Shown here piece after piece: positions 1-32,000 of a stretch of DNA of 32,000 nucleotides. Below the pieces are notes generated by a model. The model did no database searches, was not told the origin of the DNA, and saw nothing but the letters and a program-made list of their open reading frames with translations. Source of the stretch: Candidatus Saccharimonadota bacterium (lineage in GTDB: Bacteria > Patescibacteriota > Microgenomatia > UBA1406 > GWC2-37-13). How positions within the stretch are numbered: position 1 is the first letter of the stretch; each line of letters starts with the position of its first letter. Location: NCBI GenBank assembly GCA_016432445.1, contig CP066689.1, positions 1,050,001 through 1,082,000 of the forward strand, given 5' to 3'. Position numbers and translations under genes: made by a program.

Positions 1-168
1 ATTTCTCACCTCCTTTAGAGATTGTTTGCGAACTTATAACCTTTCTGTGAGCAATTACATCTTAAACCAACAATATTATGAAGACGTAATAAAACCTTAA
101 AGGTTATGTAAGCATCATATCAACCAGAATATTGTCTCTATTAAAAAAGCTATGGGATAAAATACCCC

Positions 169-197
169 TTGACAAGTTTTAAAAAATACTTTATTCT
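169..197 (+). promoter_or_regulatory. candidate promoter TTGACA-17-TATTCT
   Basis: A consensus -35 with 17-nt spacing. It would drive a ~190-nt unit ending at the terminator-like hairpin at 363-405. Confidence 0.35.
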
Positions 198-362
198 GAT
201 ACTTAGGTACCTAATTATTAATTTATATTTAAAAATACTATGAGTTCAAAAAAGCTTGTTTATTTTTATCCCGATTTAATCGGAGTTAAAGAAGAAAACT
301 TACCTGGAAATTTATGGGGAGGATAGAAAAGATAACTAAAAACTAACCTTTAACTCATGCGC

Positions 363-405
363 CGCCGAGTCTGAAGAACTTATCTGAGGGCTCGGTGCGT
401 TTTTT
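363..405 (+). terminator. candidate intrinsic terminator
   Basis: CGCCGAG (363-369) pairs with CTCGGTG (391-397), including one GU pair, and is extendable by 2-3 wobble pairs. A T6 run follows. The loop is large, so the call is weak. Confidence 0.35.
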
Positions 406-406
406 A

Positions 407-435
407 TTGACTTCAGGTTAATGTGATGCTATAAT
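407..435 (+). promoter_or_regulatory. sigma70-type promoter TTGACT-17-TATAAT, 7 nt before the ATG (leaderless geometry)
   Basis: Near-consensus hexamers with 17-nt spacing. The ATG is at 443. Confidence 0.6.
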
Positions 436-442
436 TCACTCT

Positions 443-1000
443 ATGTCAAAAGAAGACTTTACTGCTGCCAGGCACGTTCTTACGGCTCTTCAATCAGACG
501 AGATGTTTACTCATGCAAATGAAGATTCACGAGGAATTCGAGTTAACGCTGATTCCTTGGTTTTTAAAATTGCTGATTTAGCTACACAGGCACCTTCACC
601 GGAAATGGCTGATGCGATTTCATGGATGGGAACACTAGTTTACTCCGTGTCACAAGATTATGGCACCTACGTTCGCGTAAAAGGAGGTAATAAAAGTGTT
701 AGTATTGATCTTCGCGGTCACACTGGTCCTCTTCCTGATGATCCTAGTTTCGAGGAGTTAACGAAAATAATGCAACGTGCATCAGGCATCTATATTAGTT
801 GCTCTGAAGACGAAAAAAACCACATCTCTGCTCATGCTAGTTTTTTAGAACTAAACACCGGAGAAGATCTAGGTCAGTACGTTAATGGAAAACTTAAAAG
901 ATTGTCAGATCAACAAAGACAAGAAGTAGCAACAAAGTTCATCGGCGTCATAAAATCAGAGGTAGCTGAAAGCGGTGAATTCCTAGACCTTGCTGGTTAA
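443..1000 (+). CDS. hypothetical protein, no recognisable domain
   Basis: 185-aa ORF starting 7 nt after a consensus TTGACT-17-TATAAT promoter. It has no repeat insertions and looks less AT-rich than its neighbours. I recognise no motif. Confidence 0.5.
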   Translation: MSKEDFTAARHVLTALQSDEMFTHANEDSRGIRVNADSLVFKIADLATQAPSPEMADAISWMGTLVYSVSQDYGTYVRVKGGNKSVSIDLRGHTGPLPDDPSFEELTKIMQRASGIYISCSEDEKNHISAHASFLELNTGEDLGQYVNGKLKRLSDQQRQEVATKFIGVIKSEVAESGEFLDLAG

Positions 1001-1004
1001 ATTT

Positions 1005-1442
1005 TTATCCAATTTTCTTCAAAAACTCTTTTTGTTCTTTGATCATATTTTCAGGCAATTCTTTGAAAATTCCTACTGTTTTTCCTTGTTCACTGCCGTG
1101 AAGAGTACCTGATTTAGCAGTGCATAAAAAAGCTAAACCTATTGGCCAGCCAAATCCCCTCTCTTTCGCTTCCCCCGGATATTCAATATACCCCAGTAAG
1201 CGGTCAATATTCACTTCAACACCAAGTTCTTCTTTAGCCACCCTTTCAATAGCTTCATTTATCGTCTCTTTGTAATAAACTGTACCCCCCGGTATATGCC
1301 ATGTACCCTTGTAAGGCTCAATTGATCTTAAAGTCAAAACTATTCCCTCTGGCGTTTTAATAATTACTTCAACCGCCAGCCGCGGTACTTTTGAGTAAAT
1401 ACTCTTAAACTCCTCCTCTGTTAACGGCTGATCAATCTGCAT
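1005..1442 (-). CDS. NUDIX hydrolase
   Basis: Nudix box GGTVYYKETINEAIERVAKEELGV fits GX5EX7REUXEEXGU. The ORF-track start at 1469 is a TTG. The ATG at 1442 (MQIDQPL...) lies 7 nt after a TATAAT, so I prefer it. Confidence 0.8.
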   Translation of the reverse strand: MQIDQPLTEEEFKSIYSKVPRLAVEVIIKTPEGIVLTLRSIEPYKGTWHIPGGTVYYKETINEAIERVAKEELGVEVNIDRLLGYIEYPGEAKERGFGWPIGLAFLCTAKSGTLHGSEQGKTVGIFKELPENMIKEQKEFLKKIG

Positions 1443-1449
1443 ATGAAGT

Positions 1450-1455
1450 ATTATA
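1450..1455 (-). promoter_or_regulatory. -10 box TATAAT, 7 nt upstream of the NUDIX ATG
   Basis: The minus strand reads TGTATAAT-ACTTCAT-ATG. Confidence 0.4.
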
Positions 1456-1606
1456 CAGGATAAAGACAATCACCTTTTCATTAACTTTAACTACACAGTT
1501 CACCTCAGTAAAACAGTGTCCTTAGGTTTTAAAAAAAGTTTATTTATGGAGCTTTACAGCAATCTTTCCAACCCGGGAGGTTGAACACGTTGTCCTAAGA
1601 CTCCAT

Positions 1607-2674
1607 TTAATACCAAAGCTGTATATAGCGGTTCACTACAACCTCTCCTTTATCTGTTTTGACGGTGACTTTCCAAGGAACTAATGTCCTTATAAAAGGC
1701 AGAGGAATAAATCCAGGTTTTTTAGGCACAGAGACTTTTTTGGAAAGATCGATCGCAAAACCATCCTTATCAACTACAATATCCTCCTTAGTGATTACTT
1801 TTTTTAATTTTGACTCTTCTTTGACATAACTTTTCCACCCTCCCATTACAAAATAAATATCCAAATCACCATTAATCACTCTGTTGGAATTATCAGTTTT
1901 GACTTCTTTCCCATTTTTTTCATAGACTTTGTACTCAAATCTTGAACCATTAACTTCTTCTGAAAGCTTTTCCACTCTTATTGCCAACTTGTCATTATCA
2001 TAAATCTCAAAAAAAGACTTATCCTTCATAGGTACTGTAAAATAGAGACTTCCGGCTGCTTTTAAATGCGAGCCTGAAGCTGAGACAGTGAAATCTTTTT
2101 CGTAAATTATTTCTTTAAACTGAAAAACCCGTGCATGTGGTAATGGCCAAGGAAGTGGAAAAGAAACGCTGCTCTTCCTTACCTCAACATCCACAAAAAG
2201 ATAGCTGAAAAGAAGAATGCTTCCTAAAAATAATAAAAGCCAATACCTTAATTTCAATATTCTAAAAGGCTTTAAAAAAAACTCAAACTTCCTTTTCTCA
2301 ATAAAAGGATTAACAGATTTTGGATTTAGACGATGGCGATAATACAGATATACAAAATAGTAATTAAAAACCAGTATTAAAGAATAAATAAAATCATTGG
2401 TTAACCTCTGCCAGTTAGTCTTAAAAATAACATTTACTAGCAGATTAATACTTACAAAAAATAATAAGAATAGATAAATTTTAAGATGCACGGCTGATTT
2501 TAAAAGCCTGAAAGGAAAAATTAAAACAAAAGAGAAGATAAACAAAGGCAAATAATCCACGATATCCTTTCTTCCTAAACTGGGAAAAAAGACTATCACA
2601 ACGGGCAGTGTCAGAAGAATGAGTAAGAAACGGACAATAAAAGCGACTGTTTTTAAAGCATTGATTTTAATCAT
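1607..2674 (-). CDS. multi-pass membrane protein with C-terminal beta-rich soluble domain, function unknown
   Basis: The N-terminal ~170 aa are strongly hydrophobic (several TM helices) and the C-terminal half is hydrophilic. Its ATG overlaps the leuS TGA in an ATGA junction at 2671-2674, suggesting co-translation with leuS. Confidence 0.5.
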   Translation of the reverse strand: MIKINALKTVAFIVRFLLILLTLPVVIVFFPSLGRKDIVDYLPLFIFSFVLIFPFRLLKSAVHLKIYLFLLFFVSINLLVNVIFKTNWQRLTNDFIYSLILVFNYYFVYLYYRHRLNPKSVNPFIEKRKFEFFLKPFRILKLRYWLLLFLGSILLFSYLFVDVEVRKSSVSFPLPWPLPHARVFQFKEIIYEKDFTVSASGSHLKAAGSLYFTVPMKDKSFFEIYDNDKLAIRVEKLSEEVNGSRFEYKVYEKNGKEVKTDNSNRVINGDLDIYFVMGGWKSYVKEESKLKKVITKEDIVVDKDGFAIDLSKKVSVPKKPGFIPLPFIRTLVPWKVTVKTDKGEVVVNRYIQLWY

Positions 2675-5262
2675 GTTACTATGAAATTTAGGATTTTGCC
2701 TTTTACGTAGATTGTTTTGTAGGATTTTCCTTCCACGAATTTTTTGACTTTATTATCTTCCAAGGCTTTTTTGACTACACTTTCTTCTTGTTCTTCACGG
2801 TTTATAACCACTGTGCCTCTTACCTTGCCGTTAACCTGAACCGGTATGGTTATCTCCTCTTCCTCAACCATCTTTTCAGCTTCAGGCCAAGGAGATAAGT
2901 GAATTGAAGACTTTTCCCCAAATATATCTCTCCAAATTTCCTCTGCTGTAAAAGGTGCAAACGGAGCCAATATCTTCAAAAACTTCTTGACCTCTTCTTG
3001 AGACATTCCTTCTGACTTTTCCCAGTCATTGATAAACTCCATCATTGAGGCAATAGCTGTATTAAACTTAATATTCAAGATATCGTTTGTTACCTTATGT
3101 ACTGTTTTGTTTAATTTTTGATTTAATTGTAGGGACAGGTCGCGACCTGTCCCTACCTTAGTTTGACACAAATTCCACACGCGGTTTAAAAACCGGTATC
3201 CCCCTTGTAAAGTTGAGGTCGACCAGGAAATCTCCTGACTAAACGGAGCCATAAACATTTCATAGATTCTTAAGGTGTCAGCCCCATACTCTTTCACTAC
3301 TTCATCGGGATTTATGACATTGCCAAGAGATTTACTCATCTTACGATGATCTTCAGCTAAAACCATACCGACATTTCTTAGGCGTAAAAAAGGTTCGCTG
3401 AAATCAACTAGCTTCAGATCATAAAGAGCTTTAACCCAGAAACGGGAGTATAGAAGGTGAAGAACAGCGTGTTCTGCTCCGCCGACATACCAATCCACCG
3501 GCTGCCACTTTTTCATTGACTCCTGACTCCAGGCTTCTTTATCATTATGAGGATCAGCAAATCTCAAAAAGTACCAGCAGGAACCGGCCCAGTTGGGCAT
3601 AGTATCCGTTTCCCGTTTACCTTCACCTCCGCAGTGAGGACAAGTGGTTTTAACCCAGTCTTTGACAGCAGACAAAGGCGACTCGCCGGTTTGAGATGGC
3701 TCGTAAGACTTAAGGTAAGGTAACTCTAACGGTAAACTTTTTTCATCAATTGGGAACCATCCATAAAGCGATTCTTGAACTTCTTTGTCTAGTTTTGATA
3801 CACTATGATCCCTCATTTGACATTTGACATTTGAAATTTGAAATTCTTCTGTGTCCCACCAAGAAATCTTCTTATCAGCACATTTTTGGCAATAAACCAT
3901 AGGGATTGGTTCGCCCCAATATCTTTGTCTTGAAAAAATCCAATCTCTTAAGTGATAACTAACGGTTCGTTGCCCCCATTTTTTTTCTTCCAGATAATCC
4001 ATGATCTTCTGTTTTGCTACCTGAATGTCTAGTCCATTTAAAAACTCGGAATTAATCATTCTACCAACCTCTTCTTGTACTTGCTTGCTTTCGGTTATTG
4101 CTGAAGTATCACCGTCTTTACCAACAACAACTCTAACTATTTCTAAACCAAATTCGCGGGCAAACTCGAAATCACGCAAATCATGTCCTGGTACTCCAAC
4201 TACTGCACCCGTTCCAAAATTGGAAAGAACAAAATCAGAGACCCAAATTGGCAAAAGTTTATTATTTAAGTTGTTGACAGCATAGTAGCCTGTAAAAACT
4301 CCCGTCTTTTTCTTTCCTTCAGCTATTCTTTCCAAATCCGTCTTAGAGACTGTTCTATCAACGTATTCTTTAATCTTAGTACTATACTCACGTGGAGTAT
4401 TTTCATCCTTTAATACCTTTTTAACAAACTCATGCTCTGGAGCTAAGACAACAAAAGTTGCTCCGAAATTAGTATCAGGTCTTGTCGTAAAACAGGTAAT
4501 TTCATCAAAGATCTTAGATCTTAGATCTTGGATCTTAGATTCAGGGCAAACTACTTTGTAGGTAATATTTATACCTTCTTTGCGGCCAATCCAGTTTTTT
4601 TGCATATCCAAAATTCCTTTTGGCCAATCTAAATCATCTAATCCTTCAAGTAAACGATCGGCATAAGAGGTGATTTTAAATATCCATTGAGGCAATTCTT
4701 TTTTTGTAATTGGACAACCGCACCTTTCATGGATGCCATTGGCTAAAACTTCCTCTTCGGCCAAGCCGGTTTTACATTTTTCGCAATAATATACTTCCGT
4801 ATTTTTTTTGTAAAGCAATCCTAGCTTGTAAAATTGAATAAATAACCATTGAGTCCATTTGTAGTAAGAAGGATCAGTGGTGGAAAACTCGCGGGACCAA
4901 TCAAAGGATAATCCAAGAGCCTTCATCTGTCGCTTAAAATTGGCAATATTGTCAGGCACCATATCCATAGGGTTTTTCTTGGCTTTAATGGCCGCGTTCT
5001 CTGCCGGCAGTCCAAAAGCATCCCAACCCATAGGATGAAGAACAGAATAACCTTTCATACGGTAGTAACGGGAAAGTATATCTGTAGCAGTGTAACCTCG
5101 AGGGTGACCAACATGAAGACCTGCACCTGAAGGGTAGGGAAACATATCTAATATATATGTTTTTTGTTTATTCTTGGATGGCTCCGCGGTGGCATAAGTA
5201 TTTTCTTTATCCCATACTTCAATCAGTTTGGGTTCAAACTGAGAAGGCTGATACTTTTTCAT
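2671..5262 (-). CDS. leuS: leucyl-tRNA synthetase
   Basis: Class I motifs are present: HVGHPRGY (HIGH) and KMSKSLGN (KMSKS). It also has TTRPDT at the editing-domain entry and a Cys-rich zinc motif. The start is set at MKKYQPSQFEP (ATG 5262). The 24 extra upstream codons in the ORF track are read from a 9-nt repeat array. Confidence 0.95.
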   Translation of the reverse strand: MKKYQPSQFEPKLIEVWDKENTYATAEPSKNKQKTYILDMFPYPSGAGLHVGHPRGYTATDILSRYYRMKGYSVLHPMGWDAFGLPAENAAIKAKKNPMDMVPDNIANFKRQMKALGLSFDWSREFSTTDPSYYKWTQWLFIQFYKLGLLYKKNTEVYYCEKCKTGLAEEEVLANGIHERCGCPITKKELPQWIFKITSYADRLLEGLDDLDWPKGILDMQKNWIGRKEGINITYKVVCPESKIQDLRSKIFDEITCFTTRPDTNFGATFVVLAPEHEFVKKVLKDENTPREYSTKIKEYVDRTVSKTDLERIAEGKKKTGVFTGYYAVNNLNNKLLPIWVSDFVLSNFGTGAVVGVPGHDLRDFEFAREFGLEIVRVVVGKDGDTSAITESKQVQEEVGRMINSEFLNGLDIQVAKQKIMDYLEEKKWGQRTVSYHLRDWIFSRQRYWGEPIPMVYCQKCADKKISWWDTEEFQISNVKCQMRDHSVSKLDKEVQESLYGWFPIDEKSLPLELPYLKSYEPSQTGESPLSAVKDWVKTTCPHCGGEGKRETDTMPNWAGSCWYFLRFADPHNDKEAWSQESMKKWQPVDWYVGGAEHAVLHLLYSRFWVKALYDLKLVDFSEPFLRLRNVGMVLAEDHRKMSKSLGNVINPDEVVKEYGADTLRIYEMFMAPFSQEISWSTSTLQGGYRFLNRVWNLCQTKVGTGRDLSLQLNQKLNKTVHKVTNDILNIKFNTAIASMMEFINDWEKSEGMSQEEVKKFLKILAPFAPFTAEEIWRDIFGEKSSIHLSPWPEAEKMVEEEEITIPVQVNGKVRGTVVINREEQEESVVKKALEDNKVKKFVEGKSYKTIYVKGKILNFIVT
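3129..3156. repeat. PAL28: perfect 28-nt palindrome GTAGGGACAGGTCGCGACCTGTCCCTAC, in frame in leuS
   Basis: Identical to the copies at 10851 and 27239. It is translated as VGTGRDLSL in the anticodon-binding region of LeuRS. Confidence 0.95.
3814..3846 (-). repeat. HEP-A heptamer array (AAATGTC/AAATTTC)n, in frame in leuS
   Basis: The plus strand reads CATTTGACATTTGACATTTGAAATTTGAAATTC. The sense strand encodes FQISNVKCQM. Confidence 0.9.
4508..4542 (-). repeat. HEP-C heptamer array (AAGATCT)n, in frame in leuS
   Basis: The plus strand reads AAGATCTTAGATCTTAGATCTTGGATCTTAGATTC. The sense strand encodes SKIQDLRSKI. Confidence 0.9.
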
Positions 5263-5269
5263 ATCTGAT

Positions 5270-5275
5270 ATTATA
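5270..5275 (-). promoter_or_regulatory. -10 box TATAAT, 7 nt upstream of the leuS ATG
   Basis: The minus strand reads TATAAT-ATCAGAT-ATG. No Shine-Dalgarno sequence is present. Confidence 0.4.
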
Positions 5276-5315
5276 TAACAATTATAATAATTATAAAGAT
5301 TATAACGGTTATATA
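5270..5315. repeat. NON-E 9-nt array (TTATAANNN)n upstream of leuS
   Basis: TTATA recurs at 9-nt spacing and includes the palindrome TATAACGGTTATA (5301-5313). The first unit doubles as the leuS -10 box. Confidence 0.75.
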
Positions 5316-5596
5316 TTTTCTCTTCTGTCTTCAAAGGAATTTCTTGGTTTAGGCGGTCTGGCTTCAGAAACGACTAACTTCCGGCCTTCATATTCTTGAC
5401 CGTTAAATTTATCAATAGCCGCTTTTGCTTCCTCCTCTGATGACATTTCAACGAATCCAAAACCTTTTGATCTACCACTGTCTCTATAGCGGATAACTGA
5501 TGCAGAAACAACATTACCAACCTGAGAAAAAAGATCTTTTAACTGATCATCATTAACCTCATATAAAAGATTACCAACATAAAGCTTAGCACTCAC
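5309..5596 (-). CDS. RRM-type RNA-binding protein
   Basis: RNP2 LYVGNL and RNP1 KGFGFVEM are present. It has a GTG start preceded by GGAGGTGG with a 7-nt spacer, the clearest Shine-Dalgarno in the window. Confidence 0.85.
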   Translation of the reverse strand: MSAKLYVGNLLYEVNDDQLKDLFSQVGNVVSASVIRYRDSGRSKGFGFVEMSSEEEAKAAIDKFNGQEYEGRKLVVSEARPPKPRNSFEDRRENI

Positions 5597-5695
5597 TAAT
5601 TACCACCTCCTTCCATTTGAAAAAACGAAAATTCAACGTAAAAAACAAAAATAATTAACAATTTAATTTTACAAGTTTTTACAAGGAAAAACAAG

Positions 5696-6736
5696 TTACC
5701 GACCAAGTCCCATCAATCTTTTAATTTCTTTAATCTTTTGGCTTGATTTCTCAAGGGAAAAATCCCGTCCTTCATTTAAGACTTTATTCAAATAACCTTC
5801 ATCTTTTTTTATTACTTGATACTTTTCCTGAATTTTTTTAAGAGATCCCACCACAACTTCGGCTAAATCGGATTTAAACTGACCATAGCCTATTCCTTGG
5901 TATTGTTTCTCAATTTCTTCAACCGGTTTTCCCGACAGACGTGAATAAATCACTAAAAGGTTTGAGATGGCAGGTTTATCTTCTTTAAAAACCACCTCAG
6001 AACCTGAGTCAGTCACAGCTTTCTTAATTTTTTCTCTTATCTCATCAGGAGTATTCAAAATATTAATTGTTCCTAAAGGATCTTTATCCGACTTACTCAT
6101 TTTGCTTAAAGGATTTTGCAGACTCATAATCCGCGCCGCATCCCGATCAACTCTGGTCTCAGGAAGTACAAAGATCTCACCAAACTGCTTATTAAACTTT
6201 TCAGCAATATCCCGGGTTAACTCTACATGCTGTCTTTGATCTTCTCCTACCGGCACTACATTAGTATCATAGAGAAGAATATCAGCAGCCATAAGCGCTG
6301 GATAGTTAAAAAGGCCGACAGGCCCTTCAAACAAAGCCCGGGCTTCAGCCAATGAAGAAAGATTATCAGCCTTTATAAATTTTTGTGCTTTTTCTTTAAA
6401 CTGGGTCATCCGAAAGAGCTGTCCCATATTTAAAAAACAATCAAAAATCCAGGCCAGATACGTATGATCTGGGTTTTCAGATTGAATAAAAAGTTTTGAT
6501 TTATTAGGATCAATTCCTCCTGCCAAATATAGAGCAGACAACTCAAGATTTTTTTCTCTTAATACCTTTGGATCCTGAAAAACAGTAATGGCATGAAGAT
6601 CAACCACACAAAATATTAAATCACTAAACTCTCCGCTTTCCTGAAGATTAACAGATTGACGAATCATCCCGATATAATTACCGACGTGAAGATCACCTGA
6701 TGGCTGAATACCGGAAAATATAGTTTTTTTTACCAT
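5696..6736 (-). CDS. trpS: tryptophanyl-tRNA synthetase
   Basis: IQPSGDLHVGNYIG (HIGH-type) and KMSKSD (KMSKS) are present. The ATG at 6736 lies 5 nt after the tyrS stop. The ORF-track start at 6754 is a TTG inside tyrS. Confidence 0.9.
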   Translation of the reverse strand: MVKKTIFSGIQPSGDLHVGNYIGMIRQSVNLQESGEFSDLIFCVVDLHAITVFQDPKVLREKNLELSALYLAGGIDPNKSKLFIQSENPDHTYLAWIFDCFLNMGQLFRMTQFKEKAQKFIKADNLSSLAEARALFEGPVGLFNYPALMAADILLYDTNVVPVGEDQRQHVELTRDIAEKFNKQFGEIFVLPETRVDRDAARIMSLQNPLSKMSKSDKDPLGTINILNTPDEIREKIKKAVTDSGSEVVFKEDKPAISNLLVIYSRLSGKPVEEIEKQYQGIGYGQFKSDLAEVVVGSLKKIQEKYQVIKKDEGYLNKVLNEGRDFSLEKSSQKIKEIKRLMGLGR

Positions 6737-6740
6737 AAGT

Positions 6741-7958
6741 TTAAACAATTTCAACTATTCCATAATCTTTTTTTCCCTTACGGATTAAAAAGTATTTATT
6801 GAATAAATTATTGCTAATTACTCCTTTTTGTTCAATTAATCTTCTTGCTTCATTTTTCGATTGCACCAATCCAAGCTGAATTAAAACCTCTTCTAACACC
6901 AAATCGTTTTGGGAAGATAAGGTTGTGTAAGGCACTGATTTTTTAATAAATTTTAAGTCTTTTTCTGTCAATCCTTCTCCTTTTCTTTCAAAAAGAATAC
7001 TAGCCACAGCTTTAGACTGATCGGCTAATTCCCGTCCGTGCACCATTTCGGTTAATTCGTACGCCAGTTCTTTTTGTATCAAACGTGTTTCTTTTTGCTT
7101 CTGCCATTCACCAATCAATTCTTCTATTTCTTCTTTCGATTTAAAAGAATAGTATTTCATTAGTACTGGAGCCAGCTCATCTTCAACATTGATAAAAAAT
7201 TGATAAAAAGCAAAAGGAGGAGTTTTTTCAGGATCAAGCCAAATAGCAGCTCCTTTTTCTGTCTTACCAAATTTTTTACCTGTTTTAGGATCAACAATTA
7301 AAGGATAAGATAAAACATGAGCCTCACGGCTTATTTTTTTTCTAATAAGTTCAACCCCTTGAATCATATTTCCCCATTGATCAGACCCCCCTATCTGCAC
7401 CTCACATTGATGATCCTCATAAAAACGTAAAAAATCATATGCTTGTAAAAGCTGATAAGAAAACTCTGCATATGATATTCCTTCCTGACGGGAAAGTCTT
7501 GTCTTTACAGATTCCATATCCATCATTGAGTTAGCTGAGATGTATTTACCGGTATCACGTAAAAAATCAATAAGAGATAATTTCTCCAGCCACTCGGCAT
7601 TATCTATTGTTTTAACTCTTTTACCGTCTATCTTAAAAAAATTTTCCACTTGCTTTGACAATTTTTCTTTATTGGCTGCCAATATGTCTTTGGAAACGAT
7701 TGGACGTTCGGCGTCTTTTCCTGACGGATCACCAATAGCGGCTGTACCCGTGGCCATAAGAACAATAATATTATGACCTGCTTCGTAAGCTCTTTTTAAA
7801 ACCAAATAACCTAAAAGATGTCCGAAATGAAGACTGTCGGCAGTAGCATCAACACCATAATAAATAGTTGCTCCTTTATTAAAAACATTTTCAATTCCAG
7901 GAGTTTTCTGGTAAATGAGTCCTCTCCATTCAAGATCGTTTAAAAAATTAATTTCCAT
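6741..7958 (-). CDS. tyrS: tyrosyl-tRNA synthetase
   Basis: YYGVDATADSLHFGHL (HIGH), KFGKT (KMSKS equivalent), and a C-terminal S4-like RNA-binding tail. TATAAT lies 8 nt upstream of the ATG. Confidence 0.9.
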   Translation of the reverse strand: MEINFLNDLEWRGLIYQKTPGIENVFNKGATIYYGVDATADSLHFGHLLGYLVLKRAYEAGHNIIVLMATGTAAIGDPSGKDAERPIVSKDILAANKEKLSKQVENFFKIDGKRVKTIDNAEWLEKLSLIDFLRDTGKYISANSMMDMESVKTRLSRQEGISYAEFSYQLLQAYDFLRFYEDHQCEVQIGGSDQWGNMIQGVELIRKKISREAHVLSYPLIVDPKTGKKFGKTEKGAAIWLDPEKTPPFAFYQFFINVEDELAPVLMKYYSFKSKEEIEELIGEWQKQKETRLIQKELAYELTEMVHGRELADQSKAVASILFERKGEGLTEKDLKFIKKSVPYTTLSSQNDLVLEEVLIQLGLVQSKNEARRLIEQKGVISNNLFNKYFLIRKGKKDYGIVEIV

Positions 7959-7966
7959 AGTTCTCT

Positions 7967-7972
7967 ATTATA
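7967..7972 (-). promoter_or_regulatory. -10 box TATAAT, 8 nt upstream of the tyrS ATG
   Basis: The minus strand reads TGTATAAT-AGAGAACT-ATG. Confidence 0.4.
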
Positions 7973-7983
7973 CATAAAGTTTT

Positions 7984-9048
7984 TTACGCTATCATTTCAT
8001 CAGGAAGAGGCGTATATGTCGCTTTATCTACGCTTTCCTTACTTGGAAACCTCCTCTTAAAGATTTCTGTGATATTTTCGTGAGGCTCAAGTTCTTGCCT
8101 TTCTTCATAAAACCCATGTTTTATTAACAAATCACCTTGTCCTTCTCCAGCTAAAACTTCTTGAATACGCTTAACTTGCTCTTCAGCCGCCATCACCGAT
8201 ATAAACATTGAGTACTCTTTTAAAGCTGCCTCACTAATTCTTCTATTCCCAAGAGCTAAAGTTAAGCTATCAATCATCATTTTAAAATCGATTCCTTCTG
8301 CTTTTCCTGATCTAATTACCTCTCTTAACCGTTTCATTTCTTTATTAATTTTAATTTTTACAATTCTTTTATCAGTTAAATTAATTAACCCTTTAAAAAA
8401 GGCATAAGTATGACGAACTTCTCCATTTAGTAATGCCCTTTTATTTACTTCTATAGCTCTTTGAAGGTCAACGTCCTCTGACGTTAGTAAACATGAAGAC
8501 ACAGTTGATGTAAACTTGTTTTGTTCGTCTCCTTTTTTATCTTCCTTTAAATCAATCTTCATCTGAACTATCTCCCGTTGACGGTTTCTAATCATTTCAA
8601 AATCATTTTGATTTAAACCTGCTCCAAAAATTATCACCTCATCAGCCGCATGAGTCGGCCTTACCGCATAAATTTTTGCTGTAGGCGACAATAAGGCTGG
8701 ATCAAAAGCTTGAGTAATATCATTTGTTCCCGCAACAATTAAATCGTCACCAAGAGATCTGCTTATCAAATTGGCACGTTTAAGATCGTCAAGATCTGCA
8801 GAAAAAATCGCCCAACCCTCACCTTTTTTAATAGCGTCGGAAAACTCTCCAATAATATGGTATCTAACTGAACCGTCAAAAATAGGAAGTCCTGTAAGTC
8901 TATCCGCTTTTTTTTCGTGATCTCCCGTGTAACGAGTTAAATCCTTAAACTTTGCTGGCACGTTGGACAAAATATTTTGGGAAACTGGTTTTTGCTCCCT
9001 CATCTTTTCTTCAATCGCTATTATTTGAGCTTCAGTACGTGGATCCAT
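7984..9048 (-). CDS. hypothetical protein with degenerate GGDEF-like (nucleotide cyclase palm) signature
   Basis: FSADLDDLKRANLISRSLGDDLI resembles the D-x-D-FK-x-ND...GD-x-x-L entry of GGDEF domains. AVRPTHAADEVIIFG occupies the R-x-GGDEF position but reads AADEV. This comes from motif reading only. Confidence 0.45.
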   Translation of the reverse strand: MDPRTEAQIIAIEEKMREQKPVSQNILSNVPAKFKDLTRYTGDHEKKADRLTGLPIFDGSVRYHIIGEFSDAIKKGEGWAIFSADLDDLKRANLISRSLGDDLIVAGTNDITQAFDPALLSPTAKIYAVRPTHAADEVIIFGAGLNQNDFEMIRNRQREIVQMKIDLKEDKKGDEQNKFTSTVSSCLLTSEDVDLQRAIEVNKRALLNGEVRHTYAFFKGLINLTDKRIVKIKINKEMKRLREVIRSGKAEGIDFKMMIDSLTLALGNRRISEAALKEYSMFISVMAAEEQVKRIQEVLAGEGQGDLLIKHGFYEERQELEPHENITEIFKRRFPSKESVDKATYTPLPDEMIA

Positions 9049-9053
9049 AAAAT

Positions 9054-9068
9054 GGATTTTGGATTTTT
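9054..9068. repeat. HEP-A-type mini array GGATTTTGGATTTTT
   Basis: Two units lie directly upstream of the ATG of ORF 7984-9048 on the minus strand. Confidence 0.5.
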
Positions 9069-9144
9069 ATTGATATAACTATAACAAAATTTATAAGATA
9101 ACAACAGTAAATATTAAAAAAATCTCCTACTAAATTAATTGCAA

Positions 9145-9173
9145 TTGACTTTATTAAAAATAATGTATACTAA
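9145..9173 (+). promoter_or_regulatory. candidate tkt promoter TTGACT-17-TACTAA
   Basis: Consensus-like -35 at 9145-9150 and an AT-rich -10 region. The ATG at 9186 would leave a leader of only a few nt. Confidence 0.35.
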
Positions 9174-9185
9174 ATATCTAAATAT

Positions 9186-11150
9186 ATGAACTCGAAGATT
9201 AAAGACCTCTGCAAACTGCTTCGATATGATGTTATAACCTCAACCACTGCCGCCGGTTCTGGACACCCTACAACCTGTCTTTCCGCTATAGAACTCATGG
9301 GAACATTATTTTTTAAAGGCTTTTTCCATTTTGATCCTGACCATCATGAAAGTATTCTTAACGACCGTATTATTTTTTCTAAAGGCCATGCTGCTCCCCT
9401 ACTTTATGCGTTATACCATGCAGCTGGATTAATAAGCCAAGATGATATTTTAAGTTTGCGTAAATTTGACTCTGTTTTTGAAGGACATCCTACTCCGAGA
9501 TTTAAGTACGTTGATGTTTCCACTGGTTCTCTAGGTCAAGGATTGTCAATAGGCGTGGGAATGGCATTAGGAATAAAAACCAAAATCCAAATGTCAAATG
9601 TCAAAATTAAAAGAGAACCTAAGGTATGGGTATTGATAGGAGACTCAGAAATAGCTGAAGGACAGGTTTGGGAAGCTATGGAAATAGCCTCACATTACAA
9701 ACTTAACAATCTGGTTGCCATACTTGATGTTAACCGTTTAGGTCAAAGAGGAGAAACAATGCTTGGATGGGATCTTAAAACTTATGAAAAACGAGCTCAA
9801 GCTTTTGGCTGGGAAACAATTGTTATCAAAGACGGCCATGATATTGAGGAAATAAAAAACGCATATCATCATGTCGACGAACGCCCAACGACGAACGCAA
9901 AACCCACAATGATCATCGCAAAAACCATAAAAGGCAAAGGCGTTTCCTTTCTTGAAAACAAAGATAACTGGCACGGTAAACCAGTACCTAAGGATAGATT
10001 AGAGGAAGCTTTAAAAGAATTGAGTAAAGTTAACCTTAAGGTAAGAGGAACAGTAACCAAACCAAAATTAGTTAAGGGTTTAGAGTTAAGGGTTTTGGGT
10101 AAAACTCAAAACTCTCAACCCTCAACCATAAACTATAAACCTGGAGCAATGGTTGCCACCCGTGAAGCTTATGGCGATGCTCTTGTTACATTAGGAGAAA
10201 AAAATCCCAACTTAGTAGTACTTGACGCTGAAACCTCAAACTCAACCTACGCTGATAAATTTAAAAATAATTTTCCTGAAAGATACTTTGAGATGTATAT
10301 TGCCGAACAAAATATGATCTCAGTCGCTTTAGGATTTTCTAAATTAGGATTTATTCCTTTTATCTCCAGTTTTGCCGCTTTTTTAACCCGATCTTTTGAT
10401 CAAATACGTATGGCTCAATACTCAAACGGCAATGTAAAAATATGCGGATCACATGCTGGGGTATCAATTGGCTCAGATGGTCCTTCGCAAATGGCATTGG
10501 AAGATATATCAATGATGAGAAGCATACTAGAAAGCACTGTTTTTTACCCATCAGATGCTGTTTCCGCTTATAATCTGGTTTATCAAAGTATGAGTACATC
10601 TTCTCTTACTTACATCCGCACCACTCGGGAAAAAACGCCCATTTTATATAGCTCTCAAGAAAAGTTTACTGTTGGTGGATCAAAAATTTTAAAACAAAGC
10701 AAAAATGATGATGCGGTTATTTTTACTGCCGGAATCACAGTCCATGAATCTCTTAAAGCTTACGAGGAACTAAAAAAAGAAGGAATTAATGTTTGCGTTG
10801 TTGATCTTTACTCCATCAAACCAATTGATTCGTTAACCATCCACAATCTAGTAGGGACAGGTCGCGACCTGTCCCTACCTAAAATCAATAACGTCATTGT
10901 TGTTGAGGATCATTACCCATATGGTGGCCTCGGCGAAGCCGTAATGTCGCAGATCAAAGATCTAACATCGAAGATCTCCTTCACTCACCTGGCTGTCAAT
11001 AAAATCCCCCGTTCAGGCACACCCGAAGAACTTTTAGCCTACGAAAAAATTAATGCCGCTGCTATCGTTAAAATATGTAAGGGCGTATTGCAATACGCCC
11101 CTACCTCACTCAAAAAAACCGTAACGGCAAAGGAACAACTTACCGCTTAA
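9186..11150 (+). CDS. tkt: transketolase, N- and C-terminal halves fused
   Basis: The N half has GSGHPTTCLS, GDSEIAEGQVWEA and WHGKP. The C half has ATREAYGDAL, EQNMISVA and HAGVSIGSDGPSQ. It contains six repeat-derived in-frame segments (see repeats). Its 3' end overlaps the convergent ATPase by 11 nt. Confidence 0.9.
   Translation: MNSKIKDLCKLLRYDVITSTTAAGSGHPTTCLSAIELMGTLFFKGFFHFDPDHHESILNDRIIFSKGHAAPLLYALYHAAGLISQDDILSLRKFDSVFEGHPTPRFKYVDVSTGSLGQGLSIGVGMALGIKTKIQMSNVKIKREPKVWVLIGDSEIAEGQVWEAMEIASHYKLNNLVAILDVNRLGQRGETMLGWDLKTYEKRAQAFGWETIVIKDGHDIEEIKNAYHHVDERPTTNAKPTMIIAKTIKGKGVSFLENKDNWHGKPVPKDRLEEALKELSKVNLKVRGTVTKPKLVKGLELRVLGKTQNSQPSTINYKPGAMVATREAYGDALVTLGEKNPNLVVLDAETSNSTYADKFKNNFPERYFEMYIAEQNMISVALGFSKLGFIPFISSFAAFLTRSFDQIRMAQYSNGNVKICGSHAGVSIGSDGPSQMALEDISMMRSILESTVFYPSDAVSAYNLVYQSMSTSSLTYIRTTREKTPILYSSQEKFTVGGSKILKQSKNDDAVIFTAGITVHESLKAYEELKKEGINVCVVDLYSIKPIDSLTIHNLVGTGRDLSLPKINNVIVVEDHYPYGGLGEAVMSQIKDLTSKISFTHLAVNKIPRSGTPEELLAYEKINAAAIVKICKGVLQYAPTSLKKTVTAKEQLTA
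9581..9608 (+). repeat. HEP-A heptamer array, in frame in tkt
   Basis: CAAAATCCAAATGTCAAATGTCAAAATT encodes KIQMSNVKI. Confidence 0.9.
9875..9903 (+). repeat. HEP-F heptamer array (CGACGAA/CGCNNAA)n, in frame in tkt
   Basis: The units CGACGAA CGCCCAA CGACGAA CGCAAAA encode DERPTTNAK. Confidence 0.8.
10071..10140 (+). repeat. HEP-H inverted heptamer arrays (GTTNNGG)x4 / (NNNNAAC)x6, encoding the linker between the transketolase halves
   Basis: The units are GTTAAGG GTTTAGA GTTAAGG GTTTTGG GTAAAAC TCAAAAC TCTCAAC CCTCAAC CATAAAC TATAAAC. They are translated as VKGLELRVLGKTQNSQPSTINY. Confidence 0.8.
10851..10878. repeat. PAL28 perfect copy, in frame in tkt
   Basis: The same 28-mer, translated as VGTGRDLSL. 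Confidence 0.95.
10950..10978 (+). repeat. HEP-C degenerate array, in frame in tkt
   Basis: CAGATCAAAGATCTAACATCGAAGATCTC encodes QIKDLTSKI, to be compared with KIQDLRSKI in LeuRS. Confidence 0.7.
11077..11104. repeat. PAL28 variant GTAAGGGCGTATTGCAATACGCCCCTAC at the 3' end of tkt
   Basis: Same length and same GTA.GG/CC.TAC ends as the perfect copies. The core differs but is perfectly self-complementary (GGGCGTATTG/CAATACGCCC). Translated as KGVLQYAP. Confidence 0.8.
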
Positions 11151-13650
11151 TGATCTTTTTTATCAAACCTATTCCGGGTAGAACTAACATTGTCACTATA
11201 AGGAGTTCTAAAAATAATGGTGTAGTTATCATCTCAACTTTAAAAAGTTTAGATAAACTTGGTATATTCACAATCATAAACTGATTAACAATAGGAATTG
11301 CAAATGCTATCAAAAATGCTTTTGAAAGAAAGCTTTTAACATGTTTATTAATAGAACGGTGAGATAACCAAAGATCAACAAAAACAAAAGACTGAATCAT
11401 GGCCAGCACTGAAAAAGCAGCAGTTTTACCAACGTCTTCTCCGTTTGATTTAAATAAAAAATAAGAGACCATCACCAAAGATGTTGCTAAAAAAGCAACT
11501 AGAATAATATATCGTTTATCAAAATTATTAAAAAGACTCAATTTTTTTTCCGGAGGTTTATTCATTAAATGATCTTCACGGGGTGAAAATGCCAAAGCTA
11601 AAGCAGGGATTCCATCACTGATGAAATTTATATAAAGTATTTGGACAGCGCTAAAGAAAGCAGGCACACCCAAGATAAGTCCAGTCATAAGCGCTAAGGC
11701 TTCTGTAGCATTGGTTGATAATAAATATTTAATAGAGTTTTTAAGATTCTTTACAATATTCCTGCCTTCCTCAACCGCACTAATAATGGTTGCAAAATTA
11801 TCATCCATAATCACAATATCAGAAGTCTCACGAGCTACATCAGTACCTACCTTCCCCATAGATATTCCAACATCCGCCTGCTTTAATGCAATCGCATCAT
11901 TAACACCGTCTCCTGTTACAGCCACTATCTCTCCTAATTTTTGATACAAAGATACAATTCGGCTTTTATGAAGAGGTGTTGTGCGGGCAAATATTTTTAC
12001 TTTAGGCAGTTTTTCTAATAATTCCTCGTCCGTATAACTCTCTATTTGCTTTCCTGTTAAAATCAGATCGCCTTCTTTAATAATGTTCACGGCTACTCCA
12101 ACTGCCTCAGCTGTTTTTTCATTATCGCCGGTTATAATCACAACTTTAATACCGGCGCGATAGGCTTTTTCCACTGCTCCTTTTACCTCAGGTCTTGGAG
12201 GATCGTGGATGGCGACCATACCGATGAATATTTGATCTTCGATCTTAGATCTTAGATCTTGGTATGAAAACGCGATAACCCTGTAGCCTTTTTTCGTCCA
12301 ATGATCCAGTGTTTTCTCGACTTCATGTCTTCTTTCTTGGGTAAACTCCACCTCTTTTCCCGCGATCAAAATTTTTCCGCATTTCTCCAAAATAGCCTCC
12401 GGAGCTCCTTTAATAAACATTATTTCTTTATTATCTTTTTTTACCACCACACTCATTGTCTTGGTTAAAATATCAAATGAACCTTCTTTTATAAACTGCC
12501 ATTCTGTTCTTAATTCTTCAGGATCTATACCAAAATGCTCTCTGGCAAAAAGCAGTAAAGAACCTTCTGTTGGATCACCCAAAACTTCCCAGGAATTATG
12601 ATCATGAACATAAACTAAAGAAGCCGTGGAACATAAAATTCCATTAGTGATTAATTTTTTAAGCGAAGGATTATCATGCGGAATTGACTGATGATCTTCA
12701 AATATCTTTCCGTCGGTTAAAATTTCCTTTATTCTCATATCGTTACTAGTTAAGGTACCGGTTTTATCTGTCGCAATAAGAGTTATATTGCCTATAGCTT
12801 CAATTGCCTCAAGTCTTCTCACGACTGCCTTTTTCTTGGCCATCTCTTTTACTCCTAAAGCTAAAGTAATTGTCGTTACTGCCGGCAACCCTTCAGGTAC
12901 AATAGCTACTGCTAAAGATATCGCCAGTAAAAATGCAGGAAAGTAACCGGAGCCGTTAATAAACGATAATCCTAGAACTGCTATAGAAAAAATAATGCCG
13001 ACAACTCCGATTATTTTAAGCAAACTATTGAGCTTGCGCTGAAGAGGAGTAGAAGTTTTTTCAATTTTGGAAAGACTGTTGGCTATTTGTCCAAATCTGG
13101 TTTTCATTCCAGTTTGAGTTATCTGCGCTTGCGCCCGGCCTTTAAATATAACTGTCCCCATAAATATCTCATCACCTGCATATTTATATACAGGTATAGA
13201 CTCACCGGTTAAAGAAGCTTCATTAACCTCAAGATTAACTGCCTTAAAAACTTTAGCATCAGCCGGAATCTTCATACCTTCCTCAATGAGAATGATGTCT
13301 TTAGGCACTAAAAAACTGCTGTCAATCTCCATTTCTTTCCCATCTCTAATTACTCTTGATACTGTAACTGCCAATTTCTTTAAGGCACTTATTGCTTCCT
13401 CTGCTTTTCTTTCTTGATAAATCTTAAAGACAGCATTTAAAAAAATAATAGCTAAGATAAGTGAACCGTCAATGATTTCACTAATGAAAAATGATATGCC
13501 GGCTGCTCCAAGTAAAAGAAGAGTCAAAACATCCTTAAACTGTCTTAAAAAAATTAAGATCAGACTGTCTTTACGCGTCTCTTCAATAACATTAAGCCCA
13601 TGCGTCCTTAAAAGACGCTCCACTTCTGGTGATGAAAGACCCTTTAACAT
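11140..13650 (-). CDS. cation-transporting P-type ATPase (P2-type, Ca2+/Mg2+-like)
   Basis: Motifs present: DKTGTLT phosphorylation site, PEGLPA in TM4, TGDN, GDGVNDAIALK, and TGES in the actuator domain. I prefer the ATG at 13650 (MLKGLSSPE). The ORF-track start at 13659 is a TTG inside a repeat. Confidence 0.9.
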   Translation of the reverse strand: MLKGLSSPEVERLLRTHGLNVIEETRKDSLILIFLRQFKDVLTLLLLGAAGISFFISEIIDGSLILAIIFLNAVFKIYQERKAEEAISALKKLAVTVSRVIRDGKEMEIDSSFLVPKDIILIEEGMKIPADAKVFKAVNLEVNEASLTGESIPVYKYAGDEIFMGTVIFKGRAQAQITQTGMKTRFGQIANSLSKIEKTSTPLQRKLNSLLKIIGVVGIIFSIAVLGLSFINGSGYFPAFLLAISLAVAIVPEGLPAVTTITLALGVKEMAKKKAVVRRLEAIEAIGNITLIATDKTGTLTSNDMRIKEILTDGKIFEDHQSIPHDNPSLKKLITNGILCSTASLVYVHDHNSWEVLGDPTEGSLLLFAREHFGIDPEELRTEWQFIKEGSFDILTKTMSVVVKKDNKEIMFIKGAPEAILEKCGKILIAGKEVEFTQERRHEVEKTLDHWTKKGYRVIAFSYQDLRSKIEDQIFIGMVAIHDPPRPEVKGAVEKAYRAGIKVVIITGDNEKTAEAVGVAVNIIKEGDLILTGKQIESYTDEELLEKLPKVKIFARTTPLHKSRIVSLYQKLGEIVAVTGDGVNDAIALKQADVGISMGKVGTDVARETSDIVIMDDNFATIISAVEEGRNIVKNLKNSIKYLLSTNATEALALMTGLILGVPAFFSAVQILYINFISDGIPALALAFSPREDHLMNKPPEKKLSLFNNFDKRYIILVAFLATSLVMVSYFLFKSNGEDVGKTAAFSVLAMIQSFVFVDLWLSHRSINKHVKSFLSKAFLIAFAIPIVNQFMIVNIPSLSKLFKVEMITTPLFLELLIVTMLVLPGIGLIKKIIKR
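12233..12262 (-). repeat. HEP-C heptamer array, in frame in the P-type ATPase
   Basis: The plus strand reads TGATCTTCGATCTTAGATCTTAGATCTTGG. The sense strand encodes QDLRSKIEDQ. Confidence 0.9.
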
Positions 13651-13750
13651 AAAATTCAAATATCAAATGTCAAAAAAATAATATTCGTCATTTGATATTT
13701 GGAATTTGGATTTGATTTGACATTTGAAATTTGGATTTTGGATTTAATTG
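13651..13750. repeat. HEP-A inverted heptamer arrays between the ATPase start and the HEPN-like ORF end; contains a 50-nt unit at 13664-13713
   Basis: CAAATGTCAAAAAAATAATATTCGTCATTTGATATTTGGAATTTGGATTT matches 14272-14321 at 48/50 positions. Further ATTTGNN units follow. Confidence 0.9.
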
Positions 13751-14230
13751 AATCAGTGATTGGTGTGTCTTTTCCATTGTCTGTGTAATCTGGGTGATGA
13801 TTTTTTGTGATTCTTCAAAGCTAATGCTCTTAAGATTATGAGGAAAATAATGAAAAATTTGATTACGCCCGCCTTTCCAAGTCATCCAAATCTCCTCAGC
13901 CAATTCTTTTCCTGCATTATTGATTATTTTTTTATACAGTGATTTTTCTCCTAAACGTACCATCAAAAATGGCGAGAGCAGTTTACCTAAACGTAAGTGA
14001 TCGGAGATATAATCAAGATGAGAAATAAAACCAATATCTTTAAACAATGTTTTTAAGTAACCCTCATAAGCTTTTGCGTAAGGAAAAACTAAAAAAGAAT
14101 AATCTTTAAATTTATAAGGACAGCTGGAGATAACATTGTTGATGAGATAATCGCCTTCAAGAAGAAGATCTTTTTGATTTTGAGAAAGATAATCCCAAAA
14201 CTCATTCCTTACACTATTTTTCGTATCCAT
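13688..14230 (-). CDS. HEPN-like protein (RN-x3-H motif), no partner gene
   Basis: GGRNQIFHYF has the spacing of the DUF86/HepT-type RNxxxH catalytic motif, in a predicted all-helical ~180-aa protein. It has its own TTGACA-17-TATATA promoter. The last ~20 codons are read from heptamer repeats. The family call is tentative. Confidence 0.45.
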   Translation of the reverse strand: MDTKNSVRNEFWDYLSQNQKDLLLEGDYLINNVISSCPYKFKDYSFLVFPYAKAYEGYLKTLFKDIGFISHLDYISDHLRLGKLLSPFLMVRLGEKSLYKKIINNAGKELAEEIWMTWKGGRNQIFHYFPHNLKSISFEESQKIITQITQTMEKTHQSLIQLNPKSKFQMSNQIQIPNIK

Positions 14231-14236
14231 TGAAAC

Positions 14237-14265
14237 ATTATATACGAAAATTAAATCCAAATGTC
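14237..14265 (-). promoter_or_regulatory. promoter TTGACA-17-TATATAAT for the HEPN-like ORF, with the -35 supplied by a HEP-A heptamer
   Basis: The minus strand reads TTGACA-TTTGGATTTAATTTTCG-TATATAAT-GTTTCA-ATG. Confidence 0.5.
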
Positions 14266-14328
14266 AAAATCCAAATGTCAAAAAAATAATATTTGTCATT
14301 TGATATTTGAAATTTGGATTTTGGATTT
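14253..14328. repeat. HEP-A inverted heptamer arrays between the HEPN-like ORF start and the rplA stop; contains a 50-nt unit at 14272-14321
   Basis: This is a direct repeat of 13664-13713 with 2 mismatches. Its minus strand supplies the TTGACA of the HEPN-like promoter. Confidence 0.9.
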
Positions 14329-14332
14329 TACT

Positions 14333-15118
14333 TTATATTTGTTCAATATTTAACCTTAGAGAGGGGCTCATGGTTGTTTTGACGAAAGCTCCAAGAATAT
14401 GATTTCTGCCTACTGACTTTAAGAAAGCGCTAATATTTTTATCTAGCTCTTTTTCCTCAGATGATATCTTACCTATCATCTGGTGAATTAAAGGAAATTT
14501 AGGTTCTGTTTTCCAACGGGTTACACCTTTGGAAAATTTTTTCACCAATTCTTCAGGATTAGGTGAGATTGTGCCGGCTTTAGGATTGGGCATTAAGCCT
14601 TTCGGACCTAATACTTTAGCAAATTTGGCGAGCTTTGGCATGAAAGATGGATGGGTCACTAAAACATCAAAATTCATATTTCCTTTTTCCAGTTCTGACA
14701 AAAGATCATCGCTTACAACAGCTACTCTAACGCTTTTTCCGATTGAAAAAGGAAGCTCTGCCTCACCTCTTAAACCGGTTTTATCAACGTTTAAATGTAC
14801 CTCAACGGATTCATCAAACTTTGCATATTTGATTTTCTTCAGATTAGATATCGCTTCAGGAATAGAATATGTTTTTTTTGTATCAATGGCTTTTTTGGCC
14901 GTTGAGTATTTCTTTCCCCGCTGACGGACTTGAGTTTTAGCTTGCCTTTTTCCCGTTTTTTTTACTTTAACCTCGGTAGGTTTTGTCTCTTCCTTCTCTT
15001 GGCTAACTACAACTTTAGTGGAAGTAGCTTTTTTTTGTACAGATTTTTCTTTCTGTTCTTTTTTTTGTTTTTTTTCTTCTTCTTCTAAACCTAAAGTTCT
15101 AGTTCTGATTTTTCCCAT
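14333..15118 (-). CDS. rplA: 50S ribosomal protein L1 with ~60-aa Lys/Glu-rich N-terminal extension
   Basis: The L1 core is recognisable: KKYSTAKKAID...YSIPEAI, GKSVRVAVV, NFDVLVTHP, LGPKGLMPNPKAGT. I chose the ATG at 15118 because the sequence upstream of it is the same 69-nt block that precedes the rplK ATG. Confidence 0.9.
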   Translation of the reverse strand: MGKIRTRTLGLEEEEKKQKKEQKEKSVQKKATSTKVVVSQEKEETKPTEVKVKKTGKRQAKTQVRQRGKKYSTAKKAIDTKKTYSIPEAISNLKKIKYAKFDESVEVHLNVDKTGLRGEAELPFSIGKSVRVAVVSDDLLSELEKGNMNFDVLVTHPSFMPKLAKFAKVLGPKGLMPNPKAGTISPNPEELVKKFSKGVTRWKTEPKFPLIHQMIGKISSEEKELDKNISAFLKSVGRNHILGAFVKTTMSPSLRLNIEQI

Positions 15119-15119
15119 A

Positions 15120-15188
15120 TTTTTATTGAGATTCAAGATTCAGGATTCAAGAATTTATTCGTAAATCGTGAATCGTAAATCATGAATC
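15120..15188. repeat. HEP-D 69-nt block (GATTCAR)x3, spacer, (NTRAATC)x4, abutting the rplA start
   Basis: 68/69 identical to 15628-15696. It ends 1-2 nt from the rplA ATG (15118). Confidence 0.95.
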
Positions 15189-15198
15189 GTAACTTATA

Positions 15199-15624
15199 TT
15201 AATTTTCAACATCAATCCCCATTGATCTTGCGGTGCCGGCCACTATCTTCATAGCGCCGTCAACATCTTGCGTGTTTAGATCATTTATTTTTTCTTTAGC
15301 AATTTCCTCAACCTGAAATTTTGTTAGTTTTCCAACCTTCTCCGTGTTTGGCTTTCCTGAACCTTTTTGCAAACCGATTTTCTTCTTAATCATGGCTGCA
15401 ACTGGAGGAAGTTTGGTAATAAAAGTAAAGCTTCTGTCTTCATAAACAGTAATAACTGCAGGAATTATCTGGCCTTTAAGCTTGGCTGTGTAAGCATTAT
15501 ATTCTTTAATAAAATCCATGATCGGCACCCCATGTTGACCTAAAGCTGGTCCAACTGGAGGAGCTGGCGTTGCCTCCCCTGCCGGCAGATTAAGTTTTAA
15601 GATTGTTTTAACTTTTTTAGCCAT
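15199..15624 (-). CDS. rplK: 50S ribosomal protein L11
   Basis: [24 protein letters not shown] and the C-terminal GTARSMG are canonical L11 sequences. Confidence 0.95.
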
Positions 15625-15627
15625 ATA

Positions 15628-15696
15628 TTTTTATTGAGATTCAAGATTCAGGATTCAAGAATTTATTCGTAAATCGTGAATCATAAATCATGAATC
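15628..15696. repeat. HEP-D 69-nt block abutting the rplK start
   Basis: 68/69 identical to 15120-15188. It ends 3 nt from the rplK ATG (15624). Confidence 0.95.
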
Positions 15697-15701
15697 AAGA
15701 T

Positions 15702-16286
15702 TTATAACTTTGCTACTTGCAAAAAATCTAACTCTACAGGAGTTTCACGATCGAAAATCGAGACTAACACTTTTACCTTGCCTCGTCCTTCATCAATAGA
15801 TTCAATTGTGCCCAAGAAATCGGCAAACGGACCTTCGGTGATCTTCACTGCCTCGCCGACTGAGAATTTCGCTTTAAATTTAGGCTGTTCCTGCTGGACA
15901 AATCTCATAATGGCTTCTACTTCTTTTTCTGAGATAGGTGTTGGTTTAAGACCAGCACCGACAAAACCTGTCACACCCTCAGTAGTACGGACAACAAGCC
16001 ATGATTCATCATTAAGAATCATTTTTACTAAGACATAGCCGGGAAAGACTTTTTCAGTAGCTTTAGATTTTTTTCCTTTTTTAACAACCACTATCTCACG
16101 AGTAGGAATAATAATATCAAATATCTTATCTTCAACACTTAAGCTCTTAACTCTTTGTTCAAGAGCATGTTTAACACGGGCCTCGTAACCTGTCTGCACG
16201 TGAATAACATACCATTTGGCAGAATCCGAAGCTGAAGACGTTGTTTCAGACTGTTTCGACTGTTTTGTTTCTTCTGTCACTGTCAT
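15702..16286 (-). CDS. nusG: transcription termination/antitermination factor NusG
   Basis: NGN domain KWYVIHVQTGYE...PGYVLV and KOW motif FSVGEAVKITEGPFADFLGTI. Synteny is secE-nusG-rplK-rplA. Confidence 0.95.
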   Translation of the reverse strand: MTVTEETKQSKQSETTSSASDSAKWYVIHVQTGYEARVKHALEQRVKSLSVEDKIFDIIIPTREIVVVKKGKKSKATEKVFPGYVLVKMILNDESWLVVRTTEGVTGFVGAGLKPTPISEKEVEAIMRFVQQEQPKFKAKFSVGEAVKITEGPFADFLGTIESIDEGRGKVKVLVSIFDRETPVELDFLQVAKL

Positions 16287-16323
16287 AAGTTATTAAAAAA
16301 GATTTACACGGATAAAAAGCGGA

Positions 16324-16518
16324 TTACTTAGTAATCAAACTCAAAGCTTTCGCCAGTAAAATGTCTATTATACCTATATATAATCCAATTATCAAGGATA
16401 TTGCGATAACTATAATAGTCAATCTTATGGTCTCACCTCTTGAAGGCCAAGTTACTTTTTTAAGCTCATTTATTAAGTCAGAGGCAAAATTTGATCGCGA
16501 TTGTATTCTTTTATCCAT
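16324..16518 (-). CDS. secE: preprotein translocase subunit SecE
   Basis: ELKKVTWPSRGET followed by a single TM helix, positioned upstream of nusG. The ATG at 16518 lies 6 nt after TGTTATAAT (an extended -10). The longer ORF-track start runs into repeats. Confidence 0.8.
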   Translation of the reverse strand: MDKRIQSRSNFASDLINELKKVTWPSRGETIRLTIIVIAISLIIGLYIGIIDILLAKALSLITK

Positions 16519-16524
16519 CCAGTA

Positions 16525-16533
16525 ATTATAACA
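16525..16533 (-). promoter_or_regulatory. extended -10 TGTTATAAT, 6 nt upstream of the secE ATG
   Basis: The minus strand reads TGTTATAAT-TACTGG-ATG. There is no good -35, which is consistent with an extended -10 promoter. Confidence 0.45.
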
Positions 16534-16550
16534 AAAAAAACAAGAAATTA

Positions 16551-16615
16551 ATTGATTCACGATTTATGATTAATGATTCATGAATCGTGAATCTTGAATC
16601 ATTAATCAATGATCA
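16551..16615. repeat. HEP-D related array (ATGATTC/GTGAATC/TTGAATC units) in the secE / 16635 divergent spacer
   Basis: ATTGATTCACGATTTATGATTAATGATTCATGAATCGTGAATCTTGAATCATTAATCAATGATC is built from the same unit vocabulary as HEP-D. Confidence 0.75.
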
Positions 16616-16621
16616 ATAATA

Positions 16622-16627
16622 TATACT
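16622..16627 (+). promoter_or_regulatory. -10 box TATACT, 7 nt upstream of the ATG at 16635
   Basis: TATACT-AAATAAT-ATG. Confidence 0.35.
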
Positions 16628-16634
16628 AAATAAT

Positions 16635-17258
16635 ATGTATACAGAAATACTGCATTCAATCCTTATCACCGCTGCGCTGGCTCTCTCCTTTCTGATAAGC
16701 AAAACCTCTTTGGCAGTCTATGATTTACAAATAAGCGCCTTCCTTTTTATTGTCTTTTTTATAGGAAAAAAGTGGCTGGATAAAGGTCAGCATAAACTAA
16801 TAGAGTCGCTTGTTTTTGCTTTTATTATCAACATGATTGTCAGCACAACAGGAGCGGCTCAATCGCCTTATTTTTTCCTTTATTATTTTCTTTTGTTCTC
16901 ATTAAGTCTTTTTTTGGAACCCGTTATTGCCATTACAGCCACTATTGCTGTAATTTTCTTCTCTCTATTGTCTTTATCTCAGATACAAACTCTCGACCAG
17001 GTCTTGCCAATTTTATCGCTTGCCTTAATTACGCCATTTGCTCTTTTTTTGGGAGAAGAACATATCAAAAACCAAATTTCAAATGTCAAATTACAAAATT
17101 TGGAAAAAGACAGTTACTTTTTTCTTTCTTTAGTATTAAAAAATCACATCAATAATATTAACCAAGCGGCAGAAAATTTTTTAGGCGACCGCGAGCTTGA
17201 AGAAATCAAAAAAAATGTCAAAAGAATCAAGAAATTGATTGAAGAATATGAGAAATAG
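16635..17258 (+). CDS. polytopic membrane protein, function unknown
   Basis: About five hydrophobic helices followed by a charged C-terminal coil. A heptamer insertion encodes ISNVKLQ at the TM/coil boundary. TATACT lies 7 nt upstream of the ATG. Confidence 0.5.
   Translation: MYTEILHSILITAALALSFLISKTSLAVYDLQISAFLFIVFFIGKKWLDKGQHKLIESLVFAFIINMIVSTTGAAQSPYFFLYYFLLFSLSLFLEPVIAITATIAVIFFSLLSLSQIQTLDQVLPILSLALITPFALFLGEEHIKNQISNVKLQNLEKDSYFFLSLVLKNHINNINQAAENFLGDRELEEIKKNVKRIKKLIEEYEK
17072..17103 (+). repeat. HEP-A array, in frame in the membrane ORF 16635-17258
   Basis: CCAAATTTCAAATGTCAAATTACAAAATTTGG encodes QISNVKLQNL. Confidence 0.85.
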
Positions 17259-17266
17259 ATATAAAC

Positions 17267-17360
17267 TCAAATGTCAAATGTCAAATGTCAAATGTCAAAA
17301 CTTTAGATTTCTTTTAGCATTGGGAATACTTTTGATATTTGGAATTTGGATTTTGAAATT
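17267..17360. repeat. HEP-A hairpin-type element: (AAATGTC)x4, spacer, (ATTTGRA)n
   Basis: There are four perfect AAATGTC units at 17269-17296. The opposing arm TTTGATATTTGGAATTTGGATTTTGAAATT lies at 17331-17360. The whole element is translated as the signal peptide of the downstream ORF. Confidence 0.9.
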
Positions 17361-18033
17361 AAGCAAAGTGCATGCCGCCAATATGGAGTCGAGCCGATTT
17401 CGGATTCAAGGAGGAAATATCAACATTGGCGCCACTTCACCCTCATCTGCAAGCTACAATCTCTCAATGACTTTAGGTCAGACTGCAGCTGGTCAGTTTA
17501 GCCGCGACGGCTATATTGTTAAAGCCGGATTTCAGTACATTTACTCTATTATCCCTTTTAGATTTTCTATCTCGGATATCTCCATTGACCTAGGAACACT
17601 TGTCCCCAACACCCCTTCAACCGCAGCCACTACTCTTACAGTCTCATTTGGCAGTGCCGGCCAGTATCAAGTTACGGCAGTAGAACTGGGCACCTTAAAA
17701 ACCCTAAGCGATAATTCAATTGATGATACCGTTTGTAATGGAGGAGGATCAGCTTGCAGTGAATCAAGCTCCAATCTCTGGACATCAAGCTCGGCTTATG
17801 GTTTTGGCTATAATATGAGCGGTAATGATGTGCCGTCAGACTTTCTCAGCTCTGACTATTATCGCCCTTTTCCTGACAGTACTGTTGCGGAAAGTCCTGC
17901 TGTGGTCATGTCAAATGCTGATGTCGGAAGTAACCGCCAGTCAACCGTCACCTTTAAAACTAATATCTCGACCATACAGCCTGCCGGATCTTATCAGACT
18001 ATTATCAATTTTGTAGCCACACCATCATTTTAA
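17278..18033 (+). CDS. secreted beta-rich surface protein, paralog of the C-terminal domain of 22518-23987
   Basis: It has a signal-peptide-like N-terminus (MSNVKCQNFRFLLALGILLIFGIWILKLSKVHA). It shares ...C.G....C.ES.S..WT..S.YG.GY... and a terminal QPAGSY....F.AT.SF with the 489-aa paralog. The start is uncertain: 17239 TTG, 17248 ATG or 17278 ATG. Confidence 0.55.
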   Translation: MSNVKCQNFRFLLALGILLIFGIWILKLSKVHAANMESSRFRIQGGNINIGATSPSSASYNLSMTLGQTAAGQFSRDGYIVKAGFQYIYSIIPFRFSISDISIDLGTLVPNTPSTAATTLTVSFGSAGQYQVTAVELGTLKTLSDNSIDDTVCNGGGSACSESSSNLWTSSSAYGFGYNMSGNDVPSDFLSSDYYRPFPDSTVAESPAVVMSNADVGSNRQSTVTFKTNISTIQPAGSYQTIINFVATPSF

Positions 18034-18035
18034 TA

Positions 18036-19028
18036 ATGAAAAATATAATAATTATAATTGTTATAACGGTTATAGCGGTTATACAAGCGACTGAAGCGAG
18101 GGCACAACAGGTTTCTCTTTCTATCTCTCCTCCGCTTTTAGAGGTAGCTATAAAACCCGGAAAATCAATACTTATTGCTTATACATTAAGAAACTATGGC
18201 GATCCAACTATTCTTAAAGCCCGTATCCTTCCTTTTGAACCTTTAGGCAGTACCGGCAATATAAAGATAAAAAATGAACTTGAAGGACCAATTCAGTTTT
18301 TTTTAGATAATGCCGATTTTAATCTGGGTCAGCCGTTTTTTTTAAAAAGCGCTGATTCTCAACAGCTCCTTTTGAGAATAAAAGCAGCCGAAGGTACGCC
18401 TGAAGGAGATTACTATTACACACTTCTTAATGAGACTGAACCTTCAGCCGGACTGTCTGGAGTGAGCTTATCTCAGGCTAAAGCAACACTAGGCTCTAAT
18501 ATTTTAATTACCGTTACTGAATCAGGAAAAATTGACATTCAGGGTAAAATTTCCCTGTTTGATGTTATCTCGCGATACTCTTTTTCCTTTTTTGGACGTC
18601 AGCTAAAGTTATTTGACAGCTCCGATCTTATCCCGGTCACTATTCAAGTTGAAAACCGGGGTAAAAACTTTATTAAACCTGAAGGACAAATTGAGTTAAG
18701 AGGCAACTTCGGAGAAAAAGCCGAGTACTCTATTATTCCAAAAAATATTTTAAGCGAGTCTCAAAGGCTTCTTTCAGCTACGCCCTCAGCAGCTTTAGAC
18801 TGCGAAGATAAAAAAAATAATAAGCTTTGCAAAAGTCCTGTCTCTTTACTTATCTCCGGTTTTTTCATTGGCAGTTATAAACTTTCAACGACTGTAAGTT
18901 TTGGTGATGGTTCACCTAATCTTTATGCCTCAGCCTCATTTATTGCTCTACCTTTAAAACTCATTCTCGGAGTTTTGACCACTTTTATTCTCGGCTTTTT
19001 TCTCATTATTAAAATGAGAAAATCTTAA
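18036..19028 (+). CDS. signal-anchored Ig-like/chaperone-like protein (DUF916-like), C-terminal TM anchor
   Basis: It has a signal peptide ending IQATEARAQ, a beta-sandwich-like pattern (ISPPLLEVAIKPGKS..., EGDYYYTLL) and a C-terminal TM plus KMRKS. It is a paralog of 23994-25001. The DUF916 resemblance is from memory of the family pattern. Confidence 0.5.
   Translation: MKNIIIIIVITVIAVIQATEARAQQVSLSISPPLLEVAIKPGKSILIAYTLRNYGDPTILKARILPFEPLGSTGNIKIKNELEGPIQFFLDNADFNLGQPFFLKSADSQQLLLRIKAAEGTPEGDYYYTLLNETEPSAGLSGVSLSQAKATLGSNILITVTESGKIDIQGKISLFDVISRYSFSFFGRQLKLFDSSDLIPVTIQVENRGKNFIKPEGQIELRGNFGEKAEYSIIPKNILSESQRLLSATPSAALDCEDKKNNKLCKSPVSLLISGFFIGSYKLSTTVSFGDGSPNLYASASFIALPLKLILGVLTTFILGFFLIIKMRKS
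18047..18084 (+). repeat. NON-E 9-nt array encoding a signal-peptide core
   Basis: TTATAATTG TTATAACGG TTATAGCGG TTATACA is translated as IIIVITVIAVIQ. Confidence 0.8.
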
Positions 19029-19128
19029 AGAAACTAAGGCTCTGCAAAGCTAAGCTTAATCCTCATTTCCTCAACTTTGTTGATTATAAACTATAGAAAC
19101 ATTGTCTCTTTAAGCTCATTATGAGCTT

Positions 19129-19785
19129 ATGGAAATTTTAAAAGAATGGTTACAACAATTTTTAACAAAATACAAAATCGAGATAGTCCTTATCACTCTT
19201 TCTTTAATTATTGTAGCTGTATCTGTCATAATTTATTTGAAGGAAAGTACTGATTTTGAAGAAACTAAAGAAACTAATCTTGTTAAACGATCTTTTACGC
19301 CAAAAGCAGATTTAAATAAGATTTCCGTATATATTACCGGTTCAGTTGAAAAACCTGACGTTTATGAAGTAACAGCTAAAACTAGATTAAAAGAAATTTT
19401 GGAAAAGGCCGGCGGATTATCAATATCTGCTGATAAAGATTTTTTTAACCGTAATTTTAACCTGGCTCAAACTTTTAATGATCAGGATAAAATATATATT
19501 CCTTCTTATCTTGAAGTACAGCTTGGCCTTTTTGTTGAGTCACCTCAAATCTTGAGGATAAACCAAATAGCTAATCTACCTCCTCAACAAGTTCAGGATG
19601 ATGAGTCGGCTATAAATATTAATACCGCCTCGACCGAAGAACTTGATGAACTTCCAGGAGTTGGCCAAACAACAGCCGAGAAGATCATTAATAACCGCCC
19701 CTACACCTCAATCGAAGAATTGTTAAACAAAAAAATCCTGAAAAAAAACATATATGAAAACATAAAGGAAATAATAAGTTTATAA
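19129..19785 (+). CDS. comEA: DNA-uptake protein ComEA (TM + SLBB-like + helix-hairpin-helix)
   Basis: N-terminal TM, then ISVYITGSVEKPDVYEV (SLBB-like), then C-terminal ININTASTEELDELPGVGQTTAEKIINNRPYTSIEEL (HhH). Confidence 0.85.
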   Translation: MEILKEWLQQFLTKYKIEIVLITLSLIIVAVSVIIYLKESTDFEETKETNLVKRSFTPKADLNKISVYITGSVEKPDVYEVTAKTRLKEILEKAGGLSISADKDFFNRNFNLAQTFNDQDKIYIPSYLEVQLGLFVESPQILRINQIANLPPQQVQDDESAININTASTEELDELPGVGQTTAEKIINNRPYTSIEELLNKKILKKNIYENIKEIISL

Positions 19786-19802
19786 CAATTATAACCGTTA
19801 TA
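19781..19802. repeat. NON-E 9-nt array abutting the comEC start
   Basis: TATAACAATTATAACCGTTATATG. The final unit overlaps the ATG at 19802. Confidence 0.7.
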
Positions 19803-20581
19803 TGCCTGACATAACTATCGTTACTTCTGTTATCAATAACTATATTCCAGAGCCCCAAGCCTCACTATTGAATGGAATTCTTTTTGGTGTGCCTTTATCC
19901 AAGTCCGGTAGGTTGTATGAACAACTTAAGATCTTAGGACTACTTCATATCATAGTTTTGTCCGGGTTAAACATCACTTTATTAGCCTCATTCGTGAGTT
20001 TTTTGACTGCCTTTTTTAGCAAACAGTTATCCTTATTGATAACAATACTAACTGTAATATTGTTCATTGCTTTCGTAGGTCCTCAAGCCCCAATTGTCAG
20101 AGCTGGTTTTATGGGAATATTAACGTTCGTAGCAATATTGTTAGGTAGACGAACAATAGCCATTTATTCTTTATTGATATCGATTTTATTTATTGCTGTT
20201 TTTTGGCCGGCATGGTTAAAAAGCATTTCTCTTTATTTGTCTTATGGCGCAACCTTGGGAATCATACTATTTGCCGGTTCAGAGTCTAAAACTAATTTTT
20301 TAATTCAGGATTTACGGATTACTCTTAGTGCTCAGCTTTTTACTGCACCTTTGATTTTAATATATTTTAAACAGTTTTCGCTGATTGCTCCTTTATCCAA
20401 CCTTTTTGTATCTTTTATCATCCCGCCTCTCATGATGTTTGGATTTGCAACGGTAATACTTGGAAAGATAAACTTTTACCTCGGGCTTCCTTTTGCCTAC
20501 ATCTGCTATGGCTTACTAACCTATATTGTCCTTGTAGGCGAGCTGTTATCAAAACTGCCTTATATCTTTTTTCAGTTTTAA
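19802..20581 (+). CDS. comEC: ComEC, membrane 'competence' domain only
   Basis: Polytopic membrane protein beginning EPQASLLNGILFGV, typical of the Competence-domain entry. It follows comEA directly. There is no N-terminal OB-fold (DUF4131) region. Confidence 0.75.
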   Translation: MPDITIVTSVINNYIPEPQASLLNGILFGVPLSKSGRLYEQLKILGLLHIIVLSGLNITLLASFVSFLTAFFSKQLSLLITILTVILFIAFVGPQAPIVRAGFMGILTFVAILLGRRTIAIYSLLISILFIAVFWPAWLKSISLYLSYGATLGIILFAGSESKTNFLIQDLRITLSAQLFTAPLILIYFKQFSLIAPLSNLFVSFIIPPLMMFGFATVILGKINFYLGLPFAYICYGLLTYIVLVGELLSKLPYIFFQF

Positions 20582-20585
20582 AGCT

Positions 20586-21521
20586 ATGGATAAACCTCCG
20601 GTTACTAAAAGAATTGTCCTTATAACCTTAGTCCTATCCCTTATTGTAATAACCGTCATCTTCATTTCAAATTTTTTTGACACGCGGACAAAAATTGTCT
20701 TTTGTGATGTGGGACAAGGAGACGGAGCCTATATCAGAGTAAAAAATAAGATTGATATTGTCATAGACGCCGGACCCGGCAAAAAGGTACTTAACTGCTT
20801 AGGCAAGCACATGCCTTTTTTTGACAAAGAGATTGAGATTGCCATAATAACCCATCCTCAAACTGACCATTATGGAGGTTTTTTGCCAATGCTTGAAAGA
20901 TACAAAATTAATACGTTCGTAATAGACTCATTTGATACTCCTAACTCGTCTTTCAAGGAATTATTGCAAAAAATAAAAGAAAAAAAATCTAGGATATCTG
21001 CTTTTTTTCAAAATGATGAGATCAACTTGGGTGAATCTAGGATAATTTTCCATTGGCCGCCGGCTACGAACGACGAACGACGAACGCAGAACGATCCCAA
21101 TAACTTGTCTTTAATCTTCACTTATGAAGAAAATGCCTTGCCTGCCGGTCTTCGACTCCGAGGTCGCTCAGACTCGAGGAGCAGGCAGGGTTTTAGAGTG
21201 TTGTTTACAGGAGATGCAACACCAAAGGTATTAAATAAACTGTTGAAACAACAAAACTTAAAATCTAATATTTTAAAAATTCCCCATCATGGCTCAAAGA
21301 ACGGGCTGACTAAAGAATTTTTGCAGTTAGCAGACCCCGAGCTGTCAGTGATAAGTGTTGGCAGAAAAAATGCTTATGGTCACCCTTCAAAAAACGTTAT
21401 AGACATGTTTAAAGCCCTGAAGAAAAAATATTTAAGAACAGATCAAGAAGGAGACATCGTTTTTAAAATCCAAAGTACAAATGTCAAATCATTTAGATTT
21501 TGGATTTCATTTGAAATTTGA
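20586..21521 (+). CDS. comEC: ComEC metallo-beta-lactamase domain, separate ORF with its own TM
   Basis: FCDVGQGDGAYI, ITHPQTDHYGG (HxHxDH-type), LFTGDA, KIPHHGSKNG and GHPS are present. It starts 4 nt after the stop of the preceding ORF. It contains two in-frame repeat insertions and a repeat-encoded tail. Confidence 0.8.
   Translation: MDKPPVTKRIVLITLVLSLIVITVIFISNFFDTRTKIVFCDVGQGDGAYIRVKNKIDIVIDAGPGKKVLNCLGKHMPFFDKEIEIAIITHPQTDHYGGFLPMLERYKINTFVIDSFDTPNSSFKELLQKIKEKKSRISAFFQNDEINLGESRIIFHWPPATNDERRTQNDPNNLSLIFTYEENALPAGLRLRGRSDSRSRQGFRVLFTGDATPKVLNKLLKQQNLKSNILKIPHHGSKNGLTKEFLQLADPELSVISVGRKNAYGHPSKNVIDMFKALKKKYLRTDQEGDIVFKIQSTNVKSFRFWISFEI
21064..21094 (+). repeat. HEP-F heptamer array, in frame in the comEC MBL ORF
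   Basis: The units CTACGAA CGACGAA CGACGAA CGCAGAA CGA encode ATNDERRTQND. Confidence 0.8.
21136..21190. repeat. GC-rich hairpin element with ~10-bp terminal inverted repeats, in frame in the comEC MBL ORF
   Basis: CCTTGCCTGC...GCAGGCAGGG flank an internal GACTCCGAGG/GACTCGAGGA duplication. It is translated as ALPAGLRLRGRSDSRSRQG and sits just before the conserved LFTGDA strand. Confidence 0.75.
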
Positions 21522-21538
21522 AATTTGACATTTGGATT
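21465..21538. repeat. HEP-A hairpin at the convergent junction comEC-MBL / PaaX-like
   Basis: CAAATGTCAAAT (21478-21489) pairs perfectly with ATTTGACATTTG (21523-21534). It supplies the last codons of the MBL ORF (QSTNVKSFRFWISFEI). Confidence 0.85.
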
Positions 21539-22356
21539 TAGGAGAGAAGGATACTCTTTATCTCTCTAAATATATTGTACGCTTCAAGGCCTATCCATTT
21601 TTCGCCCACCAGATCTATTGGCAGACCGGGATCCTCACGTAAGATAATCACGTACTCGCCAATAACTTTCTTAAATTTGTCTGTTTTACTGCCTTCCTTT
21701 GCCAACGTATCATGCCATTTCTTAAAAAGATCTCTGTATCTCTTATCCAGTTGTGACAATCCCCAAACCTTCTCAATCAAAATTGCACGATCGCCAAAAA
21801 CATATTCGGCTTCAAAAGCCTGTACGTATTTTTCTTCCTCTTTTTGAGATACTAGCTCTTTAAGTGCGTCAATGATCGGATGAGGCGTTAGCCAAAAAGA
21901 TCTGTGCCAAGGACCCAAGCCCCAACCTGAGACTTCGCGTCGAAGTTTATCTCGTAGTTCTCTCTTTTTTTCCGGAATTTCATAAGACAAAATACGCCAT
22001 TTTCCATCCCACTTTTCTTTTAAAAATCTCACGAACGGAAACTCAAGAGCAAGTTTAATAAACCCCTTCTCAGTCAAACGGTATTCAGCTGCATTGTCAT
22101 CCCGACCGGAGTGGAGGCTATAGTCCTGAGCTTGCGAAGGAGATCCCTCGGCTTCACTCGGGATGACATTGGAGGAATAGTTTTTCTCAATCAATCCTTC
22201 TTTTAATAATGCTGAAAGAGTACCGCGGGTTTTTTGGTTTAAAGATAAATCAAAAGCAAGCTGTATGGGCTCTTGCAATTTGACATATGGAAAATTAACG
22301 TCTGATAGTAAAAATAGAGCAAGTAAAATTTTCGTCCGTCTTTCTTTGATTATCAT
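21538..22356 (-). CDS. PaaX-like transcriptional regulator
   Basis: An N-terminal winged-helix-like segment (TRGTLSALLKEGLIE) plus WDGKWRILSYEIPEKKRELRDKLRREVSGWGLGPWHRSFWLTPHP, which is typical of the PaaX C-terminal region. A 72-nt GC-rich element is inserted in frame between the two parts. Confidence 0.6.
   Translation of the reverse strand: MIIKERRTKILLALFLLSDVNFPYVKLQEPIQLAFDLSLNQKTRGTLSALLKEGLIEKNYSSNVIPSEAEGSPSQAQDYSLHSGRDDNAAEYRLTEKGFIKLALEFPFVRFLKEKWDGKWRILSYEIPEKKRELRDKLRREVSGWGLGPWHRSFWLTPHPIIDALKELVSQKEEEKYVQAFEAEYVFGDRAILIEKVWGLSQLDKRYRDLFKKWHDTLAKEGSKTDKFKKVIGEYVIILREDPGLPIDLVGEKWIGLEAYNIFREIKSILLS
22096..22167. repeat. GC-rich 72-nt element with perfect 10-bp terminal inverted repeats GTCATCCCGA/TCGGGATGAC, in frame in the PaaX-like gene
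   Basis: The length is exactly 24 codons, translated as VIPSEAEGSPSQAQDYSLHSGRDD. The GC content contrasts sharply with the host gene. Confidence 0.85.
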
Positions 22357-22365
22357 TTAGGAAAA

Positions 22366-22394
22366 AGAATAACAGACGGAATTTTTACTGTCAA
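22366..22394 (-). promoter_or_regulatory. promoter TTGACA-17-TATTCT, 9 nt upstream of the PaaX-like ATG
   Basis: The minus strand reads TTGACA-GTAAAAATTCCGTCTGT-TATTCT-TTTTCCTAA-ATG. Confidence 0.45.
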
Positions 22395-22411
22395 GAGGAA
22401 TATAACTTTTG

Positions 22412-22433
22412 TAATTGATATATAATTGATATA
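22412..22433. promoter_or_regulatory. tandem 11-bp direct repeat TAATTGATATA x2, candidate operator in a divergent promoter region
   Basis: It is a perfect tandem duplication at one helical turn of spacing, followed by the palindrome TTGTACAA. It lies between the PaaX-like regulator and the surface-protein operon. Confidence 0.35.
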
Positions 22434-22463
22434 AAGGTTGTACAATTACTCATTGAATTGCCC

Positions 22464-22492
22464 TTGACAAAAAATGAAGAATACTCTTTAAT
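22464..22492 (+). promoter_or_regulatory. promoter TTGACA-17-TTTAAT for the surface operon at 22518
   Basis: Consensus -35 with 17-nt spacing. The ATG lies 25 nt downstream of the -10. Confidence 0.45.
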
Positions 22493-22517
22493 TTAGTTTA
22501 TCATTAATTTTTCATTC

Positions 22518-23987
22518 ATGAGAAAAAAACATCTCTGCTCTAAGATTATTCTTTTAGTGATATTTGTTTCTGTCTTTAGCGTTTTCTTCTTCACCAAACC
22601 AAAAAAAGTAGATACTGCAAATTTTACCAATTCTTATGCTCTTTTAAGTAACTCACGACTTTCCTACCGCGCTGGTGTTGGCAATACTACTGCTTCAGGC
22701 GATACCTTTATAACTATTGACTCTTCTGGAAATCCTGACAATAACACTAATCATTTGTTCCCTGGAGATACAGTTTGTTTTGAAGATACTTCTTTAAGCG
22801 CTCCCTGTAGAGAAAGCCGATCAGTTGCAAATATAATCAGCACTACGAGTTTCAATACCTCAACTGGCGCCACTGTGGCTTTGGCCGCCACTGACCTGGT
22901 GATTGTTAAACAGACTGGAAGCCTCACCATAAATTTTTTTACTGCCTCAGAAGTACCTGTTGGCGGAGATCTTTTGGTTACTGTACCGGCCGTAAATTCA
23001 ACCGCTACTAATGATACTTATCCAGATAGTGCCTCAACTGTGGCTGTTAATGGTTTTGATTTAAACGGAGTAGCTGCTGGTGACGTCTCAATTTCAGGTG
23101 GTTGTACCCCTGCTAACTGGGGCAGTGCCACAGTTACAGCCGGAGACGCCAGCAACGACCACACTATCAGATTTGATCGAGTAACGACAGCTTGTTCAGC
23201 ATCAATAGGTATCACTATAACTATTGATGCCTCCCCTGGTTTGCTTAACCCGGCTCCAATAACGTCCGGACATACTCAAGGCGGAGCTGATGTTTACACA
23301 ATAAATGTCAAAAGCCGTGATTCAAGCGACGCCACTATTGATCAAATTGATATTAAAGTAGCGCCGGTTGAGGCTGTATTTGTTTCAGCCACTGTTGATG
23401 AGTCACTGGCTTTTACTATAGCTTCTGTAGGGGTGGGCACAACTGTTTGCGGTCAAGTCGCTGATGTCGCCACTACTGCTATGACTGTACCGTGGGGTAC
23501 TATTTCTACGGCTAACACATTTTCTGAAGCGGCTCAACAGCTGACTGTCTCAACCAACGCAGATGGCGGCTATATCGTGAGAATTGAAGAAAATGACCAG
23601 ATGGGTAAAGATGGGGTAGCCTGTAGTGGCGCTTCGGCTGATGAATCAGTCAACTGTATTAAAGATACTCTCTGCGGCAGTAGCAACTGTTCAGAAAGTA
23701 CTTCTCAAGACTGGACTGATGCCTCAACCTATCAAGGATTAGGCTACTCTATTGAGAATGTCGACGGCACTGATGGCGCTTTTACTTATAGTGAATCTTC
23801 ACGGACATTCTCATCTAGACAATTAGCTGATCAAGAAGCTAGTGAAACTAAAGCTACTATTATGTCCAGTGCCACCCCTGTAAACTCAAAAGATATTTAC
23901 GTCTGCTACCGTATTGCCGTATCAGCTACTCAACCAGCCGGATATTATTATAATAAAGTTAAGTACACAGCCACAGCCACATTTTAA
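22518..23987 (+). CDS. secreted beta-rich surface protein (large paralog of 17278-18033)
   Basis: It has a signal/TM N-terminus, a Thr/Ser/Ala/Val-rich beta-type composition, a Cys-rich loop (CSGASADESVNCIKDTLCGSSNCSES) and a terminal QPAGYYYNKVKYTATATF. It is driven by TTGACA-17-TTTAAT. Confidence 0.55.
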   Translation: MRKKHLCSKIILLVIFVSVFSVFFFTKPKKVDTANFTNSYALLSNSRLSYRAGVGNTTASGDTFITIDSSGNPDNNTNHLFPGDTVCFEDTSLSAPCRESRSVANIISTTSFNTSTGATVALAATDLVIVKQTGSLTINFFTASEVPVGGDLLVTVPAVNSTATNDTYPDSASTVAVNGFDLNGVAAGDVSISGGCTPANWGSATVTAGDASNDHTIRFDRVTTACSASIGITITIDASPGLLNPAPITSGHTQGGADVYTINVKSRDSSDATIDQIDIKVAPVEAVFVSATVDESLAFTIASVGVGTTVCGQVADVATTAMTVPWGTISTANTFSEAAQQLTVSTNADGGYIVRIEENDQMGKDGVACSGASADESVNCIKDTLCGSSNCSESTSQDWTDASTYQGLGYSIENVDGTDGAFTYSESSRTFSSRQLADQEASETKATIMSSATPVNSKDIYVCYRIAVSATQPAGYYYNKVKYTATATF

Positions 23988-23993
23988 TAAATT

Positions 23994-25001
23994 ATGAGAA
24001 ATATAATTAATCTAATTTTTATAATAGTTATAACCTTTATAACTGTTATACAGGCGACTGAAGCGAAGGCTCAAGCTACTCAAATGCTTCAGGTTGCCCC
24101 AGCGCGCCAGGAAATTACTTTAAACCCGGGTGAACAGGCCTCAATAGTAGTAAAATTTTATAATTTTAACGAAACTCCTGTCGCAGGCATTGTTAAGGTT
24201 GCTGACTTTGAAGTCACTGATTCTGACGGCACAGTCAGGATTATTGATACGGCCTCACAGGCTTCACCAAAGTTCTCTGCTTCTCAATGGTTTACTATTG
24301 CCAATGAAAAAGTCATCATTTTCCCTCAAGATAAAGTTACAGTTCAGGCGCAAATAAATGTCTCTACTGATGCTCGCCCAGGAGGAAGGTATGCGGCCGT
24401 ATATTTTGAACCCGCAGAATCTGTATCTCAGCCTGTAAACATTGGTAAAAGTGCCTCAACAGGCATTGCCTCAAGAATCGCCTCACTTATCTATATCAGA
24501 GTTCCTGGAGATACTTTTGAAAAAGCCCTAATTTCACGTTTTTTTGCTTCTTCTTTTCTTGAAAATGGACCTATTAATGTTGAGACTGAGATTCTAAACC
24601 GCGGTGATTACCACATTAGGCCAAAAGGATTTGTCAGCCTAACTGATATGTTTAGCAATGTTCAGGCTCAGGAAAAAATTAAAGAGCATAATATCTTTCC
24701 TGATGCCTCAAGAACCTATAAAAACTCTCTCGGTTCCAAATGGATGCTTGGACGCTATCGACTTGATCTTACTTCCTCTTACGGAGACAAAGCTCAGGTC
24801 ATGACCCGCTTTATTTATGTCTGGGTCTTCCCTTGGAAAATAGCCTTAGCTATAGTTTTGGCTCTCATACTGTTTATAGTCTTTGGAAAAAATATTTATA
24901 AAAAAATAGTTGTTAAAGAAGCTGTCCTTGAAGCCGAGGTTAAAAAAGAAAAAGAAGAGATAGAAGAACTGAAAAAAGAGTTGCGTAAAAAAAATGACTA
25001 A
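23994..25001 (+). CDS. signal-anchored Ig-like/chaperone-like protein (DUF916-like), paralog of 18036-19028
   Basis: The signal peptide is nearly identical to that of the paralog (IQATEAKAQ). Also present: APARQEITLNPGEQ, RPGGRYAAVYF, and a C-terminal TM followed by a K/E-rich coil. Confidence 0.5.
   Translation: MRNIINLIFIIVITFITVIQATEAKAQATQMLQVAPARQEITLNPGEQASIVVKFYNFNETPVAGIVKVADFEVTDSDGTVRIIDTASQASPKFSASQWFTIANEKVIIFPQDKVTVQAQINVSTDARPGGRYAAVYFEPAESVSQPVNIGKSASTGIASRIASLIYIRVPGDTFEKALISRFFASSFLENGPINVETEILNRGDYHIRPKGFVSLTDMFSNVQAQEKIKEHNIFPDASRTYKNSLGSKWMLGRYRLDLTSSYGDKAQVMTRFIYVWVFPWKIALAIVLALILFIVFGKNIYKKIVVKEAVLEAEVKKEKEEIEELKKELRKKND
24021..24052 (+). repeat. NON-E 9-nt array encoding a signal-peptide core
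   Basis: ATAATAGTTATAACCTTTATAACTGTTATACA is translated as IIVITFITVIQ. Confidence 0.8.
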
Positions 25002-25923
25002 TAGTCTTACTCTAATCCTTCTAATCCCCTTAATCCTCCTACTCCCTTTCCCAATATCTGCTGCGTTGCCTCCTCAATCTTCGACTATTCAAGTCTCCGT
25101 CTCAATTGGAGAATACCAGTTCACGCTTTATGGACAGACTTCACCTAGTGCTTTAGTCTCAATTCAGGGTATGGGTATATATGATCAAACCACAGCTGAC
25201 AATGATGGTAATTTTGTGTTTGTAAACCGTTTCTCCCCTTTTTCGCCGCGTGAAGCTTGTATAACTGCTCAGGATCAGTTTGGCAGAAACTCAGCCCCGA
25301 CCTGTCTTCCCCCTTTCCCAACCCGCTACAACGTCACTGTTGGACCGGTTCTTATGCCGGCCACTCTTTCTCTTGATAAAAACGACTATTTTTTGGGTGA
25401 TGAGATAGTTTTGAGCGGACAAACTATCCCCAACAGCGAGGTTAATCTTTCTATGTTTGCTGCAGATACATCTTTATCAAAATATCTGGCATTAACCCCG
25501 ATTGGATCAAAATCAATTTTAAAACGGGAAATCGTCAAATCTGCCCCTGCAATTAAGCTACCTGAGTATAAAACTAAGTCTGATGACAAAGGCAACTTTT
25601 CTATTTCCTTACCGTCATCTAAAACTTCTGACTACCGTTTATTCACTCAGACTGCTGTAGGTAAAGATAAATCACCTAAAAGTATTATCTTAAATCCTTC
25701 AGTTTTACCTTGGTGGATGATTATCTTCAAGTATTTTCTTTTTATCTGGAATATAATACGGCCAAGACTGCTGGAAATTATAATTATTATTGAGATTGCG
25801 GCAACTACCTATTATATTTTCACTCATTATCTTCACCATAAAAAAATAAGAACGCTGATGGTGAGAGAAAAACATGAGATACAAATTACAAAATCCAAAT
25901 GTCAAATGACAAATATCAAATGA
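24994..25923 (+). CDS. secreted/anchored protein with two CarboxypepD_reg-like beta-sandwich repeats
   Basis: It overlaps the upstream stop by 8 nt. Two copies of the G-Q-T-x-P-x-x-x-V...D-x-x-G-N-F pattern are present, with a C-terminal TM. The last ~12 codons are read from heptamer repeats. Confidence 0.5.
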   Translation: MTNSLTLILLIPLILLLPFPISAALPPQSSTIQVSVSIGEYQFTLYGQTSPSALVSIQGMGIYDQTTADNDGNFVFVNRFSPFSPREACITAQDQFGRNSAPTCLPPFPTRYNVTVGPVLMPATLSLDKNDYFLGDEIVLSGQTIPNSEVNLSMFAADTSLSKYLALTPIGSKSILKREIVKSAPAIKLPEYKTKSDDKGNFSISLPSSKTSDYRLFTQTAVGKDKSPKSIILNPSVLPWWMIIFKYFLFIWNIIRPRLLEIIIIIEIAATTYYIFTHYLHHKKIRTLMVREKHEIQITKSKCQMTNIK

Positions 25924-25973
25924 ATGTTTGAATTTTTTTTGAAATTTGACATTTGGCATTTGAGCTTTGAATC
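25881..25973. repeat. HEP-A hairpin at the convergent junction 24994-25923 / 26020-26433
   Basis: CCAAATGTCAAAT (25895-25907) pairs perfectly with ATTTGACATTTGG (25944-25956), a 13-bp stem. The left arm encodes the tail KSKCQMTNIK. Confidence 0.85.
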
Positions 25974-26019
25974 TTAATATTGAGGCTTAACAGAGCCTTA
26001 AAGATTGAATTAACGTTCG

Positions 26020-26433
26020 TTAATTAAAGCTTACGTGTGCTTTTTGATTTAATGAAGTATCCTCTACTTTAACGCTAACATAATATTCTCCTGCTTGATT
26101 GGCAGTTACATCAAAAACTGATTTACCTAAGTTATCACTTAATCCCTGTATTGCTTCTATACTCAAATGAGGAACAGGCTCGAGAGTTACTTTCTTTCCC
26201 ATCACGCCCAATCCTTGATTGTTTAGTATGAAAACAGTGATACGTATCTTCTCTTGGCCATTGGCCTTGGCCTGTAAAGGACTGACAAAAATATAAGAAT
26301 TATCGGCTGAAAATGAATAACGGCTGACATCAGCCCGGCCAACCATATACTGAGTTTCATAAAACCAAAAGAAACCTGAGAAAGAAATAAGAACAACTAA
26401 AACCATTAATACATAAAAAAATTTCCTGTTCAT
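26020..26433 (-). CDS. membrane-anchored bacterial Ig-like domain protein
   Basis: N-terminal TM followed by a Big-like pattern (KIRITVFILNNQGLGVMGKKVTLEP...VTANQAGEYYVSVKV). I prefer the ATG at 26433 (TATATT 7 nt upstream) over the TTG at 26472. Confidence 0.5.
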   Translation of the reverse strand: MNRKFFYVLMVLVVLISFSGFFWFYETQYMVGRADVSRYSFSADNSYIFVSPLQAKANGQEKIRITVFILNNQGLGVMGKKVTLEPVPHLSIEAIQGLSDNLGKSVFDVTANQAGEYYVSVKVEDTSLNQKAHVSFN

Positions 26434-26690
26434 AATATTAAATATAACATATATTAAAAAAAACAAGGCCAATTGTCATTTAACGCTTCGGATTGATCTG
26501 ATCTGGAAACTTTGTGAAGTCGTCCCGACGTGGCGTCTTTACAGATGATTAAAACAAATTTTACATTTATCAAAATAAACATACGTCTGCTAAAAATTAA
26601 AAAAAAAGCTATAGCTTATTCCATAGACTTGAAACTTAATCAAGTTAACCTGGTGATAAATATTACTTGCAGACGTTAATTTTAAAATAA

Positions 26691-26796
26691 GAATTTCAAA
26701 TGTCAAATTTCAAATTCCAAATCAAATCCAAAATCCAAATAACTAAATTACTTAACCTTAGTTGATATTTGAAATTTGAGCTTTGACATTTGATTT
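26691..26796. repeat. HEP-A inverted arrays, longest intergenic copy
   Basis: The left arm has about eight CAAATNN units (TTTCAAATGTCAAATTTCAAATTCCAAATCAAATCCAAAATCCAAAT). The right arm reads GATATTTGAAATTTGAGCTTTGACATTTGA. Confidence 0.9.
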
Positions 26797-26848
26797 TTAT
26801 CTAAAATTTCTTGTGGCTAACCATGGAGGAAATCATACAAACGTGTAT

Positions 26849-26876
26849 GTAGGTAACGCAGATCTGCGTCCCTTAC
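26849..26876. repeat. PAL28 variant GTAGGTAACGCAGATCTGCGTCCCTTAC, intergenic
   Basis: 28 nt with 11 Watson-Crick pairs, 1 GU pair and 2 mismatches. It has the same terminal GTAGG...CCTTAC as the family. Confidence 0.7.
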
Positions 26877-27053
26877 GAATATCATATTATACGCCCAAAA
26901 TACTACAAGATACTTGATATCTTTCTATATATTAAGGACATTGAAATAATTTCACGTTAAATAAAATAAATACAATTAAATTATTTTATAGGCCTTATAG
27001 TGCCAGCTCCCGAATCTGTAAATAACTATATCACAATACTACCAAAATACCTC

Positions 27054-27083
27054 TTGACAACCTTTTTATAATTGTAATAGTAT
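27054..27083 (+). promoter_or_regulatory. promoter TTGACA-18-TAGTAT, 8 nt upstream of the ATG at 27092
   Basis: TTGACA at 27054-27059 and TAGTAT at 27078-27083. Confidence 0.4.
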
Positions 27084-27091
27084 GAGAGTGT

Positions 27092-27637
27092 ATGCAACTA
27101 CAGTATAATCAGTATAATTTTGAATCTTCTTTTAAAAACTATTTACTTGCGGAAAAAGTAAAACCTGTTACTTTAAAAAATTATCTGTCCGATTTAAGAC
27201 ATTTTTTGGGGTGGTTAACAATCCCATCTCACATCAATGTAGGGACAGGTCGCGACCTGTCCCTACCAGATGAAACGTCATTCATCACCCAAAATCTGAC
27301 CTTAGAAACCCTTGAAAATTACAAGCAGTATCTTATATCAAACAACCTGCCTTTACTAACTGTAAACCGCCGCCTCTCTACTCTTCGTAAGTTTTGCACC
27401 TTTTGTATTTCTCAAGGATGGATGAAGGAGAACCCAGCGAAAAAAATTTCAAATGTCAAATTTCAAATGTCAAGTGCAGGGGTCGGGCGTGACCGACCCG
27501 AGACAATGGATGAGGCAAATATCGGATATGTATTAAAAAAATATAAAACATTCATTGAAAAAGAAGGCCTTTCCAACAATCAAATCGATAAAAATATTAC
27601 AGACGTGAAGGATTTTTTACAAATTATAAATTCATAA
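27092..27637 (+). CDS. tyrosine-recombinase N-terminal SAM-like (core-binding) domain protein, no catalytic domain
   Basis: FKNYLLAEKVKPVTLKNYLSDLRHFLGWL and NYKQYLISNNLPLLTVNRRLSTLRKFCTFCISQGWMKENPA fit the Phage_int_SAM pattern. There are no R..HxxR..Y catalytic residues. Three different repeat families are inserted in frame. Confidence 0.5.
   Translation: MQLQYNQYNFESSFKNYLLAEKVKPVTLKNYLSDLRHFLGWLTIPSHINVGTGRDLSLPDETSFITQNLTLETLENYKQYLISNNLPLLTVNRRLSTLRKFCTFCISQGWMKENPAKKISNVKFQMSSAGVGRDRPETMDEANIGYVLKKYKTFIEKEGLSNNQIDKNITDVKDFLQIINS
27239..27266. repeat. PAL28 perfect copy, in frame in the integrase-N-domain ORF
   Basis: The same 28-mer, translated as VGTGRDLSL. Confidence 0.95.
27445..27473 (+). 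repeat. HEP-A array, in frame in the integrase-N-domain ORF
   Basis: AAATTTCAAATGTCAAATTTCAAATGTCAA encodes ISNVKFQMS. Confidence 0.9.
27480..27499. repeat. GC hairpin GGGTCGG-GCGTGA-CCGACCC, in frame in the integrase-N-domain ORF
   Basis: A 7-bp perfect stem translated as GVGRDRP, in the same ORF as the VGTGRDLSL-encoding PAL28 copy. A single copy was seen. Confidence 0.5.
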
Positions 27638-27814
27638 AAATATGATACAGCTAACCTCGTTTGTCGGTAAAGGTTTGGGAACTTTAAGATTTTTATTGGA
27701 TCCTGCGGTTGAAGGAAATCCTTACGGATCTTCATTTCATAAAAGAAAAAAACAAACCACGGATAAACCAAGGACACCTCTTTTTCGAAGAAGATTGGCC
27801 TGGCGTTAATAAAT

Positions 27815-27858
27815 CCCCTCTTGTAAGAGGGGTCCGGCCATTGGCCGGGGGGTGTTTT
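27815..27858. repeat. composite GC hairpin element: CCCCTCTT-GT-AAGAGGGG + CCGGCCATTGGCCGG + GGGGTGTTTT
   Basis: It has the same three-part architecture as 28857-28912. The second hairpin has a different sequence but is still palindromic. Confidence 0.75.
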
Positions 27859-28079
27859 CTTATGAAAACCATAAAACATATCTGGAATAAATGGGAAGGC
27901 TTAATAGCTTCGCTCATTTTGTGGCTTTCCAAAAAGACTAGATACAATGTAGATAATGAAAAAACGGATCATTTTATCACTTACCCCAACAAAAGTGCTA
28001 ACATTTTTCAAATTTTTTTCAATGCAGTTTCCAAGCTCCAATCCGTGAGAATCAGCTTTAAATCCGTTTTAATCTCTAT

Positions 28080-28721
28080 ATGAAAAATCAAAAGAAACAA
28101 ACCCCACTTCGTCTCGTTAAGCAAGACTACGCGGGGCAAGCAATTTACGCTTTTATCGACAGCCAGAATGTCAATCTGGCAATCAAAGACCAGGGCTGGG
28201 CACTCGATTTCGCCAGATTTAAAATATATTTAAAAGATAAATATCACGTTTCAAAAGCCTATTTGTTTATCGGCTTAATCCCAGGTAATCAAAAACTTTA
28301 TGATTTTCTTAAAAAAGCCGGATATATCCTTTTTTTCAAACCAACGCTGGAAATTAAAGACGGAAAAACTAATAAGATTAAAGGGAATGTGGATGCAGAA
28401 TTAGTACTACATTCAATGATTGAGTACCCTAACTATGATAAGGCCATCATCGTAACGGGTGATGGAGACTTTTATTGCTTAGTGGAATATTTGTTACAGA
28501 AAAATAAACTATTACGGGTAATCATACCTAATATAACTAAGTATTCCCGACTATTCTACAAATTTAATCCTTACTTGGCTTTTATGAATAACTTAAAAAA
28601 TAAGCTGGAGCATAAAAAAAGAGAGGCGTCACTTAGGCATGAAAGCCTTCAGTTGTCCTCTCATCGTAATAATATAAATATACCAAAAATTAAAAAGAAG
28701 TCAAGCACAAAAAATGTCTGA
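28080..28721 (+). CDS. NYN-domain (LabA/DUF88-like, PIN-fold) nuclease-like protein
   Basis: AFIDSQNV, KGNVDAELVL and IIVTGDGDFYCLVEYL match the conserved acidic positions of NYN domains. Confidence 0.75.
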   Translation: MKNQKKQTPLRLVKQDYAGQAIYAFIDSQNVNLAIKDQGWALDFARFKIYLKDKYHVSKAYLFIGLIPGNQKLYDFLKKAGYILFFKPTLEIKDGKTNKIKGNVDAELVLHSMIEYPNYDKAIIVTGDGDFYCLVEYLLQKNKLLRVIIPNITKYSRLFYKFNPYLAFMNNLKNKLEHKKREASLRHESLQLSSHRNNINIPKIKKKSSTKNV

Positions 28722-28793
28722 ACCGGCGCGCGCGCCCATCCAGACAAGTTAATAACAGTTTACAAAAAAAATTATTATTTGTCAAGAACGAAT

Positions 28794-31700
28794 ATGACTA
28801 AAAATCCTTTGATAAAAATCTGGTACAGGTGGGAAGGGGTGATTGAATCTTTCATATCCCCTCTTCTTAAGAGGGGTGGACTCCGACGTAACGTCGGAGG
28901 ACGGGGTGTTTTAAACAATAAAAACACCTCACCCCGCTCAGCGGGGGACTCCTCTTACAAAGAGGAGAATAATTCTGTCATCCCGCACTTGATGCGGGAT
29001 CTAGCGAAGCGTAGGCTTTTACTAATCTCTTTACTCATCATCCTCATCGGCCTGCCTATCGTCTTTCTTTCCCTGAAATATCAATCCAAAACCGAAGCCG
29101 CATGGTATAACGAAAACTGGACATATCGTCAAACTGTCGCTATCACCAACTCCGGCACTGCTCAAACTGATTTCCAAGTGTCTATCGGTATCGGTACCTC
29201 CGCCTTAATTGTCTCTGGTAAAATGCAATCAGACTGTGATGACCTAAGAGTTACTGATATTAATGGAAAAATTCTGCCCTTCTGGATTGAGCCTACAACC
29301 TGCAATAACGCTACAAACAGCACAACAGTTTGGGTAAAAGCTCCCTCAATCTCAACATCAGGTACAACGCTTTATGTATACTATGGTAATCCATCTGCCC
29401 CCTCCGGAGCCTCTGCCACCACCCAGGTTTTTATCAGGGAAATCAGCAACCTGCAGGGATCTTGGAACTTGGATGAATCCTCAGGCACCTCTATAGCTGA
29501 TTCTTCCGGGAACGGCAACACCGGCACCCTGGCTAATGCCCAGGAAACAAACACCACTCTGACTGCCTCAACCTCAACCTCAATTTCTGACACCAACAAC
29601 GGCAATCTCTCAACTGGTCAGGGTTACGATCTCAATGGCATATATAATGGTATGACTTTAACCATGTCCGGCGCCAGCTGTAATGTTAATGGCGAATCAC
29701 GGACAATATCAGACTATACAGGAGCCACCAAAACTATTACTGTTTCCTCTGCCTTTTCCGCCACTCCCAATACTGCAAATTGCGGCTATACCATTAATCA
29801 CCATATAGCAGGTAAATTTGGCAATGGTATGGCCTATGATGGAGCCATGGATGTCGGTGATCAAATCACCACCATCAACAATGCCGGATTAAATATTACA
29901 GGCTCTTTGACAATGGAGTTTTGGATGAAGTTCCCAAGTGGCGCAGGAGGTTATTATAATGCATATATGGGTAAGAGTTCTGATAATTATCTTATTCATT
30001 CTTATTATGGACAAGTTATATTCATAATTTCAAATGGCAGTTATAGCAGTAATTTTAATAATTGCCAGACTCCTACCAACTGGAATCACTTTGTCGCTAC
30101 CTGGGATGGTTCTACCAGGAGGACATATGCGAATGGCTCTCTGTGTACTTCCACTTCTGTGACAACAGCTCCTGCAAGTGATAGTGGAGGTATTACTATT
30201 GGATCAGGTGGCGCTCTTAATTGGCCAACAGTCATGGATGAGGCTAAAATTTATAACAAAGCTTTATCTCAAGCAGAAATTTCTGATTTATATGGCACTG
30301 GGAGCAACCAGGGTTATACCACCAGTAACTATGCCAATAAAGTTTTGGTGAGAAAGTTTTCCTCATCAGTTTCTGTTGGTTCTCCGGGCAGTGAAACCCA
30401 GGGCCCGGGACCTGTTGGTTACTGGTCCTTTGACGACGGTCAGGGTACAGTCGCTCAGGATAAAAGTTCCTCCAAAAACAATGGAACAATTTCTGGCGCT
30501 ACTTGGACAACAGAAGACCAATGTATATCAGGCAAGTGTTTAAAGTTTGATGGTAGCAATGACGTTGTAACAGTTCCTGATAGTAATGCTCTTACCCCCA
30601 CAGATATTACCTTCTCCATGTGGATAAAATCCCCAAGTATTACCGGCAGCCAAACCTTTTTAGGAAAATGGTATACCGGTACAAATCAACGCTCTTATTA
30701 CCTCTATACGGGCAGTTCTAATGTTGGTCTTTGTATTTCCAAAGATGGCACAGATCCAGGAGCTTCTTGCGCAGGTTCAGCCAACAATACCCTGACTAAT
30801 AATACTTGGTATCACATAACGGCCACCTATCATTATGTGACTGATGGGACTTCAGTGATCCAAATTTATATAAATGGCGTACTTAGCGGAAGCAGCTCAA
30901 CCGTTGGAGGTCCTATATACAATAGTACAGGCAATCTTAATATCAGCACTTATGACGGAACAAACCAACCCTTCAATGGCTTCATAGACGAACCTAAGAT
31001 TTATCCTTATGCCCGGACTGCTGCCCAGGTCAAGACAGACTATAATTCGCGAGGATCTGCAGTAAAATCCGGTTCAGGCACTGCTTTAGGAGCAAAAAAT
31101 CAAGATTATCTCTCCAACGGCCTGGTTGGCTACTGGAAAATGGATGAAACAGCTTCTCCTGCTGTTGATTCCTCGGGGAATGGAAATAGCGGCACCTGGA
31201 CTGGCGATGCTACTTCTGCTGTTGGTAAGTTTGGGAATGGAGTAACTTTGGATGGAACAGGCGATTATGTATCTCTTGGCAACCCCGCCGTACTTCGCTA
31301 TGGCAGCGCTATTACTTTAAGTGTCTGGGTTAAGCCCACTGTTACTTTACAAAGCGGATCTCCTGCTGAATCATTCATCCGTAAGGAAAGCGGTTGGAGC
31401 GGCTACGATCTTTTTTACGATGGTACCAATGGACGTATTATGGCTATCTTAGATAACGGAACTTTTAACGGTTATGTTACTTATAATACTAACTTAACTG
31501 CTGGAACCTGGTATCACATAGTTCTGACCTACGATAATTCAACAGGAGTTATTTATGTCAACGGAGCGCAAGCCGCCAGCCGGTCTTTTGCTACCACAGT
31601 CGCAGACTCAGGCGTTAATCTTACCTTGGGAGCTGCTGACGGAGGTTCATCAGCCTTTAACGGAGTCTTGGACGAGGCCAGGATTTATAACCGGGCCCTT

Positions 31701-32000
31701 TCACCTGGTGAGGTGAGCCAGCTTTACAACTGGGCCCCAGGACCACTAGCCTACTGGAATATGGACGAAGCCTCAGGCAATTTAACTGACAGTTCAGGAA
31801 ACGGATACACAGGTACAGCATCAAGCTTAACTGTTGTTCCTGGTAAATACGGCAAAGCAAGAAGCTTCAACGGGAGTTCTAGCACAGTTACGGGATCTGT
31901 CAGTTTCAATGCTGGTTATACGGTTTCATTGTGGGTTAATTCTGCAGGAAACGCCAGCGGCACACAAATGATTTGGGAAGGACAAGATCTTTCTGCTCCA
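28794..32000 (+). CDS. giant surface protein, partial: N-terminal TM, DUF2341-like domain, then at least 4 LamG (Laminin_G_3) modules
   Basis: The frame is open from 28794 to the window end (checked at 30234 and 31671). WTYRQTVAITN...DLRVTD..G..LPFWIE...VWVK...LYVYYGN is DUF2341-like. G(Y)W.(F/M)DE..G...DSSGNGN.G and (M/I/L)DE.(K/R)IYN.ALS..E(I/V)..LY recur. An alternative start is ATG 28992 (MRDLAKRRLLLISLL...). Confidence 0.8.
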   Translation, partial: MTKNPLIKIWYRWEGVIESFISPLLKRGGLRRNVGGRGVLNNKNTSPRSAGDSSYKEENNSVIPHLMRDLAKRRLLLISLLIILIGLPIVFLSLKYQSKTEAAWYNENWTYRQTVAITNSGTAQTDFQVSIGIGTSALIVSGKMQSDCDDLRVTDINGKILPFWIEPTTCNNATNSTTVWVKAPSISTSGTTLYVYYGNPSAPSGASATTQVFIREISNLQGSWNLDESSGTSIADSSGNGNTGTLANAQETNTTLTASTSTSISDTNNGNLSTGQGYDLNGIYNGMTLTMSGASCNVNGESRTISDYTGATKTITVSSAFSATPNTANCGYTINHHIAGKFGNGMAYDGAMDVGDQITTINNAGLNITGSLTMEFWMKFPSGAGGYYNAYMGKSSDNYLIHSYYGQVIFIISNGSYSSNFNNCQTPTNWNHFVATWDGSTRRTYANGSLCTSTSVTTAPASDSGGITIGSGGALNWPTVMDEAKIYNKALSQAEISDLYGTGSNQGYTTSNYANKVLVRKFSSSVSVGSPGSETQGPGPVGYWSFDDGQGTVAQDKSSSKNNGTISGATWTTEDQCISGKCLKFDGSNDVVTVPDSNALTPTDITFSMWIKSPSITGSQTFLGKWYTGTNQRSYYLYTGSSNVGLCISKDGTDPGASCAGSANNTLTNNTWYHITATYHYVTDGTSVIQIYINGVLSGSSSTVGGPIYNSTGNLNISTYDGTNQPFNGFIDEPKIYPYARTAAQVKTDYNSRGSAVKSGSGTALGAKNQDYLSNGLVGYWKMDETASPAVDSSGNGNSGTWTGDATSAVGKFGNGVTLDGTGDYVSLGNPAVLRYGSAITLSVWVKPTVTLQSGSPAESFIRKESGWSGYDLFYDGTNGRIMAILDNGTFNGYVTYNTNLTAGTWYHIVLTYDNSTGVIYVNGAQAASRSFATTVADSGVNLTLGAADGGSSAFNGVLDEARIYNRALSPGEVSQLYNWAPGPLAYWNMDEASGNLTDSSGNGYTGTASSLTVVPGKYGKARSFNGSSSTVTGSVSFNAGYTVSLWVNSAGNASGTQMIWEGQDLSAP
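28857..28998. repeat. cluster of six consecutive hairpins at the 5' end of the giant ORF
   Basis: The six hairpins are: CCCCTCTTCTTAAGAGGGG; CTCCGACGTAACGTCGGAG; GGTGTTTT..AAAACACC; CCCCGCTCAGCGGGG; CTCCTCTTACAAAGAGGAG; TCCCGCACTTGATGCGGGA. Confidence 0.8.

Follow-up and report, generated by a model that had tools for sequence, protein, structure and literature searches.

The repeated segments scattered through the genes and spacers of this DNA are, in our reasonably confident reading, the product of two independent nucleotide-level repeat classes, REP palindromes and heptamer arrays, which fill the sequence-tolerant parts of the genome. Such parts would be surface loops, linkers, termini and short gene spacers. 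The original prediction treated all segments together and mixed two unrelated things, GTAG REPs and heptamer tracts. The window (the whole 32-kb stretch that was analysed) comes from Candidatus Roizmanbacteria, a groundwater-type bacterium whose tiny genome (1.10 Mb) is very compact, with 91.6% coding.

The coordinates and peptides predicted for the repeat segments were recovered exactly in ten of ten cases. As judged by alignment, the transketolase, LeuRS and P-type ATPase genes that host them are intact: LeuRS aligns end-to-end with T. thermophilus LeuRS (695 bits), transketolase aligns with human TKT over residues 5-637 (572 bits), and the ATPase retains five of five Pfam domains. Within the proteins, the repeat segments occupy coil or low-confidence regions of the AlphaFold models. 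This placement agrees with the proposal that they are indels in surface loops, whereas a clean lineage-specific indel is seen for the palindrome PAL28 in transketolase and not for most heptamer tracts.

GTAG palindromes of the REP type

PAL28 and the palindrome previously listed as its variant are two separate double-foot GTAG REP families. Both are 28 nt long with 5' GTAG and 3' CTAC feet. Kinship between them was rejected, the second belonging to a different palindrome family and having only the GTAGGG/CCCTAC ends in common with PAL28. PAL28 is a perfect palindrome, with three exact copies in the window against 0.00 expected. These lie in LeuRS (3129..3156, minus strand), in transketolase (10851..10878, plus strand) and in the integrase N-domain ORF (27239..27266, plus strand), all in the same reading frame, which gives VGTGRDLSL (3130-3156 in LeuRS and 10851-10877 in transketolase).

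The transketolase copy is a net insertion of 24 nt (8 aa) that is absent from all 24 aligned relatives; codon alignment with the related loci L121, L122 and L124 likewise gives +24 nt. It is located in coil 557-568, and the alignments indicate a clean lineage-specific insertion. The LeuRS copy is found in a length-variable linker N-terminal to the anticodon-binding domain (residues 706-709, pLDDT <50). As the region is neither longer nor shorter than in the relative P0122, this copy is not a clean indel. The second family (GTAAGGGCGTATTGCAATACGCCCCTAC, 11077..11104, plus strand) is one mismatch from a perfect palindrome. It reads KGVLQYAP (11079-11102) and opens a 20-aa C-terminal extension of transketolase; read on the minus strand, it resembles a terminator, 36 nt beyond the ATPase stop codon.

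The exact PAL28 28-mer occurs at at least 120 genome loci elsewhere, with unrelated flanks, in many phyla (Patescibacteria, Bacteroidota, Nitrospinota, Gammaproteobacteria, Fibrobacter, Spirochaetia, Aminicenantes, Planctomycetales and Bacillota). At 15 loci among the matches listed, it lies in or beside an ORF of the form NHIHGIIEIN..VGTGRDLSL..GAYKTT..WQRSFHDHIIR..YIxxNP. This type of ORF matches the NCBIfam REP-associated tyrosine transposase (RAYT) model with an E value of 2e-17, and within such RAYT-like genes PAL28 is often in frame, between the HuH and Tyr motifs. The perfect form of the second palindrome was found on at least 120 metagenome contigs; nine RAYT-like ORFs among the matches listed contain it, encoding RGVLQYAPT or VGAYCNTPL. 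Both palindromes accordingly belong to the type tied to REP-associated tyrosine transposases (TnpA_REP/RAYT) of subclass 2.4.

For this subclass, also called RAYT group 4, in-frame insertion of double-foot REPs between HuH and Y has been described (Quentin et al. 2018, PMC6006769). The palindromes resemble these REPs in their GTAG/CTAC feet and long perfect stem, their identical dispersed copies, their scatter over phyla and the in-frame copies between HuH and Tyr of the transposase gene (PMC6006769). They differ in that no cognate transposase was seen in the window (a RAYT gene was looked for across the 32 kb and none found), and in that three of three PAL28 copies lie in ORFs, including LeuRS and transketolase, compared with at most 34% elsewhere, a proportion that counts against the REP reading. 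Intragenic GTAG REPs were listed by Di Nocera et al. 2013 (PMC3733652), and in-frame GTAG REPs in unrelated genes have thus been published before (PMC3733652, PMC6006769). The presence of GTAG REPs in ORFs is therefore a known phenomenon in a new host; in the literature searched, no report of double-foot GTAG REPs in a CPR host was found.

The palindromes would be placed by a RAYT-type transposase acting in trans on single-stranded DNA. Insertion beside a pre-existing foot tetranucleotide would keep the frame, which fits the +24 nt in transketolase, a single case resting on one empty-site comparison. The Rickettsia palindromic elements (RPEs), reportedly described by Ogata and colleagues in 2000, are said to include RPE-1 of 100-150 bp, confined to Rickettsia. 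Cited originally as the precedent, they are a fair analogy for PAL28 but not for the heptamer arrays, which are not palindromic elements at all and in this differ from both RPEs and REPs; the palindromes here are moreover 28 nt long and of GTAG type. Common to PAL28, the RPEs and the intragenic GTAG/CGTC REPs (PMC3733652) is that palindromic elements are translated in frame in unrelated functional genes, where they are presumed neutral since they land in loops and linkers.

Heptanucleotide arrays in genes and spacers

Exact period-7 runs number nine in the window against 0.1 in shuffled sequence, with no such excess at periods 4, 5, 8 or 10. Period-7 arrays number 20, compared with 0-1 at lags 4, 5, 6, 8 and 10. 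The resulting density (0.625/kb) exceeds that of Microgenomates relatives (0.33/kb) and is approximately 14 times that of control DNA of other phyla (0.045/kb over 847 kb). The predicted exceptional density is thus borne out relative to other phyla but is not unique, a related Roizmanbacteria locus having 10 arrays in 13.5 kb; heptanucleotide arrays were present in all six related Microgenomates loci examined. Non-coding DNA is enriched, with eight of the 20 arrays in 8.4% of the window (probability 1e-4 for 12 or fewer of 20 touching ORFs), and the units found in genes recur in intergenic DNA. That these are nucleotide-level elements and not conserved protein motifs is confirmed by the period of 7 nt, not 3, and by the same units in non-coding hairpins. 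Several sequence types do occur in ORFs, but six to seven were counted where at least eight families had been claimed. The identical peptides on both strands proved a trivial outcome of the sequences, PAL28 being a perfect palindrome and a heptamer array encoding one cyclic heptapeptide in all three frames.

Transketolase holds four such tracts, all on the plus strand. A HEP-A-type array (9575..9616; AAANNCA units, core CAAATGT x2.6) fills a loop reading TKIQMSNVKIK (IQMSNVKI at 9585-9608). Its 24-mer at 9582-9605 equals 25890-25913 in all but one position (23 of 24), and about 25 further sites match it in 20 or more. Most of the 24 aligned relatives have a loop of equal length, as do five of five genes compared as DNA, over which it aligns codon by codon, and some relatives have residues in common with it (NVKIKREPKV vs NLKIKREPKI). 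The expectation that orthologues would lack the same residues therefore fails in part for the heptamers at this site, but not for PAL28 in transketolase. The HEP-F (CGACGAA) tract at 9875..9899, a weak family assignment at 75% matches, reads DERPTTNA (9876-9899) and adds 2-3 aa in a variable loop. HEP-H (10069..10126) is a heptamer-armed hairpin whose translation forms the interdomain linker (VKGLELRVLGKTQNSQPST; -23 kcal/mol, z -4.3; residues 302-311, pLDDT <50); it has no second copy in the window and was overcounted as a repeat. A diverged HEP-C array (10950..10977) reads QIKDLTSKI (10950-10976), agrees with a pure array at 24 of 30 positions and has equal length in the closest relative.

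The remaining tracts are spread over other genes. LeuRS has a HEP-A array (3812..3846, minus strand) reading FQISNVKCQM (QISNVKCQM at 3814-3840; residues 479-489, pLDDT <50), located inside an insert of ~40 aa that most Microgenomates relatives also have; the net gain is 5 aa. It also has a HEP-C (AGATCTN) array at the start of the editing domain (4504..4540, minus strand), reading SKIQDLRSKIF (SKIQDLRSKI at 4510-4539; residues 242-249, pLDDT <50). The latter site is ~13 aa longer than in the nearest relatives, which lack the tract, and holds an AGATCT-type array in the relative L131; arrays in the window and L131 but not in closer relatives could reflect repeated insertion or loss. In the P-type ATPase, a HEP-C array (12231..12263, minus strand) reading QDLRSKIEDQ (12232-12261) forms an 8-aa insertion in a hypervariable loop relative to the nearest relative. 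Only these LeuRS (4510) and ATPase (12233) heptamer tracts are absent from the nearest relatives.

The copies claimed for three further ORFs were all located, each on the plus strand: a HEP-F array (ACGAACG x4, 21063..21093, reading ATNDERRTQND) in the ComEC metallo-beta-lactamase (MBL) ORF, a HEP-A array (17060..17101, KNQISNVKLQN) in the membrane ORF 16635-17258, positionally orthologous to a (GAAAAGT)n array in L121, and a HEP-A array (27444..27476, KISNVKFQMS) in the integrase N-domain ORF. ORF 17239-18033 has its N-terminal region and hydrophobic core encoded by a perfect (TCAAATG)x4.7 array together with an inverted (ATTTGGA) array (17263..17357, plus strand). The PaaX-like gene contains no copy; a hairpin merely adjoins its stop codon.

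The pure AGATCTT and AGATCTA units that were tested contain a stop in both orientations, the coding register giving TAA every 21 nt. In three of three genes (LeuRS, ATPase and transketolase) the HEP-C stop positions carry sense codons, namely CAA, GAA or AAA by a single first-base change, or TTT or TCC at array ends. The HEP-A units CAAATGT, CAAATTT and CAAATAT are stop-free only in the CAAAT orientation, and all in-gene HEP-A copies are so oriented except for one ATTTGGA-variant array, which is open both ways. Selection would act here as a filter, only frame-preserving, stop-free versions surviving within genes, and would thereby produce the sense-orientation bias and the stop-removing substitutions. 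The translated repeat copies are probably neutral passengers.

Between genes, the arrays form hairpin cassettes with z-scores of -4 to -6. On the minus strand, one supplies the C-terminal tail (KFQMSNQIQIPNIK*) of an RnlA/HEPN-like gene (13651..13755) and holds a 63-nt copy 89% alike to 14259-14321, which falls in a cassette directly 3' of the L1 stop codon (14248..14329; -22.1 kcal/mol, z -4.1). An 82-nt cassette with GATTCAR/GAATCRT arms (15117..15198, minus strand; z -5.7) fills the gap from the L11 stop to the L1 start, and a second copy, 94% identical (15625..15706, minus strand; z -5.45), that from the NusG stop to the L11 start. In L122 the corresponding spacers measure 8 nt and 1 nt; in L121 they do not exceed about 50 nt. 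Further examples are a palindromic GAATCAT-type array upstream of the membrane ORF (16551..16617; z -5.4), a hairpin at the 3' end of ORF 24994-25923 (25869..25976; tail SKCQMTNIK*, z -4.4) and one between the convergent ComEC-MBL and PaaX genes (21463..21545; z -4.4), whose left arm is the ComEC tail and whose right arm supplies a TGA stop. An intergenic hairpin at 26684..26800 (z -6.0) is 90% complementary over 49 nt to 21491-21539. Distant loci thus have long segments (49-82 nt) in common, with the order of variant units kept. A simple terminator scan flagged the 11077-11104 palindrome and none of the heptamer hairpins, as these are AT-rich. By analogy with REPs, which act as terminator or mRNA-stabiliser structures in other bacteria, hairpins directly after stop codons are most likely structures of this kind.

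In transketolase genes of Microgenomates, eight of which were compared, arrays of period 7 or 8 occupy the same three loops with differing units (alignment columns ~138-168, ~320-360 and ~634-655). The HEP-C site is an array site in seven of the eight, with other units, and the interdomain linker carries arrays in five of eight relatives. The alignments suggest that the heptamer tracts are old array sites evolving in place and mostly not recent insertions. Slippage would create arrays and alter their size in situ, and the dominant units of a genome would spread by ectopic gene conversion or by copying from one array to another.

Alternative explanations

We give next to no credence to the segments being assembly chimeras or the host genes decaying pseudogenes, even though the source is a metagenome-assembled genome, repeats are a classic cause of misassembly and the integrase ORF is truncated. 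The independent Logan assemblies SRR12113430 (the same contig being found in nine samples) and SRR12113426 agree with the transketolase locus base for base, with 0 mismatches, which refutes this reading for transketolase. The P-type ATPase protein is present on five contigs, related genomes from other studies exhibit the same phenomenon, and the host genes are full-length ORFs that match solved structures end-to-end, with no frameshifts. It is also unlikely that all the segments, the heptamers among them, entered repeat-free genes recently and in frame as small RPE- or MITE-like mobile elements. In favour of this, the transketolase copy of PAL28 is cleanly inserted, the nearest relatives lack the tracts at LeuRS 4510 and ATPase 12233, spacers almost empty in relatives hold the near-identical cassettes of 63 and 82 nt, and the transketolase loop 24-mer nearly equals an intergenic array. 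However, the transketolase HEP-A loop keeps its length in most aligned relatives and the HEP-C site in the closest one, up to seven of eight genes have arrays with other units at the same three sites, the net length differences (15, 24 and 39 nt) are not element-sized, and no terminal repeats or target-site duplications were seen at the two cassette junctions read. The predicted insertions are thus upheld for PAL28 in transketolase, LeuRS 4510 and ATPase 12233, and not for transketolase HEP-A and HEP-C.

Selection at the protein level, for conserved motifs or low-complexity linkers with DNA similarity as a side effect, is highly improbable and already largely refuted. The transketolase HEP-A loops of relatives are alike in length and composition (K/I/L/N-rich), but no peptide repeat needs a 7-nt period, the same DNA is found in non-coding hairpins, and the segments have low model confidence. 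At the same site the peptide differs in every genome, and the AGATCT unit is read KIQDLRS in the window but ILDFRSQ in L131. Somewhat less remote, though still quite improbable, is that a dedicated genome-wide process maintains the arrays as functional nucleic-acid modules, for example portable cassettes of terminator plus promoter or sites recognised by a heptamer-reading protein, with translated copies as a by-product. The units recur throughout a genome but differ between genomes, cassettes run exactly stop-to-start in the nusG-rplK-rplA operon, and shuffled sequence folds far less stably than the hairpins; the reverse HEP-A unit holds TTGACA, with promoter-like matches in cassettes at 13673-13646 and 26706-26679. 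Against this, mutation is known to drive heptamer excess elsewhere (PMC4692102), neither a candidate protein nor a template was found, related genomes have 1-42-nt spacers at the same junctions, and the promoter-like excess is weak (77 sites vs 57.6 +/- 8.2).

Relation to known repeat systems

Heptamer arrays evolving within tolerant sites have partial counterparts. Elhai and colleagues reportedly described, in 2008, miniature inverted-repeat elements and small dispersed repeats in Nostoc. These are similar in being short hairpin cassettes of which copies pass from one intergenic site to another and at times into genes; here, in contrast, neither target-site duplications nor defined termini were seen at the two junctions read, and the arms are built of tandem heptamers. 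In Borgs, repeat units within ORFs are reportedly multiples of three, whereas the unit here is 7 nt and samples every frame, so that frame preservation needs selection on total length. Borg tandem repeats give rise to intrinsically disordered regions in proteins (PMC9879509), and the likeness is that nucleotide tandem repeats in ORFs add low-complexity or disordered segments.

Over-represented heptanucleotide repeats are known as cyanobacterial STRR, Nostoc GGGGA(C/T)T and Xanthomonas GGGAATC (Rehm et al. 2015, PMC4692102, citing a 2007 survey). The arrays in the window resemble them in having 2-7 units of 7-nt period with variant units per array, intergenic enrichment near stop codons, frequent inverted pairs able to form stem-loops and extensive turnover among related genomes (PMC4692102). 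The units in the window are AT-rich and unrelated in sequence, and are therefore not G-quadruplex formers; furthermore, half of the arrays here are translated, including in essential enzymes, and conserved sites across genera with changing units are not described in that work. Both kinds of repeat are already known as such. What seems unreported before is that 7-base repeats hold fixed loop positions across a bacterial class: from genus to genus the arrays stay in the same permissive loops while the sequence of their units changes.

Host genes and position of the translated repeats

Re-reading of the sequence found every coordinate and peptide named in the original prediction to be exact, and the proposed hosts were confirmed by Pfam domains for LeuRS, transketolase and the P-type ATPase, as well as by structure alignments for the first two. 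LeuRS (ORF 2671-5262, - strand) lacks none of the Pfam domains expected and can be aligned to T. thermophilus LeuRS from end to end (695 bits), the fused transketolase (ORF 9186-11150, +) aligns with residues 5-637 of human TKT at 572 bits, and the ATPase (ORF 11140-13659, -) has five Pfam domains. The possibility of an assembly artefact was checked at the transketolase locus, which is found over 3.5-4.0 kb with 0 mismatches in Logan assemblies of separate runs. The window, part of a metagenome-assembled genome of Candidatus Roizmanbacteria (CPR, Microgenomates), has a GC content of ~36% and is 91.6% coding and 8.4% non-coding. Relatives from the Gottesmanbacteria (locus L121) and Roizmanbacteria (L122) keep the gene order Tkt-ATPase-RnlA-like-L1-L11-NusG...ComEA-ComEC-MBL-PaaX. 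An open frame of >1,090 codons at 28722-32000, which continues past the window end, has a GC of 0.42-0.47 compared to ~0.36 elsewhere.

In the AlphaFold model of transketolase (mean pLDDT 85.6, pTM 0.88), coil, the ends of helices or the C-terminus accommodate all six repeat-derived segments; confidence is locally lower there, falling to pLDDT <50 in the linker 302-311 and the tail 639-654. The three LeuRS segments fall on stretches of pLDDT <50 (residues 242-249, 479-489 and 706-709); this is weaker evidence than in transketolase, since the LeuRS model is itself only moderate (mean pLDDT 72).

The repeat inventory required some correction. At least eight families had been claimed within ORFs, and six or seven sequence types were counted. 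The PaaX-like gene, listed as a host, contains no copy, and for HEP-H, the transketolase linker hairpin, no second copy was found in the window outside that linker at up to 3 mismatches. Scans of the window with Rfam (gathering threshold) and for tRNAs gave no hits; none of the repeats is a known RNA gene.

Two palindromes of the double-foot REP type

The 28-nt palindrome PAL28, GTAGGGACAGGTCGCGACCTGTCCCTAC, has three exact copies in the window where 0 are expected: in LeuRS (3129-3156, -), in transketolase (10851-10878, +) and in an integrase N-domain ORF (27239-27266, +). These have unrelated flanks and are dispersed over 32 kb. The predicted PAL28 hairpin (-21.1 kcal/mol, z -6.2) has 12 bp in its stem and 4 nt in its loop, GGG at 4-6 pairing with CCC at 23-25. 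A palindrome at 11077-11104 (+), which encodes KGVLQYAP in transketolase and had been taken for a PAL28 variant, represents a separate family and differs at one position from that family's perfect form, GTAGGGGCGTATTGCAATACGCCCCTAC.

When one genome of each species was scanned, the exact PAL28 28-mer was located at ≥120 loci, the flanks of which are unrelated. The matches listed include Patescibacteria, Bacteroidota (among them cultured Segetibacter, Pontibacter and Xanthomarina), Nitrospinota, Gammaproteobacteria, Fibrobacter, Spirochaetia, Calditrichia, Ignavibacteria, Aminicenantes, Zixibacteria, Planctomycetales and Bacillota. At 15 loci listed, three of them patescibacterial, an ORF of ~170-200 aa resembling a REP-associated tyrosine transposase (RAYT, or TnpA_REP) contains or adjoins PAL28, the palindrome being inside the ORF in 13 of the 15 cases. 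The ORF reads ...VVMPNHIHGIIEIN..VGTGRDLSLQ..IKSLSE.MGAYKTT.SK...WQRSFHDHIIR...YI..NP and matches NCBIfam NF047646 (REP-associated tyrosine transposase) with an E-value of 2e-17 and 63 bits, which is under the 80-bit equivalog cut-off. The perfect second palindrome is present in many metagenome contigs (≥120) and, among the matches listed, lies within RAYT-like ORFs at 9 places, encoding RGVLQYAPT or, in another frame, VGAYCNTPL.

TnpA_REP proteins of subclass 2.4 are defined by the motifs NH[IFV]H, WQ and YIxNNP (Quentin et al. 2018, PMC6006769), and their double-foot REPs, with 5' GT[AG]G and 3' C[TC]AC, occur in frame within tnpA_REP genes in the HuH-Y interval (PMC6006769). Intragenic GTAG REPs had been catalogued earlier (Di Nocera et al. 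2013, PMC3733652). By the PMC6006769 definition the ends of PAL28, GTAG...CTAC, have the double-foot form; the 11077 copy ends GTAA...CTAC. Both palindromes are found elsewhere in frame between the HuH and Tyr motifs of tnpA_REP-like genes. Judged by sequence, both can be assigned to the double-foot GTAG REPs, a known kind of element for which intragenic copies have been described previously. A full-text literature search for the two palindrome cores or their peptides found nothing.

No RAYT-like gene was detected in the window with an HMM made from five of the ORFs that carry PAL28. The Y1 transposase gene of a further relative (L131) is of the ordinary IS200 type and has no palindrome inside it. 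Only 4 hits to PAL28 were obtained in viral contigs, and phage carriage is thus not obviously its vector. Among the matches listed, open frames of ≥200 aa span 34% of PAL28 copies elsewhere compared to 79% of random sites, while all three exact window copies lie in ORFs, so the mainly extragenic habit of GTAG REPs does not hold here. All three use the VGTGRDLSL frame, which is not significant by itself because a TAG interrupts one frame of the three.

A Ser/Thr protein kinase bears PAL28 at an equal position in one Patescibacteria MAG (L005 1856, TLKETIS-VGTGRDLSL-PLN) and one Aminicenantes MAG (L069 5785, TLKDIVS-VGTGRDLSL-PLN), a match that could reflect target preference or gene transfer. 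In other phyla, locus-specific bases in the flanks often lengthen the palindrome (L010, L034, L076, L088, L093, L104, L111, L117), and half-copies, GTAGGGACAGGTCGCGAC, lie in tandem beside full copies (L031, L059, L075, L098, L109). Within the window, the integrase ORF has an N-terminal SAM-like domain only and bears a HEP-A (CAAATGT-type) array besides PAL28, and the ORF next to it has no Pfam hit; the region (27092-28083) may be a decayed integrase.

The 8 residues encoded by PAL28 in transketolase are missing from all 24 aligned relatives, and codon alignment with L121, L122 and another relative, L124, puts the net gain at exactly 24 nt. These alignments indicate that this copy is an insertion. 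IS200/IS605-type enzymes insert beside a target tetranucleotide, and a gain of 24 nt from a 28-nt element would, in this single case, fit insertion beside a pre-existing foot tetranucleotide. The LeuRS copy is part of a linker that varies in length, and relative to a related LeuRS (P0122) there is no net length change. The 11077 palindrome opens a 20-aa C-terminal extension of transketolase, and on the ATPase strand its hairpin has a terminator-like score. The transketolase and ATPase genes are convergent with an 11-nt overlap (11140-11150), the ATPase 3' end being overrun by the extension formed around this palindrome.

Heptamer arrays in genes and intergenic hairpins

Exact tandem runs number 9 at period 7 (0.1 in shuffles) and 8 at period 14, with essentially none at other periods, and a tolerant detector finds 20 arrays (596 nt) at lag 7 compared to 0-1 at lags 4, 5, 6, 8 and 10. 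The density had been called exceptional: at 0.625 arrays per kb the window does stand far from the 0.045 of 847 kb from other phyla, but five related Microgenomates loci reach 0.33. Of the 20 arrays, 10 are wholly in ORFs, 2 straddle gene ends and 8 are intergenic; as non-coding DNA makes up 8.4% of the sequence, arrays are enriched in it (P ~1e-4), although many are translated.

The 7-nt periodicity, and the non-coding hairpins built from heptamer units that also occur in genes, uphold the proposal that these are nucleotide-level elements and not protein motifs. A heptamer array yields one cyclic heptapeptide, whichever frame is read. The units CAAATGT, CAAATTT and CAAATAT are stop-free in the CAAAT orientation only, and this is the orientation used by genic copies, the sole exception being an ATTTGGA-variant array that is open both ways. 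Pure AGATCTT/AGATCTA units have a stop in either orientation, the coding register giving TAA every 21 nt. The copies of this family (HEP-C, AGATCTN) in LeuRS, the ATPase and transketolase adopt a common register, K-I-x-D-L-R-S, in which both TAA positions are sense, either CAA/GAA/AAA via a single first-base change or TTT or TCC where the array ends.

Paired inverted arrays fold at -19 to -30 kcal/mol with z-scores of -4 to -6, except for the heptamer hairpin cassette at 13645-13760, with -2.3. The clearest are regular, with six pairs and one mismatch per unit. The hairpins are placed directly 3' of stop codons, and several ORFs enter the open-orientation arm, to end either within the loop or at the arm that carries TGA; repeat-encoded tails result in the RnlA-like protein, ComEC-MBL and ORF 24994-25923. 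By analogy with REPs, a terminator or mRNA-stabiliser role would be the most economical reading. A simple terminator scan did not detect the heptamer hairpins, as their stems are not G+C-rich. The reverse complement of the HEP-A unit includes TTGACA, which accounts for promoter-like matches (10-11/12) inside heptamer cassettes at 13673-13646 and 26706-26679 (both - strand), one right at the ATPase start.

Other arrays lie at gene starts and ends. A perfect (TCAAATG)x4.7 array at 17267-17299 forms codons 10-20 of ORF 17239-18033, which encodes a secreted-looking protein, and the inverted array that follows encodes its hydrophobic core, a layout similar to that of a contingency locus controlled by slippage. 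Arrays of the unit TATAAC(N)GT, with a period of 9 nt, are located at 5266-5322, 18027-18083, 19764-19802 and 23994-24050. Two of these encode hydrophobic, signal-peptide-like N-termini of ORFs 18036-19028 and 23994-25001, which have 66 nt in common at 83% identity (direct repeat pairs D1, D3).

Array sites in relatives and the origin of the arrays

The repeats had been expected to be lineage-specific indels. This is the case for transketolase PAL28 and for two heptamer tracts, at LeuRS 4510 (~13 aa longer than in 70-71% identical relatives) and ATPase 12233 (8 aa longer than in a 68% identical relative), which on alignment behave as lineage-specific additions in hypervariable loops. In contrast, the transketolase HEP-A loop is of equal length in most aligned relatives and aligns codon by codon in the five genes with DNA, 13 of 36 positions differing from a further relative (L123), and the HEP-C site is of equal length in the closest relative. 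The heptamer tracts are nucleotide-level elements, but mostly not recent insertions.

Arrays of period 7 or 8 recur at common alignment columns across eight Microgenomates transketolase genes: ~138-168 (7/8 genes), ~320-360 in the interdomain linker (5/8) and ~634-655 (7/8). Their units vary by genome (AGATCNA, CATCCAR, TTCAAAY, AAATTGA and the octamer CAATGAAA). L121 and L123 carry period-8 arrays, CAATGAAA and ATCGATTA, at columns ~596-612 and ~637-655. As period-8 arrays sit where other genomes have heptamers or PAL28, the phenomenon is not strictly 7-nt. The membrane-protein array at 17060 has a positional counterpart in L121, a (GAAAAGT)n array, and other relatives have a hot spot at the LeuRS 4510 site, where L131 carries an AGATCT-type array in another register (ILDFRSQ).

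Xanthomonas and Nostoc have intergenic, often inverted heptamer arrays, for which a polymerase-slippage hypothesis has been cited (Rehm et al. 2015, PMC4692102). In the window, an 82-nt cassette has two copies of 94% identity (D11), a 63-nt hairpin cassette recurs at 13651-13713 and 14259-14321 with 89% likeness, loop included (D5), and a 49-nt segment at 21491 is 90% complementary to one at 26692 (inverted pair I3). A 24-mer of the transketolase loop matches an intergenic array at 23/24 positions and ~25 other places at ≥20/24. Slippage alone cannot explain long matches that keep the order of variant units, and sequence has thus been copied between array loci, with ectopic conversion or some form of transposition as candidate routes. 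Each 82-nt cassette takes up a whole spacer between a stop codon and the next start codon, one in the NusG-L11 gap and one in the L11-L1 gap; the corresponding spacers measure 1 and 8 nt in L122 and do not exceed ~50 nt in L121. As for MITE features, the cassettes have inverted arms and two copies each, and no target-site duplication was seen at the two D11 junctions read. The RnlA/HEPN-like gene is bracketed by both 63-nt cassettes; it is probably not a mobile unit, being syntenic in L121 and L122.

The single mechanism of the original prediction, modelled on Rickettsia palindromic elements (RPEs), fits transketolase PAL28, which is an insertion, but not most of the heptamer tracts; the description was largely right, and this reading of it, like the claim of an exceptional density, only partly so. 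RPEs, found in Rickettsia, are palindromes that measure about 100-150 bp and have a family sequence that is conserved. The window elements likewise lie in frame in functional ORFs at tolerated sites, yet are set apart by size and host, being 28 nt, or 21-57-nt arrays, in Roizmanbacteria. The heptamer arrays fall instead under a known class, the over-represented heptanucleotide SSRs, with which they share a 7-nt tandem excess over neighbouring periods, non-coding enrichment and inverted-pair hairpins. Cyanobacterial STRRs have the units CCCCAGT, TTGGTCA and CAACAGT, unlike the CAAATGT, AGATCTN, ACGAACG and GATTCAR of the window. We consider it improbable, but worth stating, that Microgenomates have a class-wide system of functional arrays, as opposed to slippage debris, at fixed sites in essential genes and in the spaces separating genes, the units being homogenised genome-wide by a dedicated process. 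Such a process might consist in templated copying, or in recombination or repair specific to heptamers, and the arrays would serve, for example, as portable hairpin terminators also bearing a TTGACA promoter box.

Among the papers listed in the literature searched, none describes heptamer arrays in CPR bacteria. Nor did these papers give a precedent for the translation of half the arrays, including those in LeuRS and transketolase, or for array sites conserved across genera with unit turnover. This roughly 1-Mb, 92%-coding genome offers an example of how selfish or mutation-driven repeats are accommodated: with almost no intergenic space, they come to be translated as part of LeuRS, transketolase and P-type ATPase loops. 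Where metagenomic proteins contain VGTGRDLSL, RGVLQYAPT, QMSNVKC or similar peptides, these are repeat-derived, and in CPR proteins they should be taken neither for motifs nor for signs of homology. Since the 28-nt REPs are identical across phyla, they provide a tracer of the horizontal spread of subclass-2.4 RAYTs, CPR bacteria included. Furthermore, fixed array sites with changing units constitute a natural experiment in simple-repeat origin, homogenisation and the making of disordered protein segments in bacteria, and the many Microgenomates genomes available make the question of array turnover directly testable.

Follow-up and report, generated by a model that had tools for sequence, protein, structure and literature searches.

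The five 28-nt palindromes found in the 32-kb window (the whole stretch of 32,000 nt of DNA analysed here) are best explained, at a probability of roughly 80%, as double-foot REPs tied to a Y1/HUH transposase of TnpA-REP subclass 2.4 (RAYT group 4). The window belongs to a genome of the Candidate Phyla Radiation (CPR)/Patescibacteria, a Candidatus Roizmanbacteria MAG, and its transketolase shares 100% identity with a protein from a MAG of Candidatus Roizmanbacteria. The elements and their host genes are listed in Table 1.

Table 1. Palindromic elements of the window and the genes that host them.
Feature	Position	Strand	Length	Description	Context
REP-A copy 1	3129-3156		28 nt	perfect double-foot palindrome GTAGGGACAGGTCGCGACCTGTCCCTAC	inside LeuRS gene
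REP-A copy 2	10851-10878		28 nt	same 28-mer as copy 1	within transketolase gene
REP-A copy 3	27239-27266		28 nt	same 28-mer as copies 1 and 2	within integrase-N ORF
REP-B	11077-11104		28 nt	GTAAGGGCGTATTGCAATACGCCCCTAC, 13/14 arm pairs	transketolase C-terminal tail, in frame
REP-C	26849-26876		28 nt	degenerate palindrome GTAGGTAACGCAGATCTGCGTCCCTTAC, 11/14 pairs	AT-rich divergent intergenic region
Leucyl-tRNA synthetase (LeuRS)	2671-5334	-	887 aa		hosts REP-A copy 1
Transketolase	9186-11150	+	654 aa		hosts REP-A copy 2 and REP-B
Phage-integrase SAM-like N-terminal domain protein	27092-27637	+	181 aa		hosts REP-A copy 3

Structure of the palindromes

The initial annotation had reported five palindromes, three of them identical and perfect, and this was confirmed: GTAGGGACAGGTCGCGACCTGTCCCTAC has three exact matches in the window and none in 100 shuffles. 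The relaxed pattern GTARGG-N16-CCYTAC gained REP-B and REP-C beyond the exact copies. Sixteen 28-mers with at least 11 of 14 pairs are present, against 2.3 in shuffles, and GTA...TAC feet are carried only by the five elements among them. The feet read GTAG...CTAC in the three REP-A copies, GTAA...CTAC and GTAG...TTAC. After the foot, REP-A and REP-B continue with GGG/CCC and have a 12-bp stem, a feature that is only partial in REP-C. REP-A is palindromic through its centre and has no loop, while REP-B is one base away from a widespread symmetric form, GTAGGGGCGTATTGCAATACGCCCCTAC. Hairpin folding as single-stranded DNA gave -12.2 kcal/mol for REP-A, -8.3 for REP-B and -5.4 for REP-C (z of -6.8, -3.6 and -3.1, respectively).

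For REP-C, a recount of the arms gives three unpaired positions and not the two mismatches first reported, and relatives of this element were looked for and none was found. It is tentatively assigned as a probably decayed member of the family. The copies are solitary units, with three identical REP-A copies in these 32 kb. A CRISPR array was rejected, as the spacing between copies ranges from 226 bp to 16 kb and they are located within genes. No direct repeat outside the 28-mer was found at the window copies or at copies elsewhere, and no T-run was found 3' of the window copies.

Host genes, reading frames and net gain

Four of the five elements are intragenic and lie in frame in long ORFs, REP-C being the intergenic one. 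REP-A is read as GTA GGG ..., which gives VGTGRDLSL in all three host ORFs: at residues 727-735 of LeuRS, in the linker preceding the anticodon-binding domain, at residues 556-564 of the transketolase and at residues 50-58 of the integrase-N ORF. The shared frame that had been claimed for the three coding copies was thus borne out, as was the stop codon in another frame (G-TAG-GG), the only one of the three that contains a stop. REP-B is read in the remaining stop-free frame (..GT AAG GGC..) and encodes CKGVLQYAPT, residues 631-640 of the transketolase. In a structure model of this enzyme, the REP-A insert appears as a loop linking a helix to a strand, with lower confidence (pLDDT of 74-78) than its flanks (93-97). 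The model places REP-B in a disordered tail; the element lies near the 3' end of the gene, with a convergent gene opposite.

Of the 59 closest homologues of the transketolase, 58 are eight residues shorter. A KBL/BioF with a REP insert gains nine residues, consistent with +8, and a PyrB gains 7 to 11. In AraA and YchF, the REP-coded segment substitutes for native residues and the net change amounts to about -5 to 0, and the LeuRS linker is too variable for judging net gain. At the DNA level, a search for clean empty sites found none. A gain of 24 nt at GTAC without a frame shift is tentatively backed by transketolase and KBL/BioF but is not general, since AraA and YchF disagree. The flanks extend the palindrome by 3 bp or more in 18 of 126 copies of REP-A and in 10 of 109 copies of REP-B, where about 2 are expected; some copies elsewhere are at the tips of terminator-like hairpins. 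The flanks show a symmetric Y|R preference.

Cognate RAYT enzymes

In some stretches, REP-A is accompanied by a gene for a Y1/HUH transposase of ~150-220 aa with the motifs NH[IV]H, WQ and YIxNNP. Such a RAYT-like gene, either containing REP-A or adjacent to it, is present in 14-15 of the ~120 8-kb stretches listed (~12%), and by a rough estimate well under 1% of random 8-kb stretches contain one. The initial annotation had proposed that the hairpins are mobilised by RAYT/TnpA-Y1 enzymes and that such a gene might be flanked by them; these 14-15 loci in other genomes, often with the hairpin inside the gene, supply the physical link. The enzyme, called RAYT-A, matches the NCBIfam profile REP_Tyr_transpos at E = 1e-15 to 1e-17 (63.5 bits, below the curated cut-off of 80) and, weakly, Pfam Y1_Tnp (17-20 bits, below the curated cut-off of 23), and these scores are low probably in part because its own insert splits the domain. 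PDB 4ER8 (TnpA-REP) aligns with RAYT-A across the HUH and Tyr motifs. VGTGRD-type peptides are found in the linker after the HUH motif in 77 of the best 120 of 3452 RAYT homologues, and CPR RAYTs (Magasanikbacteria, Patescibacteria) have them in the same linker. REP-A lies within or adjoining the RAYT gene in most of ~235 database homologues, and the RAYTs with REP-A have diverged to ~40-57% identity.

REP-B was found in at least 120 metagenome stretches, ten of which contain a RAYT that is only 28-35% identical to RAYT-A. REP-B-type peptides (CRGVLQYAPT/VGAYCNTPL or close variants) occur in the same linker in eight of the nine extracted ORFs of this second clade, and the ninth has a different palindrome. 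REP-A and REP-B each travel with their own RAYT clade, which carries the same hairpin within its ORF. The REP-A and REP-B cores are related, as had been supposed, by this physical tie of each to a clade of RAYT-like Y1/HUH enzymes. The cores had also been described as compensatory, and this holds in part: the variants are mainly distinct cognate REP families with their own RAYT clades, while single copies with compensatory arm changes do exist (e.g., GTAGTGACAGG...CCTGTCACTAC).

No RAYT-like gene was found in the window, in agreement with the initial annotation, and none on the 1.10-Mb (1,103,789-bp) contig of this MAG among the 120 hits listed; any activity in this genome is therefore putative. 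The copies here may be relics or may rely on an enzyme from elsewhere.

Spread across genomes

Further copies elsewhere had been expected, and they were found for both types. At least 120 stretches of GTDB genomes, drawn from over 12 phyla, contain the exact REP-A 28-mer. Among the matches listed, the hosts include Patescibacteria, Bacteroidota, Nitrospinota, Fibrobacter, Spirochaetia and Gammaproteobacteria, as well as Calditrichia, Ignavibacteria, Zixibacteria, Aminicenantes, Bacillota and Planctomycetales. Cultured isolates and long-read chromosome-level MAGs are also represented. The flanks are unrelated between copies, and the 28-mer is therefore the unit. Where REP-A lies in ORFs, both stop-free frames are used in a ratio of 31:12, frame 1 being the commoner; the second frame, RDRSRPVPT, occurs in 12 ORFs and also in many RAYTs. 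In non-CPR genomes, the copies are mostly outside long ORFs. Across phyla, they are the same at every synonymous position.

Relation to known systems

Quentin et al. 2018 (PMC6006769) describe the “double foot” REPs of TnpA-REP subclass 2.4, GT[AG]G...C[TC]AC, a subclass equated with RAYT group 4 of Bertels et al. 2017 (PMC5581495). The same feet, 5' GT[AG]G and 3' C[TC]AC, are common to the window elements, and REP-A and REP-B also share the long stem, whose base consists of three consecutive G-C pairs. According to PMC6006769, these REPs are in frame even inside the tnpA-REP gene, between the HuH and Tyr motifs, and the enzyme has ~190 aa with the motifs NH[IFV]H, WQ and YIxNNP; the RAYTs found here match in each respect. 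The scattered distribution over many phyla is also alike. In contrast to the hosts described in the accessible parts of PMC6006769 and PMC5581495, the host here belongs to CPR/Patescibacteria, the copies are in essential housekeeping genes, and the hairpin is a loop-less perfect 28-mer that is identical in more than 12 phyla; moreover, the cognate RAYT is known here from other genomes. What goes beyond these available portions is the CPR hosts, the insertion into essential genes and the tentative rule of +24 nt at GTAC.

Intragenic GTAG-tagged REPs were described by Di Nocera et al. 2013 (PMC3733652), for instance in Opitutus terrae, including in tRNA synthetase genes. Like the window copies, they are GTAG-footed, lie wholly within ORFs and add a short peptide, and in one frame a TAG stop can arise from GTAG. 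In those families a single GTAG is left unpaired at one terminus, the stem measures 6-13 bp and carries a loop, and dimers are common, whereas the elements here are single, loop-less units with two paired feet.

The classical REP/BIME-RAYT system (REPtron) of Escherichia coli and Pseudomonas (RAYT groups 2 and 3) combines a hairpin, a GTAG guide and a Y1/HUH enzyme, as is the case here, and the single-strand cleavage after CT proposed below is taken from it. However, classical REPs are extragenic, usually 3' of genes, imperfect or bulged, with a single GTAG foot and arranged in inverted pairs (BIME/REPIN), and the system is lineage-specific and mostly vertically inherited. An E. coli-type REP/BIME was rejected because of the intragenic location of four of the five elements and the perfect, loop-less, two-footed, solitary form of REP-A. 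IS200/IS605 elements (TnpA Y1) share the enzyme superfamily, the recognition of single-stranded hairpins and the guide tetranucleotide that picks the cleavage site, but their hairpins flank the transposase gene in an element of 0.7-2 kb, while here the hairpin alone is the mobile unit. Rickettsia palindromic elements (RPE) are also in-frame, translated palindromic repeats of protein-coding genes. They are roughly 100-150 bp long, without GTAG feet, and we know of no link to a RAYT. Of the RPE likeness first suggested, only the in-frame habit stands, as length and structure differ; RPE was rejected on its description, the unit here being 28 nt without a conserved flank.

Alternative explanations

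A minimal MITE of a cut-and-paste DDE transposase would be a 22-bp element in which two terminal inverted repeats, GGGACAGGTCG and CGACCTGTCCC, directly abut; insertion at TA would duplicate the TA, as IS630/Tc1-mariner elements do, and give G-TA-(22 bp)-TA-C. Such an origin could account for the loop-less palindromy, for the TA at both junctions (the duplication may hide in the GTA...TAC feet), for the symmetric flank preference and, by 22 + 2 = 24 nt, for the gain in transketolase. We nevertheless regard it as improbable: among 138 copies of the 22-mer only 2 lack the full feet, a pattern that would need a strict GTAC target and not TA alone, the only recurrently linked gene is the Y1/HUH RAYT, which contains the element, no DDE transposase was noticed beside copies in an unsystematic inspection, and this REP type is assigned to RAYT subclass 2.4 in PMC6006769. 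There is equally little chance that the hairpins are domesticated and kept for a cellular function as terminators, mRNA stabilisers or protein-binding sites. REPs have such roles in other bacteria according to PMC3733652 and PMC8266576, some copies elsewhere cap terminator-like hairpins, and REP-B faces a convergent gene. Against this, most window copies are translated inside ORFs, where a terminator would be harmful, the window copies lack a T-run, and an identical 28-mer with unrelated flanks in so many phyla fits spread rather than local function.

Two further readings are very improbable. If VGTGRDLSL were a selected peptide motif and the palindrome incidental, the single frame of the three window copies and the overall bias towards frame 1 would follow, but the same DNA is also read as RDRSRPVPT, non-CPR copies are mostly found outside long ORFs, and synonymous positions do not vary between phyla; the host proteins are unrelated and the segment is modelled as a low-confidence loop. 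As for an assembly chimera, adapter sequence or contamination, amplified libraries can in general yield perfect palindromes, although such an origin was not observed here. The window palindromes are contained, in the same context, in three independent Logan assemblies (L001-L003) as well as in the NCBI MAG and are therefore no assembly artefact; the presence of REP-A in long-read MAGs and isolates and the intact ORFs through the element argue likewise.

Proposed mechanism

For double-foot REPs of subclass 2.4, by analogy with related enzymes, the RAYT would bind the folded hairpin on single-stranded DNA, such as the lagging-strand template, guided by the GTAG foot. The TnpA-REPs characterised so far cleave after CT under the direction of GTAG (PMC8266576), and cleavage here may likewise adjoin the foot, at CCCT^AC, which is present in both strands. 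The mechanism of REP dissemination is described as poorly understood (PMC8266576). Once cut, the hairpin would be rejoined into targets exposed as single strands, and the surplus of copies located exactly at the tips of other palindromes would be accounted for. A net gain of 24 nt within the GTAC tetranucleotide would, tentatively, add eight codons and therefore keep the reading frame. With such a frame-neutral gain and one stop frame of three, the insertions that survive in a gene-dense CPR genome would therefore lie in frame, in loops, linkers and tails of proteins that tolerate them. To our knowledge, RAYT-driven REP transposition in vivo has been demonstrated for no family and has never been reconstituted.

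The three identical REP-A copies point to recent spread in the lineage, whereas REP-B, with one mismatch, and the degenerate REP-C may be older or decaying. As each RAYT ORF holds its own substrate hairpin, the two would be transferred jointly from one phylum to another, and it would be understandable that the 28-mer is the same in lineages from Patescibacteria to Gammaproteobacteria despite only ~40-57% identity of the enzymes. The most general formulation, in which subclass 2.4 REPs are frame-neutral, peptide-inserting mobile hairpins that target GTAC, often at hairpin tips, with +24 nt, colonise CPR coding DNA including essential enzymes and co-move with their enzyme between phyla, is speculative and rather unlikely to hold as a whole.

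Biological significance

The assignment extends a little-studied RAYT/REP subclass, 2.4, to bacteria of the Candidate Phyla Radiation, with hairpins written into LeuRS and transketolase, enzymes that reduced genomes presumably cannot lose. VGTGRDLSL, RDRSRPVPT, VGAYCNTPL and RGVLQYAPT become recognisable as REP-encoded inserts, where they would otherwise be recurrent “junk” peptides in metagenomic proteins, and they flag tolerant surface loops. Short-read assemblies can also break at such inserts, and homology scores can be misled by them. If true, the rule of +24 nt at GTAC would offer a simple account of a mobile element living in coding DNA and a testable target rule for the RAYT family.

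Palindromic Elements of the Window

The repeated 28-nt palindromes proposed in the initial annotation are present at all five positions, and they comprise three exact copies of REP-A together with the single elements REP-B and REP-C, both found with the relaxed pattern GTARGG-N16-CCYTAC. The element at 26849 is a palindrome as described, with three unpaired positions and not the two originally counted. Exact REP-A occurs three times in the window versus zero times in 100 dinucleotide-preserving shuffles, and 28-mers with at least 11 of 14 arm pairs number 16, versus 2.3 in the shuffles. Among these 16, the GTA...TAC ends are restricted to the five elements. Folding as single-stranded DNA gave -12.2, -8.3 and -5.4 kcal/mol for REP-A, REP-B and REP-C (z = -6.8, -3.6 and -3.1, respectively). 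Neither Rfam nor tRNA scanning gave a match in the window.

Palindromic elements and other short repeats of the window, with their locations (window positions).
Position	Element	Sequence	Arm pairs	Location	Residues
3129	REP-A	GTAGGGACAGGTCGCGACCTGTCCCTAC		leucyl-tRNA synthetase (LeuRS), 2671-5334, - strand	727-735
10851	REP-A	GTAGGGACAGGTCGCGACCTGTCCCTAC		transketolase, 9186-11150	556-564
27239	REP-A	GTAGGGACAGGTCGCGACCTGTCCCTAC		integrase SAM-like N-terminal ORF (181 aa), 27092-27637	50-58
11077	REP-B	GTAAGGGCGTATTGCAATACGCCCCTAC	13/14	transketolase, C-terminal tail	
26849	REP-C	GTAGGTAACGCAGATCTGCGTCCCTTAC	11/14	AT-rich divergent intergenic region	
4504-4535	near-palindrome formed by a short run of AGATCTT (7-nt unit)	TCAAAGATCTTAGATCTTAGATCTTGGATCTTAGA		coding sequence of LeuRS (- strand gene)	
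16560-16601	overlapping near-palindromes of TGAATC/GATTCA units	CGATTTATGATTAATGATTCATGAATCGTGAATCTTGAATCA		intergenic, upstream of ORF 16635-17258	

The G+C content of the window is ~36%, and GTAC is under-represented in the window as a whole (64 observed, ~108 expected from base composition), which might reflect the proposed GTAC target or the avoidance of restriction. The TGAATC/GATTCA repeat could be operator-like. At 28750-32000, where the G+C content rises to 42-47% and Rfam gave no match, no ORF is listed because one long ORF on the + strand, with more than 1090 codons, runs past the window end.

Host Genes and Reading Frames

All three REP-A host ORFs read the element as GTA GGG ACA ..., which gives VGTGRDLSL, while REP-B is translated in the other stop-free frame as CKGVLQYAPT. 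The single closed frame noted earlier was confirmed, as the third frame of REP-A opens with a stop codon (G-TAG). A protein annotated as ‘Candidatus Roizmanbacteria bacterium’ matches the transketolase at 100% identity. In the AlphaFold model of the transketolase (mean pLDDT 88), the REP-A peptide is predicted to form a lower-confidence loop that joins a helix to a strand, with a pLDDT of 74-78 versus 93-97 in the flanks, and REP-B lies where a disordered tail begins. These predicted positions are consistent with the survival of hairpins solely at tolerant protein sites. In LeuRS, REP-A lies in a hypervariable linker, which houses whole extra domains in the LeuRS of other members of the Candidate Phyla Radiation (CPR, Patescibacteria).

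The same LeuRS linker (window ~3100-3180) carries inserts of 150-250 aa in homologues P0248 and P0265, and the listed LeuRS homologues reach 1610 aa; this site accepts very large insertions. A second transketolase loop (~10930-10960) holds low-complexity inserts such as FQISNFK, NFQFSISNFQF and NCKLKIEN in many CPR homologues (P0010, P0015, P0034, P0041, P0053, P0055 and P0056), which look like both strands of another AT-rich DNA repeat, translated in frame. The integrase-like gene at 27092-28083 may be split or decayed, since the host ORF covers the SAM-like N-terminal domain only and a second ORF, of 124 aa, comes after it (27709-28083).

REP-A in Other Genomes

With each GTDB species represented by a single genome, at least 120 stretches contained exact REP-A. 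Among the hosts are Patescibacteria (at least nine MAGs), many Bacteroidota, Nitrospinota, Fibrobacter, Spirochaetia, Gammaproteobacteria, Calditrichia, Ignavibacteria, Zixibacteria, Aminicenantes, Bacillota, Planctomycetales and sponge symbionts, and the element also occurs in long-read chromosomes and in cultured isolates (Segetibacter aerophilus, Pontibacter chitinilyticus, Xanthomarina). Since the flanks are unrelated between loci, the repeated unit is the 28-mer itself. The identity among these matches is partly a matter of ascertainment, as the exact string was the query. The inner 22-mer occurs in 138 copies, of which all but two have both feet. Variant copies exist as well, some of them altered on both arms (GTAGTGACAGG...CCTGTCACTAC and GTAGAGTCAGG...CCTGACTCTAC). 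Copies lie in long ORFs in 8 of 13 cases in CPR genomes versus 35 of 118 in other genomes. A literature search for the REP-A sequence and its peptides returned no paper.

In sponge-symbiont and Nitrospinota MAGs, REP-A stands immediately next to a second repeat, CCGGAATGACGAACAAAACCGCACCGCCTC (loci L011, L016, L026, L043, L046, L047, L064, L066, L069 and L110). Elsewhere, this second repeat precedes other GTAGGG palindromes, a pattern that suggests composite elements.

Transposase Genes Linked to the Hairpins

The initial annotation saw no REP-associated tyrosine transposase (RAYT) in the window, and none was found there. Among the 120 matches listed for RAYT queries from Segetibacter and the CPR group Magasanikbacteria, none lies on the 1,103,789-bp contig with the identical transketolase; the Logan contigs encoding the locus are all 10 kb or less. 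The anticipated gene was found beside such hairpins in other genomes. In 14-15 of ~120 stretches of 8 kb, an ORF of ~150-220 aa contains REP-A or lies immediately next to it, and the chance of such a gene in a random 8-kb stretch is roughly estimated at well under 1%. Its motifs are ordered as MPNH[IV]HGI (HUH), a variable linker, KIKSLSELMGAYKTT, WQRSFHDHIIR and YIxNNP. The protein matches the NCBIfam model ‘REP-associated tyrosine transposase’ (E = 1e-15 to 1e-17, at 58-64 bits versus a cut-off of 80) and, weakly, Pfam Y1_Tnp, and the E. coli TnpA-REP structure 4ER8 aligns over its HUH and Tyr segments.

After the REP peptide had been cut out of the query, a database search gave 3452 homologues, and 77 of the best 120 hold VGTGRD-type peptides in the linker, often as several degenerate tandem copies. 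Two other loops also carry inserts, while a few proteins are without any. RAYTs of Magasanikbacteria and other Patescibacteria also hold VGTGRD-type peptides, in either frame. In or beside RAYT genes, the left half of the hairpin is tandemly amplified in 18- or 27-nt units (L062, 4380-4476; L034, 250-317; L078, ~1190-1410), encoding VGTGRD-VGTGRD..., VGTGRDAAS (three times) and DRDLSLRSPYT (three times). Slippage evidently expands the RAYT linker.

REP-B is as widespread as REP-A and is present in at least 120 metagenome stretches, with 113 copies in symmetric form. A RAYT is encoded in 10 of these stretches, only 28-35% identical to the type linked to REP-A. In eight of nine extracted ORFs, this same linker encodes peptides of the REP-B type (CRGVLQYAPT, VGAYCNTPL and close variants), and the ninth holds a third palindrome (CRGTARRAPT). 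A second RAYT clade with its own hairpin means that different cores mark different enzyme/hairpin pairs. The covariation proposed for the cores holds at the family level, each core going with its own enzyme. A search for the REP-C core pattern in viral contigs found no relative; REP-C is probably a decayed family member.

Possible Mode of Insertion

Characterised TnpA-REP enzymes are described in PMC8266576 as binding a folded single strand, with GTAG as a guide, and cutting after a CT dinucleotide. Both features are built into REP-A, as each strand reads GTAG-stem-CCCT^AC. A RAYT would bind the single-stranded hairpin, guided by GTAG, and cut after CT, and the hairpin would then insert into exposed single strands. 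Such insertion fits the excess of copies exactly at the centre of longer palindromes (18 of 126 for REP-A and 10 of 109 for REP-B, ~2 expected) and the symmetric pyrimidine/purine bias of the flanks.

The transketolase exceeds 58 of its 59 nearest homologues in length by exactly eight residues, and removal of 24 nt leaves CTA GTA CCT AAA, which holds GTAC. Because 28 nt would shift the frame and the ORFs are intact, this suggests that insertion within GTAC adds 24 nt net. In one equivalent placement of the junctions, GT/A...CT/AC, the 3' cut would follow CT. Relative to solved structures, the net length change in residues is about +8/+9 in KBL/BioF, +7 to +11 in PyrB, -5 to 0 in AraA and 0 in YchF; in LeuRS it is not measurable owing to the hypervariable linker. 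Given these mixed values, the 24-nt rule is hypothetical, and we infer it with moderate strength.

An all-against-all blastn of 247 loci gave no clean hairpin-only filled/empty pair, and the closest transketolase homologue apart from the 100% match is 70% identical. The one orthologous pair, L027/L084, was ruled out as a hairpin-only indel, since L084 holds a ~190-nt composite insertion with REP-A that is absent from L027 and the intergenic region has diverged. The sponge-symbiont repeats adjoining REP-A (CCGGAATGACGAA...) were too heterogeneous as a source of empty sites. To our knowledge, RAYT-mediated REP transposition in vivo has not been shown for any family.

Alternative Explanations and Assignment

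An assembly artefact was rejected because three independent Logan assemblies hold identical hairpin sequences at the locus. Selection for a peptide motif would be compatible with the shared VGTGRDLSL reading, but it was rejected because REP-A is used in two frames, with a ratio of 31:12 (frame 1 to frame 3) among the copies in long ORFs of all loci. Phages as carriers between phyla were likewise rejected, with REP-A in only four viral contigs. The elements fall outside the definitions of CRISPR, which was rejected on this ground, and of classical REP/BIME and RPE, and ordinary MITEs are unlikely.

Quentin et al. 2018 (PMC6006769) define TnpA-REP subclass 2.4, which equals group 4 in the RAYT scheme of Bertels et al. 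2017, by enzymes of ~194 aa with NH[IFV]H, WQ and YIxNNP motifs, and describe ‘double foot’ REPs with 5' GT[AG]G and 3' C[TC]AC, whose stem base is formed by three G-C pairs. The window elements share each defining feature of such REPs that was examinable. The palindromes are therefore assigned to the double-foot REPs of RAYT subclass 2.4, a class already described. The original reading as REP-like hairpins of the RAYT type is supported by repeats elsewhere that are linked to RAYT genes. Intragenic GTAG REPs, some in tRNA synthetase genes, appear in Di Nocera et al. 2013 (PMC3733652). Relative to these descriptions of such elements, the CPR host genome and the location inside essential genes appear to be new.

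Follow-up and report, generated by a model that had tools for sequence, protein, structure and literature searches.

The 7-base unit AAGATCT forms short, in-frame tandem arrays inside essential genes of a Roizmanbacteria (CPR/Microgenomates) genome, as seen in the window analysed here, which is the whole stretch of 32,000 nucleotides. The reading we prefer, with a probability of about 0.7, is that of a heptamer-rich genome in which in-frame AAGATCT arrays in housekeeping genes are translated in length-tolerant surface loops, with the non-T base at their in-phase junctions being the footprint of a constraint (survivorship). The arrays contain three to five units each and translate as the cyclic heptapeptide (Q/E/K)-D-L-R-S-K-I. 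Because a heptamer passes through all three frames per 21 nt and each unit brings one TAA at AAGATCT|AA, every third junction has to be either an array end or a C, G or A. The arrays seen in genes add a length that is a multiple of three, occupy permissive loops and are stop-free in the host frame. Behind them, a DNA-level process would create or copy short heptamer arrays genome-wide, with replication slippage, template switching and copying from other arrays as candidate generators.

The leucyl-tRNA synthetase (LeuRS) gene (2671..5262, minus strand; 863 aa, identical to P0001; open reading frame 2671..5334, minus strand) carries an array of ~5 units at 4504..4542 (minus strand), which includes a run of 21 perfect nt, reads gaa TCT AAG ATC cAA GAT CTA AGA TCT AAG ATC ttt gat on the coding strand and encodes E-SKIQDLRSKI-FD. 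Its in-phase junction codon, in a frame verified from the ORF start at 5334, is CAA (4528..4530, minus strand), where a perfect unit would put TAA. The gene for a cation-translocating P-type ATPase (11140..13650, minus strand; 836 aa, identical to P0121; open reading frame 11140..13659, minus strand) contains four units (AAGATCT AAGATCT AAGATCG AAGATCA) at 12233..12262 (minus strand), which read tac cAA GAT CTA AGA TCT AAG ATC gAA GAT CAA ata on the coding strand and encode QDLRSKIEDQ. Two in-phase codons occur here on the minus strand, CAA (12259..12261) at the 5' boundary of the array and GAA (12238..12240) within it, with one further unit beyond. The transketolase gene (9186..11150, plus strand; 654 aa, identical to P0241) holds a degenerate AAGATCT-like array at 10950..10978 (plus strand; CAGATCA AAGATCT AACATCG AAGATCT; coding strand cag ATC aAA GAT CTA AcA TCg AAG ATC Tcc), which encodes QIKDLTSKIS and has AAA in phase (10956..10958, plus strand), the same codon being CAG in a sister species. 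These coding-strand readings bear out the in-phase codons named in the original prediction. It had also counted two in-phase units in the ATPase, of which the GAA unit is indeed internal but the other, given as AC-CAA-GA, is the 5' boundary of the array. Its statement that the other phases stay canonical is accurate for LeuRS but not for the last ATPase unit (AAGATCA) or for transketolase, where AACATCG has two further changes.

The LeuRS and ATPase features are heptanucleotide SSRs, with at least three head-to-tail copies, high identity and an occurrence above chance. TRF reports a period of 7 for both, with 4.6 copies and 92% matches in LeuRS (4509-4540) and 3.9 copies and 95% matches in the ATPase (12234-12260). 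A two-unit AAGATCT pattern with <=2 mismatches has 12 matches against 0.52 expected, a count reached in 0 of 100 shuffles. The transketolase copy is marginal as a tandem array, comprising two perfect units and two with 2 mismatches each, and the earlier description of all three as arrays is thereby sustained for LeuRS and the ATPase and weak for transketolase. The window and 4 kb of extra flank contain no intergenic AAGATCT array, the 4 kb gained by extending outward through the neighbouring gene contain no further AAGATC arrays, and Rfam has no match at gathering score anywhere in the window. Contamination with Illumina adapter (…GATCT) was ruled out, the arrays being tandem, in frame and present in independent assemblies. 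A HIP1-like enrichment of the palindromic octamer AAGATCTT was set aside, with only ~4 isolated copies versus roughly 1 expected.

Pfam domains flank each of the three arrays on both sides, the LeuRS HIGH and KMSKS motifs are intact, and orthologue alignments span both flanks in LeuRS, ATPase and transketolase. This supports the view that the arrays sit in genuine, intact, conserved genes and, judging from the integrity of those genes, would have to be translated, as had been claimed for them. Compared with the closest orthologues, and equally with the T. thermophilus enzyme, the LeuRS array amounts to 11 additional codons, and other orthologues carry other inserts at the same place; its peptide (residues 241-252) is modelled as a low-pLDDT coil or loop between strands 228-238 and 253-259. 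The ATPase array adds eight codons relative to the closest orthologue, in a hypervariable loop ahead of the DPPR motif. Both appear to be lineage-specific in-frame insertions in hypervariable loops. They have in common an identical 22 nt, CCAAGATCTAAGATCTAAGATC, the C at the in-phase junction included, and the encoding of QDLRSKI by identical 21-22 nt in two genes points to an origin at the level of DNA rather than peptide. In transketolase no insertion is involved: the segment in the sister orthologue P0242 has the same length and is itself heptamer-periodic, with a different unit (GCATCCA-type versus AGATCTA-type) and C at all junctions. Logan assemblies of the same population have an identical ATPase array in five of five independent contigs. 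They break inside LeuRS, at the array and at a separate 28-nt palindrome, GTAGGGACAGGTCGCGACCTGTCCCTAC, which likewise lies in frame in LeuRS and transketolase; one Logan contig, present in 9 samples, terminates within the LeuRS array at 4512.

With no intergenic copy in the window, coding and non-coding junctions were compared on public contigs, with ORFs of at least 150 codons taken as coding. The arrays sampled were chosen for two T junctions and form a small set of mixed taxa, in which 12 of the 13 ORFs from outside the window are real genes. Among arrays that run past the critical junction, T is kept in 50 of 55 non-coding cases (91% T; 9% non-T) and in one of eight arrays in ORFs, where it reads TAC (Fisher p = 1e-5), a contrast that is logically forced because a reading frame interrupted by TAA would not have been called as an ORF. 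At the next, out-of-phase junction, the coding arrays keep T in 6/8 (p = 0.04). The pattern non-T, T, T, non-T recurs in 12 further Pfam-confirmed metagenome genes, including those for KsgA, UvrB, a DNA polymerase III subunit, trigger factor, UvrD, Pth and a class I aaRS, and the in-phase bases of public coding arrays are A, G and C, with A the commonest. The comparison of coding with intergenic substitutions, as put forward with the original prediction, thus came out as expected. However, the position of the substitutions, which had been offered as direct evidence, is not an independent signal: an intact ORF cannot contain an in-frame TAA, and since any intact gene must show this absence, it is expected rather than surprising. 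The canonical T had moreover been deduced from coding copies only, as the window and its flanks hold no intergenic AAGATCT array.

The original prediction went further and held that a stop had been lost three times independently after insertion. Taken strictly, this means that insertion or expansion placed perfect (AAGATCT)n arrays in the genes, that each brought an in-frame TAA and that each was later rescued by an independent substitution of T with C, G or A; we regard this version as unlikely. It draws on the diversity of the in-phase bases (in the window C and G, in genes elsewhere A, G and C), on the near-perfection of the arrays otherwise, exemplified by the perfect run in LeuRS, and on the dominance of T at that junction in non-coding arrays. 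It also draws on the number of coding arrays that pass the junction: arrays continue past it in 8/15 coding and 55/102 non-coding cases, whereas a pure birth filter acting on a pool like the non-coding one predicts ~11% continuing, so that the coding fraction, though from a small sample of mixed taxa, favours some change in situ, by substitution or homogenisation. Against rescue, LeuRS is essential, which makes loss of a stop after insertion implausible there, as a TAA allele should vanish before any rescuing mutation arises. The independence of the three copies is weakened by the C that LeuRS and ATPase share within their identical 22 nt and by the transketolase copy not being an insertion, and the loss of a stop presupposes a T ancestor, whereas the sister transketolase has CAG, not a TAA-like codon, and C-type units at equal length. 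In addition, the downstream in-phase junction is where seven of the 15 coding arrays end, and the upstream one is an end for 11 of them, and these needed no substitution.

The converse proposal, that coding arrays derive from AAGATC[A/C/G] arrays and gained T later at the two harmless junctions only, so that there was never a stop and none was lost, seems to us rather improbable too. Arrays of these A, C and G types occur frequently and in frame in CPR housekeeping genes, the final ATPase unit is AAGATCA, and the sister transketolase segment has C at every junction; the changes needed would be mild, TCA to TCT being synonymous and CAA to CTA replacing Gln with Leu. But two parallel changes to T are required per array, and LeuRS has three T junctions and one C without any A-type unit. 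The predominance of A among in-phase bases of the public coding arrays is also in its favour, but that sample was pre-selected for two T junctions and so does not discriminate between the models.

Changes in unit number could in principle switch genes on and off by frameshift, and non-triplet intragenic repeats are the classic substrate of such phase variation in H. influenzae and others; the Logan contig end at 4512 hints at heterogeneity in the LeuRS array. That the arrays are contingency loci is nonetheless very improbable, and they lack the properties of phase-variable loci: they have only three to five units, where contingency loci typically have >6 in a dispensable gene, they sit in essential housekeeping genes of single copy (LeuRS, UvrB, Pth and others) whose OFF state would be lethal or costly, and the ATPase array is unchanged across all five contigs. 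A resemblance due to chance, to an artefact of assembly or to selection converging on a DLRSKI peptide, which the weak transketolase copy and the conservation of its SKI residues in orthologues with different DNA might suggest, is effectively already refuted for LeuRS and ATPase by the shuffles, by the same DNA in independent assemblies and by the nucleotide identity of unrelated genes across synonymous choices.

In the preferred reading, of translated arrays filtered by frame and stops, the non-T in-phase base is a footprint of the stop constraint and is no evidence for any order of events; T may have been replaced, never have been present, or be excluded by ongoing homogenisation, all of which are compatible with the data. 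Three points count against this reading or trouble it. In the small public sample of mixed taxa, coding arrays run past the critical junction more often than a pure birth filter predicts, the window has no intergenic AAGATCT array to serve as donor, and a viable one-step origin of a 24- or 33-nt array is a difficulty because a single 7-nt slippage would frameshift an essential gene. Tandem duplication of a 21-nt block as the origin was ruled out, as successive in-phase junctions differ (C then G in the ATPase).

Several known systems resemble these arrays in part. Rickettsia palindromic elements, reportedly described by Ogata et al. in 2000, are said to be repeats inserted in frame into protein genes. 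They are palindromic, MITE-like elements of 100-150 bp. The likeness lies in selfish or neutral repeat DNA that enters essential genes in frame and is translated as extra surface segments while function is kept. The difference is that they are not tandem heptamers; the AAGATCT features are direct tandem arrays of 28-35 nt with no flanking inverted arms, instead of palindromic or TIR-bearing elements of ~100-150 bp, and the closer analogue in the window is the 28-nt palindrome. Prokaryotic genomes carry an excess of long heptanucleotide SSRs (Mrazek, Guo and Shah 2007, cited in PMC4692102 and in PMC4679880), and the AAGATCT arrays belong to these already known repeats. As represented in those two papers, the likeness extends to the 7-nt unit, the short, dispersed head-to-tail arrays, the proposed origin by slippage and the constraint of non-triplet units in genes by frame and stop codons; the cases described there are mainly intergenic, whereas those reported here are in frame in essential CPR genes and recur at the same loops across orthologues.

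Identical stop-codon reasoning has been set out for the TAACTGA direct repeats of Beggiatoaceae and cyanobacteria, which occur in 2-6 copies, are contained in or overlap ~25 ORFs, encode a 7-residue peptide repeat (LSVISYQ) and are suggested to survive mainly where tolerated (MacGregor 2015, PMC4679880). These are likewise short heptamer arrays partly in ORFs, but the forward repeat has stops in all three frames and only the reverse is translatable, whereas each AAGATCT unit gives one stop whichever way it is read; most TAACTGA arrays, moreover, lie immediately ahead of start codons or at the ends of proteins, while the LeuRS and ATPase arrays are internal. Cyanobacterial STRR and G-rich heptamers (Calothrix; GGGAATC in Nostoc and Xanthomonas) are also tandem families with an intragenic minority, amounting to 7-11% in Xanthomonas and ~1/3 in Nostoc (Rehm 2015, PMC4692102). 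They differ in being G-rich, quadruplex-forming and under-represented in coding DNA, and their description does not include an analysis of frame-specific substitutions (PMC4692102).

Heptamer periodicity extends across the clade. Among the 120 closest orthologues of each protein, 7-residue-periodic peptides number 15 for LeuRS, 11 for the ATPase and 21 for transketolase, against ~1-2 in shuffles, while control periods of 5, 6, 8 and 9 mostly give counts equal or close to those of the shuffles (transketolase has 5 at period 6 and 8 at period 9). This corresponds to a 6-26-fold enrichment in Microgenomates orthologues, at the same loop positions as the arrays of the window. Scanning public genome contigs with AAGATCNAAGATCNAAGATC gave, among the matches listed, arrays from many phyla, most of them of the A, C or G type. 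In-frame AAGATCA, AAGATCC and AAGATCG arrays are common in the CPR housekeeping genes for PBP2, DNA ligase, alanine racemase, GatB, NusG and RecJ. Literature searches on CPR, Roizmanbacteria and Patescibacteria turned up no relevant account of heptamer or tandem repeats. Tentatively, an active genome-wide process in Microgenomates and further CPR lineages, possibly more widely, might keep writing heptamer arrays into a recurrent set of permissive loops in essential genes and homogenising them there, with frame and stops as the sole constraints; we consider this possible, though doubtful. The transketolase site, where units of different type occupy equal length in sister species, would illustrate such loop-writing.

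The absence of TAA at the in-phase junction is a textbook case of purifying selection on a non-triplet repeat and introduces no new principle. More interesting is the broader pattern, in which Microgenomates orthologues repeatedly carry heptamer arrays in shared loop hot-spots. The setting is potentially important: although CPR genomes are small and streamlined, this one accommodates repeat DNA within its LeuRS, transketolase and P-type ATPase genes, and orthologues elsewhere in the clade have different heptamer arrays in the corresponding loops. If general, the pattern would explain in part why CPR proteins differ in length (LeuRS spans 808 to 1034 aa), would warn annotators and phylogeneticists that array segments are not homologous residues, and would provide natural markers for permissive insertion sites in essential enzymes. 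If the genome-wide process is real, parts of housekeeping proteins would be repeat-derived sequence turning over between species, a mode of loop evolution so far undescribed that might rely on a lineage-specific replication or repair enzyme.

The window has a G+C content of 36-37% and carries AAGATCT arrays in three genes. The products of these genes (LeuRS, P-type ATPase and transketolase) share 100% identity with proteins of a Candidatus Roizmanbacteria MAG. The LeuRS array (4504-4542, minus strand; coding strand gaa TCT AAG ATC cAA GAT CTA AGA TCT AAG ATC ttt gat) comprises 4.6 copies of period 7 at 92% and the P-type ATPase array (12233-12262, minus strand; coding strand tac cAA GAT CTA AGA TCT AAG ATC gAA GAT CAA ata) 3.9 copies of period 7 at 95% (TRF); the transketolase array (10950-10978, plus strand) reads cag ATC aAA GAT CTA AcA TCg AAG ATC Tcc. 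A two-unit pattern with up to two mismatches matches the window 12 times against 0.52 expected, a count reached in 0/100 shuffles. TRF, this pattern count and re-reading of the sequence at all three loci confirm the coordinates and codon readings of the original prediction. However, its ATPase AC-CAA-GA unit is the array boundary rather than an internal unit, and its description of the other phases as canonical holds only in part, as out-of-phase deviations occur in AAGATCA, the final unit in ATPase, and in AACATCG, the middle one in transketolase. The feature is a heptanucleotide SSR; LeuRS and ATPase bear out the observation, and transketolase does so weakly. No intergenic AAGATCT array was found in the window and 4 kb of extra flank, so only the coding copies point to the 'canonical' T. 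The window yielded no Rfam match. The arrays fall outside the definitions of a contingency locus and of an RPE/MITE.

Other repeats occur in and between these genes. CAAATGT-type heptamers lie in frame in LeuRS (3814-3845; FQISNVKCQM), transketolase (9575-9616; KIQMSNVKIK) and ORF 27092..27637 (27444-27473), and an arm of this family in ORF 17239..18033 (17267-17299). The genic copies are single arms, always in the stop-free orientation, encoding Q-M-S-N-V-K-C/F variants. Intergenic spacers consist mostly of CAAATGT/AAATCCA-type units set as inverted arms that fold to hairpins between genes (13650-13750, 14245-14330, 16550-16610, 21490-21540, 25870-25970 and 26685-26800) and look like terminators; the minus-strand fold of 14240-14335 has -22.1 kcal/mol (z = -4.06). 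A perfect 28-nt palindrome, GTAGGGACAGGTCGCGACCTGTCCCTAC, is present within LeuRS (3129-3156), transketolase (10851-10878; an 8-codon insertion relative to orthologues) and an integrase-like ORF (27239-27266), encoding VGTGRDLSL in one frame at all three sites, and a related palindrome lies in the transketolase C-terminal tail (11077-11104). A 9-nt periodic repeat (TATAAnnnT/ATAACnGTT) is found at 5266-5322, just within the 5' end of the LeuRS ORF and upstream of the annotated start (5262), and at 18027-18107 and 23994-24083, at the 5' ends of ORFs 18036.. and 23994..; both ORFs then share a 'ACAAGCGACTGAAGCGA' stretch and may have paralogous N-terminal (signal or transmembrane) segments. In independent k=31 Logan assemblies of the same population, contigs end at window positions 3156, 5303, 9909-9911, 11080 and 14282. 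Most of these breaks fall at a repeat, with the palindromes as exact end points. Logan contig L118 starts at 4512, inside the LeuRS AAGATCT array, a break seen in nine samples, which implies a second sequence with the same 30-mer, be it a variant from another strain or a further copy.

All three host ORFs are genuine, with Pfam domains on either side of each array. At the LeuRS site, the window has 14 residues versus three in the closest orthologues (70-71% identity), and other orthologues in the 24-sequence alignment carry unrelated inserts at this point. The codon alignment places the array as an addition of 11 codons, and an identical gap of 11 residues is seen in T. thermophilus LeuRS (1h3n), directly ahead of the editing-domain TTRPDT motif. 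In an AlphaFold2 model, strands 228-238 and 253-259 flank a predicted coil of residues 239-252, in which pLDDT is <50 at residues 242-247. The ATPase array adds eight codons (SY-QDLRSKIEDQ-IFIG versus SY-DN-VFLG in the closest orthologue, 68%) in a loop with hypervariable sequence throughout the family. These two of the three copies would thus qualify, from sequence, as in-frame translated repeat insertions. The closest transketolase orthologue (70%), from a sister species, is of equal length at this site (SSIQHPTSKIN versus SQIKDLTSKIS in the window), and its DNA is heptamer-periodic with another unit, GCATCCA GCATCCA ACATCCA AAATCAA (Logan contig L123, 4700-4760, sample SRR29054603), a type that the window's middle unit AACATCG matches. 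The transketolase copy is not a recent insertion but a long-standing array site with different units in different species, a difference that suggests concerted turnover of unit identity within a coding array.

Because each 21 nt of array takes the heptamer through the three frames and every unit supplies one TAA (AAGATCT|AA), an intact ORF needs a break at every third junction; three units (21 nt) in a suitable phase fit without any substitution. Public arrays were compared at this in-phase junction, using a metagenome scan with a T-specific 20-mer together with T-type arrays from a GTDB genome scan with AAGATCNAAGATCNAAGATC, in which the source genome was absent among the matches listed. Among these matches, at least 122 distinct arrays were pooled, of which 102 had no open frame of ≥60 codons through the array (non-coding) and 15, including the window's two, lay in sense ORFs of ≥150 codons (coding). 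Pfam domains support 12/13 of the non-window coding hosts (KsgA, UvrB, a DNA pol III subunit, two glycosyltransferases, trigger factor, a NiFe hydrogenase, UvrD, a class I aaRS, a TrxR-like enzyme, Pth and a NUDIX protein), and the array peptide is [Q/E/K]DLRSKI in all coding arrays. Where arrays continue past the third unit, the junction is T 50, A 2, C 3 in non-coding arrays among the matches listed versus T 1 (followed by AC, giving TAC), G 3, A 4 in coding arrays (Fisher p = 1e-5; a small, taxon-mixed sample selected by search pattern). The next, out-of-phase junction is T in 6/8 coding arrays (p = 0.04). The coding/intergenic comparison proposed in the original prediction thus came out in its favour (T 1/8 versus 50/55), with non-coding arrays mostly keeping the T and coding arrays free of in-frame TAA, although the contrast follows from how 'coding' is defined. 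Coding arrays end at the downstream in-phase junction in 7/15 cases and at the upstream one in 11/15, and extend beyond the junction at close to the non-coding rate (8/15 versus 55/102).

The genes being intact, it stands that the arrays are probably translated and kept stop-free by selection. The further claim of three independent stop losses after insertion is undemonstrated and partly contradicted, given no T ancestor in the data, a 22-nt stretch common to LeuRS and ATPase and the CAG codon at the 'critical' position of the sister transketolase. The coding arrays could instead derive from stop-free A/C/G-type arrays that gained T at the two junctions where it does no harm (through a synonymous TCA>TCT and a CAA>CTA that replaces Gln by Leu). 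Such arrays are common in CPR genes: among the matches listed, AAGATCA, AAGATCC or AAGATCG arrays are in frame in PBP2, DNA ligase, alanine racemase, GatB, NusG and RecJ of Levy-, Davies- and Saccharibacteria, and AAGATC[A/C/G] arrays likewise in many Acidobacteria genes. The strict alternative, with an in-phase T lost once the array was in place, is likewise undemonstrated: in LeuRS, a TAA should kill before repair is possible, and 22 nt (CCAAGATCTAAGATCTAAGATC) are identical in LeuRS and ATPase, C included, so the two C's may share one origin. In its favour, pure filtering of a 91% T pool would let only ~11% of coding arrays continue past the junction, whereas 8/15 do; this excess suggests some in-situ change or homogenisation in a small, mixed, pattern-selected sample.

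Heptanucleotide SSRs are over-represented in bacteria, with polymerase slippage proposed as their cause (Mrazek et al. 2007, as summarised in PMC4679880 and PMC4692102). About 25 ORFs contain or overlap TAACTGA arrays, for which an orientation-dependent stop-codon constraint and the resulting 7-residue peptide repeat have already been described (MacGregor 2015, PMC4679880), and intragenic copies make up 7-11% of the heptamer repeats in Xanthomonas and roughly one third of those in Nostoc (Rehm et al. 2015, PMC4692102). A literature search on heptamer or tandem repeats in CPR, Roizmanbacteria and Patescibacteria found no such description.

Exact 7-residue periodic peptides were counted in the 120 closest Microgenomates orthologues of each protein and in shuffles. 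They occur in 15/120 LeuRS (1.1 shuffled), 11/120 ATPase (1.75) and 21/120 transketolase (0.8) sequences, an enrichment of 6-26 times; counts for periods 5, 6, 8 and 9 mostly equal or come close to those in shuffles, with smaller transketolase excesses at periods 6 (5) and 9 (8). The peptides gather at the loops that hold the window's arrays, namely around LeuRS residues 230-250 (NIKYQISNIKYQI in six orthologues), ATPase residue 476 (IENSKLKIENS) and transketolase residues 133 and 590-628; LeuRS length ranges from 808 to 1034 aa in these orthologues. Translated heptamer arrays are therefore a feature of the clade as a whole, recurring at the same hot-spots, and the AAGATCT arrays matter mainly as a way into this clade-wide pattern of repeat-derived loops in essential CPR proteins.

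Follow-up and report, generated by a model that had tools for sequence, protein, structure and literature searches.

What are the heptanucleotide arrays that both fill gene spacers and run through reading frames in this DNA, and what process accounts for them? The window (the entire 32,000-nt stretch analyzed) is Roizmanbacteria-like (CPR), and its secE-nusG-rplK-rplA synteny is kept in 160 related loci, the comparison material being 20-kb fragments of draft metagenome genomes. Among tandem periods, 7 alone was strongly enriched in the window, for which TRF listed approximately 30 period-7 rows. A sliding test that called an array at 12 of 14 matches at lag k returned 20 arrays at lag 7, 0-4 at each of the other lags from 4 to 13, and 15 at lag 14, the harmonic of 7. 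Under a stricter lag test, lag 7 gave 10 arrays in the window, whereas the remaining non-harmonic lags gave none, as did 100 Markov-3 shuffles. Likewise, three successive CAAATNN units with at most one mismatch were matched 39 times in the window (0.05 expected), and three GATTCAN units with at most three mismatches 17 times (0.02 expected). Across 128 related loci (1.59 Mb), 380 period-7 arrays were present, compared with 12-143 for periods 5-12. The preliminary description had proposed a 7-nt period as the common architecture and asked whether it exceeds chance; it does, in the window and in the 1.59 Mb of relatives, and the five unit families that had been distinguished (HEP-A, -C, -D, -F, and -H) were each found in place.

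Most of these arrays (236 of the 380) lay outside ORFs, although non-ORF DNA makes up only ~16% of the 1.59 Mb. The intergenic copies in the window, none assigned to a strand, were:

13651-13749, HEP-A opposed-array hairpin filling the spacer from the ATPase start to the end of the RnlA-like ORF
14248-14340, HEP-A opposed-array hairpin separating the RnlA-like ORF from rplA
15126-15192, HEP-D opposed-array hairpin (GATTCAR / YRAATC) filling the rplK-rplA spacer
15634-15700, HEP-D opposed-array hairpin filling the nusG-rplK spacer
16551-16617, HEP-D palindromic array in the spacer that separates secE from the divergent ORF at 16635
17263-17360, HEP-A opposed arrays 3′ of the stop codon of ORF 16635-17258
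21466-21543, HEP-A opposed arrays that run across two converging gene ends (21521 and 21538)
25877-25974, HEP-A opposed-array hairpin at a convergent gene boundary (-29.9 kcal/mol, z = -5.4)
26683-26799, HEP-A opposed-array hairpin in a 620-nt divergent spacer (-26.3 kcal/mol, z = -5.8)

The HEP-A copies at 13651 and 14248 have a loop in common, and the HEP-D copies at 15126 and 15634 are almost identical, a similarity that extends through the leader to the ATG (of rplA and rplK). The copy at 17263-17360 proceeds from four perfect CAAATGT units through a 30-nt loop to ATTTGGA-type units. More generally, a full element comprises 70-130 nt in which A-tract heptamers, (AAAWNYY)n, are followed by a loop and then by (RRNWTTT)n. 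The A-rich arm is nearly always 5′, on either strand: 55 elements were A-then-T, 3 were T-then-A, and 38 were neutral.

For the longer copies in the window, the energies of the predicted RNA hairpins ranged from -17 to -30 kcal/mol (z-scores from -2 to -5.8). The two arms were 77% complementary when set in their best register, a value that fell to 70% after a shift of 7 or 14 nt. The element is thus two opposed arrays of one unit family and not a palindrome, and its hairpin potential follows generically from setting two arrays of like units against each other, because any register pairs nearly equally well. An array followed by its approximate reverse complement, giving an imperfect hairpin, had been described before; the opposed layout and the hairpins stand, while true mirror-image arms do not. 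The natural unit order folded slightly better than permuted orders (-20.5 vs -19.6 kcal/mol, p = 0.004), so that pairing may have been under some selection or may reflect shared ancestry.

These folding values, together with the A-rich 5′ and U-rich 3′ arrangement on both strands, which is the layout of a bidirectional terminator, would fit hairpins selected as RNA structures, either bidirectional intrinsic terminators or mRNA-protecting 3′ stem-loops like the REP elements of E. coli operons. In the HEP-D copies at 15126 and 15634, the transcribed strand also folds better (-20.2 vs -18.8 and -20.0 vs -17.0 kcal/mol). We nevertheless consider this improbable: the sense strand was not better folded than the antisense strand (24 vs 33 of 57 co-directional spacers, p = 0.97), convergent gene ends were not enriched (17% vs 18% background), and the stems consist of short AT-rich blocks (3-5 bp), none of them terminator-like in the scanned stretch 12500-18500. 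Moreover, elements lie inside the rplK-rplA operon and are absent at the same junctions in many relatives. A four-species alignment showed only weak covariation: 5 pairs were compensated, 12 were disrupted in one or more sequences, and the covariation term was positive. Hairpins in mRNA or single-stranded DNA probably exist, and may act incidentally as intercistronic stem-loops; selection for such a role is not indicated here.

Approximately 38% of the period-7 arrays in the 1.59 Mb of relatives were genic, and in the window the following copies lie within genes:

3812-3846, minus strand, HEP-A single array in leuS whose sense strand carries TCAAATG-type units, translated EFQISNVKCQMR
4504-4540, minus strand, HEP-C array (AAGATCT) in the leuS editing-domain loop, translated SKIQDLRSKIFD
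9581-9608, plus strand, HEP-A array in transketolase (tkt), QMSNVKI
9875-9897, plus strand, HEP-F array (CGACGAA) in a transketolase variable loop, VDERPTTNA
10069-10135, plus strand, HEP-H opposed arrays (GTTAAGG... / ...ACCCTCA) that fold into a hairpin; it lies in the transketolase inter-domain linker, is translated in frame, and was detected solely by the inverted-repeat scan
12231-12263, minus strand, HEP-C array in a P-type ATPase variable loop, YQDLRSKIEDQI
17066-17098, plus strand, HEP-A array in the hypothetical membrane ORF 16635-17258, QISNVKLQN
21063-21093, plus strand, HEP-F array (ACGAACG) in a variable loop of the ComEC C-terminal metallo-beta-lactamase ORF, ATNDERRTQND
27443-27476, plus strand, HEP-A array in an integrase-N-terminal-like ORF, KISNVKFQMSSA

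Genic arrays sit in hypervariable protein loops (transketolase, LeuRS, P-type ATPase, and ComEC). Compared with two orthologues, the leuS HEP-A array adds 8 aa, and the loop with the transketolase HEP-A array is hypervariable in length among orthologues; the array at 17066-17098 was associated with no length change of its ORF relative to orthologues. In one relative (L021), a complete hairpin of -30.6 kcal/mol is translated in frame in transketolase and belongs to the same family as the element in that locus's nusG-rplK spacer. Among the HEP-C copies, the sole leuS unit with a potential in-frame TAA reads CAA, and both such positions in the P-type ATPase read CAA or GAA, such that all potential in-frame TAA positions have been mutated away in the genic copies of the window.

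Several expectations about genic copies were upheld by these data. Translated arrays do give a 7-aa peptide period (EFQISNVKCQMR in leuS, QMSNVKI in tkt, and QISNVKLQN), and the fully intragenic HEP-A copies share one orientation, with the A-rich strand as sense in 4 of 4. Arrays also invade ORFs with their orientation filtered by stop codons, as had been suggested: a flip in place would give an in-frame stop for 99 of 143 genic arrays in the lineage. The two orientations, for which equal frequency would have spoken against a bias, numbered 87 (A-rich sense) and 53 (T-rich sense; p = 0.005), a bias that is due to stop-codon avoidance.

Comparison of relatives bore directly on how the arrays arise. 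Orthologous spacers were either 4-30 nt long or held hairpin elements of 70-260 nt, the units of which vary from genome to genome. Filled and empty versions of a site were found between flanks that are ~90-95% identical (L024 9863-10012 vs L115 4159-4170, and L024 6103-6250 vs L115 604-607). Within genomes, 9 of 92 element pairs reached 90% identity or more along 67-125 nt, their members lying 0.4-6.3 kb apart, while the highest identity between genomes was 86% (n = 247 pairs), and loops and flanks had been copied along with the arrays. Hence, where slippage and transposition had been posed as alternatives, whole elements were seen, within the reach of these data, to appear, disappear, and be copied, with no unit-number change in 46 arrays compared between close relatives.

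Ordinary long simple-sequence repeats, made and resized in place by polymerase slippage like contingency-type loci and opposed by local inversion or chance, therefore appear a doubtful source. In many bacteria, heptanucleotides outnumber every other class of long SSR (Mrazek 2007, as summarized in PMC4679880), unit number differs among copies of one family (13651, 14248, and 17263 in the window), and single unpaired arrays are present in genes. Between close relatives, however, 44 of 46 arrays were identical, 0 of 46 differed by a 7-nt unit, and none of the 47 indels in the alignments was a multiple of 7 within an array, counts in which low-level slippage could be missed because 20-kb draft metagenome fragments come from assemblies that collapse population variation. 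Loops and flanks that travel with the arrays, the presence or absence of entire elements, and a 55:3 polarity not expected from random inversion also oppose this explanation. The arrays are not unstable at present.

A further explanation, which we regard as possible but unlikely, is that the arrays act in cis, their phased A-tract/T-tract units being coated by a single-strand-binding or RNA-binding protein with a ~7-nt footprint (a cold-shock protein, ribosomal protein S1, or an RRM protein) that would control translation or stability of neighboring genes, as proposed for TAACTGA repeats. The phased AAA(T)/(A)TTT core is constant across species while other positions vary, and the arms pair almost equally in any register, so that exact pairing is seemingly not the maintained feature. 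An RRM-domain gene is present in the window (5309-5596), and the idea is already published for TAACTGA repeats upstream of start codons (PMC4679880). Elements also lie directly against stop and start codons, and the HEP-D copies at 15126 and 15634 share one leader as far as the rplA and rplK ATG, but closeness to these codons is expected anyway because the spacers are so short. Many relatives have 4-30-nt spacers without an element at the same gene junctions, and thus no conserved regulatory need is visible. In addition, placement tracks background spacer classes (co-directional, convergent, and divergent spacers were occupied in background proportions), neither strand is preferred with respect to transcription, and same-site elements in different species (66-78% alike) resembled each other no more than random non-orthologous elements did (71 ± 5%).

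Taken together, these results favor dispersed repeat elements that form hairpins, of MITE/REP/RPE type, with selfish, copy-and-paste-like behavior. Rickettsia palindromic elements (RPE), which Ogata and colleagues reportedly described in 2000, are likewise small palindromic repeats that lie between genes and also in frame within coding sequences, where tolerant regions of the protein carry them as additional peptide segments; they are not tandem heptamers, form unrelated sequence families, and belong to Alphaproteobacteria. They are mentioned in PMC10969869 and PMC1779305. MITEs and REP/BIME (PMC3184786, PMC2229807) are similarly short, non-coding hairpin formers that exist in many copies, lie mostly between genes, and differ among relatives in presence. 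In contrast to these, no target-site duplication or parent IS was found here, the arms are internal tandem arrays and not unique terminal inverted repeats, and the stems are AT-rich where those of REPs are GC-rich.

The elements are a variant of known bacterial heptamer repeats and not a new kind of system. Searches of the window and 160 loci gave zero occurrences of GGGAATC x2, TAACTGA x2, CCCCAGT x2, and TTGGTCA x2 and one of CAACAGT x2, the last three being STRR units. Calling a multi-family, ORF-invading heptamer system new was overstated, since inverted heptamer pairs and heptamers in ORFs are already published, and closer precedents exist than the STRR that had been named as the nearest parallel. 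Specifically, Xanthomonas has 70-75 convergent inverted GGGAATC array pairs per genome, on opposite strands (Rehm et al. 2015, PMC4692102), the same opposed-array layout with fixed polarity (there with the purine-rich strand first). These and the Nostoc GGGGAYT repeats (PMC4692102) are also genome-wide tandem heptamers, enriched between genes and variable in repeat number. Their units, however, are G-tract-based and form G-quadruplexes, whereas those here are A-tract-based without G runs; they have one unit family per genome, not several, are under-represented in ORFs where ~38% of arrays are genic here, and occur in Proteobacteria and Cyanobacteria, not CPR. The STRR of the heterocystous cyanobacteria Calothrix and Nostoc, as cited in PMC4692102, share tandem heptanucleotides, several families per genome, and a mainly intergenic location, but are described as direct arrays, not opposed pairs, from a different lineage. 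TAACTGA repeats of Beggiatoaceae, Cyanobacteria, and Bacteroidetes (MacGregor 2015, PMC4679880) are heptamer arrays that adjoin start codons at a few nt, in ribosomal-protein operons as well, with some in ORFs; unlike the present elements, they have a single fixed unit in direct arrays, with only one inverted case reported. Heptanucleotide long SSRs (Mrazek et al. 2007, as summarized in PMC4679880) share the preferred 7-nt unit and arrays longer than chance, but are explained there by slippage with length variation expected, and here no unit changed in 46 arrays, and loops and flanks travel with them.

We therefore favor, at a probability of roughly 0.55, the reading that the arrays are copies of a class of small non-coding repeat elements across the sampled Roizmanbacteria (Microgenomates, CPR) relatives. 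The AAAWNYY form and fixed polarity common to many species could instead reflect a conserved function (e.g., a binding protein) or a shared generative process, and local gene conversion could account for near-identical copies, which are often in adjacent spacers (15126/15634 in the window; L043; L032). Transposase, autonomous parent element, parent IS, and target-site duplication were all looked for and none was found, so that we infer mobility only from copy identity and presence/absence. The fixed arm polarity would be as expected from the terminal inverted repeats of a mobile element and, with no visible target-site duplications, would suit a duplication-free transposase, for example one acting on single-stranded hairpins. 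The 7-nt unit may most simply originate, judging from the literature, in a general bacterial preference for heptanucleotide tandem repeats, attributed to polymerase slippage (Mrazek 2007, as summarized in PMC4679880; PMC4692102).

As dispersed DNA elements, they are copied whole to new sites in the same genome and are present or absent at orthologous sites. Judging by position and sequence, they would persist where they do little harm, in the very short spacers of compact genomes and in frame in length-variable protein surface loops, where survival would be limited to the orientation free of stops or to variants that have lost the in-frame stop by mutation.

Tandem Repeats Finder returned about 30 rows of period 7 across the window. 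In a sliding test demanding 12 of 14 matches at lag k, with runs of 1-3-nt units left out, lag 7 gave 20 arrays (head-to-tail runs of one 7-nt unit), while the other lags from 4 to 13 gave 0-4 each and the harmonic at lag 14 gave 15. Under a stricter version, lag 7 retained 10 arrays and all other non-harmonic lags had none, and none were recovered in 100 third-order Markov shuffles, in keeping with the preliminary description, which had taken a 7-nt period to be the common architecture. Specifically, three successive CAAATNN units were matched 39 times in the window (0.05 expected) and three GATTCAN units 17 times (0.02 expected), so that the tandem units exceeded chance in length and frequency, as in the long-SSR heptanucleotide class. 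Each of the five unit families proposed from the sequence, HEP-A (CAAATNN), HEP-C (AAGATCT), HEP-D (GATTCAR/NTRAATC), HEP-F (CGACGAA) and HEP-H (GTTNNGG/NNNNAAC), was located in the window, with HEP-H (10069-10135) detected solely by the inverted-repeat scan. The proposed 7-aa period of translated copies was seen in EFQISNVKCQMR, QMSNVKI and QISNVKLQN.

In the longer copies an A-rich array was followed, after a loop, by a T-rich one; as RNA these copies folded at -17 to -30 kcal/mol (z = -2 to -5.8 against dinucleotide shuffles). By manual count from the ORF list and the arrays, the window has about 27 gene junctions and such hairpins occupied 9 of them, including rplA-rplK, rplK-nusG and the divergent spacer adjoining secE; inside ORFs we found single arrays and one complete hairpin. 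A first hairpin finder, based on exact 7-mer seeds without extension, missed every hairpin in the window, and its replacement also overlooked the HEP-D copies; the statistics accordingly rest on array-pair logic.

The Pfam neighborhood comprised leuS, an RRM protein, trpS, tyrS, transketolase, a P-type ATPase, an RnlA/HEPN-like ORF, rplA, rplK, nusG, secE, comEA and comEC, among others; in the window there was no Rfam match at gathering thresholds and no tRNA by ARAGORN. The RnlA-toxin/HEPN matches of the ORF at 13688-14260 were weak and both below the Pfam cut-off. This ORF has HEP-A hairpins on both flanks and is syntenic beside rplA in most relatives, and is therefore a conserved lineage gene and not a mobile toxin cassette. 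The rplA product (14333-15136) is an L1 protein with a Lys/Glu-rich N-terminal extension of ~70 aa (MGKIRTRTLGLEEEEKKQKKEQKEK...) that relatives share; in several of them the extension was missed by the tblastn match and hence falls inside the computed rplK-rplA spacer. What had looked like a 3.3-kb gene-free gap of higher G+C at 28721-32000 is one stop-free frame running past the window end, a very large ORF omitted by the ORF lister.

A NusG protein search retrieved 80 loci each from genomes and metagenomes (20-kb fragments; NusG identity 70-89%), the closest being Candidatus Roizmanbacteria or Microgenomates MAGs, as many of the records are titled. The order secE-nusG-rplK-rplA was kept across relatives. 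The metagenome scan gave no strain-level relative of the window (top NusG identity 89%), so the comparisons used pairs of closely related loci from among the relatives. In 128 non-redundant loci (1.59 Mb) we counted 380 period-7 arrays, the other periods from 5 to 12 having 12-143 each, and 236 of the 380 lay outside long ORFs, in ~16% of the sequence. Array density ranged among genomes from 0 to 2 per kb of fragment. The units (53% A, 25% T, 9% G) varied by genome yet had the common form AAAWNYY, a profile shaped partly by the rotation and orientation chosen for the units. The orthologous nusG-rplK, rplK-rplA and secE-nusG spacers fell into two classes, either 4-30 nt or carrying an element of 70-260 nt, most often a heptamer hairpin, with REP-like palindromes rich in GC or period-9 arrays in some cases.

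Whole elements differed between relatives. In locus L024, the secE-nusG spacer carried a hairpin of ~130 nt and a second site one of ~145 nt, while L115 had 5-10 nt at each, within flanks that were ~90-95% identical. Of 92 hairpin pairs within genomes, 9 reached 90% identity or more over 67-125 nt, their members lying 0.4-6.3 kb apart; the best identity among 247 pairs between genomes was 86%. Loops and short flanks were copied with the arrays (window 13651/14248 and 15126/15634). Element termini were, for example, AAATCCAAA/TTTGGATTT in L043, as read from the spacer sequences, and ATAATTTTCAA/TTGAAAATTAT in L123; at four copy pairs no target-site duplication was visible in the AT-rich, low-complexity flanks. 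A search of the 20-kb fragments for an autonomous parent led to opposed arrays 0.4-4 kb apart, all of which enclosed housekeeping genes only. We give a probability of roughly 0.55 to the reading that these are small dispersed elements with heptamer-array arms, duplicated whole and tolerated both in spacers and in protein loops. That movement is by transposition, and not through gene conversion or recombination, is a step that we infer, as is the kind of mobilising enzyme.

Slippage in place, by which arrays would grow and shrink where they stand, is an improbable alternative. An excess of heptanucleotide repeats in bacteria is attributed to polymerase slippage (Mrazek 2007 via PMC4679880; PMC4692102). 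Between close pairs (0.1-7% divergence), 44 of 46 aligned arrays were identical and none differed by a 7-nt unit, although consensus metagenome assemblies limit the power of this count, and no indel among the 47 in these alignments changed an array by a multiple of 7. The comparison of relatives that had been suggested for separating slippage from transposition thus returned whole elements present, absent and copied, and no change in unit number. Under the reading of elements duplicated whole, the 7-nt unit fits the general bacterial excess, and slippage would have built the arrays in the past without still being active.

The arms were opposed arrays rather than mirror copies. At the best register their complementarity was 77%, falling to 70% when the register was moved by 7 or 14 nt; permuting the unit order cost merely 0.9 kcal/mol of folding energy, and in a four-species alignment invariant AAAT/ATTT blocks paired, with little covariation. 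That the arrays are binding sites for a protein reading a 7-nt register is conceivable, if doubtful. Inverted pairs made up 96 of 156 adjacent array pairs; 55 of these ran from A-rich to T-rich, 3 ran in reverse and 38 were neutral, a polarity that is the same on either strand because the structure is an inverted repeat. Pairing alone gives no prediction of a fixed polarity, and this polarity, like the shared AAAWNYY form, is an unexplained regularity. As a long shot, the opposed arrays could be the trace of a process that adds repeats in a fixed direction, and not ordinary transposon ends. The A-rich strand points 5'->3' inward in both arms, a layout that would match two telomere-like ends joined head to head or, alternatively, two 3' ends at a break that were each lengthened on their own by reiterative synthesis before ligation. 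Such a process would explain same-family yet non-mirror arms, the excess of one polarity, and genome-specific units with constant period and polarity; if true, it would be a common mechanism for heptamer arrays across unrelated bacteria.

We found no sign of RNA-level or positional function. Hairpin spacers were co-directional in 69%, convergent in 17% and divergent in 14% of cases (background 65%, 18% and 17%), without enrichment at convergent gene ends. Selected terminator or stabilizer hairpins make for an unpromising explanation. Intrinsic terminators would have a GC-rich stem with a U tract directly after it and be enriched at operon ends. A consensus scan of 12500-18500 made no terminator-like calls among the elements and found promoter-like matches at shuffle level, and promoter or terminator function was rejected on the equality of consensus matches with shuffles. 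Selection on the transcribed strand was suggested by both HEP-D hairpins, which fold better as transcribed, but this pattern was absent in 57 co-directional spacers, where the sense strand folded better in 24 and the antisense strand in 33 (p = 0.97). Elements at orthologous junctions of four species were 61-78% identical, against 22-52% at four-fold degenerate sites; random non-orthologous hairpins, however, aligned at 71 +/- 5%, and the apparent conservation was therefore rejected as a low-complexity artefact. Separately, the minus-strand leaders of rplA and rplK (15120-15136 and 15625-15641) have the identical A/U-rich TCAATAAAAAT(AT) in both HEP-D copies, reaching directly to the ATG of each gene with no Shine-Dalgarno-like sequence visible. 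From this arrangement, the HEP-D element may supply the translation-initiation region of both genes.

Genic copies occupied loops that vary in length and sequence among orthologues, specifically residues 135-141 and 230-238 of transketolase, 265-277 and 497-508 of LeuRS, 466-477 of the ATPase, and 160-170 of ComEC; in relatives, other translated repeat elements occupy these loops. The HEP-H hairpin is translated in frame within the window transketolase, and the transketolase of locus L021 reads through a complete hairpin (-30.6 kcal/mol) of the same family as that in the L021 nusG-rplK spacer. These two hairpins and the LeuRS, ATPase and ComEC arrays are thus in-frame, translated repeats within conserved proteins, as in Rickettsia palindromic elements (RPEs). 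CAAATGT has no stop trinucleotide in any phase, its complement has TGA, and a 7-nt unit covers all three frames within three units; hence the orientation rule for genic copies. The bias anticipated in the preliminary description was borne out across the lineage, with 87 arrays A-rich in the sense strand vs 53 T-rich (p = 0.005), and for 99 of 143 genic arrays, flipping in place would bring a stop codon into frame. The HEP-C unit AAGATCT carries TAA, and both genic copies read CAA or GAA exactly at the units where an in-frame TAA would fall, substitutions that, as read from the sequence, show a putative stop-codon filter in action.

Other repeats were also noted, as located below.

Other repeats in the window and in related loci
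Window 3129-3156, 10851-10878 and 27239-27266: perfect 28-nt palindrome, GTAGGGACAGGTCG/CGACCTGTCCCTAC, three copies
Window 5274-5313, 18044-18083 and 24002-24050: period-9 family (TTATAAYNG)
L024 10529-10576, L027 1510-1555 and L030 6081-6128: period-9 family in relatives
L096 6072-6249 vs L106 6628-6644; L045 4093-4353; L068 1119-1287; L081, ATPase loop: GC-rich REP-like palindromes
L026 9638-10000 and 11068-11304: nested insertions

The 28-nt palindrome represents a further family of palindromic insertions in frame, unrelated to the first and read as VGTGRDLSLP in leuS, transketolase and an integrase-N-terminal-like ORF; in transketolase it adds a clean 8-aa segment that 9 of 10 orthologues lack. 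The period-9 repeat encodes a hydrophobic, signal-peptide-like N-terminus in two window ORFs (IIIIIVITVIAVIQA and LIFIIVITFITVIQA), and 9-mers of this family fill the nusG-rplK spacer of relatives. The GC-rich palindromes (gtcattcccgc...gcgggaatgac; catcctgagcgaa...tcgaaggat) lie in the same spacers and protein loops of relatives and differ in presence between contigs that are 98% identical. In L026, elements of 150-200 nt and richer in GC sit within heptamer-hairpin loops, in opposite orientations in two spacers of one operon. Finally, four successive CAAATNN units were matched in >119 viral contigs (L161-L240), giant-virus bins included, some with 2-4 consecutive matches; thus A-tract heptamer arrays occur beyond CPR bacteria, and these matches were set aside as the pattern is too simple to inform.

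The STRR heptanucleotide repeats of heterocystous cyanobacteria have the units CCCCAGT, TTGGTCA and CAACAGT. They resemble the arrays here in having several families per genome that are mostly intergenic (here, five families and 236 of 380 arrays outside ORFs). However, dimers of these units numbered 0, 0 and 1 in the window and 160 loci, and the STRR hosts are Cyanobacteria, whereas the host here is Roizmanbacteria-like. Membership in the STRR, G4-heptamer or TAACTGA classes, the last of which adjoin start codons (PMC4679880), fails on unit sequence and host. The nearest precedent is instead the GGGAATC repeats of Xanthomonas, with 70-75 convergent inverted pairs per genome (PMC4692102). The preliminary description was confirmed in its observation and supported in part in its interpretation, namely as to architecture and orientation but not in naming STRR as the closest parallel. 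Paired convergent arrays on opposite strands, as in Xanthomonas and Nostoc, occur here too (96 of 156 pairs, polarity 55:3); PMC4692102 does not say which strand points inward, and the layout of the GGGAATC pairs may match that of our elements. In contrast, the units there are G-tract G4 units, while dimers of GGGAATC and GGGGATT are absent here and G makes up 9% of the units.

Next nearest are the heptanucleotide long-SSR class, TAACTGA (PMC4679880) and, for in-frame insertions, RPEs. In behavior the elements resemble MITEs and REPs. The likeness to MITEs lies in dispersed near-identical copies, presence or absence between relatives (L024 vs L115), and inverted terminal repeats, here opposed arms of 20-40 nt, around a small non-coding body. 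REP/BIME repeats are GC-rich, imperfect palindromes of 20-40 nt that go with a RAYT transposase, whereas the elements here are AT-rich and 70-130 nt long. RPEs are palindromic repeats that sit in frame in conserved proteins and are translated with them; they differ in their sequence families and Rickettsia host and are not known to have heptamer-array arms. The present elements are set apart from the precedents by A-tract units, several families per genome, opposed arrays of strict polarity, frequent in-frame gene invasion and a CPR host, and a literature search, incomplete in coverage, brought up no account of elements like these in CPR bacteria.

The genomes of CPR bacteria measure ~1 Mb, with very short spacers and scant room for junk, yet about one in three gene junctions of the window is filled by a heptamer-built hairpin. 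The elements add peptide segments to essential enzymes (LeuRS, transketolase, P-type ATPase) and account for most of the differences in length among proteins and spacers that are otherwise conserved. Their stop-free A-rich arms lengthen ORF calls, giving false 'hypothetical' N-termini, and assembly and binning could be confused by them. The arm polarity and the AAAWNYY form, with the inverted pairs of Xanthomonas, could guide a search for what generates or moves heptamer arrays in bacteria.

Follow-up and report, generated by a model that had tools for sequence, protein, structure and literature searches.

The closest characterized relatives of the gene described here, ORF-X, are the HEPN proteins RnlA and LsoA, which are anti-phage toxins (PMC8266594, PMC3710099). 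In RnlA, the residues R255, E258, R318, and H323 are essential (PMC8266594). HEPN RNases are also found in eukaryotes, namely, Las1, which functions in rRNA ITS2 processing, and the KEN domain of Ire1 and RNase L; in non-catalytic HEPN domains, the Rx4H motif is typically lost (PMC3710099). Las1 and Ire1/RNase L are precedents for conserved cellular HEPN RNases that are not toxins, and Ire1 is also a precedent for membrane tethering; their relation to ORF-X is at the superfamily level only, such that they serve as an analogy and do not imply membership.

For the repeats that surround this gene, REP and BIME elements are palindromic repeats found between genes in Enterobacteria and Pseudomonas, both in operon spacers and between convergent genes, and the cyanobacterial STRR are heptamer repeats. 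Intergenic direct repeats of the heptamer TAACTGA occur in Beggiatoaceae, Cyanobacteria, and Bacteroidetes (PMC4679880).

In this work, we analyzed a 32-kb stretch of DNA (hereafter the window) in which ORF-X is bracketed by two direct repeats. The combined evidence makes it probable that ORF-X is an ancestral RNase LS-type HEPN gene that has no antitoxin and encodes a resident RNA enzyme, and that the repeats around it are copied generic hairpins.

Assignment of ORF-X

ORF-X (13688–14230, minus strand) encodes a protein of 180 aa that was assigned as a single-domain HEPN protein of the RNase LS (RnlA/LsoA) type based on Pfam, AlphaFold, Foldseek, and an alignment of homologues. These homologues align from the methionine at 14230, which places the start at this ATG and not at the TTG at 14260. 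At least 810 homologues were found, with approximately 58–73% identity and 54 invariant alignment columns, and the gene is encoded in approximately 290 species genomes.

All 26 family members tested matched both PF19034 and PF18869 in Pfam (E ≤ 0.01). The scores of ORF-X itself are below both gathering cut-offs (25.6 vs. 27 bits, E = 1.7e-5; 20.4 vs. 29 bits, E = 6.9e-4), and two distant members, P0205 and P0227, exceed the PF19034 cut-off (27.8 bits). In searches against PDB sequences, LsoA was found with the family profile (E = 0.033) and was the sole match of the single sequence (E = 0.46). The AlphaFold (AF2) model is all-helical (pLDDT 84.7, pTM 0.80), in keeping with the HEPN superfamily, whose all-alpha domain has a four-helix up-and-down core, with confidence dropping at the motif (pLDDT 57 for the block of residues 121–130). 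The best solved structures in Foldseek were LsoA (probability 0.99) and RnlA (probability 0.87–0.92), with TM-scores of approximately 0.45–0.49. A canonical HEPN protein, 2hsb (TMt 0.66, rmsd 3.2), and a viral RNaseLS-like protein (probability 0.97, TMq 0.62) were also matched; all Foldseek E-values for ORF-X are above 0.1.

The segment GGRNQIFHYF of ORF-X contains an Rx4H motif, R122-x4-H127, which agrees with the Rx4-6H motif of the HEPN superfamily. By direct reading, the active-site codons R122-N-Q-I-F-H127 are located at 13850–13867 (minus strand), and they align with NRHGLFH of LsoA. The codons for K53-A-Y-E56 (14063–14074, minus strand) correspond to R255/E258 of RnlA, as the profile alignment pairs AKAYEG with LRAIEG of LsoA. 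In the LsoA alignment, K53, E56, R122, and H127 occupy the positions of R255, E258, R318, and H323 of RnlA, with R255 replaced conservatively by K. R122-NQIF-H127 is invariant in 26 close and 11 distant relatives, and the counterparts of K53 and E56 are likewise invariant among close and distant relatives. Relatives with only 26–38% identity still show no change in the R, N, or H of the motif or in the E upstream of it. The sequences and the model thus support a minimal RNase LS-type HEPN domain in which the predicted catalytic positions are kept.

ORF-X is homologous to the C-terminal HEPN/Dmd-binding domain of RnlA (E. coli K-12) and LsoA (pOSAK1), with which it shares Rx4H and the upstream (R/K)-x-x-E at aligned positions. 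Unlike these two toxins, it consists of the HEPN domain alone, with neither the TBP-like NTD/NRD nor the RNase H-fold N-terminal domains. It also differs in having K in place of R255, in having membrane-protein neighbors, and in being a vertically inherited, syntenic, and strongly conserved gene located outside prophages and plasmids. A previous reading of this DNA from the sequence alone (the sequence-only reading) had proposed a HEPN-like protein of the HepT/DUF86 type. The first part is borne out by the 26 of 26 Pfam matches, the all-helical model, the fold matches to LsoA, RnlA, and 2hsb, and the invariant Rx4H, but the subtype is probably that of RnlA/LsoA. ORF-X resembles HepT of the HepT/DUF86-MNT systems in being a small all-helical HEPN protein with Rx4H, but it has no DUF86 match (E ≤ 1) and no adjacent MNT nucleotidyltransferase; its motif context GRNQIFHYFPHN and its best fold matches favor RNase LS.

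No RnlB-type antitoxin gene adjoins ORF-X, whose neighbors are rplA and a P-type ATPase gene, and the earlier remark that an adjacent partner is missing was correct as regards known antitoxins. Scans of ORF-X with PADLOC and NCBIfam returned zero matches, and the family member P0340 is named "type II toxin-antitoxin system RnlA family toxin" by NCBI. Our literature search found no description of this HEPN family in Patescibacteria or of a HEPN-CPBP pairing.

Gene Order and Conservation

The order secE-nusG-rplK-rplA-ORF-ATPase-tkt is kept across Roizmanbacteria-type genomes. In the window, ORF-X is preceded by rplA, which encodes ribosomal protein L1 (14333–15136, minus strand; Pfam Ribosomal_L1, E = 6e-25; the true start is likely the ATG near 15118), and followed by a gene for a P-type cation ATPase (11140–13659, minus strand; Pfam E1-E2_ATPase, E = 1e-53). 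Among the relatives, rplA is located upstream on the same strand in 59 of the 63 assessable loci, and the ATPase gene is located downstream in 57 of 72 loci (within 200 nt in 49 of these). The stop codon of ORF-X overlaps the ATPase start in many relatives, with the two genes often overlapping or abutting, and the upstream spacer can be as short as 2–90 nt. The remaining 15 loci keep ORF-X without the ATPase; the linkage to the ATPase may therefore be mere inherited synteny. ORF-X has a median identity of 64%; the values for L1, the ATPase, and tkt are 56%, 55%, and 55%, respectively.

A metagenome sample anchored on the ATPase, and thus chosen independently of ORF-X, contained only seven close orthologue loci. 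ORF-X is directly upstream of the ATPase gene in five of the six assessable loci, and the empty site that the sequence-only reading suggested looking for, with rplA abutting the ATPase gene, was found in none of these six, a sample of low power. The family was not found among viral contigs, plasmids, or phages (IMG/VR, PLSDB, and INPHARED). ORF-X is best explained as an ancestral gene that Roizmanbacteria/Microgenomates (Patescibacteria) carry in single copy on the chromosome, and not as a recent insertion.

Membrane-Protein Coupling and Possible Roles

The ORF-X homologue of sister Microgenomates clades occurs together with a membrane protease of the CPBP/Rce1-like type, either coupled to it or as a fusion. 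Operons of HEPN-like and Rce1-like genes were found at five of five distant loci, and P0140 and P0143 are fusion proteins. No Rce1-like partner was found near ORF-X in the window or in 80 Roizmanbacteria loci, which restricts the CPBP coupling to the sister clades. The transcription unit of ORF-X would usually run on into an integral membrane protein, namely, the P-type ATPase in Roizmanbacteria and the CPBP/Rce1-like protease in the sister clades. Certain relatives carry N-terminal transmembrane helices. Others have RNase HII or cold-shock domains as fusion partners, both of which are contexts directed at RNA.

By analogy with RnlA, ORF-X may act as a metal-independent endoribonuclease in which the HEPN dimer juxtaposes two Rx4H motifs. 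One would expect a domain of the RNase LS type to be toxic unless restrained. Because ORF-X lacks an RnlB-like antitoxin, is conserved above L1, and keeps its chromosomal position, we infer that its most likely role is that of a resident enzyme of RNA processing or decay, or of an enzyme under tight regulation, and not that of a selfish toxin.

The strongest competitor of this interpretation, which we nevertheless consider unlikely, is that ORF-X is a domesticated RnlA-type toxin or abortive-infection effector that is held by a non-classical inhibitor and released as an RNase by membrane or phage stress. The inhibitor could be the co-transcribed membrane protein (the CPBP protease or the P-type ATPase) or a factor encoded elsewhere. 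Such a role is consistent with RnlA and LsoA being anti-phage toxins (PMC8266594, PMC3710099), with the name given to P0340 by NCBI, with the intact catalytic residues, and with the close association, by coupling or fusion, with membrane proteins. However, the PADLOC defense-system models gave no match, and a single-copy, syntenic, vertically inherited gene with conservation above L1 does not resemble a typical toxin-antitoxin or Abi gene. ORF-X is also retained in the 15 loci without the ATPase, and many relatives have no room for an RnlB-like gene, which is absent beside ORF-X (2–90 nt upstream and an overlapping gene downstream).

It is very improbable that ORF-X is instead a non-catalytic adaptor or regulator that binds RNA or protein for the neighboring membrane proteins, in principle like MtlR. 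The K at the R255-equivalent position, the membrane-protein coupling and fusions, and the transmembrane helices of some relatives would fit this role, and a harmless protein requires no antitoxin. These points are outweighed by the invariance of the R, N, and H of Rx4H and of the upstream E at 26–38% identity, as the motif loss typical of non-catalytic HEPN domains (PMC3710099) is not seen in this family, and by the RNase HII or cold-shock fusions of other relatives, which point to RNA.

Bracketing Repeats and Heptamer Hairpins

Two 50-nt units, one in the ORF-X/ATPase spacer (13664–13713) and one in the rplA/ORF-X spacer (14272–14321), are direct repeats with 48 of 50 positions identical in pairwise comparison within the window. 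This part of the sequence-only reading is confirmed. Apart from this pairing, the best match that either unit has elsewhere in the window reaches only 66%; at looser similarity, the pair stretches to 63 nt at 89%. A single ORF is present between the units as had been described, but it is not confined to the 558-bp segment that separates them, as the stop codon and final approximately eight codons of ORF-X fall within the 13664–13713 copy. Approximately 15 residues of its C-terminus (KSKFQMSNQIQIPNIK) are encoded by repeat sequence.

Both units sit inside larger imperfect hairpins assembled from the 7-nt units AAATGTC/GACATTT. Element A (13651–13749) has AAATGTC/GACATTT arms, the loop AAAATAATA, and an additional run in the right arm, with a minus-strand RNA of −18.8 kcal/mol (z = −2.9). 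Element B (14247–14334) has the identical loop and a minus-strand RNA of −22.1 kcal/mol (z = −4.1). The z-scores compare the RNA fold of the transcribed strand with shuffled sequences, and range from −2.9 to −5.7 across elements A and B and a repeat flanking rplK. There are 50 occurrences of the core heptamer motif in the window (8.5 expected), in approximately 10 clusters, and hairpins of the same family are located at approximately 10 other sites in the window beside unrelated genes. In 802 kb of the relatives' loci, a period of 7 was found in 101 clusters, and periods of 6 and 8 in 13 and 3 clusters, respectively; the same spacer has different heptamer sequences in different relatives. The 50-nt repeats belong to a family of AT-rich hairpins that is specific to this genome and resides between genes, and they are neighboring copies within it. 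Hairpins in adjacent spacers of a Roizmanbacteria-type lineage would become near-identical through local duplication or gene conversion, and such copies would incidentally enclose short genes.

These elements are similar to REP/BIME in being imperfect palindromes with many dispersed intergenic copies, as seen in the window, in their location in operon spacers and between convergent genes, and in their species-specific sequences. Unlike REP/BIME, they consist of tandem 7-nt units, are very AT-rich, measure 60–100 nt, and are near-identical in adjacent copies; neither a transposase nor a RAYT, the IS200/IS605-like transposase type associated with REP, was found in the window. With TAACTGA and STRR repeats they share intergenic tandem 7-nt units that are often directly 5′ of start codons, including those of ribosomal-protein operons. 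They differ in that the heptamer runs form the inverted arms of long hairpins, in that the heptamer varies by genome, and in their host, Patescibacteria, for which our literature search found no description of heptamer hairpins.

A promoter scan found no minus-strand promoter 5′ of ORF-X and reported 14 promoter-like sites in the region, compared with 12.4 expected. By eye, a TTGACA (14267–14262) and a TATAAT (14242–14237) are separated by a 19-nt spacer, and the latter ends 6 nt short of the ATG. The earlier suggestion of an own consensus promoter is weak, given the negative scan, the −35 hexamer being a portion of the repeated heptamer, and the lack of conservation of this region in relatives. 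GC-rich terminators at the hairpins were not supported by the promoter/terminator scan.

Searches against Rfam gave no credible match (E-value mode for 13000–17500 and 28700–32000; gathering mode for the whole window); the sole match, to mir-358 (E = 0.86) and located inside the hairpin, was judged to be due to chance. A search for tRNA and tmRNA genes found none in the window. The GC-richer 3.3 kb at the end of the window, which seemed free of ORFs, is one ORF of >1000 aa that crosses the edge and is not an RNA gene.

In the sequence-only reading, the repeats looked like the footprint of an insertion, by a mobile element or by recombination between two hairpins, that placed a solo HEPN toxin between rplA and the ATPase gene as captured cargo. 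We give this scenario hardly any credence, even though the 48/50 repeats enclose exactly one gene, the hairpins are repeated elements plainly spreading in the source genome, and some relatives have other genes inserted in the rplA/ORF-X or ORF-X/ATPase spacer. The gene holds its position clade-wide, including at five of the six independently chosen ATPase loci, is conserved above L1, and is absent from the viral, plasmid, and phage collections. Direct repeats bracket ORF-X at only 2 of 77 loci, the second being L052 (100/116), and the rates are equally low at the essential genes nusG (2 of 48 loci, including L003 with 102/104) and rplK (2 of 54 loci, including L067 with 76/85). In the window itself, the essential gene rplK (15199–15624) is enclosed by an 82-nt repeat of a different heptamer family, GATTCAN (77/82 identical; hairpin z = −5.7); one copy (15117–15198) follows rplK and directly precedes rplA, and the other (15625–15706) is located upstream of rplK. 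Because nusG and rplK are similarly surrounded, such repeats in Roizmanbacteria-type genomes do not mark the insertion of the short gene between them, and ORF-X is essentially conserved at this position in relatives without repeat flanks.

It is equally far-fetched that the hairpins are specific partners of ORF-X, either a type III-like RNA antitoxin or cleavage substrates that set its expression. In favor are their position directly on either side of the gene, the long direct repeat around ORF-X in L052, a second genome, and the overlap of the upstream hairpin with the sole promoter-like hexamers. Against this, the family occurs at approximately 10 other window sites beside unrelated genes, 75 of 77 relatives show no such bracketing, the spacers of many relatives are very short, no Rfam family was matched, and the architecture differs from that of ToxI-type antitoxins, which are tandem ~36-nt arrays upstream of ToxN-type toxins.

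Implications

Within the preferred interpretation of ORF-X as a resident RNA enzyme beside generic hairpins, a more specific and rather doubtful proposal is that Microgenomates possess an undescribed, vertically inherited, antitoxin-less HEPN endoribonuclease that acts at the membrane in an Ire1-like manner, with the heptamer hairpins as its processing sites. The HEPN protein would be co-translated with or fused to the CPBP/Rce1-like protease in most clades and the P-type ATPase in Roizmanbacteria, and may serve in membrane-coupled RNA processing or quality control in reduced genomes.

For the repeats, the results point to a lineage-wide system of period-7 hairpins in Roizmanbacteria, in which each genome has its own heptamers and neighboring copies are locally homogenized. 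When genomes of this type are scanned, near-identical direct repeats at short genes should be treated with caution as a by-product of such hairpin families. For the protein, very small genomes keep a conserved, syntenic, and antitoxin-less HEPN domain of the RnlA type whose predicted active site is intact and which is repeatedly coupled or fused to membrane proteins. This pattern is suggestive of a role as a cellular RNase in a family otherwise known only as an anti-phage toxin.

Identity of the ORF-X product

The minus-strand genes in this region are ordered as secE (16324-16560), nusG (15702-16286), rplK (15199-15624), rplA (14333-15136), ORF-X (13688-14230, encoding 180 aa with an RNQIFH motif of the Rx4H type), and a gene for a P-type cation ATPase (11140-13659), followed by transketolase on the opposite strand. 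In Pfam, the ORF-X protein matched RnlA-toxin_DBD (PF19034; E = 1.7e-5, 25.6 bits, under the cut-off of 27) and HEPN_RnaseLS (PF18869; E = 6.9e-4), and all 26 aligned family members matched both models. The comparison with HepT/DUF86-type HEPN RNases made in the sequence-only reading did not hold, as Pfam returned no DUF86 or HepT match; PADLOC and NCBIfam returned no match to ORF-X. The AlphaFold model is helical throughout (pLDDT 84.7, pTM 0.80). Its top solved-structure matches in Foldseek were the RNase LS family toxins LsoA (prob 0.99) and RnlA (prob 0.87-0.92), although the E-values were weak (>0.1) and the model is uncertain near the Rx4H motif. Canonical HEPN domains were also matched (e.g., 2hsb, TMt 0.66), and the best well-superposed viral match was an "RNaseLS-like protein" (prob 0.97, TMq 0.62). 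When the family profile was compared with LsoA (E = 0.033), AKAYEG paired with LRAIEG and GRNQIFH with ENRHGLFH. In RnlA, R255, E258, R318, and H323 are essential (PMC8266594); their ORF-X counterparts, K53, E56, R122, and H127, do not vary among close relatives or among relatives as distant as 26-38% identity. Taken together, the Pfam matches, fold, and active-site alignment support the HEPN assignment, with RNase LS as the subtype.

RnlA and LsoA have N-terminal TBP-like domains and an RnlB antitoxin (PMC3710099), whereas ORF-X has neither the domains nor an antitoxin gene. A domesticated toxin or Abi effector, controlled by the membrane partner or an unlinked factor, is a rather unlikely explanation for such a gene. 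A non-catalytic adaptor sharing the HEPN fold is less probable still, because the Rx4H motif is invariant.

Conservation of ORF-X among related genomes

From the ~290 species-representative genomes encoding an ORF-X relative, we retrieved 80 loci and mapped the neighbor genes of the window onto them. All source genomes are Roizmanbacteria, Microgenomates, or Patescibacteria MAGs. Of the 63 loci that could be assessed for rplA, 59 have it upstream of ORF-X in the same orientation, with a gap of ≤150 nt in 15, 151-1200 nt in 26, and larger in 18; an unrelated gene on the opposite strand occupies this gap in one locus (L010). Among 72 loci, 57 have the ATPase gene downstream of ORF-X in the same orientation, 49 of them at ≤200 nt; in relatives, the ORF-X stop frequently overlaps the start of the ATPase gene (spacing of -1 to -15 nt). 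ORF-X is also kept in 15 loci that lack the ATPase gene and in four loci away from rplA. For the same loci, the median identity to the window protein was 64% for ORF-X, compared to 56% for L1, 55% for the ATPase, and 55% for transketolase; NusG (82%) and L11 (84%) were above ORF-X.

For a sample independent of ORF-X, metagenome contigs were anchored on the ATPase, giving seven close orthologue loci. ORF-X was immediately upstream in five of the six assessable loci, and the empty site that an insertion would predict, with rplA abutting the ATPase gene, was found in none. Searches of viral contigs (IMG/VR), plasmids (PLSDB), and GenBank phages returned no ORF-X relative. Based on the conserved synteny, the ATPase-anchored sample, and the absence of relatives from these viral, plasmid, and phage collections, ORF-X is ancestral at its chromosomal position.

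Repeats and hairpins flanking ORF-X

The 50-nt direct repeats at 13664-13713 and 14272-14321 are identical at 48/50 positions, and the similarity between the two copies reaches 63 nt at 89%. The best remaining non-self match of either unit within the window is 66%; therefore, the repeat is real and far beyond chance. ORF-X was described as lying between the repeats, but it is not wholly so: the stop and the last ~8 codons fall within the left copy, such that the C-terminal tail (KSKFQMSNQIQIPNIK) is encoded by repeat sequence. Repeat-encoded C-terminal "KVQMSNQIQNPN" tails also occur in several ORF-X homologues. On the transcribed strand, larger imperfect hairpins surround the left (13651-13749; z = -2.9 vs. 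shuffles) and right (14247-14334; z = -4.1) copies; both have an identical loop and are composed of the 7-nt units AAATGTC/GACATTT. As for the proposed promoter of ORF-X, consensus hexamers are present (TTGACA, 19-nt spacer, and TATAAT, ending 6 nt ahead of the ATG), but the spacing is outside the range of the scanner and the site is not conserved in relatives. The heptamer itself accounts for the TTGACA -35, and the promoter scan revealed no enrichment of promoter-like sites around ORF-X.

For every locus, the sequences on either side of each gene were aligned with one another. Strong direct-repeat brackets were found for nusG (2/48 loci), rplK (2/54), and ORF-X (2/77), and for neither rplA (0/56) nor the ATPase gene (0/52). 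The examples include nusG in L003 (2919-3022 and 3613-3716; 102/104) and L031 (63/80), rplK in L067 (3742-3826 and 4251-4335; 76/85), and ORF-X in L052 (5816-5931 and 6564-6679; 100/116), the last with a different heptamer, ACAAATN. All the bracketed genes are short (about 430-600 nt). Thus, essential and non-mobile genes acquire the same "footprint." With the gene position kept in relatives and the same bracket found around nusG and rplK, the view of ORF-X as an inserted or captured cargo gene is essentially refuted.

Tandem units with a period of 7 characterise this lineage. Among the tandem-unit clusters in the 80 loci, 101 have a period of 7, 13 a period of 6, and three a period of 8; at least two period-7 clusters occur in 26/80 loci, and none in five more distant Microgenomates loci. 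ORF-X is flanked by two copies of a lineage-typical heptamer hairpin. The heptamer at the ORF-X/ATPase spacer is genome-specific, namely, CGAAATT in L011, TACGAAT in L044, ACAAATN in L052, and AAATCCA/AAATGTC in L003 and the window. These data are best explained if the dynamic component is the hairpins rather than the gene; neighboring spacers may gain near-identical hairpins through local duplication or gene conversion. The hairpins are probably intercistronic RNA stem-loops involved in stability, processing, or attenuation; alternatively, they may be putative selfish REP-like elements. A hairpin RNA acting as a specific partner of ORF-X is highly improbable, given that the hairpins are generic and missing in most relatives.

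Other repeats and genes in the window

With one mismatch allowed, AAATGTCAAA occurs 50 times in the whole window (8.5 expected), grouped in ~10 clusters that are nearly all intergenic. Clusters of the AAATGTC family are located at 17269-17345, 21464-21540 and 25877-25975 (both between convergent genes), and 26684-26800. In-frame translation of AAATGTC runs gives "IQMSNVK" within transketolase (9589-9605) and an N-terminal "KCQMSNVKCQ" in ORF 17239-18033 (17269-17299). Hairpins of 82 nt from another heptamer family, GATTCAN, which is unrelated to the first, bracket rplK in the same operon (15117-15198 and 15625-15706; 77/82 identical; z = -5.5 and -5.7). Each copy reaches the rplA or rplK start codon, with no Shine-Dalgarno sequence visible. 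Neither hairpin family is associated with an Rfam family, tRNA, transposase, or RAYT gene within the window.

A 30-nt perfect GC-rich palindrome, GTAGGGACAGGTCGCGACCTGTCCCTAC, is found inside the coding regions of LeuRS, transketolase, and an integrase-like ORF (3128-3157, 10850-10879, and 27238-27267). The transketolase copy is an in-frame insertion of ~8 aa (GTGRDLSLP) missing from four of five homologue alignments, and a variant (11076-11105) lengthens the transketolase C-terminus. Repeats with a period of 9 (TTATAACNG-like) are located at ORF 5' ends or close to them (5266-5322, 18027-18083, and 23994-24050) and are shared by ORFs 18036-19028 and 23994-25001, which are apparently paralogous.

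The TrpRS and TyrRS genes are adjacent and overlapping (5696-7958). Archaeal-type TyrRS/TrpRS have been reported for some CPR bacteria, including Roizmanbacteria (PMC5370408). ComEC is seemingly split over two adjoining ORFs (Competence domain, 19802-20581; metallo-beta-lactamase domain, 20586-21521). The segment 28720-32000 (GC 41-49% vs. ~35%) appears ORF-free at first sight. It is a single plus-strand reading frame of >1000 aa, unlisted by the ORF tool because it continues past the window end, and has no match in Rfam or among phages.

Wider family and possible function

The exhaustive profile search identified just 204 clusters (50% identity) at E ≤ 1e-3. Among the distant members, P0140 and P0143 have the HEPN domain fused to an Rce1-like/CPBP intramembrane protease, and P0205 and P0216 have N-terminal transmembrane helices. 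P0241 and P0254 combine DUF3378 (TBP-like), HEPN, and RNase HII, with HEPN inserted in an RNase HIII-like protein, and P0264 combines an RnlA_toxin N-domain, HEPN, and a cold-shock domain; these three resemble "two-headed" RNase architectures. A second homologue search added a subfamily from other Microgenomates that is sister to this one; NCBI names one of its proteins "RnlA family toxin." In all five long contigs (L081-L085; e.g., L081 5001-6133), an Rce1-like/CPBP gene is next downstream, overlapping or ≤50 nt away, within a conserved block (PBP1, PBP1; HEPN-like, CPBP, DUF5667, NrdR, RNR). No CPBP gene was found near ORF-X in Roizmanbacteria. The conserved loci in Roizmanbacteria and the sister subfamily thus point to synteny and vertical inheritance of the family in two clades, with recurrent coupling to integral membrane proteins. 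We found no literature on the ORF-X family in Patescibacteria or on HEPN-CPBP pairing.

ORF-X is a minimal, antitoxin-less, and vertically inherited RnlA-type HEPN protein, representing a new architecture and context within a known family. By analogy with RnlA, its HEPN domains would dimerise and cleave RNA without metal ions. Because ORF-X behaves like a core gene, its role is probably in cellular RNA processing or decay, or that of a tightly controlled stress RNase, and it may be linked to co-transcribed membrane proteins. Two parts deserve follow-up, namely, the HEPN family with its coupling to membrane proteins and the period-7 hairpins with their local homogenisation.

Follow-up and report, generated by a model that had tools for sequence, protein, structure and literature searches.

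A probable Pam-type pilus gene cluster split by comEA-comEC in Candidatus Roizmanbacteria

Results

Two paralogous gene pairs surround comEA-comEC

The window, by which we mean the whole 32,000-nucleotide stretch of DNA analyzed here, comes from a MAG of the Candidatus Roizmanbacteria lineage. An ORF reading of the window recovered every ORF named in the original prediction at its given coordinates (Table 1). A1-B1 and A2-B2 are paralogous pairs, each a secreted beta-rich protein (A1 or A2) followed by a protein with a signal peptide and a C-terminal anchor (B1 or B2), and between the two pairs lie comEA, a comEC split into two ORFs and a PaaX-like gene. The sequences of A1, B1, A2, B2 and C2 all show signal peptides; by hydropathy, hydrophobic segments are N-terminal only in A1 and A2, and both N- and C-terminal in B1, B2 and C2.

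Table 1. Genes and sequence features of the pilus-like cluster and its surroundings (window coordinates)
Feature	Position	Strand	Description
TM210	16635..17258	+	207-aa polytopic membrane protein; no Pfam/NCBIfam family
A1	17278..18033	+	Predicted PamT-like tip/acceptor subunit; alternative TTG start at 17239
B1	18036..19028	+	Predicted membrane-anchored PapD/WxLIP-like chaperone
comEA	19129..19785	+	Pfam and NCBIfam matches
comEC Competence domain ORF	19802..20581	+	Pfam and NCBIfam matches
comEC metallo-beta-lactamase domain ORF	20586..21521	+	Pfam and NCBIfam matches
PaaX-like regulator gene	21538..22356	-	PaaX_M E 5.3e-22, PaaX_C E 3.3e-7 (Pfam)
PaaX-A2 intergenic signals	22412..22492	+	Tandem repeat and promoter-like element, read from sequence
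A2	22518..23987	+	Predicted major two-domain Pam-type pilin
A2 linker, predicted donor strand	23364..23414	+	Residues 283-299, PVEAVFVSATVDESLAF
B2	23994..25001	+	Predicted membrane-anchored PapD/WxLIP-like chaperone
C2	24994..25923	+	Candidate PamR-like terminator/anchor
Big1	26020..26472	-	Small N-terminally anchored Big_1 protein (Big_1 E 1.3e-10, Pfam)

Paralogy of the two pairs is established at several levels. Residues 101-251 of A1 and 322-489 of A2 are 34% identical (E 2e-15), B1 and B2 are 23% identical over 311 residues (E 8e-11), and the family HMMs cross-match at about 1e-22 for A1/A2 and B1/B2 (2e-22 for B1-B2); a family-HMM search of the 32 kb window returned no matches besides these known paralogs. 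Both secreted proteins carry the same C-terminal motif, A1 ending in IQPAGSYQTIINFVATPSF and A2 in TQPAGYYYNKVKYTATATF. The near-identity of the B1 and B2 signal peptides reaches the DNA level, with 80 of 95 ungapped bases identical between 18014-18108 and 23968-24075 and a fall to 3/17 beyond; such a stretch occurs in only 4 of 51 genomes and is not a family feature. Coordinates, sequence paralogy and HMM cross-matches all agree with the original prediction of two paralogous secreted-plus-anchored pairs around comEA-comEC, and the shared motif and signal peptides are as it described them.

Pilin-like subunits and their linker

In A2 a signal peptide precedes an all-beta N-terminal domain (about 37-281), which a conserved linker connects to a C-terminal acceptor domain (about 297-489) whose last residue is an invariant Phe; ten Cys are conserved in its family. 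The AlphaFold model (pLDDT 88.3) shows two all-beta domains, as described for PamA/PamB, and a linker that is low in confidence yet highly conserved. Its closest PDB folds, CfaE (a two-domain chaperone-usher subunit) and SafDAA, are both weak, with TM-scores of 0.15-0.26 against PDB copies without any PamA or PamB structure. In hhalign, the A2 family aligned with Saccharimonadia pilins passing NF058581 (98.3% probability, E 2.2e-14, 237 columns); the alignment takes in the linker, the complete C-terminal domain and a portion of the N-terminal domain, and the motifs in common include an identical C-terminal ending. These reference pilins pass the Pam_pilin_C cut-off (170 bits vs 55), whereas the NCBIfam Pam match of A2 stays below the curated threshold (25 bits vs 55); Pam_pilin_C matches, all below cut-off, occur in 52 of 75 A2-family members. 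Judged by its sequence, A2 is a two-domain pilin homologous to the Saccharimonadia Pam pilins.

Conservation in the family peaks in the linker, where E285, V287, S290 and E295 are invariant, and confidence in the monomer model is lowest there (pLDDT <50 at 288-292). It lines up with the VSASVPETLTF linker of bona fide Pam pilins, and the donor-linker motif is present in 58/82 A2-family ORFs vs 2/2310 unrelated ORFs. In Pam pilins, the donated linker and the site that binds it show the strongest conservation (bioRxiv 10.64898/2026.03.03.709456), and by homology with PamA/PamB residues 283-299 are the predicted donor strand of A2. The C-terminal ...AT.F strand, originally proposed as the donor, belongs instead to the acceptor domain.

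A1 carries a signal peptide and about 65 aa of conserved N-terminal sequence; its C-terminal acceptor domain (101-251) is of the Pam type. It matches the NCBIfam PamT model from end to end at E 3.4e-11, scoring 43 bits where the cut-off is 240, with a second Pam-model match at 24 bits vs a cut-off of 55, and within its family 48/48 members match PamT and 47/48 Pam_pilin_C. Aligned by hhalign with bona fide Pam pilins (92.9% probability, E 3.7e-7), the A1 family matches over the C-terminal domain only, beginning past the pilin linker, and the donor-linker motif VSA.[IV].E was found in 0 of 58 A1-family members. A1 is thus predicted to be PamT-like, with an acceptor domain and no donor linker.

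Predicted membrane-anchored chaperones

The B2 model (pLDDT 91.2) comprises a signal peptide, beta-sandwich domains at 32-140 and 178-278, a TM helix from 281 and a charged cytoplasmic helix; a flexible loop (141-161) precedes strand 162-170. Its best PDB matches by Foldseek are Enterococcus faecium WxLIP (9i1y, 3e-13; 9i25, 'WxLIP bound to long WxL', 1e-12), followed by the chaperone-usher chaperones CfaA (3e-10), YadV, DraB, CsuC, Caf1M and FimC, as the originally suggested chaperone/usher-like donor-strand arrangement would lead one to expect; tandem Ig folds such as RbmA are also matched. Sub-threshold DUF916 matches occur in 27 of 79 B-family members; in closer CPR relatives the match clears the Pfam threshold, and NCBI annotates these as DUF916 proteins. 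P0393, a DUF916 protein of Saccharimonadales, shares 28% identity with B2 (E 2e-33) and is matched by the B1 HMM at 1.7e-32; the P0393 gene directly follows a bona fide Pam pilin gene, the same pilin-then-chaperone pair as in the window. B1 and B2 are predicted to be membrane-anchored PapD/WxLIP-like chaperones, B1 being the presumed partner of A1, and we count the chaperone fold and membrane anchoring of B2, as modeled, as established here. Pam-type chaperones belong to the DUF916/WxLIP family, a point absent from the Pam preprint.

C2 and accompanying proteins

C2 starts with a signal peptide and ends in a TM segment and basic tail, with two predicted Ig-like regions in between. Its mature N-terminus is donor-like (VSVSIGE, residues 34-40, nt 25093-25113; family alignment consensus VSA.IGE.RF.LFGYTSP). 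By architecture and size, C2 is a candidate PamR-like terminator/anchor. The strict donor motif is present in 9/85 family members and a loose form in 20/85, a minority that stands as a counterpoint to the Pam model. Pfam matches to Big_6 and CarboxypepD_reg are weak; the anchored architecture noted originally is there, and the CarboxypepD_reg-like label attached to it comes from sub-threshold matches only (E ~0.003).

Hydropathy places about five TM segments of TM210 within residues 1-141 and predicts that its C-terminal tail is soluble; a family search in Pfam and NCBIfam found none. A conserved seventh gene of the cluster, it sits immediately before A1-B1 in related loci and inverts along with that pair. 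Big1, an invasin/intimin-type Ig protein convergent with C2, follows C2 in nearly all related loci. Both conserved neighbors have no place in the pilus model set out below.

Conservation of the cluster among relatives

All cluster genes are co-conserved, with strict gene pairing, across the 52 species-level related loci that formed the comparison set, so the pairs are kept among relatives as the original prediction proposed to check. The halves are contiguous in 7/52 loci, in the order TM-A1-B1-A2-B2-C2 with gaps of 47-226 bp, and are therefore parts of one system, not the two separate loci first described. The comEA-comEC block lies between the halves in 44/52 loci, outside them in 6 (within about 3 kb of the cluster) and was not found in 1 that lies on a short contig; L058, the last of the 52, reflects an artefact of assignment.

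The orientation of these blocks varies: 7 loci have the comE block inverted and 5 the locus-1 block. In loci of the contiguous type, comEA-comEC belong to a leuS operon whose transcription runs away from the pilus genes. In GCA_025057905.1, and again in an independent assembly, all five pilus genes are intact while comEA, comEC and the MBL gene are fragmented. The proposed linkage to comE holds as to position in most relatives, but not as to orientation. Because the neighboring ribosomal-protein, nusG and secE genes are equally syntenic, adjacency to comE alone says little; the link looks like conserved gene order only, and the comEA-comEC block is not part of the pilus.

Discussion

Here we propose that the region probably encodes a single usher-less, chaperone-assisted donor-strand-exchange pilus of the Pam type, split by the comEA-comEC-PaaX block. 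The Pam pilus is a thin surface fibre of ultra-small CPR bacteria, first solved in Ca. Mycosynbacter amalyticus; PamA-like homologues have been reported in Microgenomatia, including a Roizmanbacteria protein (bioRxiv 10.64898/2026.03.03.709456). The cluster is a Microgenomatia version of this already described system, and the match removes the original claim of an unknown system, which was to be given up if a characterized system was found.

All five proteins, A1, B1, A2, B2 and C2, would be exported by Sec. A2 would form the shaft, its C-terminal Ig-like domain, one strand short, being completed by linker 283-299 of the next A2. Since A1 has the acceptor domain and is missing the linker, it could occupy only the distal tip, and would start the fibre. 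B1 and B2, two-domain chaperones held in the membrane by the C-terminal helix and each encoded directly after its presumed client, may cap the client's open groove with the post-loop strand (B2 162-170) until strand exchange. The last A2 would receive the mature N-terminal strand of C2, whose C-terminal TM segment would tether the fibre. We infer polymerization and this order of assembly from the likeness to Pam; by analogy with Mycosynbacter, the likely role would be attachment to a host or partner cell.

Much is shared with the Mycosynbacter (Saccharimonadia) system (PamA, PamB, PamE, PamT, PamC, PamD, PamR; NCBIfam NF058579, NF058581), which is CPR-specific, Sec-exported and without an usher, as the system in the window would be. 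Common to both are a pilin in which a donor linker joins an all-beta N-terminal domain to an incomplete Ig-like C-terminal domain that ends in ...G.Y......T(A/P)(T/S)(F/Y), with conserved cysteines; a single-domain PamT-like subunit; chaperones with a PapD-like fold and C-terminal TM helix; and an anchored protein of PamR size and topology. Sizes fit as well (A1, 251 aa vs PamT, 25.6 kDa; A2, 489 aa vs PamA, 55.3 kDa; C2, 309 aa vs PamR, 32.8 kDa). In contrast, the window has one shaft pilin rather than three (PamA, PamB, PamE), each pilin gene is directly followed by its own chaperone gene, most Roizmanbacteria-type genomes have the cluster split by comEA-comEC and the PaaX-like gene, TM210 and the Big_1 protein accompany it, and the neighbors are rplK-rplA-nusG-secE and a giant lectin-domain protein instead of ATP synthase, corB and MFS genes. 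Every NCBIfam Pam match of A1 and A2 falls below the curated cut-off, and their family HMMs did not detect a Saccharimonadales pilin under default filters; the likeness is seen only by profile-profile comparison and weak BLAST matches.

Gram-negative chaperone-usher pili (Pap/Fim; class 5 CFA/I CfaA-CfaB-CfaE; Csu; Caf1) offer a more distant parallel in the two-domain PapD-like chaperone fold, the logic of donor-strand complementation and exchange, a two-domain subunit weakly resembling CfaE, and a strictly conserved aromatic residue at the pilin C-terminus. Unlike them, the window system has no outer membrane or usher, its chaperone is anchored in the membrane rather than free in the periplasm, its donor strand is an internal linker instead of an N-terminal extension, and its subunits have an extra N-terminal domain; sequence similarity between the two systems is not detectable.

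A different picture is suggested by the WxL/WxLIP (DUF916-DUF3324) Csc clusters of Lactobacillales (PDB 9i1y, 9i25; Hassan et al. 2023, PMC10599100): a non-filamentous surface complex in which the B proteins permanently hold A1 and A2 by strand insertion and no polymer forms. The envelope is single-membrane in both, WxLIP is the best structural match of B2 and, like it, combines a signal peptide and two Ig-like domains with a C-terminal TM helix, DUF916 matches recur at the sequence level, one B per A gene resembles one WxLIP per cluster, and AlphaFold predicts strand insertion of WxLIP into WxL; in that literature WxLIP is taken to bind peptidoglycan and the host rather than to act as a chaperone (PMC10599100). 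We nevertheless consider such a complex unlikely, as no WxL domain was detected by Pfam in A1, A2 or bona fide Pam pilins, no DUF3324 in 79 B-family members and no LPXTG partner in the window sequence. The original comparison with DUF916/WxL-type clusters is supported by the WxLIP matches and the DUF916 signal, and not by any WxL domain. A2, moreover, is homologous to Pam pilins and has the conserved donor linker behind their polymerization into filaments, which have been solved by cryo-EM (bioRxiv 10.64898/2026.03.03.709456). Generic Ig-like beta-sandwich similarity could also make unrelated secreted adhesins or envelope proteins look like a pilus: the A2 Foldseek matches are weak and include integrins and MSCRAMM adhesins, B2 matches RbmA-type folds, and all database matches are under curated cut-offs. 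The profile-profile homology over linker and C-terminal domain with an identical ending, the chaperone's strong sequence homology to a protein that partners a bona fide Pam pilin, and the strict pairing over 52 loci make this extremely unlikely.

The original prediction also raised a fibre tied to DNA capture, which as a Pam-type fibre coupled to ComEA/ComEC would bring DNA to the uptake machinery. The frequent position of comEC between the halves or close by is consistent with this, as is the window itself, where TM210-A1-B1-comEA-comEC share a strand and are closely spaced (gaps of 101, 16 and 4 bp), and where no convincing terminator was found between B1 and comEA. Against it stand the inversions, the separate leuS operon, the decay of comE beside intact pilus genes and the equal synteny of the ribosomal-protein, nusG and secE neighbors. 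No nucleic-acid-binding domain was found in A1, A2 or C2 (Pfam, NCBIfam), and the preprint text, which mentions ATP synthase, corB and MFS genes in the pam neighborhood of Saccharimonadia, nowhere uses the words comE, competence or DNA uptake (bioRxiv 10.64898/2026.03.03.709456). With conserved gene order as its one support, a DNA-capture fibre is very unlikely.

For the Pam-type pilus, the PaaX-like protein is a candidate regulator of A2-B2-C2 by position only. Its gene, divergent from A2, occurs in 44/44 split-type loci but in none of the 6 loci of the contiguous type that have comE as well. Between the two genes lie a tandem direct repeat (TAATTGATATA x2, 22412-22433) and a putative promoter, TTGACA-N17-TTTAAT at 22464-22492, 25 nt upstream of the A2 ATG.

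Identity of the cluster

The CPR/Patescibacteria, which make up a large part of bacterial diversity, live for the most part attached to other cells; to our knowledge, their means of attachment are largely unknown. Here we report that the surface-protein genes on both sides of comEA and comEC probably constitute a Pam-type pilus cluster, which is a divergent relative of the published Pam system and not a new kind of system. The first lead came from two NCBIfam models, ‘CPR-type pilus protein PamT’ and ‘Pam pilus system pilin subunit’, both traceable to a preprint on this CPR pilus.

In that preprint, cryo-EM of filaments from Ca. Mycosynbacter amalyticus defined the Pam parts (bioRxiv 10.64898/2026.03.03.709456). 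In PamA and PamB, a nine-strand beta-sandwich forms the N-terminal domain and is joined by a single linker strand to a truncated Ig-like C-terminal domain, which takes the linker of the following subunit. PamC and PamD are PapD/FimC-like chaperones with a C-terminal transmembrane helix, which is unusual, and PamT is a single-domain tip subunit. The anchor, PamR, is RbmA-like and has a strand at its N-terminus and a helix at its C-terminus. The system works without an usher, its proposed role in Mycosynbacter is contact with the host or partner cell, and homologues were reported from both Saccharimonadia and Microgenomatia, among them a PamA-like protein of Roizmanbacteria from a language-model search (10.64898/2026.03.03.709456). 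The preprint and the NCBIfam Pam models are older than the present analysis, and Microgenomatia were already named there. New here are the minimal gene set, the strict pairing of a pilin gene with a following chaperone gene, the split and contiguous variants of the cluster, and a link between Pam-type chaperones and DUF916/WxLIP proteins that is absent from the preprint. The published filaments were solved by cryo-EM; the structural models used here are of the A2 and B2 monomers.

Gene layout and paralogy

Features of the probable pilus cluster and the genes between and beside its halves (window coordinates)
Feature	Coordinates	Strand	Description
TM210	16635-17258	+	207-aa polytopic membrane protein, ~5 TM segments, soluble C-terminal tail
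A1	17278-18033	+	ORF; alternative start TTG at 17239
B1	18036-19028	+	ORF
comEA	19129-19785	+	Pfam/NCBIfam
comEC, Competence domain ORF	19802-20581	+	259 aa; Pfam/NCBIfam
comEC, metallo-beta-lactamase (MBL) domain ORF	20586-21521	+	311 aa; Pfam/NCBIfam
PaaX-like gene	21538-22356	minus	Pfam/NCBIfam
A2	22518-23987	+	ORF
B2	23994-25001	+	ORF
C2	24994-25923	+	ORF, 309 aa
Big1	26020-26472	minus	small Big_1 protein

The ORFs of the original prediction are all present. B2 is 100% identical to a hypothetical protein on a 1.1-Mb contig of a Candidatus Roizmanbacteria MAG, which places the window in Microgenomatia (CPR/Patescibacteria). Residues 101-251 of A1 align with residues 322-489 of A2, the secreted beta-rich protein of the other half, at 34% identity (E 2e-15), and their partners B1 and B2 align at 23% identity over 311 residues (E 8e-11). 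HMMs for the families, constructed from relatives, cross-match between paralogues at about 1e-22, and a search with these HMMs detected no A or B family members in the 32 kb besides A1/A2 and B1/B2. Judged by these alignments, A1/A2 and B1/B2 are true paralogues. Hydropathy analysis places a hydrophobic segment at the N-terminus only in A1 and A2, and at both the N- and C-termini in B1, B2 and C2, the anchored protein encoded after B2.

The near-identical signal peptide of B1 and B2 is real and extends to the DNA: 18014-18108 and 23968-24075 agree at 80 of 95 ungapped bases (84%) and then at 3 of 17, and this tract of about 95 nt spans the last pilin-gene codons, the spacer and the chaperone signal peptide in both halves. 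The near-identity is found in only 4 of 51 genomes, on which ground a shared targeting signal was rejected as a family feature. The tract looks like a sporadic, recent gene conversion and is not read as a functional signature. Across genomes, a small number of signal-peptide types recur in B1 and B2 (e.g., ...LTIPYSL... and ...FVYLFICLFVY...) and swap between the two.

Scanning one genome per species yielded 80 loci, whose gene orders were established by tblastn with 15 window proteins; 52 of them hold both halves (TM210-A1-B1 and A2-B2-C2), one of these (L058) being an assignment artefact. comEC lies between the halves in 44 of the 52, comprising 32 loci arranged as in the window, 7 with the comE block inverted and 5 with TM210-A1-B1 inverted. 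The order TM210-A1-B1-A2-B2-C2 is contiguous in 7 of the 52, with gaps of 47-226 bp, in Woesebacteria-like relatives whose B2 is 37-44% identical. Of these 7, 6 lack the PaaX gene and carry comE elsewhere in the locus; the seventh (L083, a short contig) gave no comE match. The two ‘loci’ described originally are one cluster.

TM210 always accompanies A1-B1 in the related loci, lying upstream and inverting together with them. It belongs to no family in Pfam or NCBIfam, and may represent a membrane part of the Microgenomatia Pam cluster that has not been described before. Big1 follows C2 in nearly all related loci. The cluster as a whole is highly conserved in Microgenomatia and is missed by current curated models, and it offers concrete targets for annotation, structure prediction and imaging of enrichment cultures.

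Pilin homologues and the predicted donor strand

A1 matches the NCBIfam PamT model from end to end (E 3.4e-11), far under the 240-bit equivalog cut-off, and both A1 and A2 match the Pam pilin model NF058581 at 24-25 bits against a cut-off of 55. The pattern recurs in their families, always below threshold: the pilin model is matched by 52 of 75 A2-family members and by 47 of 48 A1-family members, and PamT by all 48 of the latter. Because they fall under the curated cut-offs, A1 and A2 are divergent relatives and not members by the NCBIfam definition.

A reference pilin was found through a B2 relative in a Saccharimonadales genome (locus L092) by taking the gene directly upstream, whose product passes NF058581 with 170 bits (cut-off 55). 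When aligned by hhalign to a profile of bona fide Pam pilins, the A2 family scores 98.3% (E 2.2e-14) over 237 columns, running from the end of the N-terminal domain through the linker and across the entire C-terminal domain; the A1 family scores 92.9% (E 3.7e-7) over the C-terminal domain only, the alignment starting after the linker. The A2 and Pam pilin consensus sequences have in common the linker VSA(T/S)V(D/P)E(T/S)L.F, the motif TNA..GY and the C-terminal motif ...(Q/T)P(A/P)G.Y......T(A/P)(T/S)(F/Y). By these profile alignments, the A2 and A1 families are homologous to pilins that pass the Pam model. Locus L092 itself is a bare pilin and chaperone pair with no PamR-like gene; under default filters our own A1, A2, C2, TM210 and Big1 family HMMs found nothing in it, the chaperone HMMs being the only ones of our own to match. 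An A2-B2 pair of the same kind, with no other cluster genes within 10 kb, occurs in another related genome (L028, 8523-10969), and A2-family pilins at 53-61% identity are present in many metagenomes.

The AlphaFold model of A2 (pLDDT 88.3) is all-beta at residues 37-281 and 297-487, joined by a low-confidence linker. Very low confidence is confined to residues 288-292, which coincide with the family's most conserved motif, in the segment that aligns with the Pam linker; being conserved yet of low confidence is as expected for a strand that gains its order only on polymerisation. In the A2 family, 58 of 82 ORFs have the strict motif VSA.[IV].E; it is missing from all A1, B1 and B2 ORFs and present in 2 of 2310 other ORFs. 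The A2 linker thus has the sequence expected of a donated Pam strand, the strand exchange itself being a prediction. The original prediction had assigned donation to the aromatic C-terminal strand, strictly conserved in the pilin, which in the Pam-based model is instead part of the acceptor domain.

Against the PDB copies compared, which hold no PamA/PamB (25PZ, 25QA), the A2 model gave weak matches, the most probable being the two-domain chaperone-usher subunit CfaE (6k73_C, 2hb0). PDB sequence searches with A2, B2, the DUF916 protein P0367, and the B-family, A1-family and Pam-pilin profiles returned chance-level matches only, and none of them led to WxLIP.

Anchored chaperones

In the AlphaFold model of B2 (pLDDT 91.2), a signal helix precedes two beta-sandwich domains, a flexible loop at residues 141-161 leads into a strand at 162-170, and a long helix forms the C-terminus. 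Its best Foldseek matches are to Enterococcus faecium WxLIP (9i1y, 3e-13; 9i25, ‘WxLIP bound to long WxL’, 1e-12), and the next are chaperone-usher chaperones at 3e-10 to 1e-7, including CupB2 (CfaA 3e-10, YadV 5e-9, DraB 1e-8, CsuC 2e-8, Caf1M 6e-8, FimC 1e-7), a fold-level likeness at 9-16% identity. B2 is also 28% identical (E 2e-33) to P0393, a Saccharimonadales protein encoded directly after a bona fide Pam pilin. The B2 model, the hydropathy of B1 and B2 and the homology to P0393 together describe PapD/FimC-like chaperones with a C-terminal TM helix, of the PamC/PamD type. The two-domain PapD-like chaperone is common to this cluster and chaperone-usher pili, whereas the usher is absent here: no usher-sized beta-barrel gene was found in or beside the cluster in the window and 52 related loci.

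A donor-like ‘VSxS’ motif in B1 and in the loop of P0393 was dropped, as the B families do not conserve it. B2-type chaperones keep a highly charged cytoplasmic helix after the TM segment (residues 301-335 of B2, 24894-25001; consensus ...KE..LEEEL.KE.EEIEKLK..L.K), whereas B1-type chaperones stop right after the membrane anchor.

Candidate anchor and proposed assembly

C2 (309 aa) resembles PamR (32.8 kDa) in size and topology, having a signal peptide and a hydrophobic segment at its C-terminus, and gives weak Ig-like matches. The mature N-terminus conserved in its family, VSA.IGE.RF.LFGYTSP, resembles the pilin linker; the strict motif VSA.[IV].E is present in 9 of 85 C2-family ORFs and a looser form in 20 of 85. 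The size, topology and position of C2, and the donor-like N-terminus seen in some family members, are suggestive of a PamR-like terminator/anchor, for which C2 is a candidate.

Reading the homology, folds, topology and gene linkage established here through the Pam and chaperone-usher paradigms, we propose a minimal Microgenomatia Pam-type pilus in which a single shaft pilin and a tip subunit are joined by two dedicated anchored chaperones and, probably, an anchor. All parts would be exported by Sec, after which membrane-held B1 and B2 would close the open groove of A1 and A2, using the strand located after the flexible loop. A1, which has no donor strand, would initiate the fibre at the tip, and A2 would be added as the linker of each incoming subunit takes the place of the chaperone strand. 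C2 would stop growth through its donated N-terminal strand and tether the fibre by its TM segment. By analogy with the published pilus, the fibre probably serves to contact a host or partner cell.

Relation to comEA-comEC and to WxL clusters

The position around comEA and comEC had raised the idea of a fibre for DNA capture. Adjacency to comE is indeed well conserved, and adjacency to rplK-rplA-nusG-secE is equally so. Orientation is not kept in 12 of 44 split loci, and in the contiguous type comEA-comEC-MBL follows leuS on the opposite strand. In GCA_025057905.1, comEA, comEC and MBL are fragmented, as confirmed in an independent Logan assembly, while A1, B1, A2, B2 and C2 are intact; in these two assemblies (L010 6900-9150 and L011 2080-4330) comEA/comEC/MBL align to the window proteins only over several frames and short ORFs, and these comE genes look like pseudogenes. 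The preprint names other genes in the pam neighbourhood of Saccharimonadia and never competence (10.64898/2026.03.03.709456). On account of the orientation flips, the leuS operon, the decay of comE beside intact pilus genes and the neighbours named in the preprint, the bracketing is best read as inherited gene order, and a functional link between the pilus and the comE genes is highly improbable. This reading guards against over-interpretation of the pilus as a DNA-uptake fibre. In this AT-rich DNA, scanning for promoters and terminators was uninformative: promoter-like sites numbered 49 (29 expected), and the stretch between B1 and comEA showed no convincing terminator. The comEC of the window consists of two ORFs 4 bp apart, as in relatives (e.g., 259 + 299 aa in L006), and no N-terminal OB/DUF4131-type region was detected in it.

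The chaperone, donor-strand and DUF916 leads of the original prediction held up, unlike its choice of donor strand and the DNA-capture idea, and the DUF916 lead bears on a wider question. B2 scores 22.2 bits against DUF916 (PF06030; cut-off 27.3), and 27 of 79 B-family members match it below threshold; two CPR relatives that the B profile retrieved at about 1e-48 do exceed the cut-off, one of them called ‘DUF916 domain-containing protein’ by NCBI. A full WxLIP combines DUF916 (PGBD), DUF3324 (HBD) and a TM helix, and the fold and topology of B2 match WxLIP best; no DUF3324 was found among the 79 B-family members. WxLIP itself is predicted to insert a strand into WxL. In a WxL/WxLIP cluster, two or more proteins have a WxL domain (dual Trp-x-Leu motif) at the C-terminus, whereas neither A1 nor A2 matches this domain at E up to 1. 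Pfam detected no WxL and no other consistent family in 72 bona fide Pam pilins, and the WxL chain of 9i25 is absent from the top 50 structural matches of A2.

Fold and a weak sequence signal tie the Pam-type chaperones to DUF916/WxLIP and suggest a common usher-less assembly route; the preprint defining Pam pili mentions neither DUF916 nor WxL (10.64898/2026.03.03.709456). A bolder reading would place Pam chaperones in the DUF916/WxLIP family, with Pam pili and the Firmicutes WxL clusters branching from a single ancient pathway of single-membrane bacteria that uses membrane-anchored chaperones and no usher. We consider this tentative and rather doubtful, and keep the common origin as a hypothesis because the WxL domain could not be related to the Pam C-terminal domain. 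If it were true, WxLIP would serve as a donor-strand chaperone instead of binding peptidoglycan and the host, and WxL proteins would be subunits that are complemented by a strand and possibly polymerise. The pathway would then be very widespread, as the B profile reaches 10,272 representative clusters at 50% identity (E up to 0.001).

Neighbouring features and database records

The region between the PaaX-like gene and A2 holds a perfect tandem repeat, TAATTGATATA x2 (22412-22433), and a promoter-like TTGACA-N17-TTTAAT (22464-22492), 25 nt upstream of the A2 start. The TAATTGATATA repeat is a possible operator for the PaaX-like protein.

Downstream, a giant ORF running from 28722 to beyond 32000 (at least 1093 codons) encodes DUF2341 and three Laminin_G_3 lectin-like domains. 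Relatives have one giant protein of 1900-2300 aa starting with a phage-integrase SAM-like domain, which in the window lies on a separate 181-aa ORF (27092-27637), with an NYN-domain gene (28080-28721) in between; this arrangement suggests that an insertion split the giant gene. The corresponding region of L008 encodes a protein with a Peptidase_S74 (tail-fibre chaperone) domain. This may be the counterpart of the ‘tail fibre-like protein’ that adjoins the published pam operons (10.64898/2026.03.03.709456).

Many cluster-bearing loci (among them L013, L014 and L017-L019) come from MAG records titled ‘uncultured Gammaproteobacteria bacterium’ (or Ectothiorhodospiraceae, Melioribacter, Nevskiaceae). 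These GTDB-representative MAGs carry the Microgenomatia-type cluster beside CPR-type ribosomal genes, and their titles look like placeholder or wrong names.
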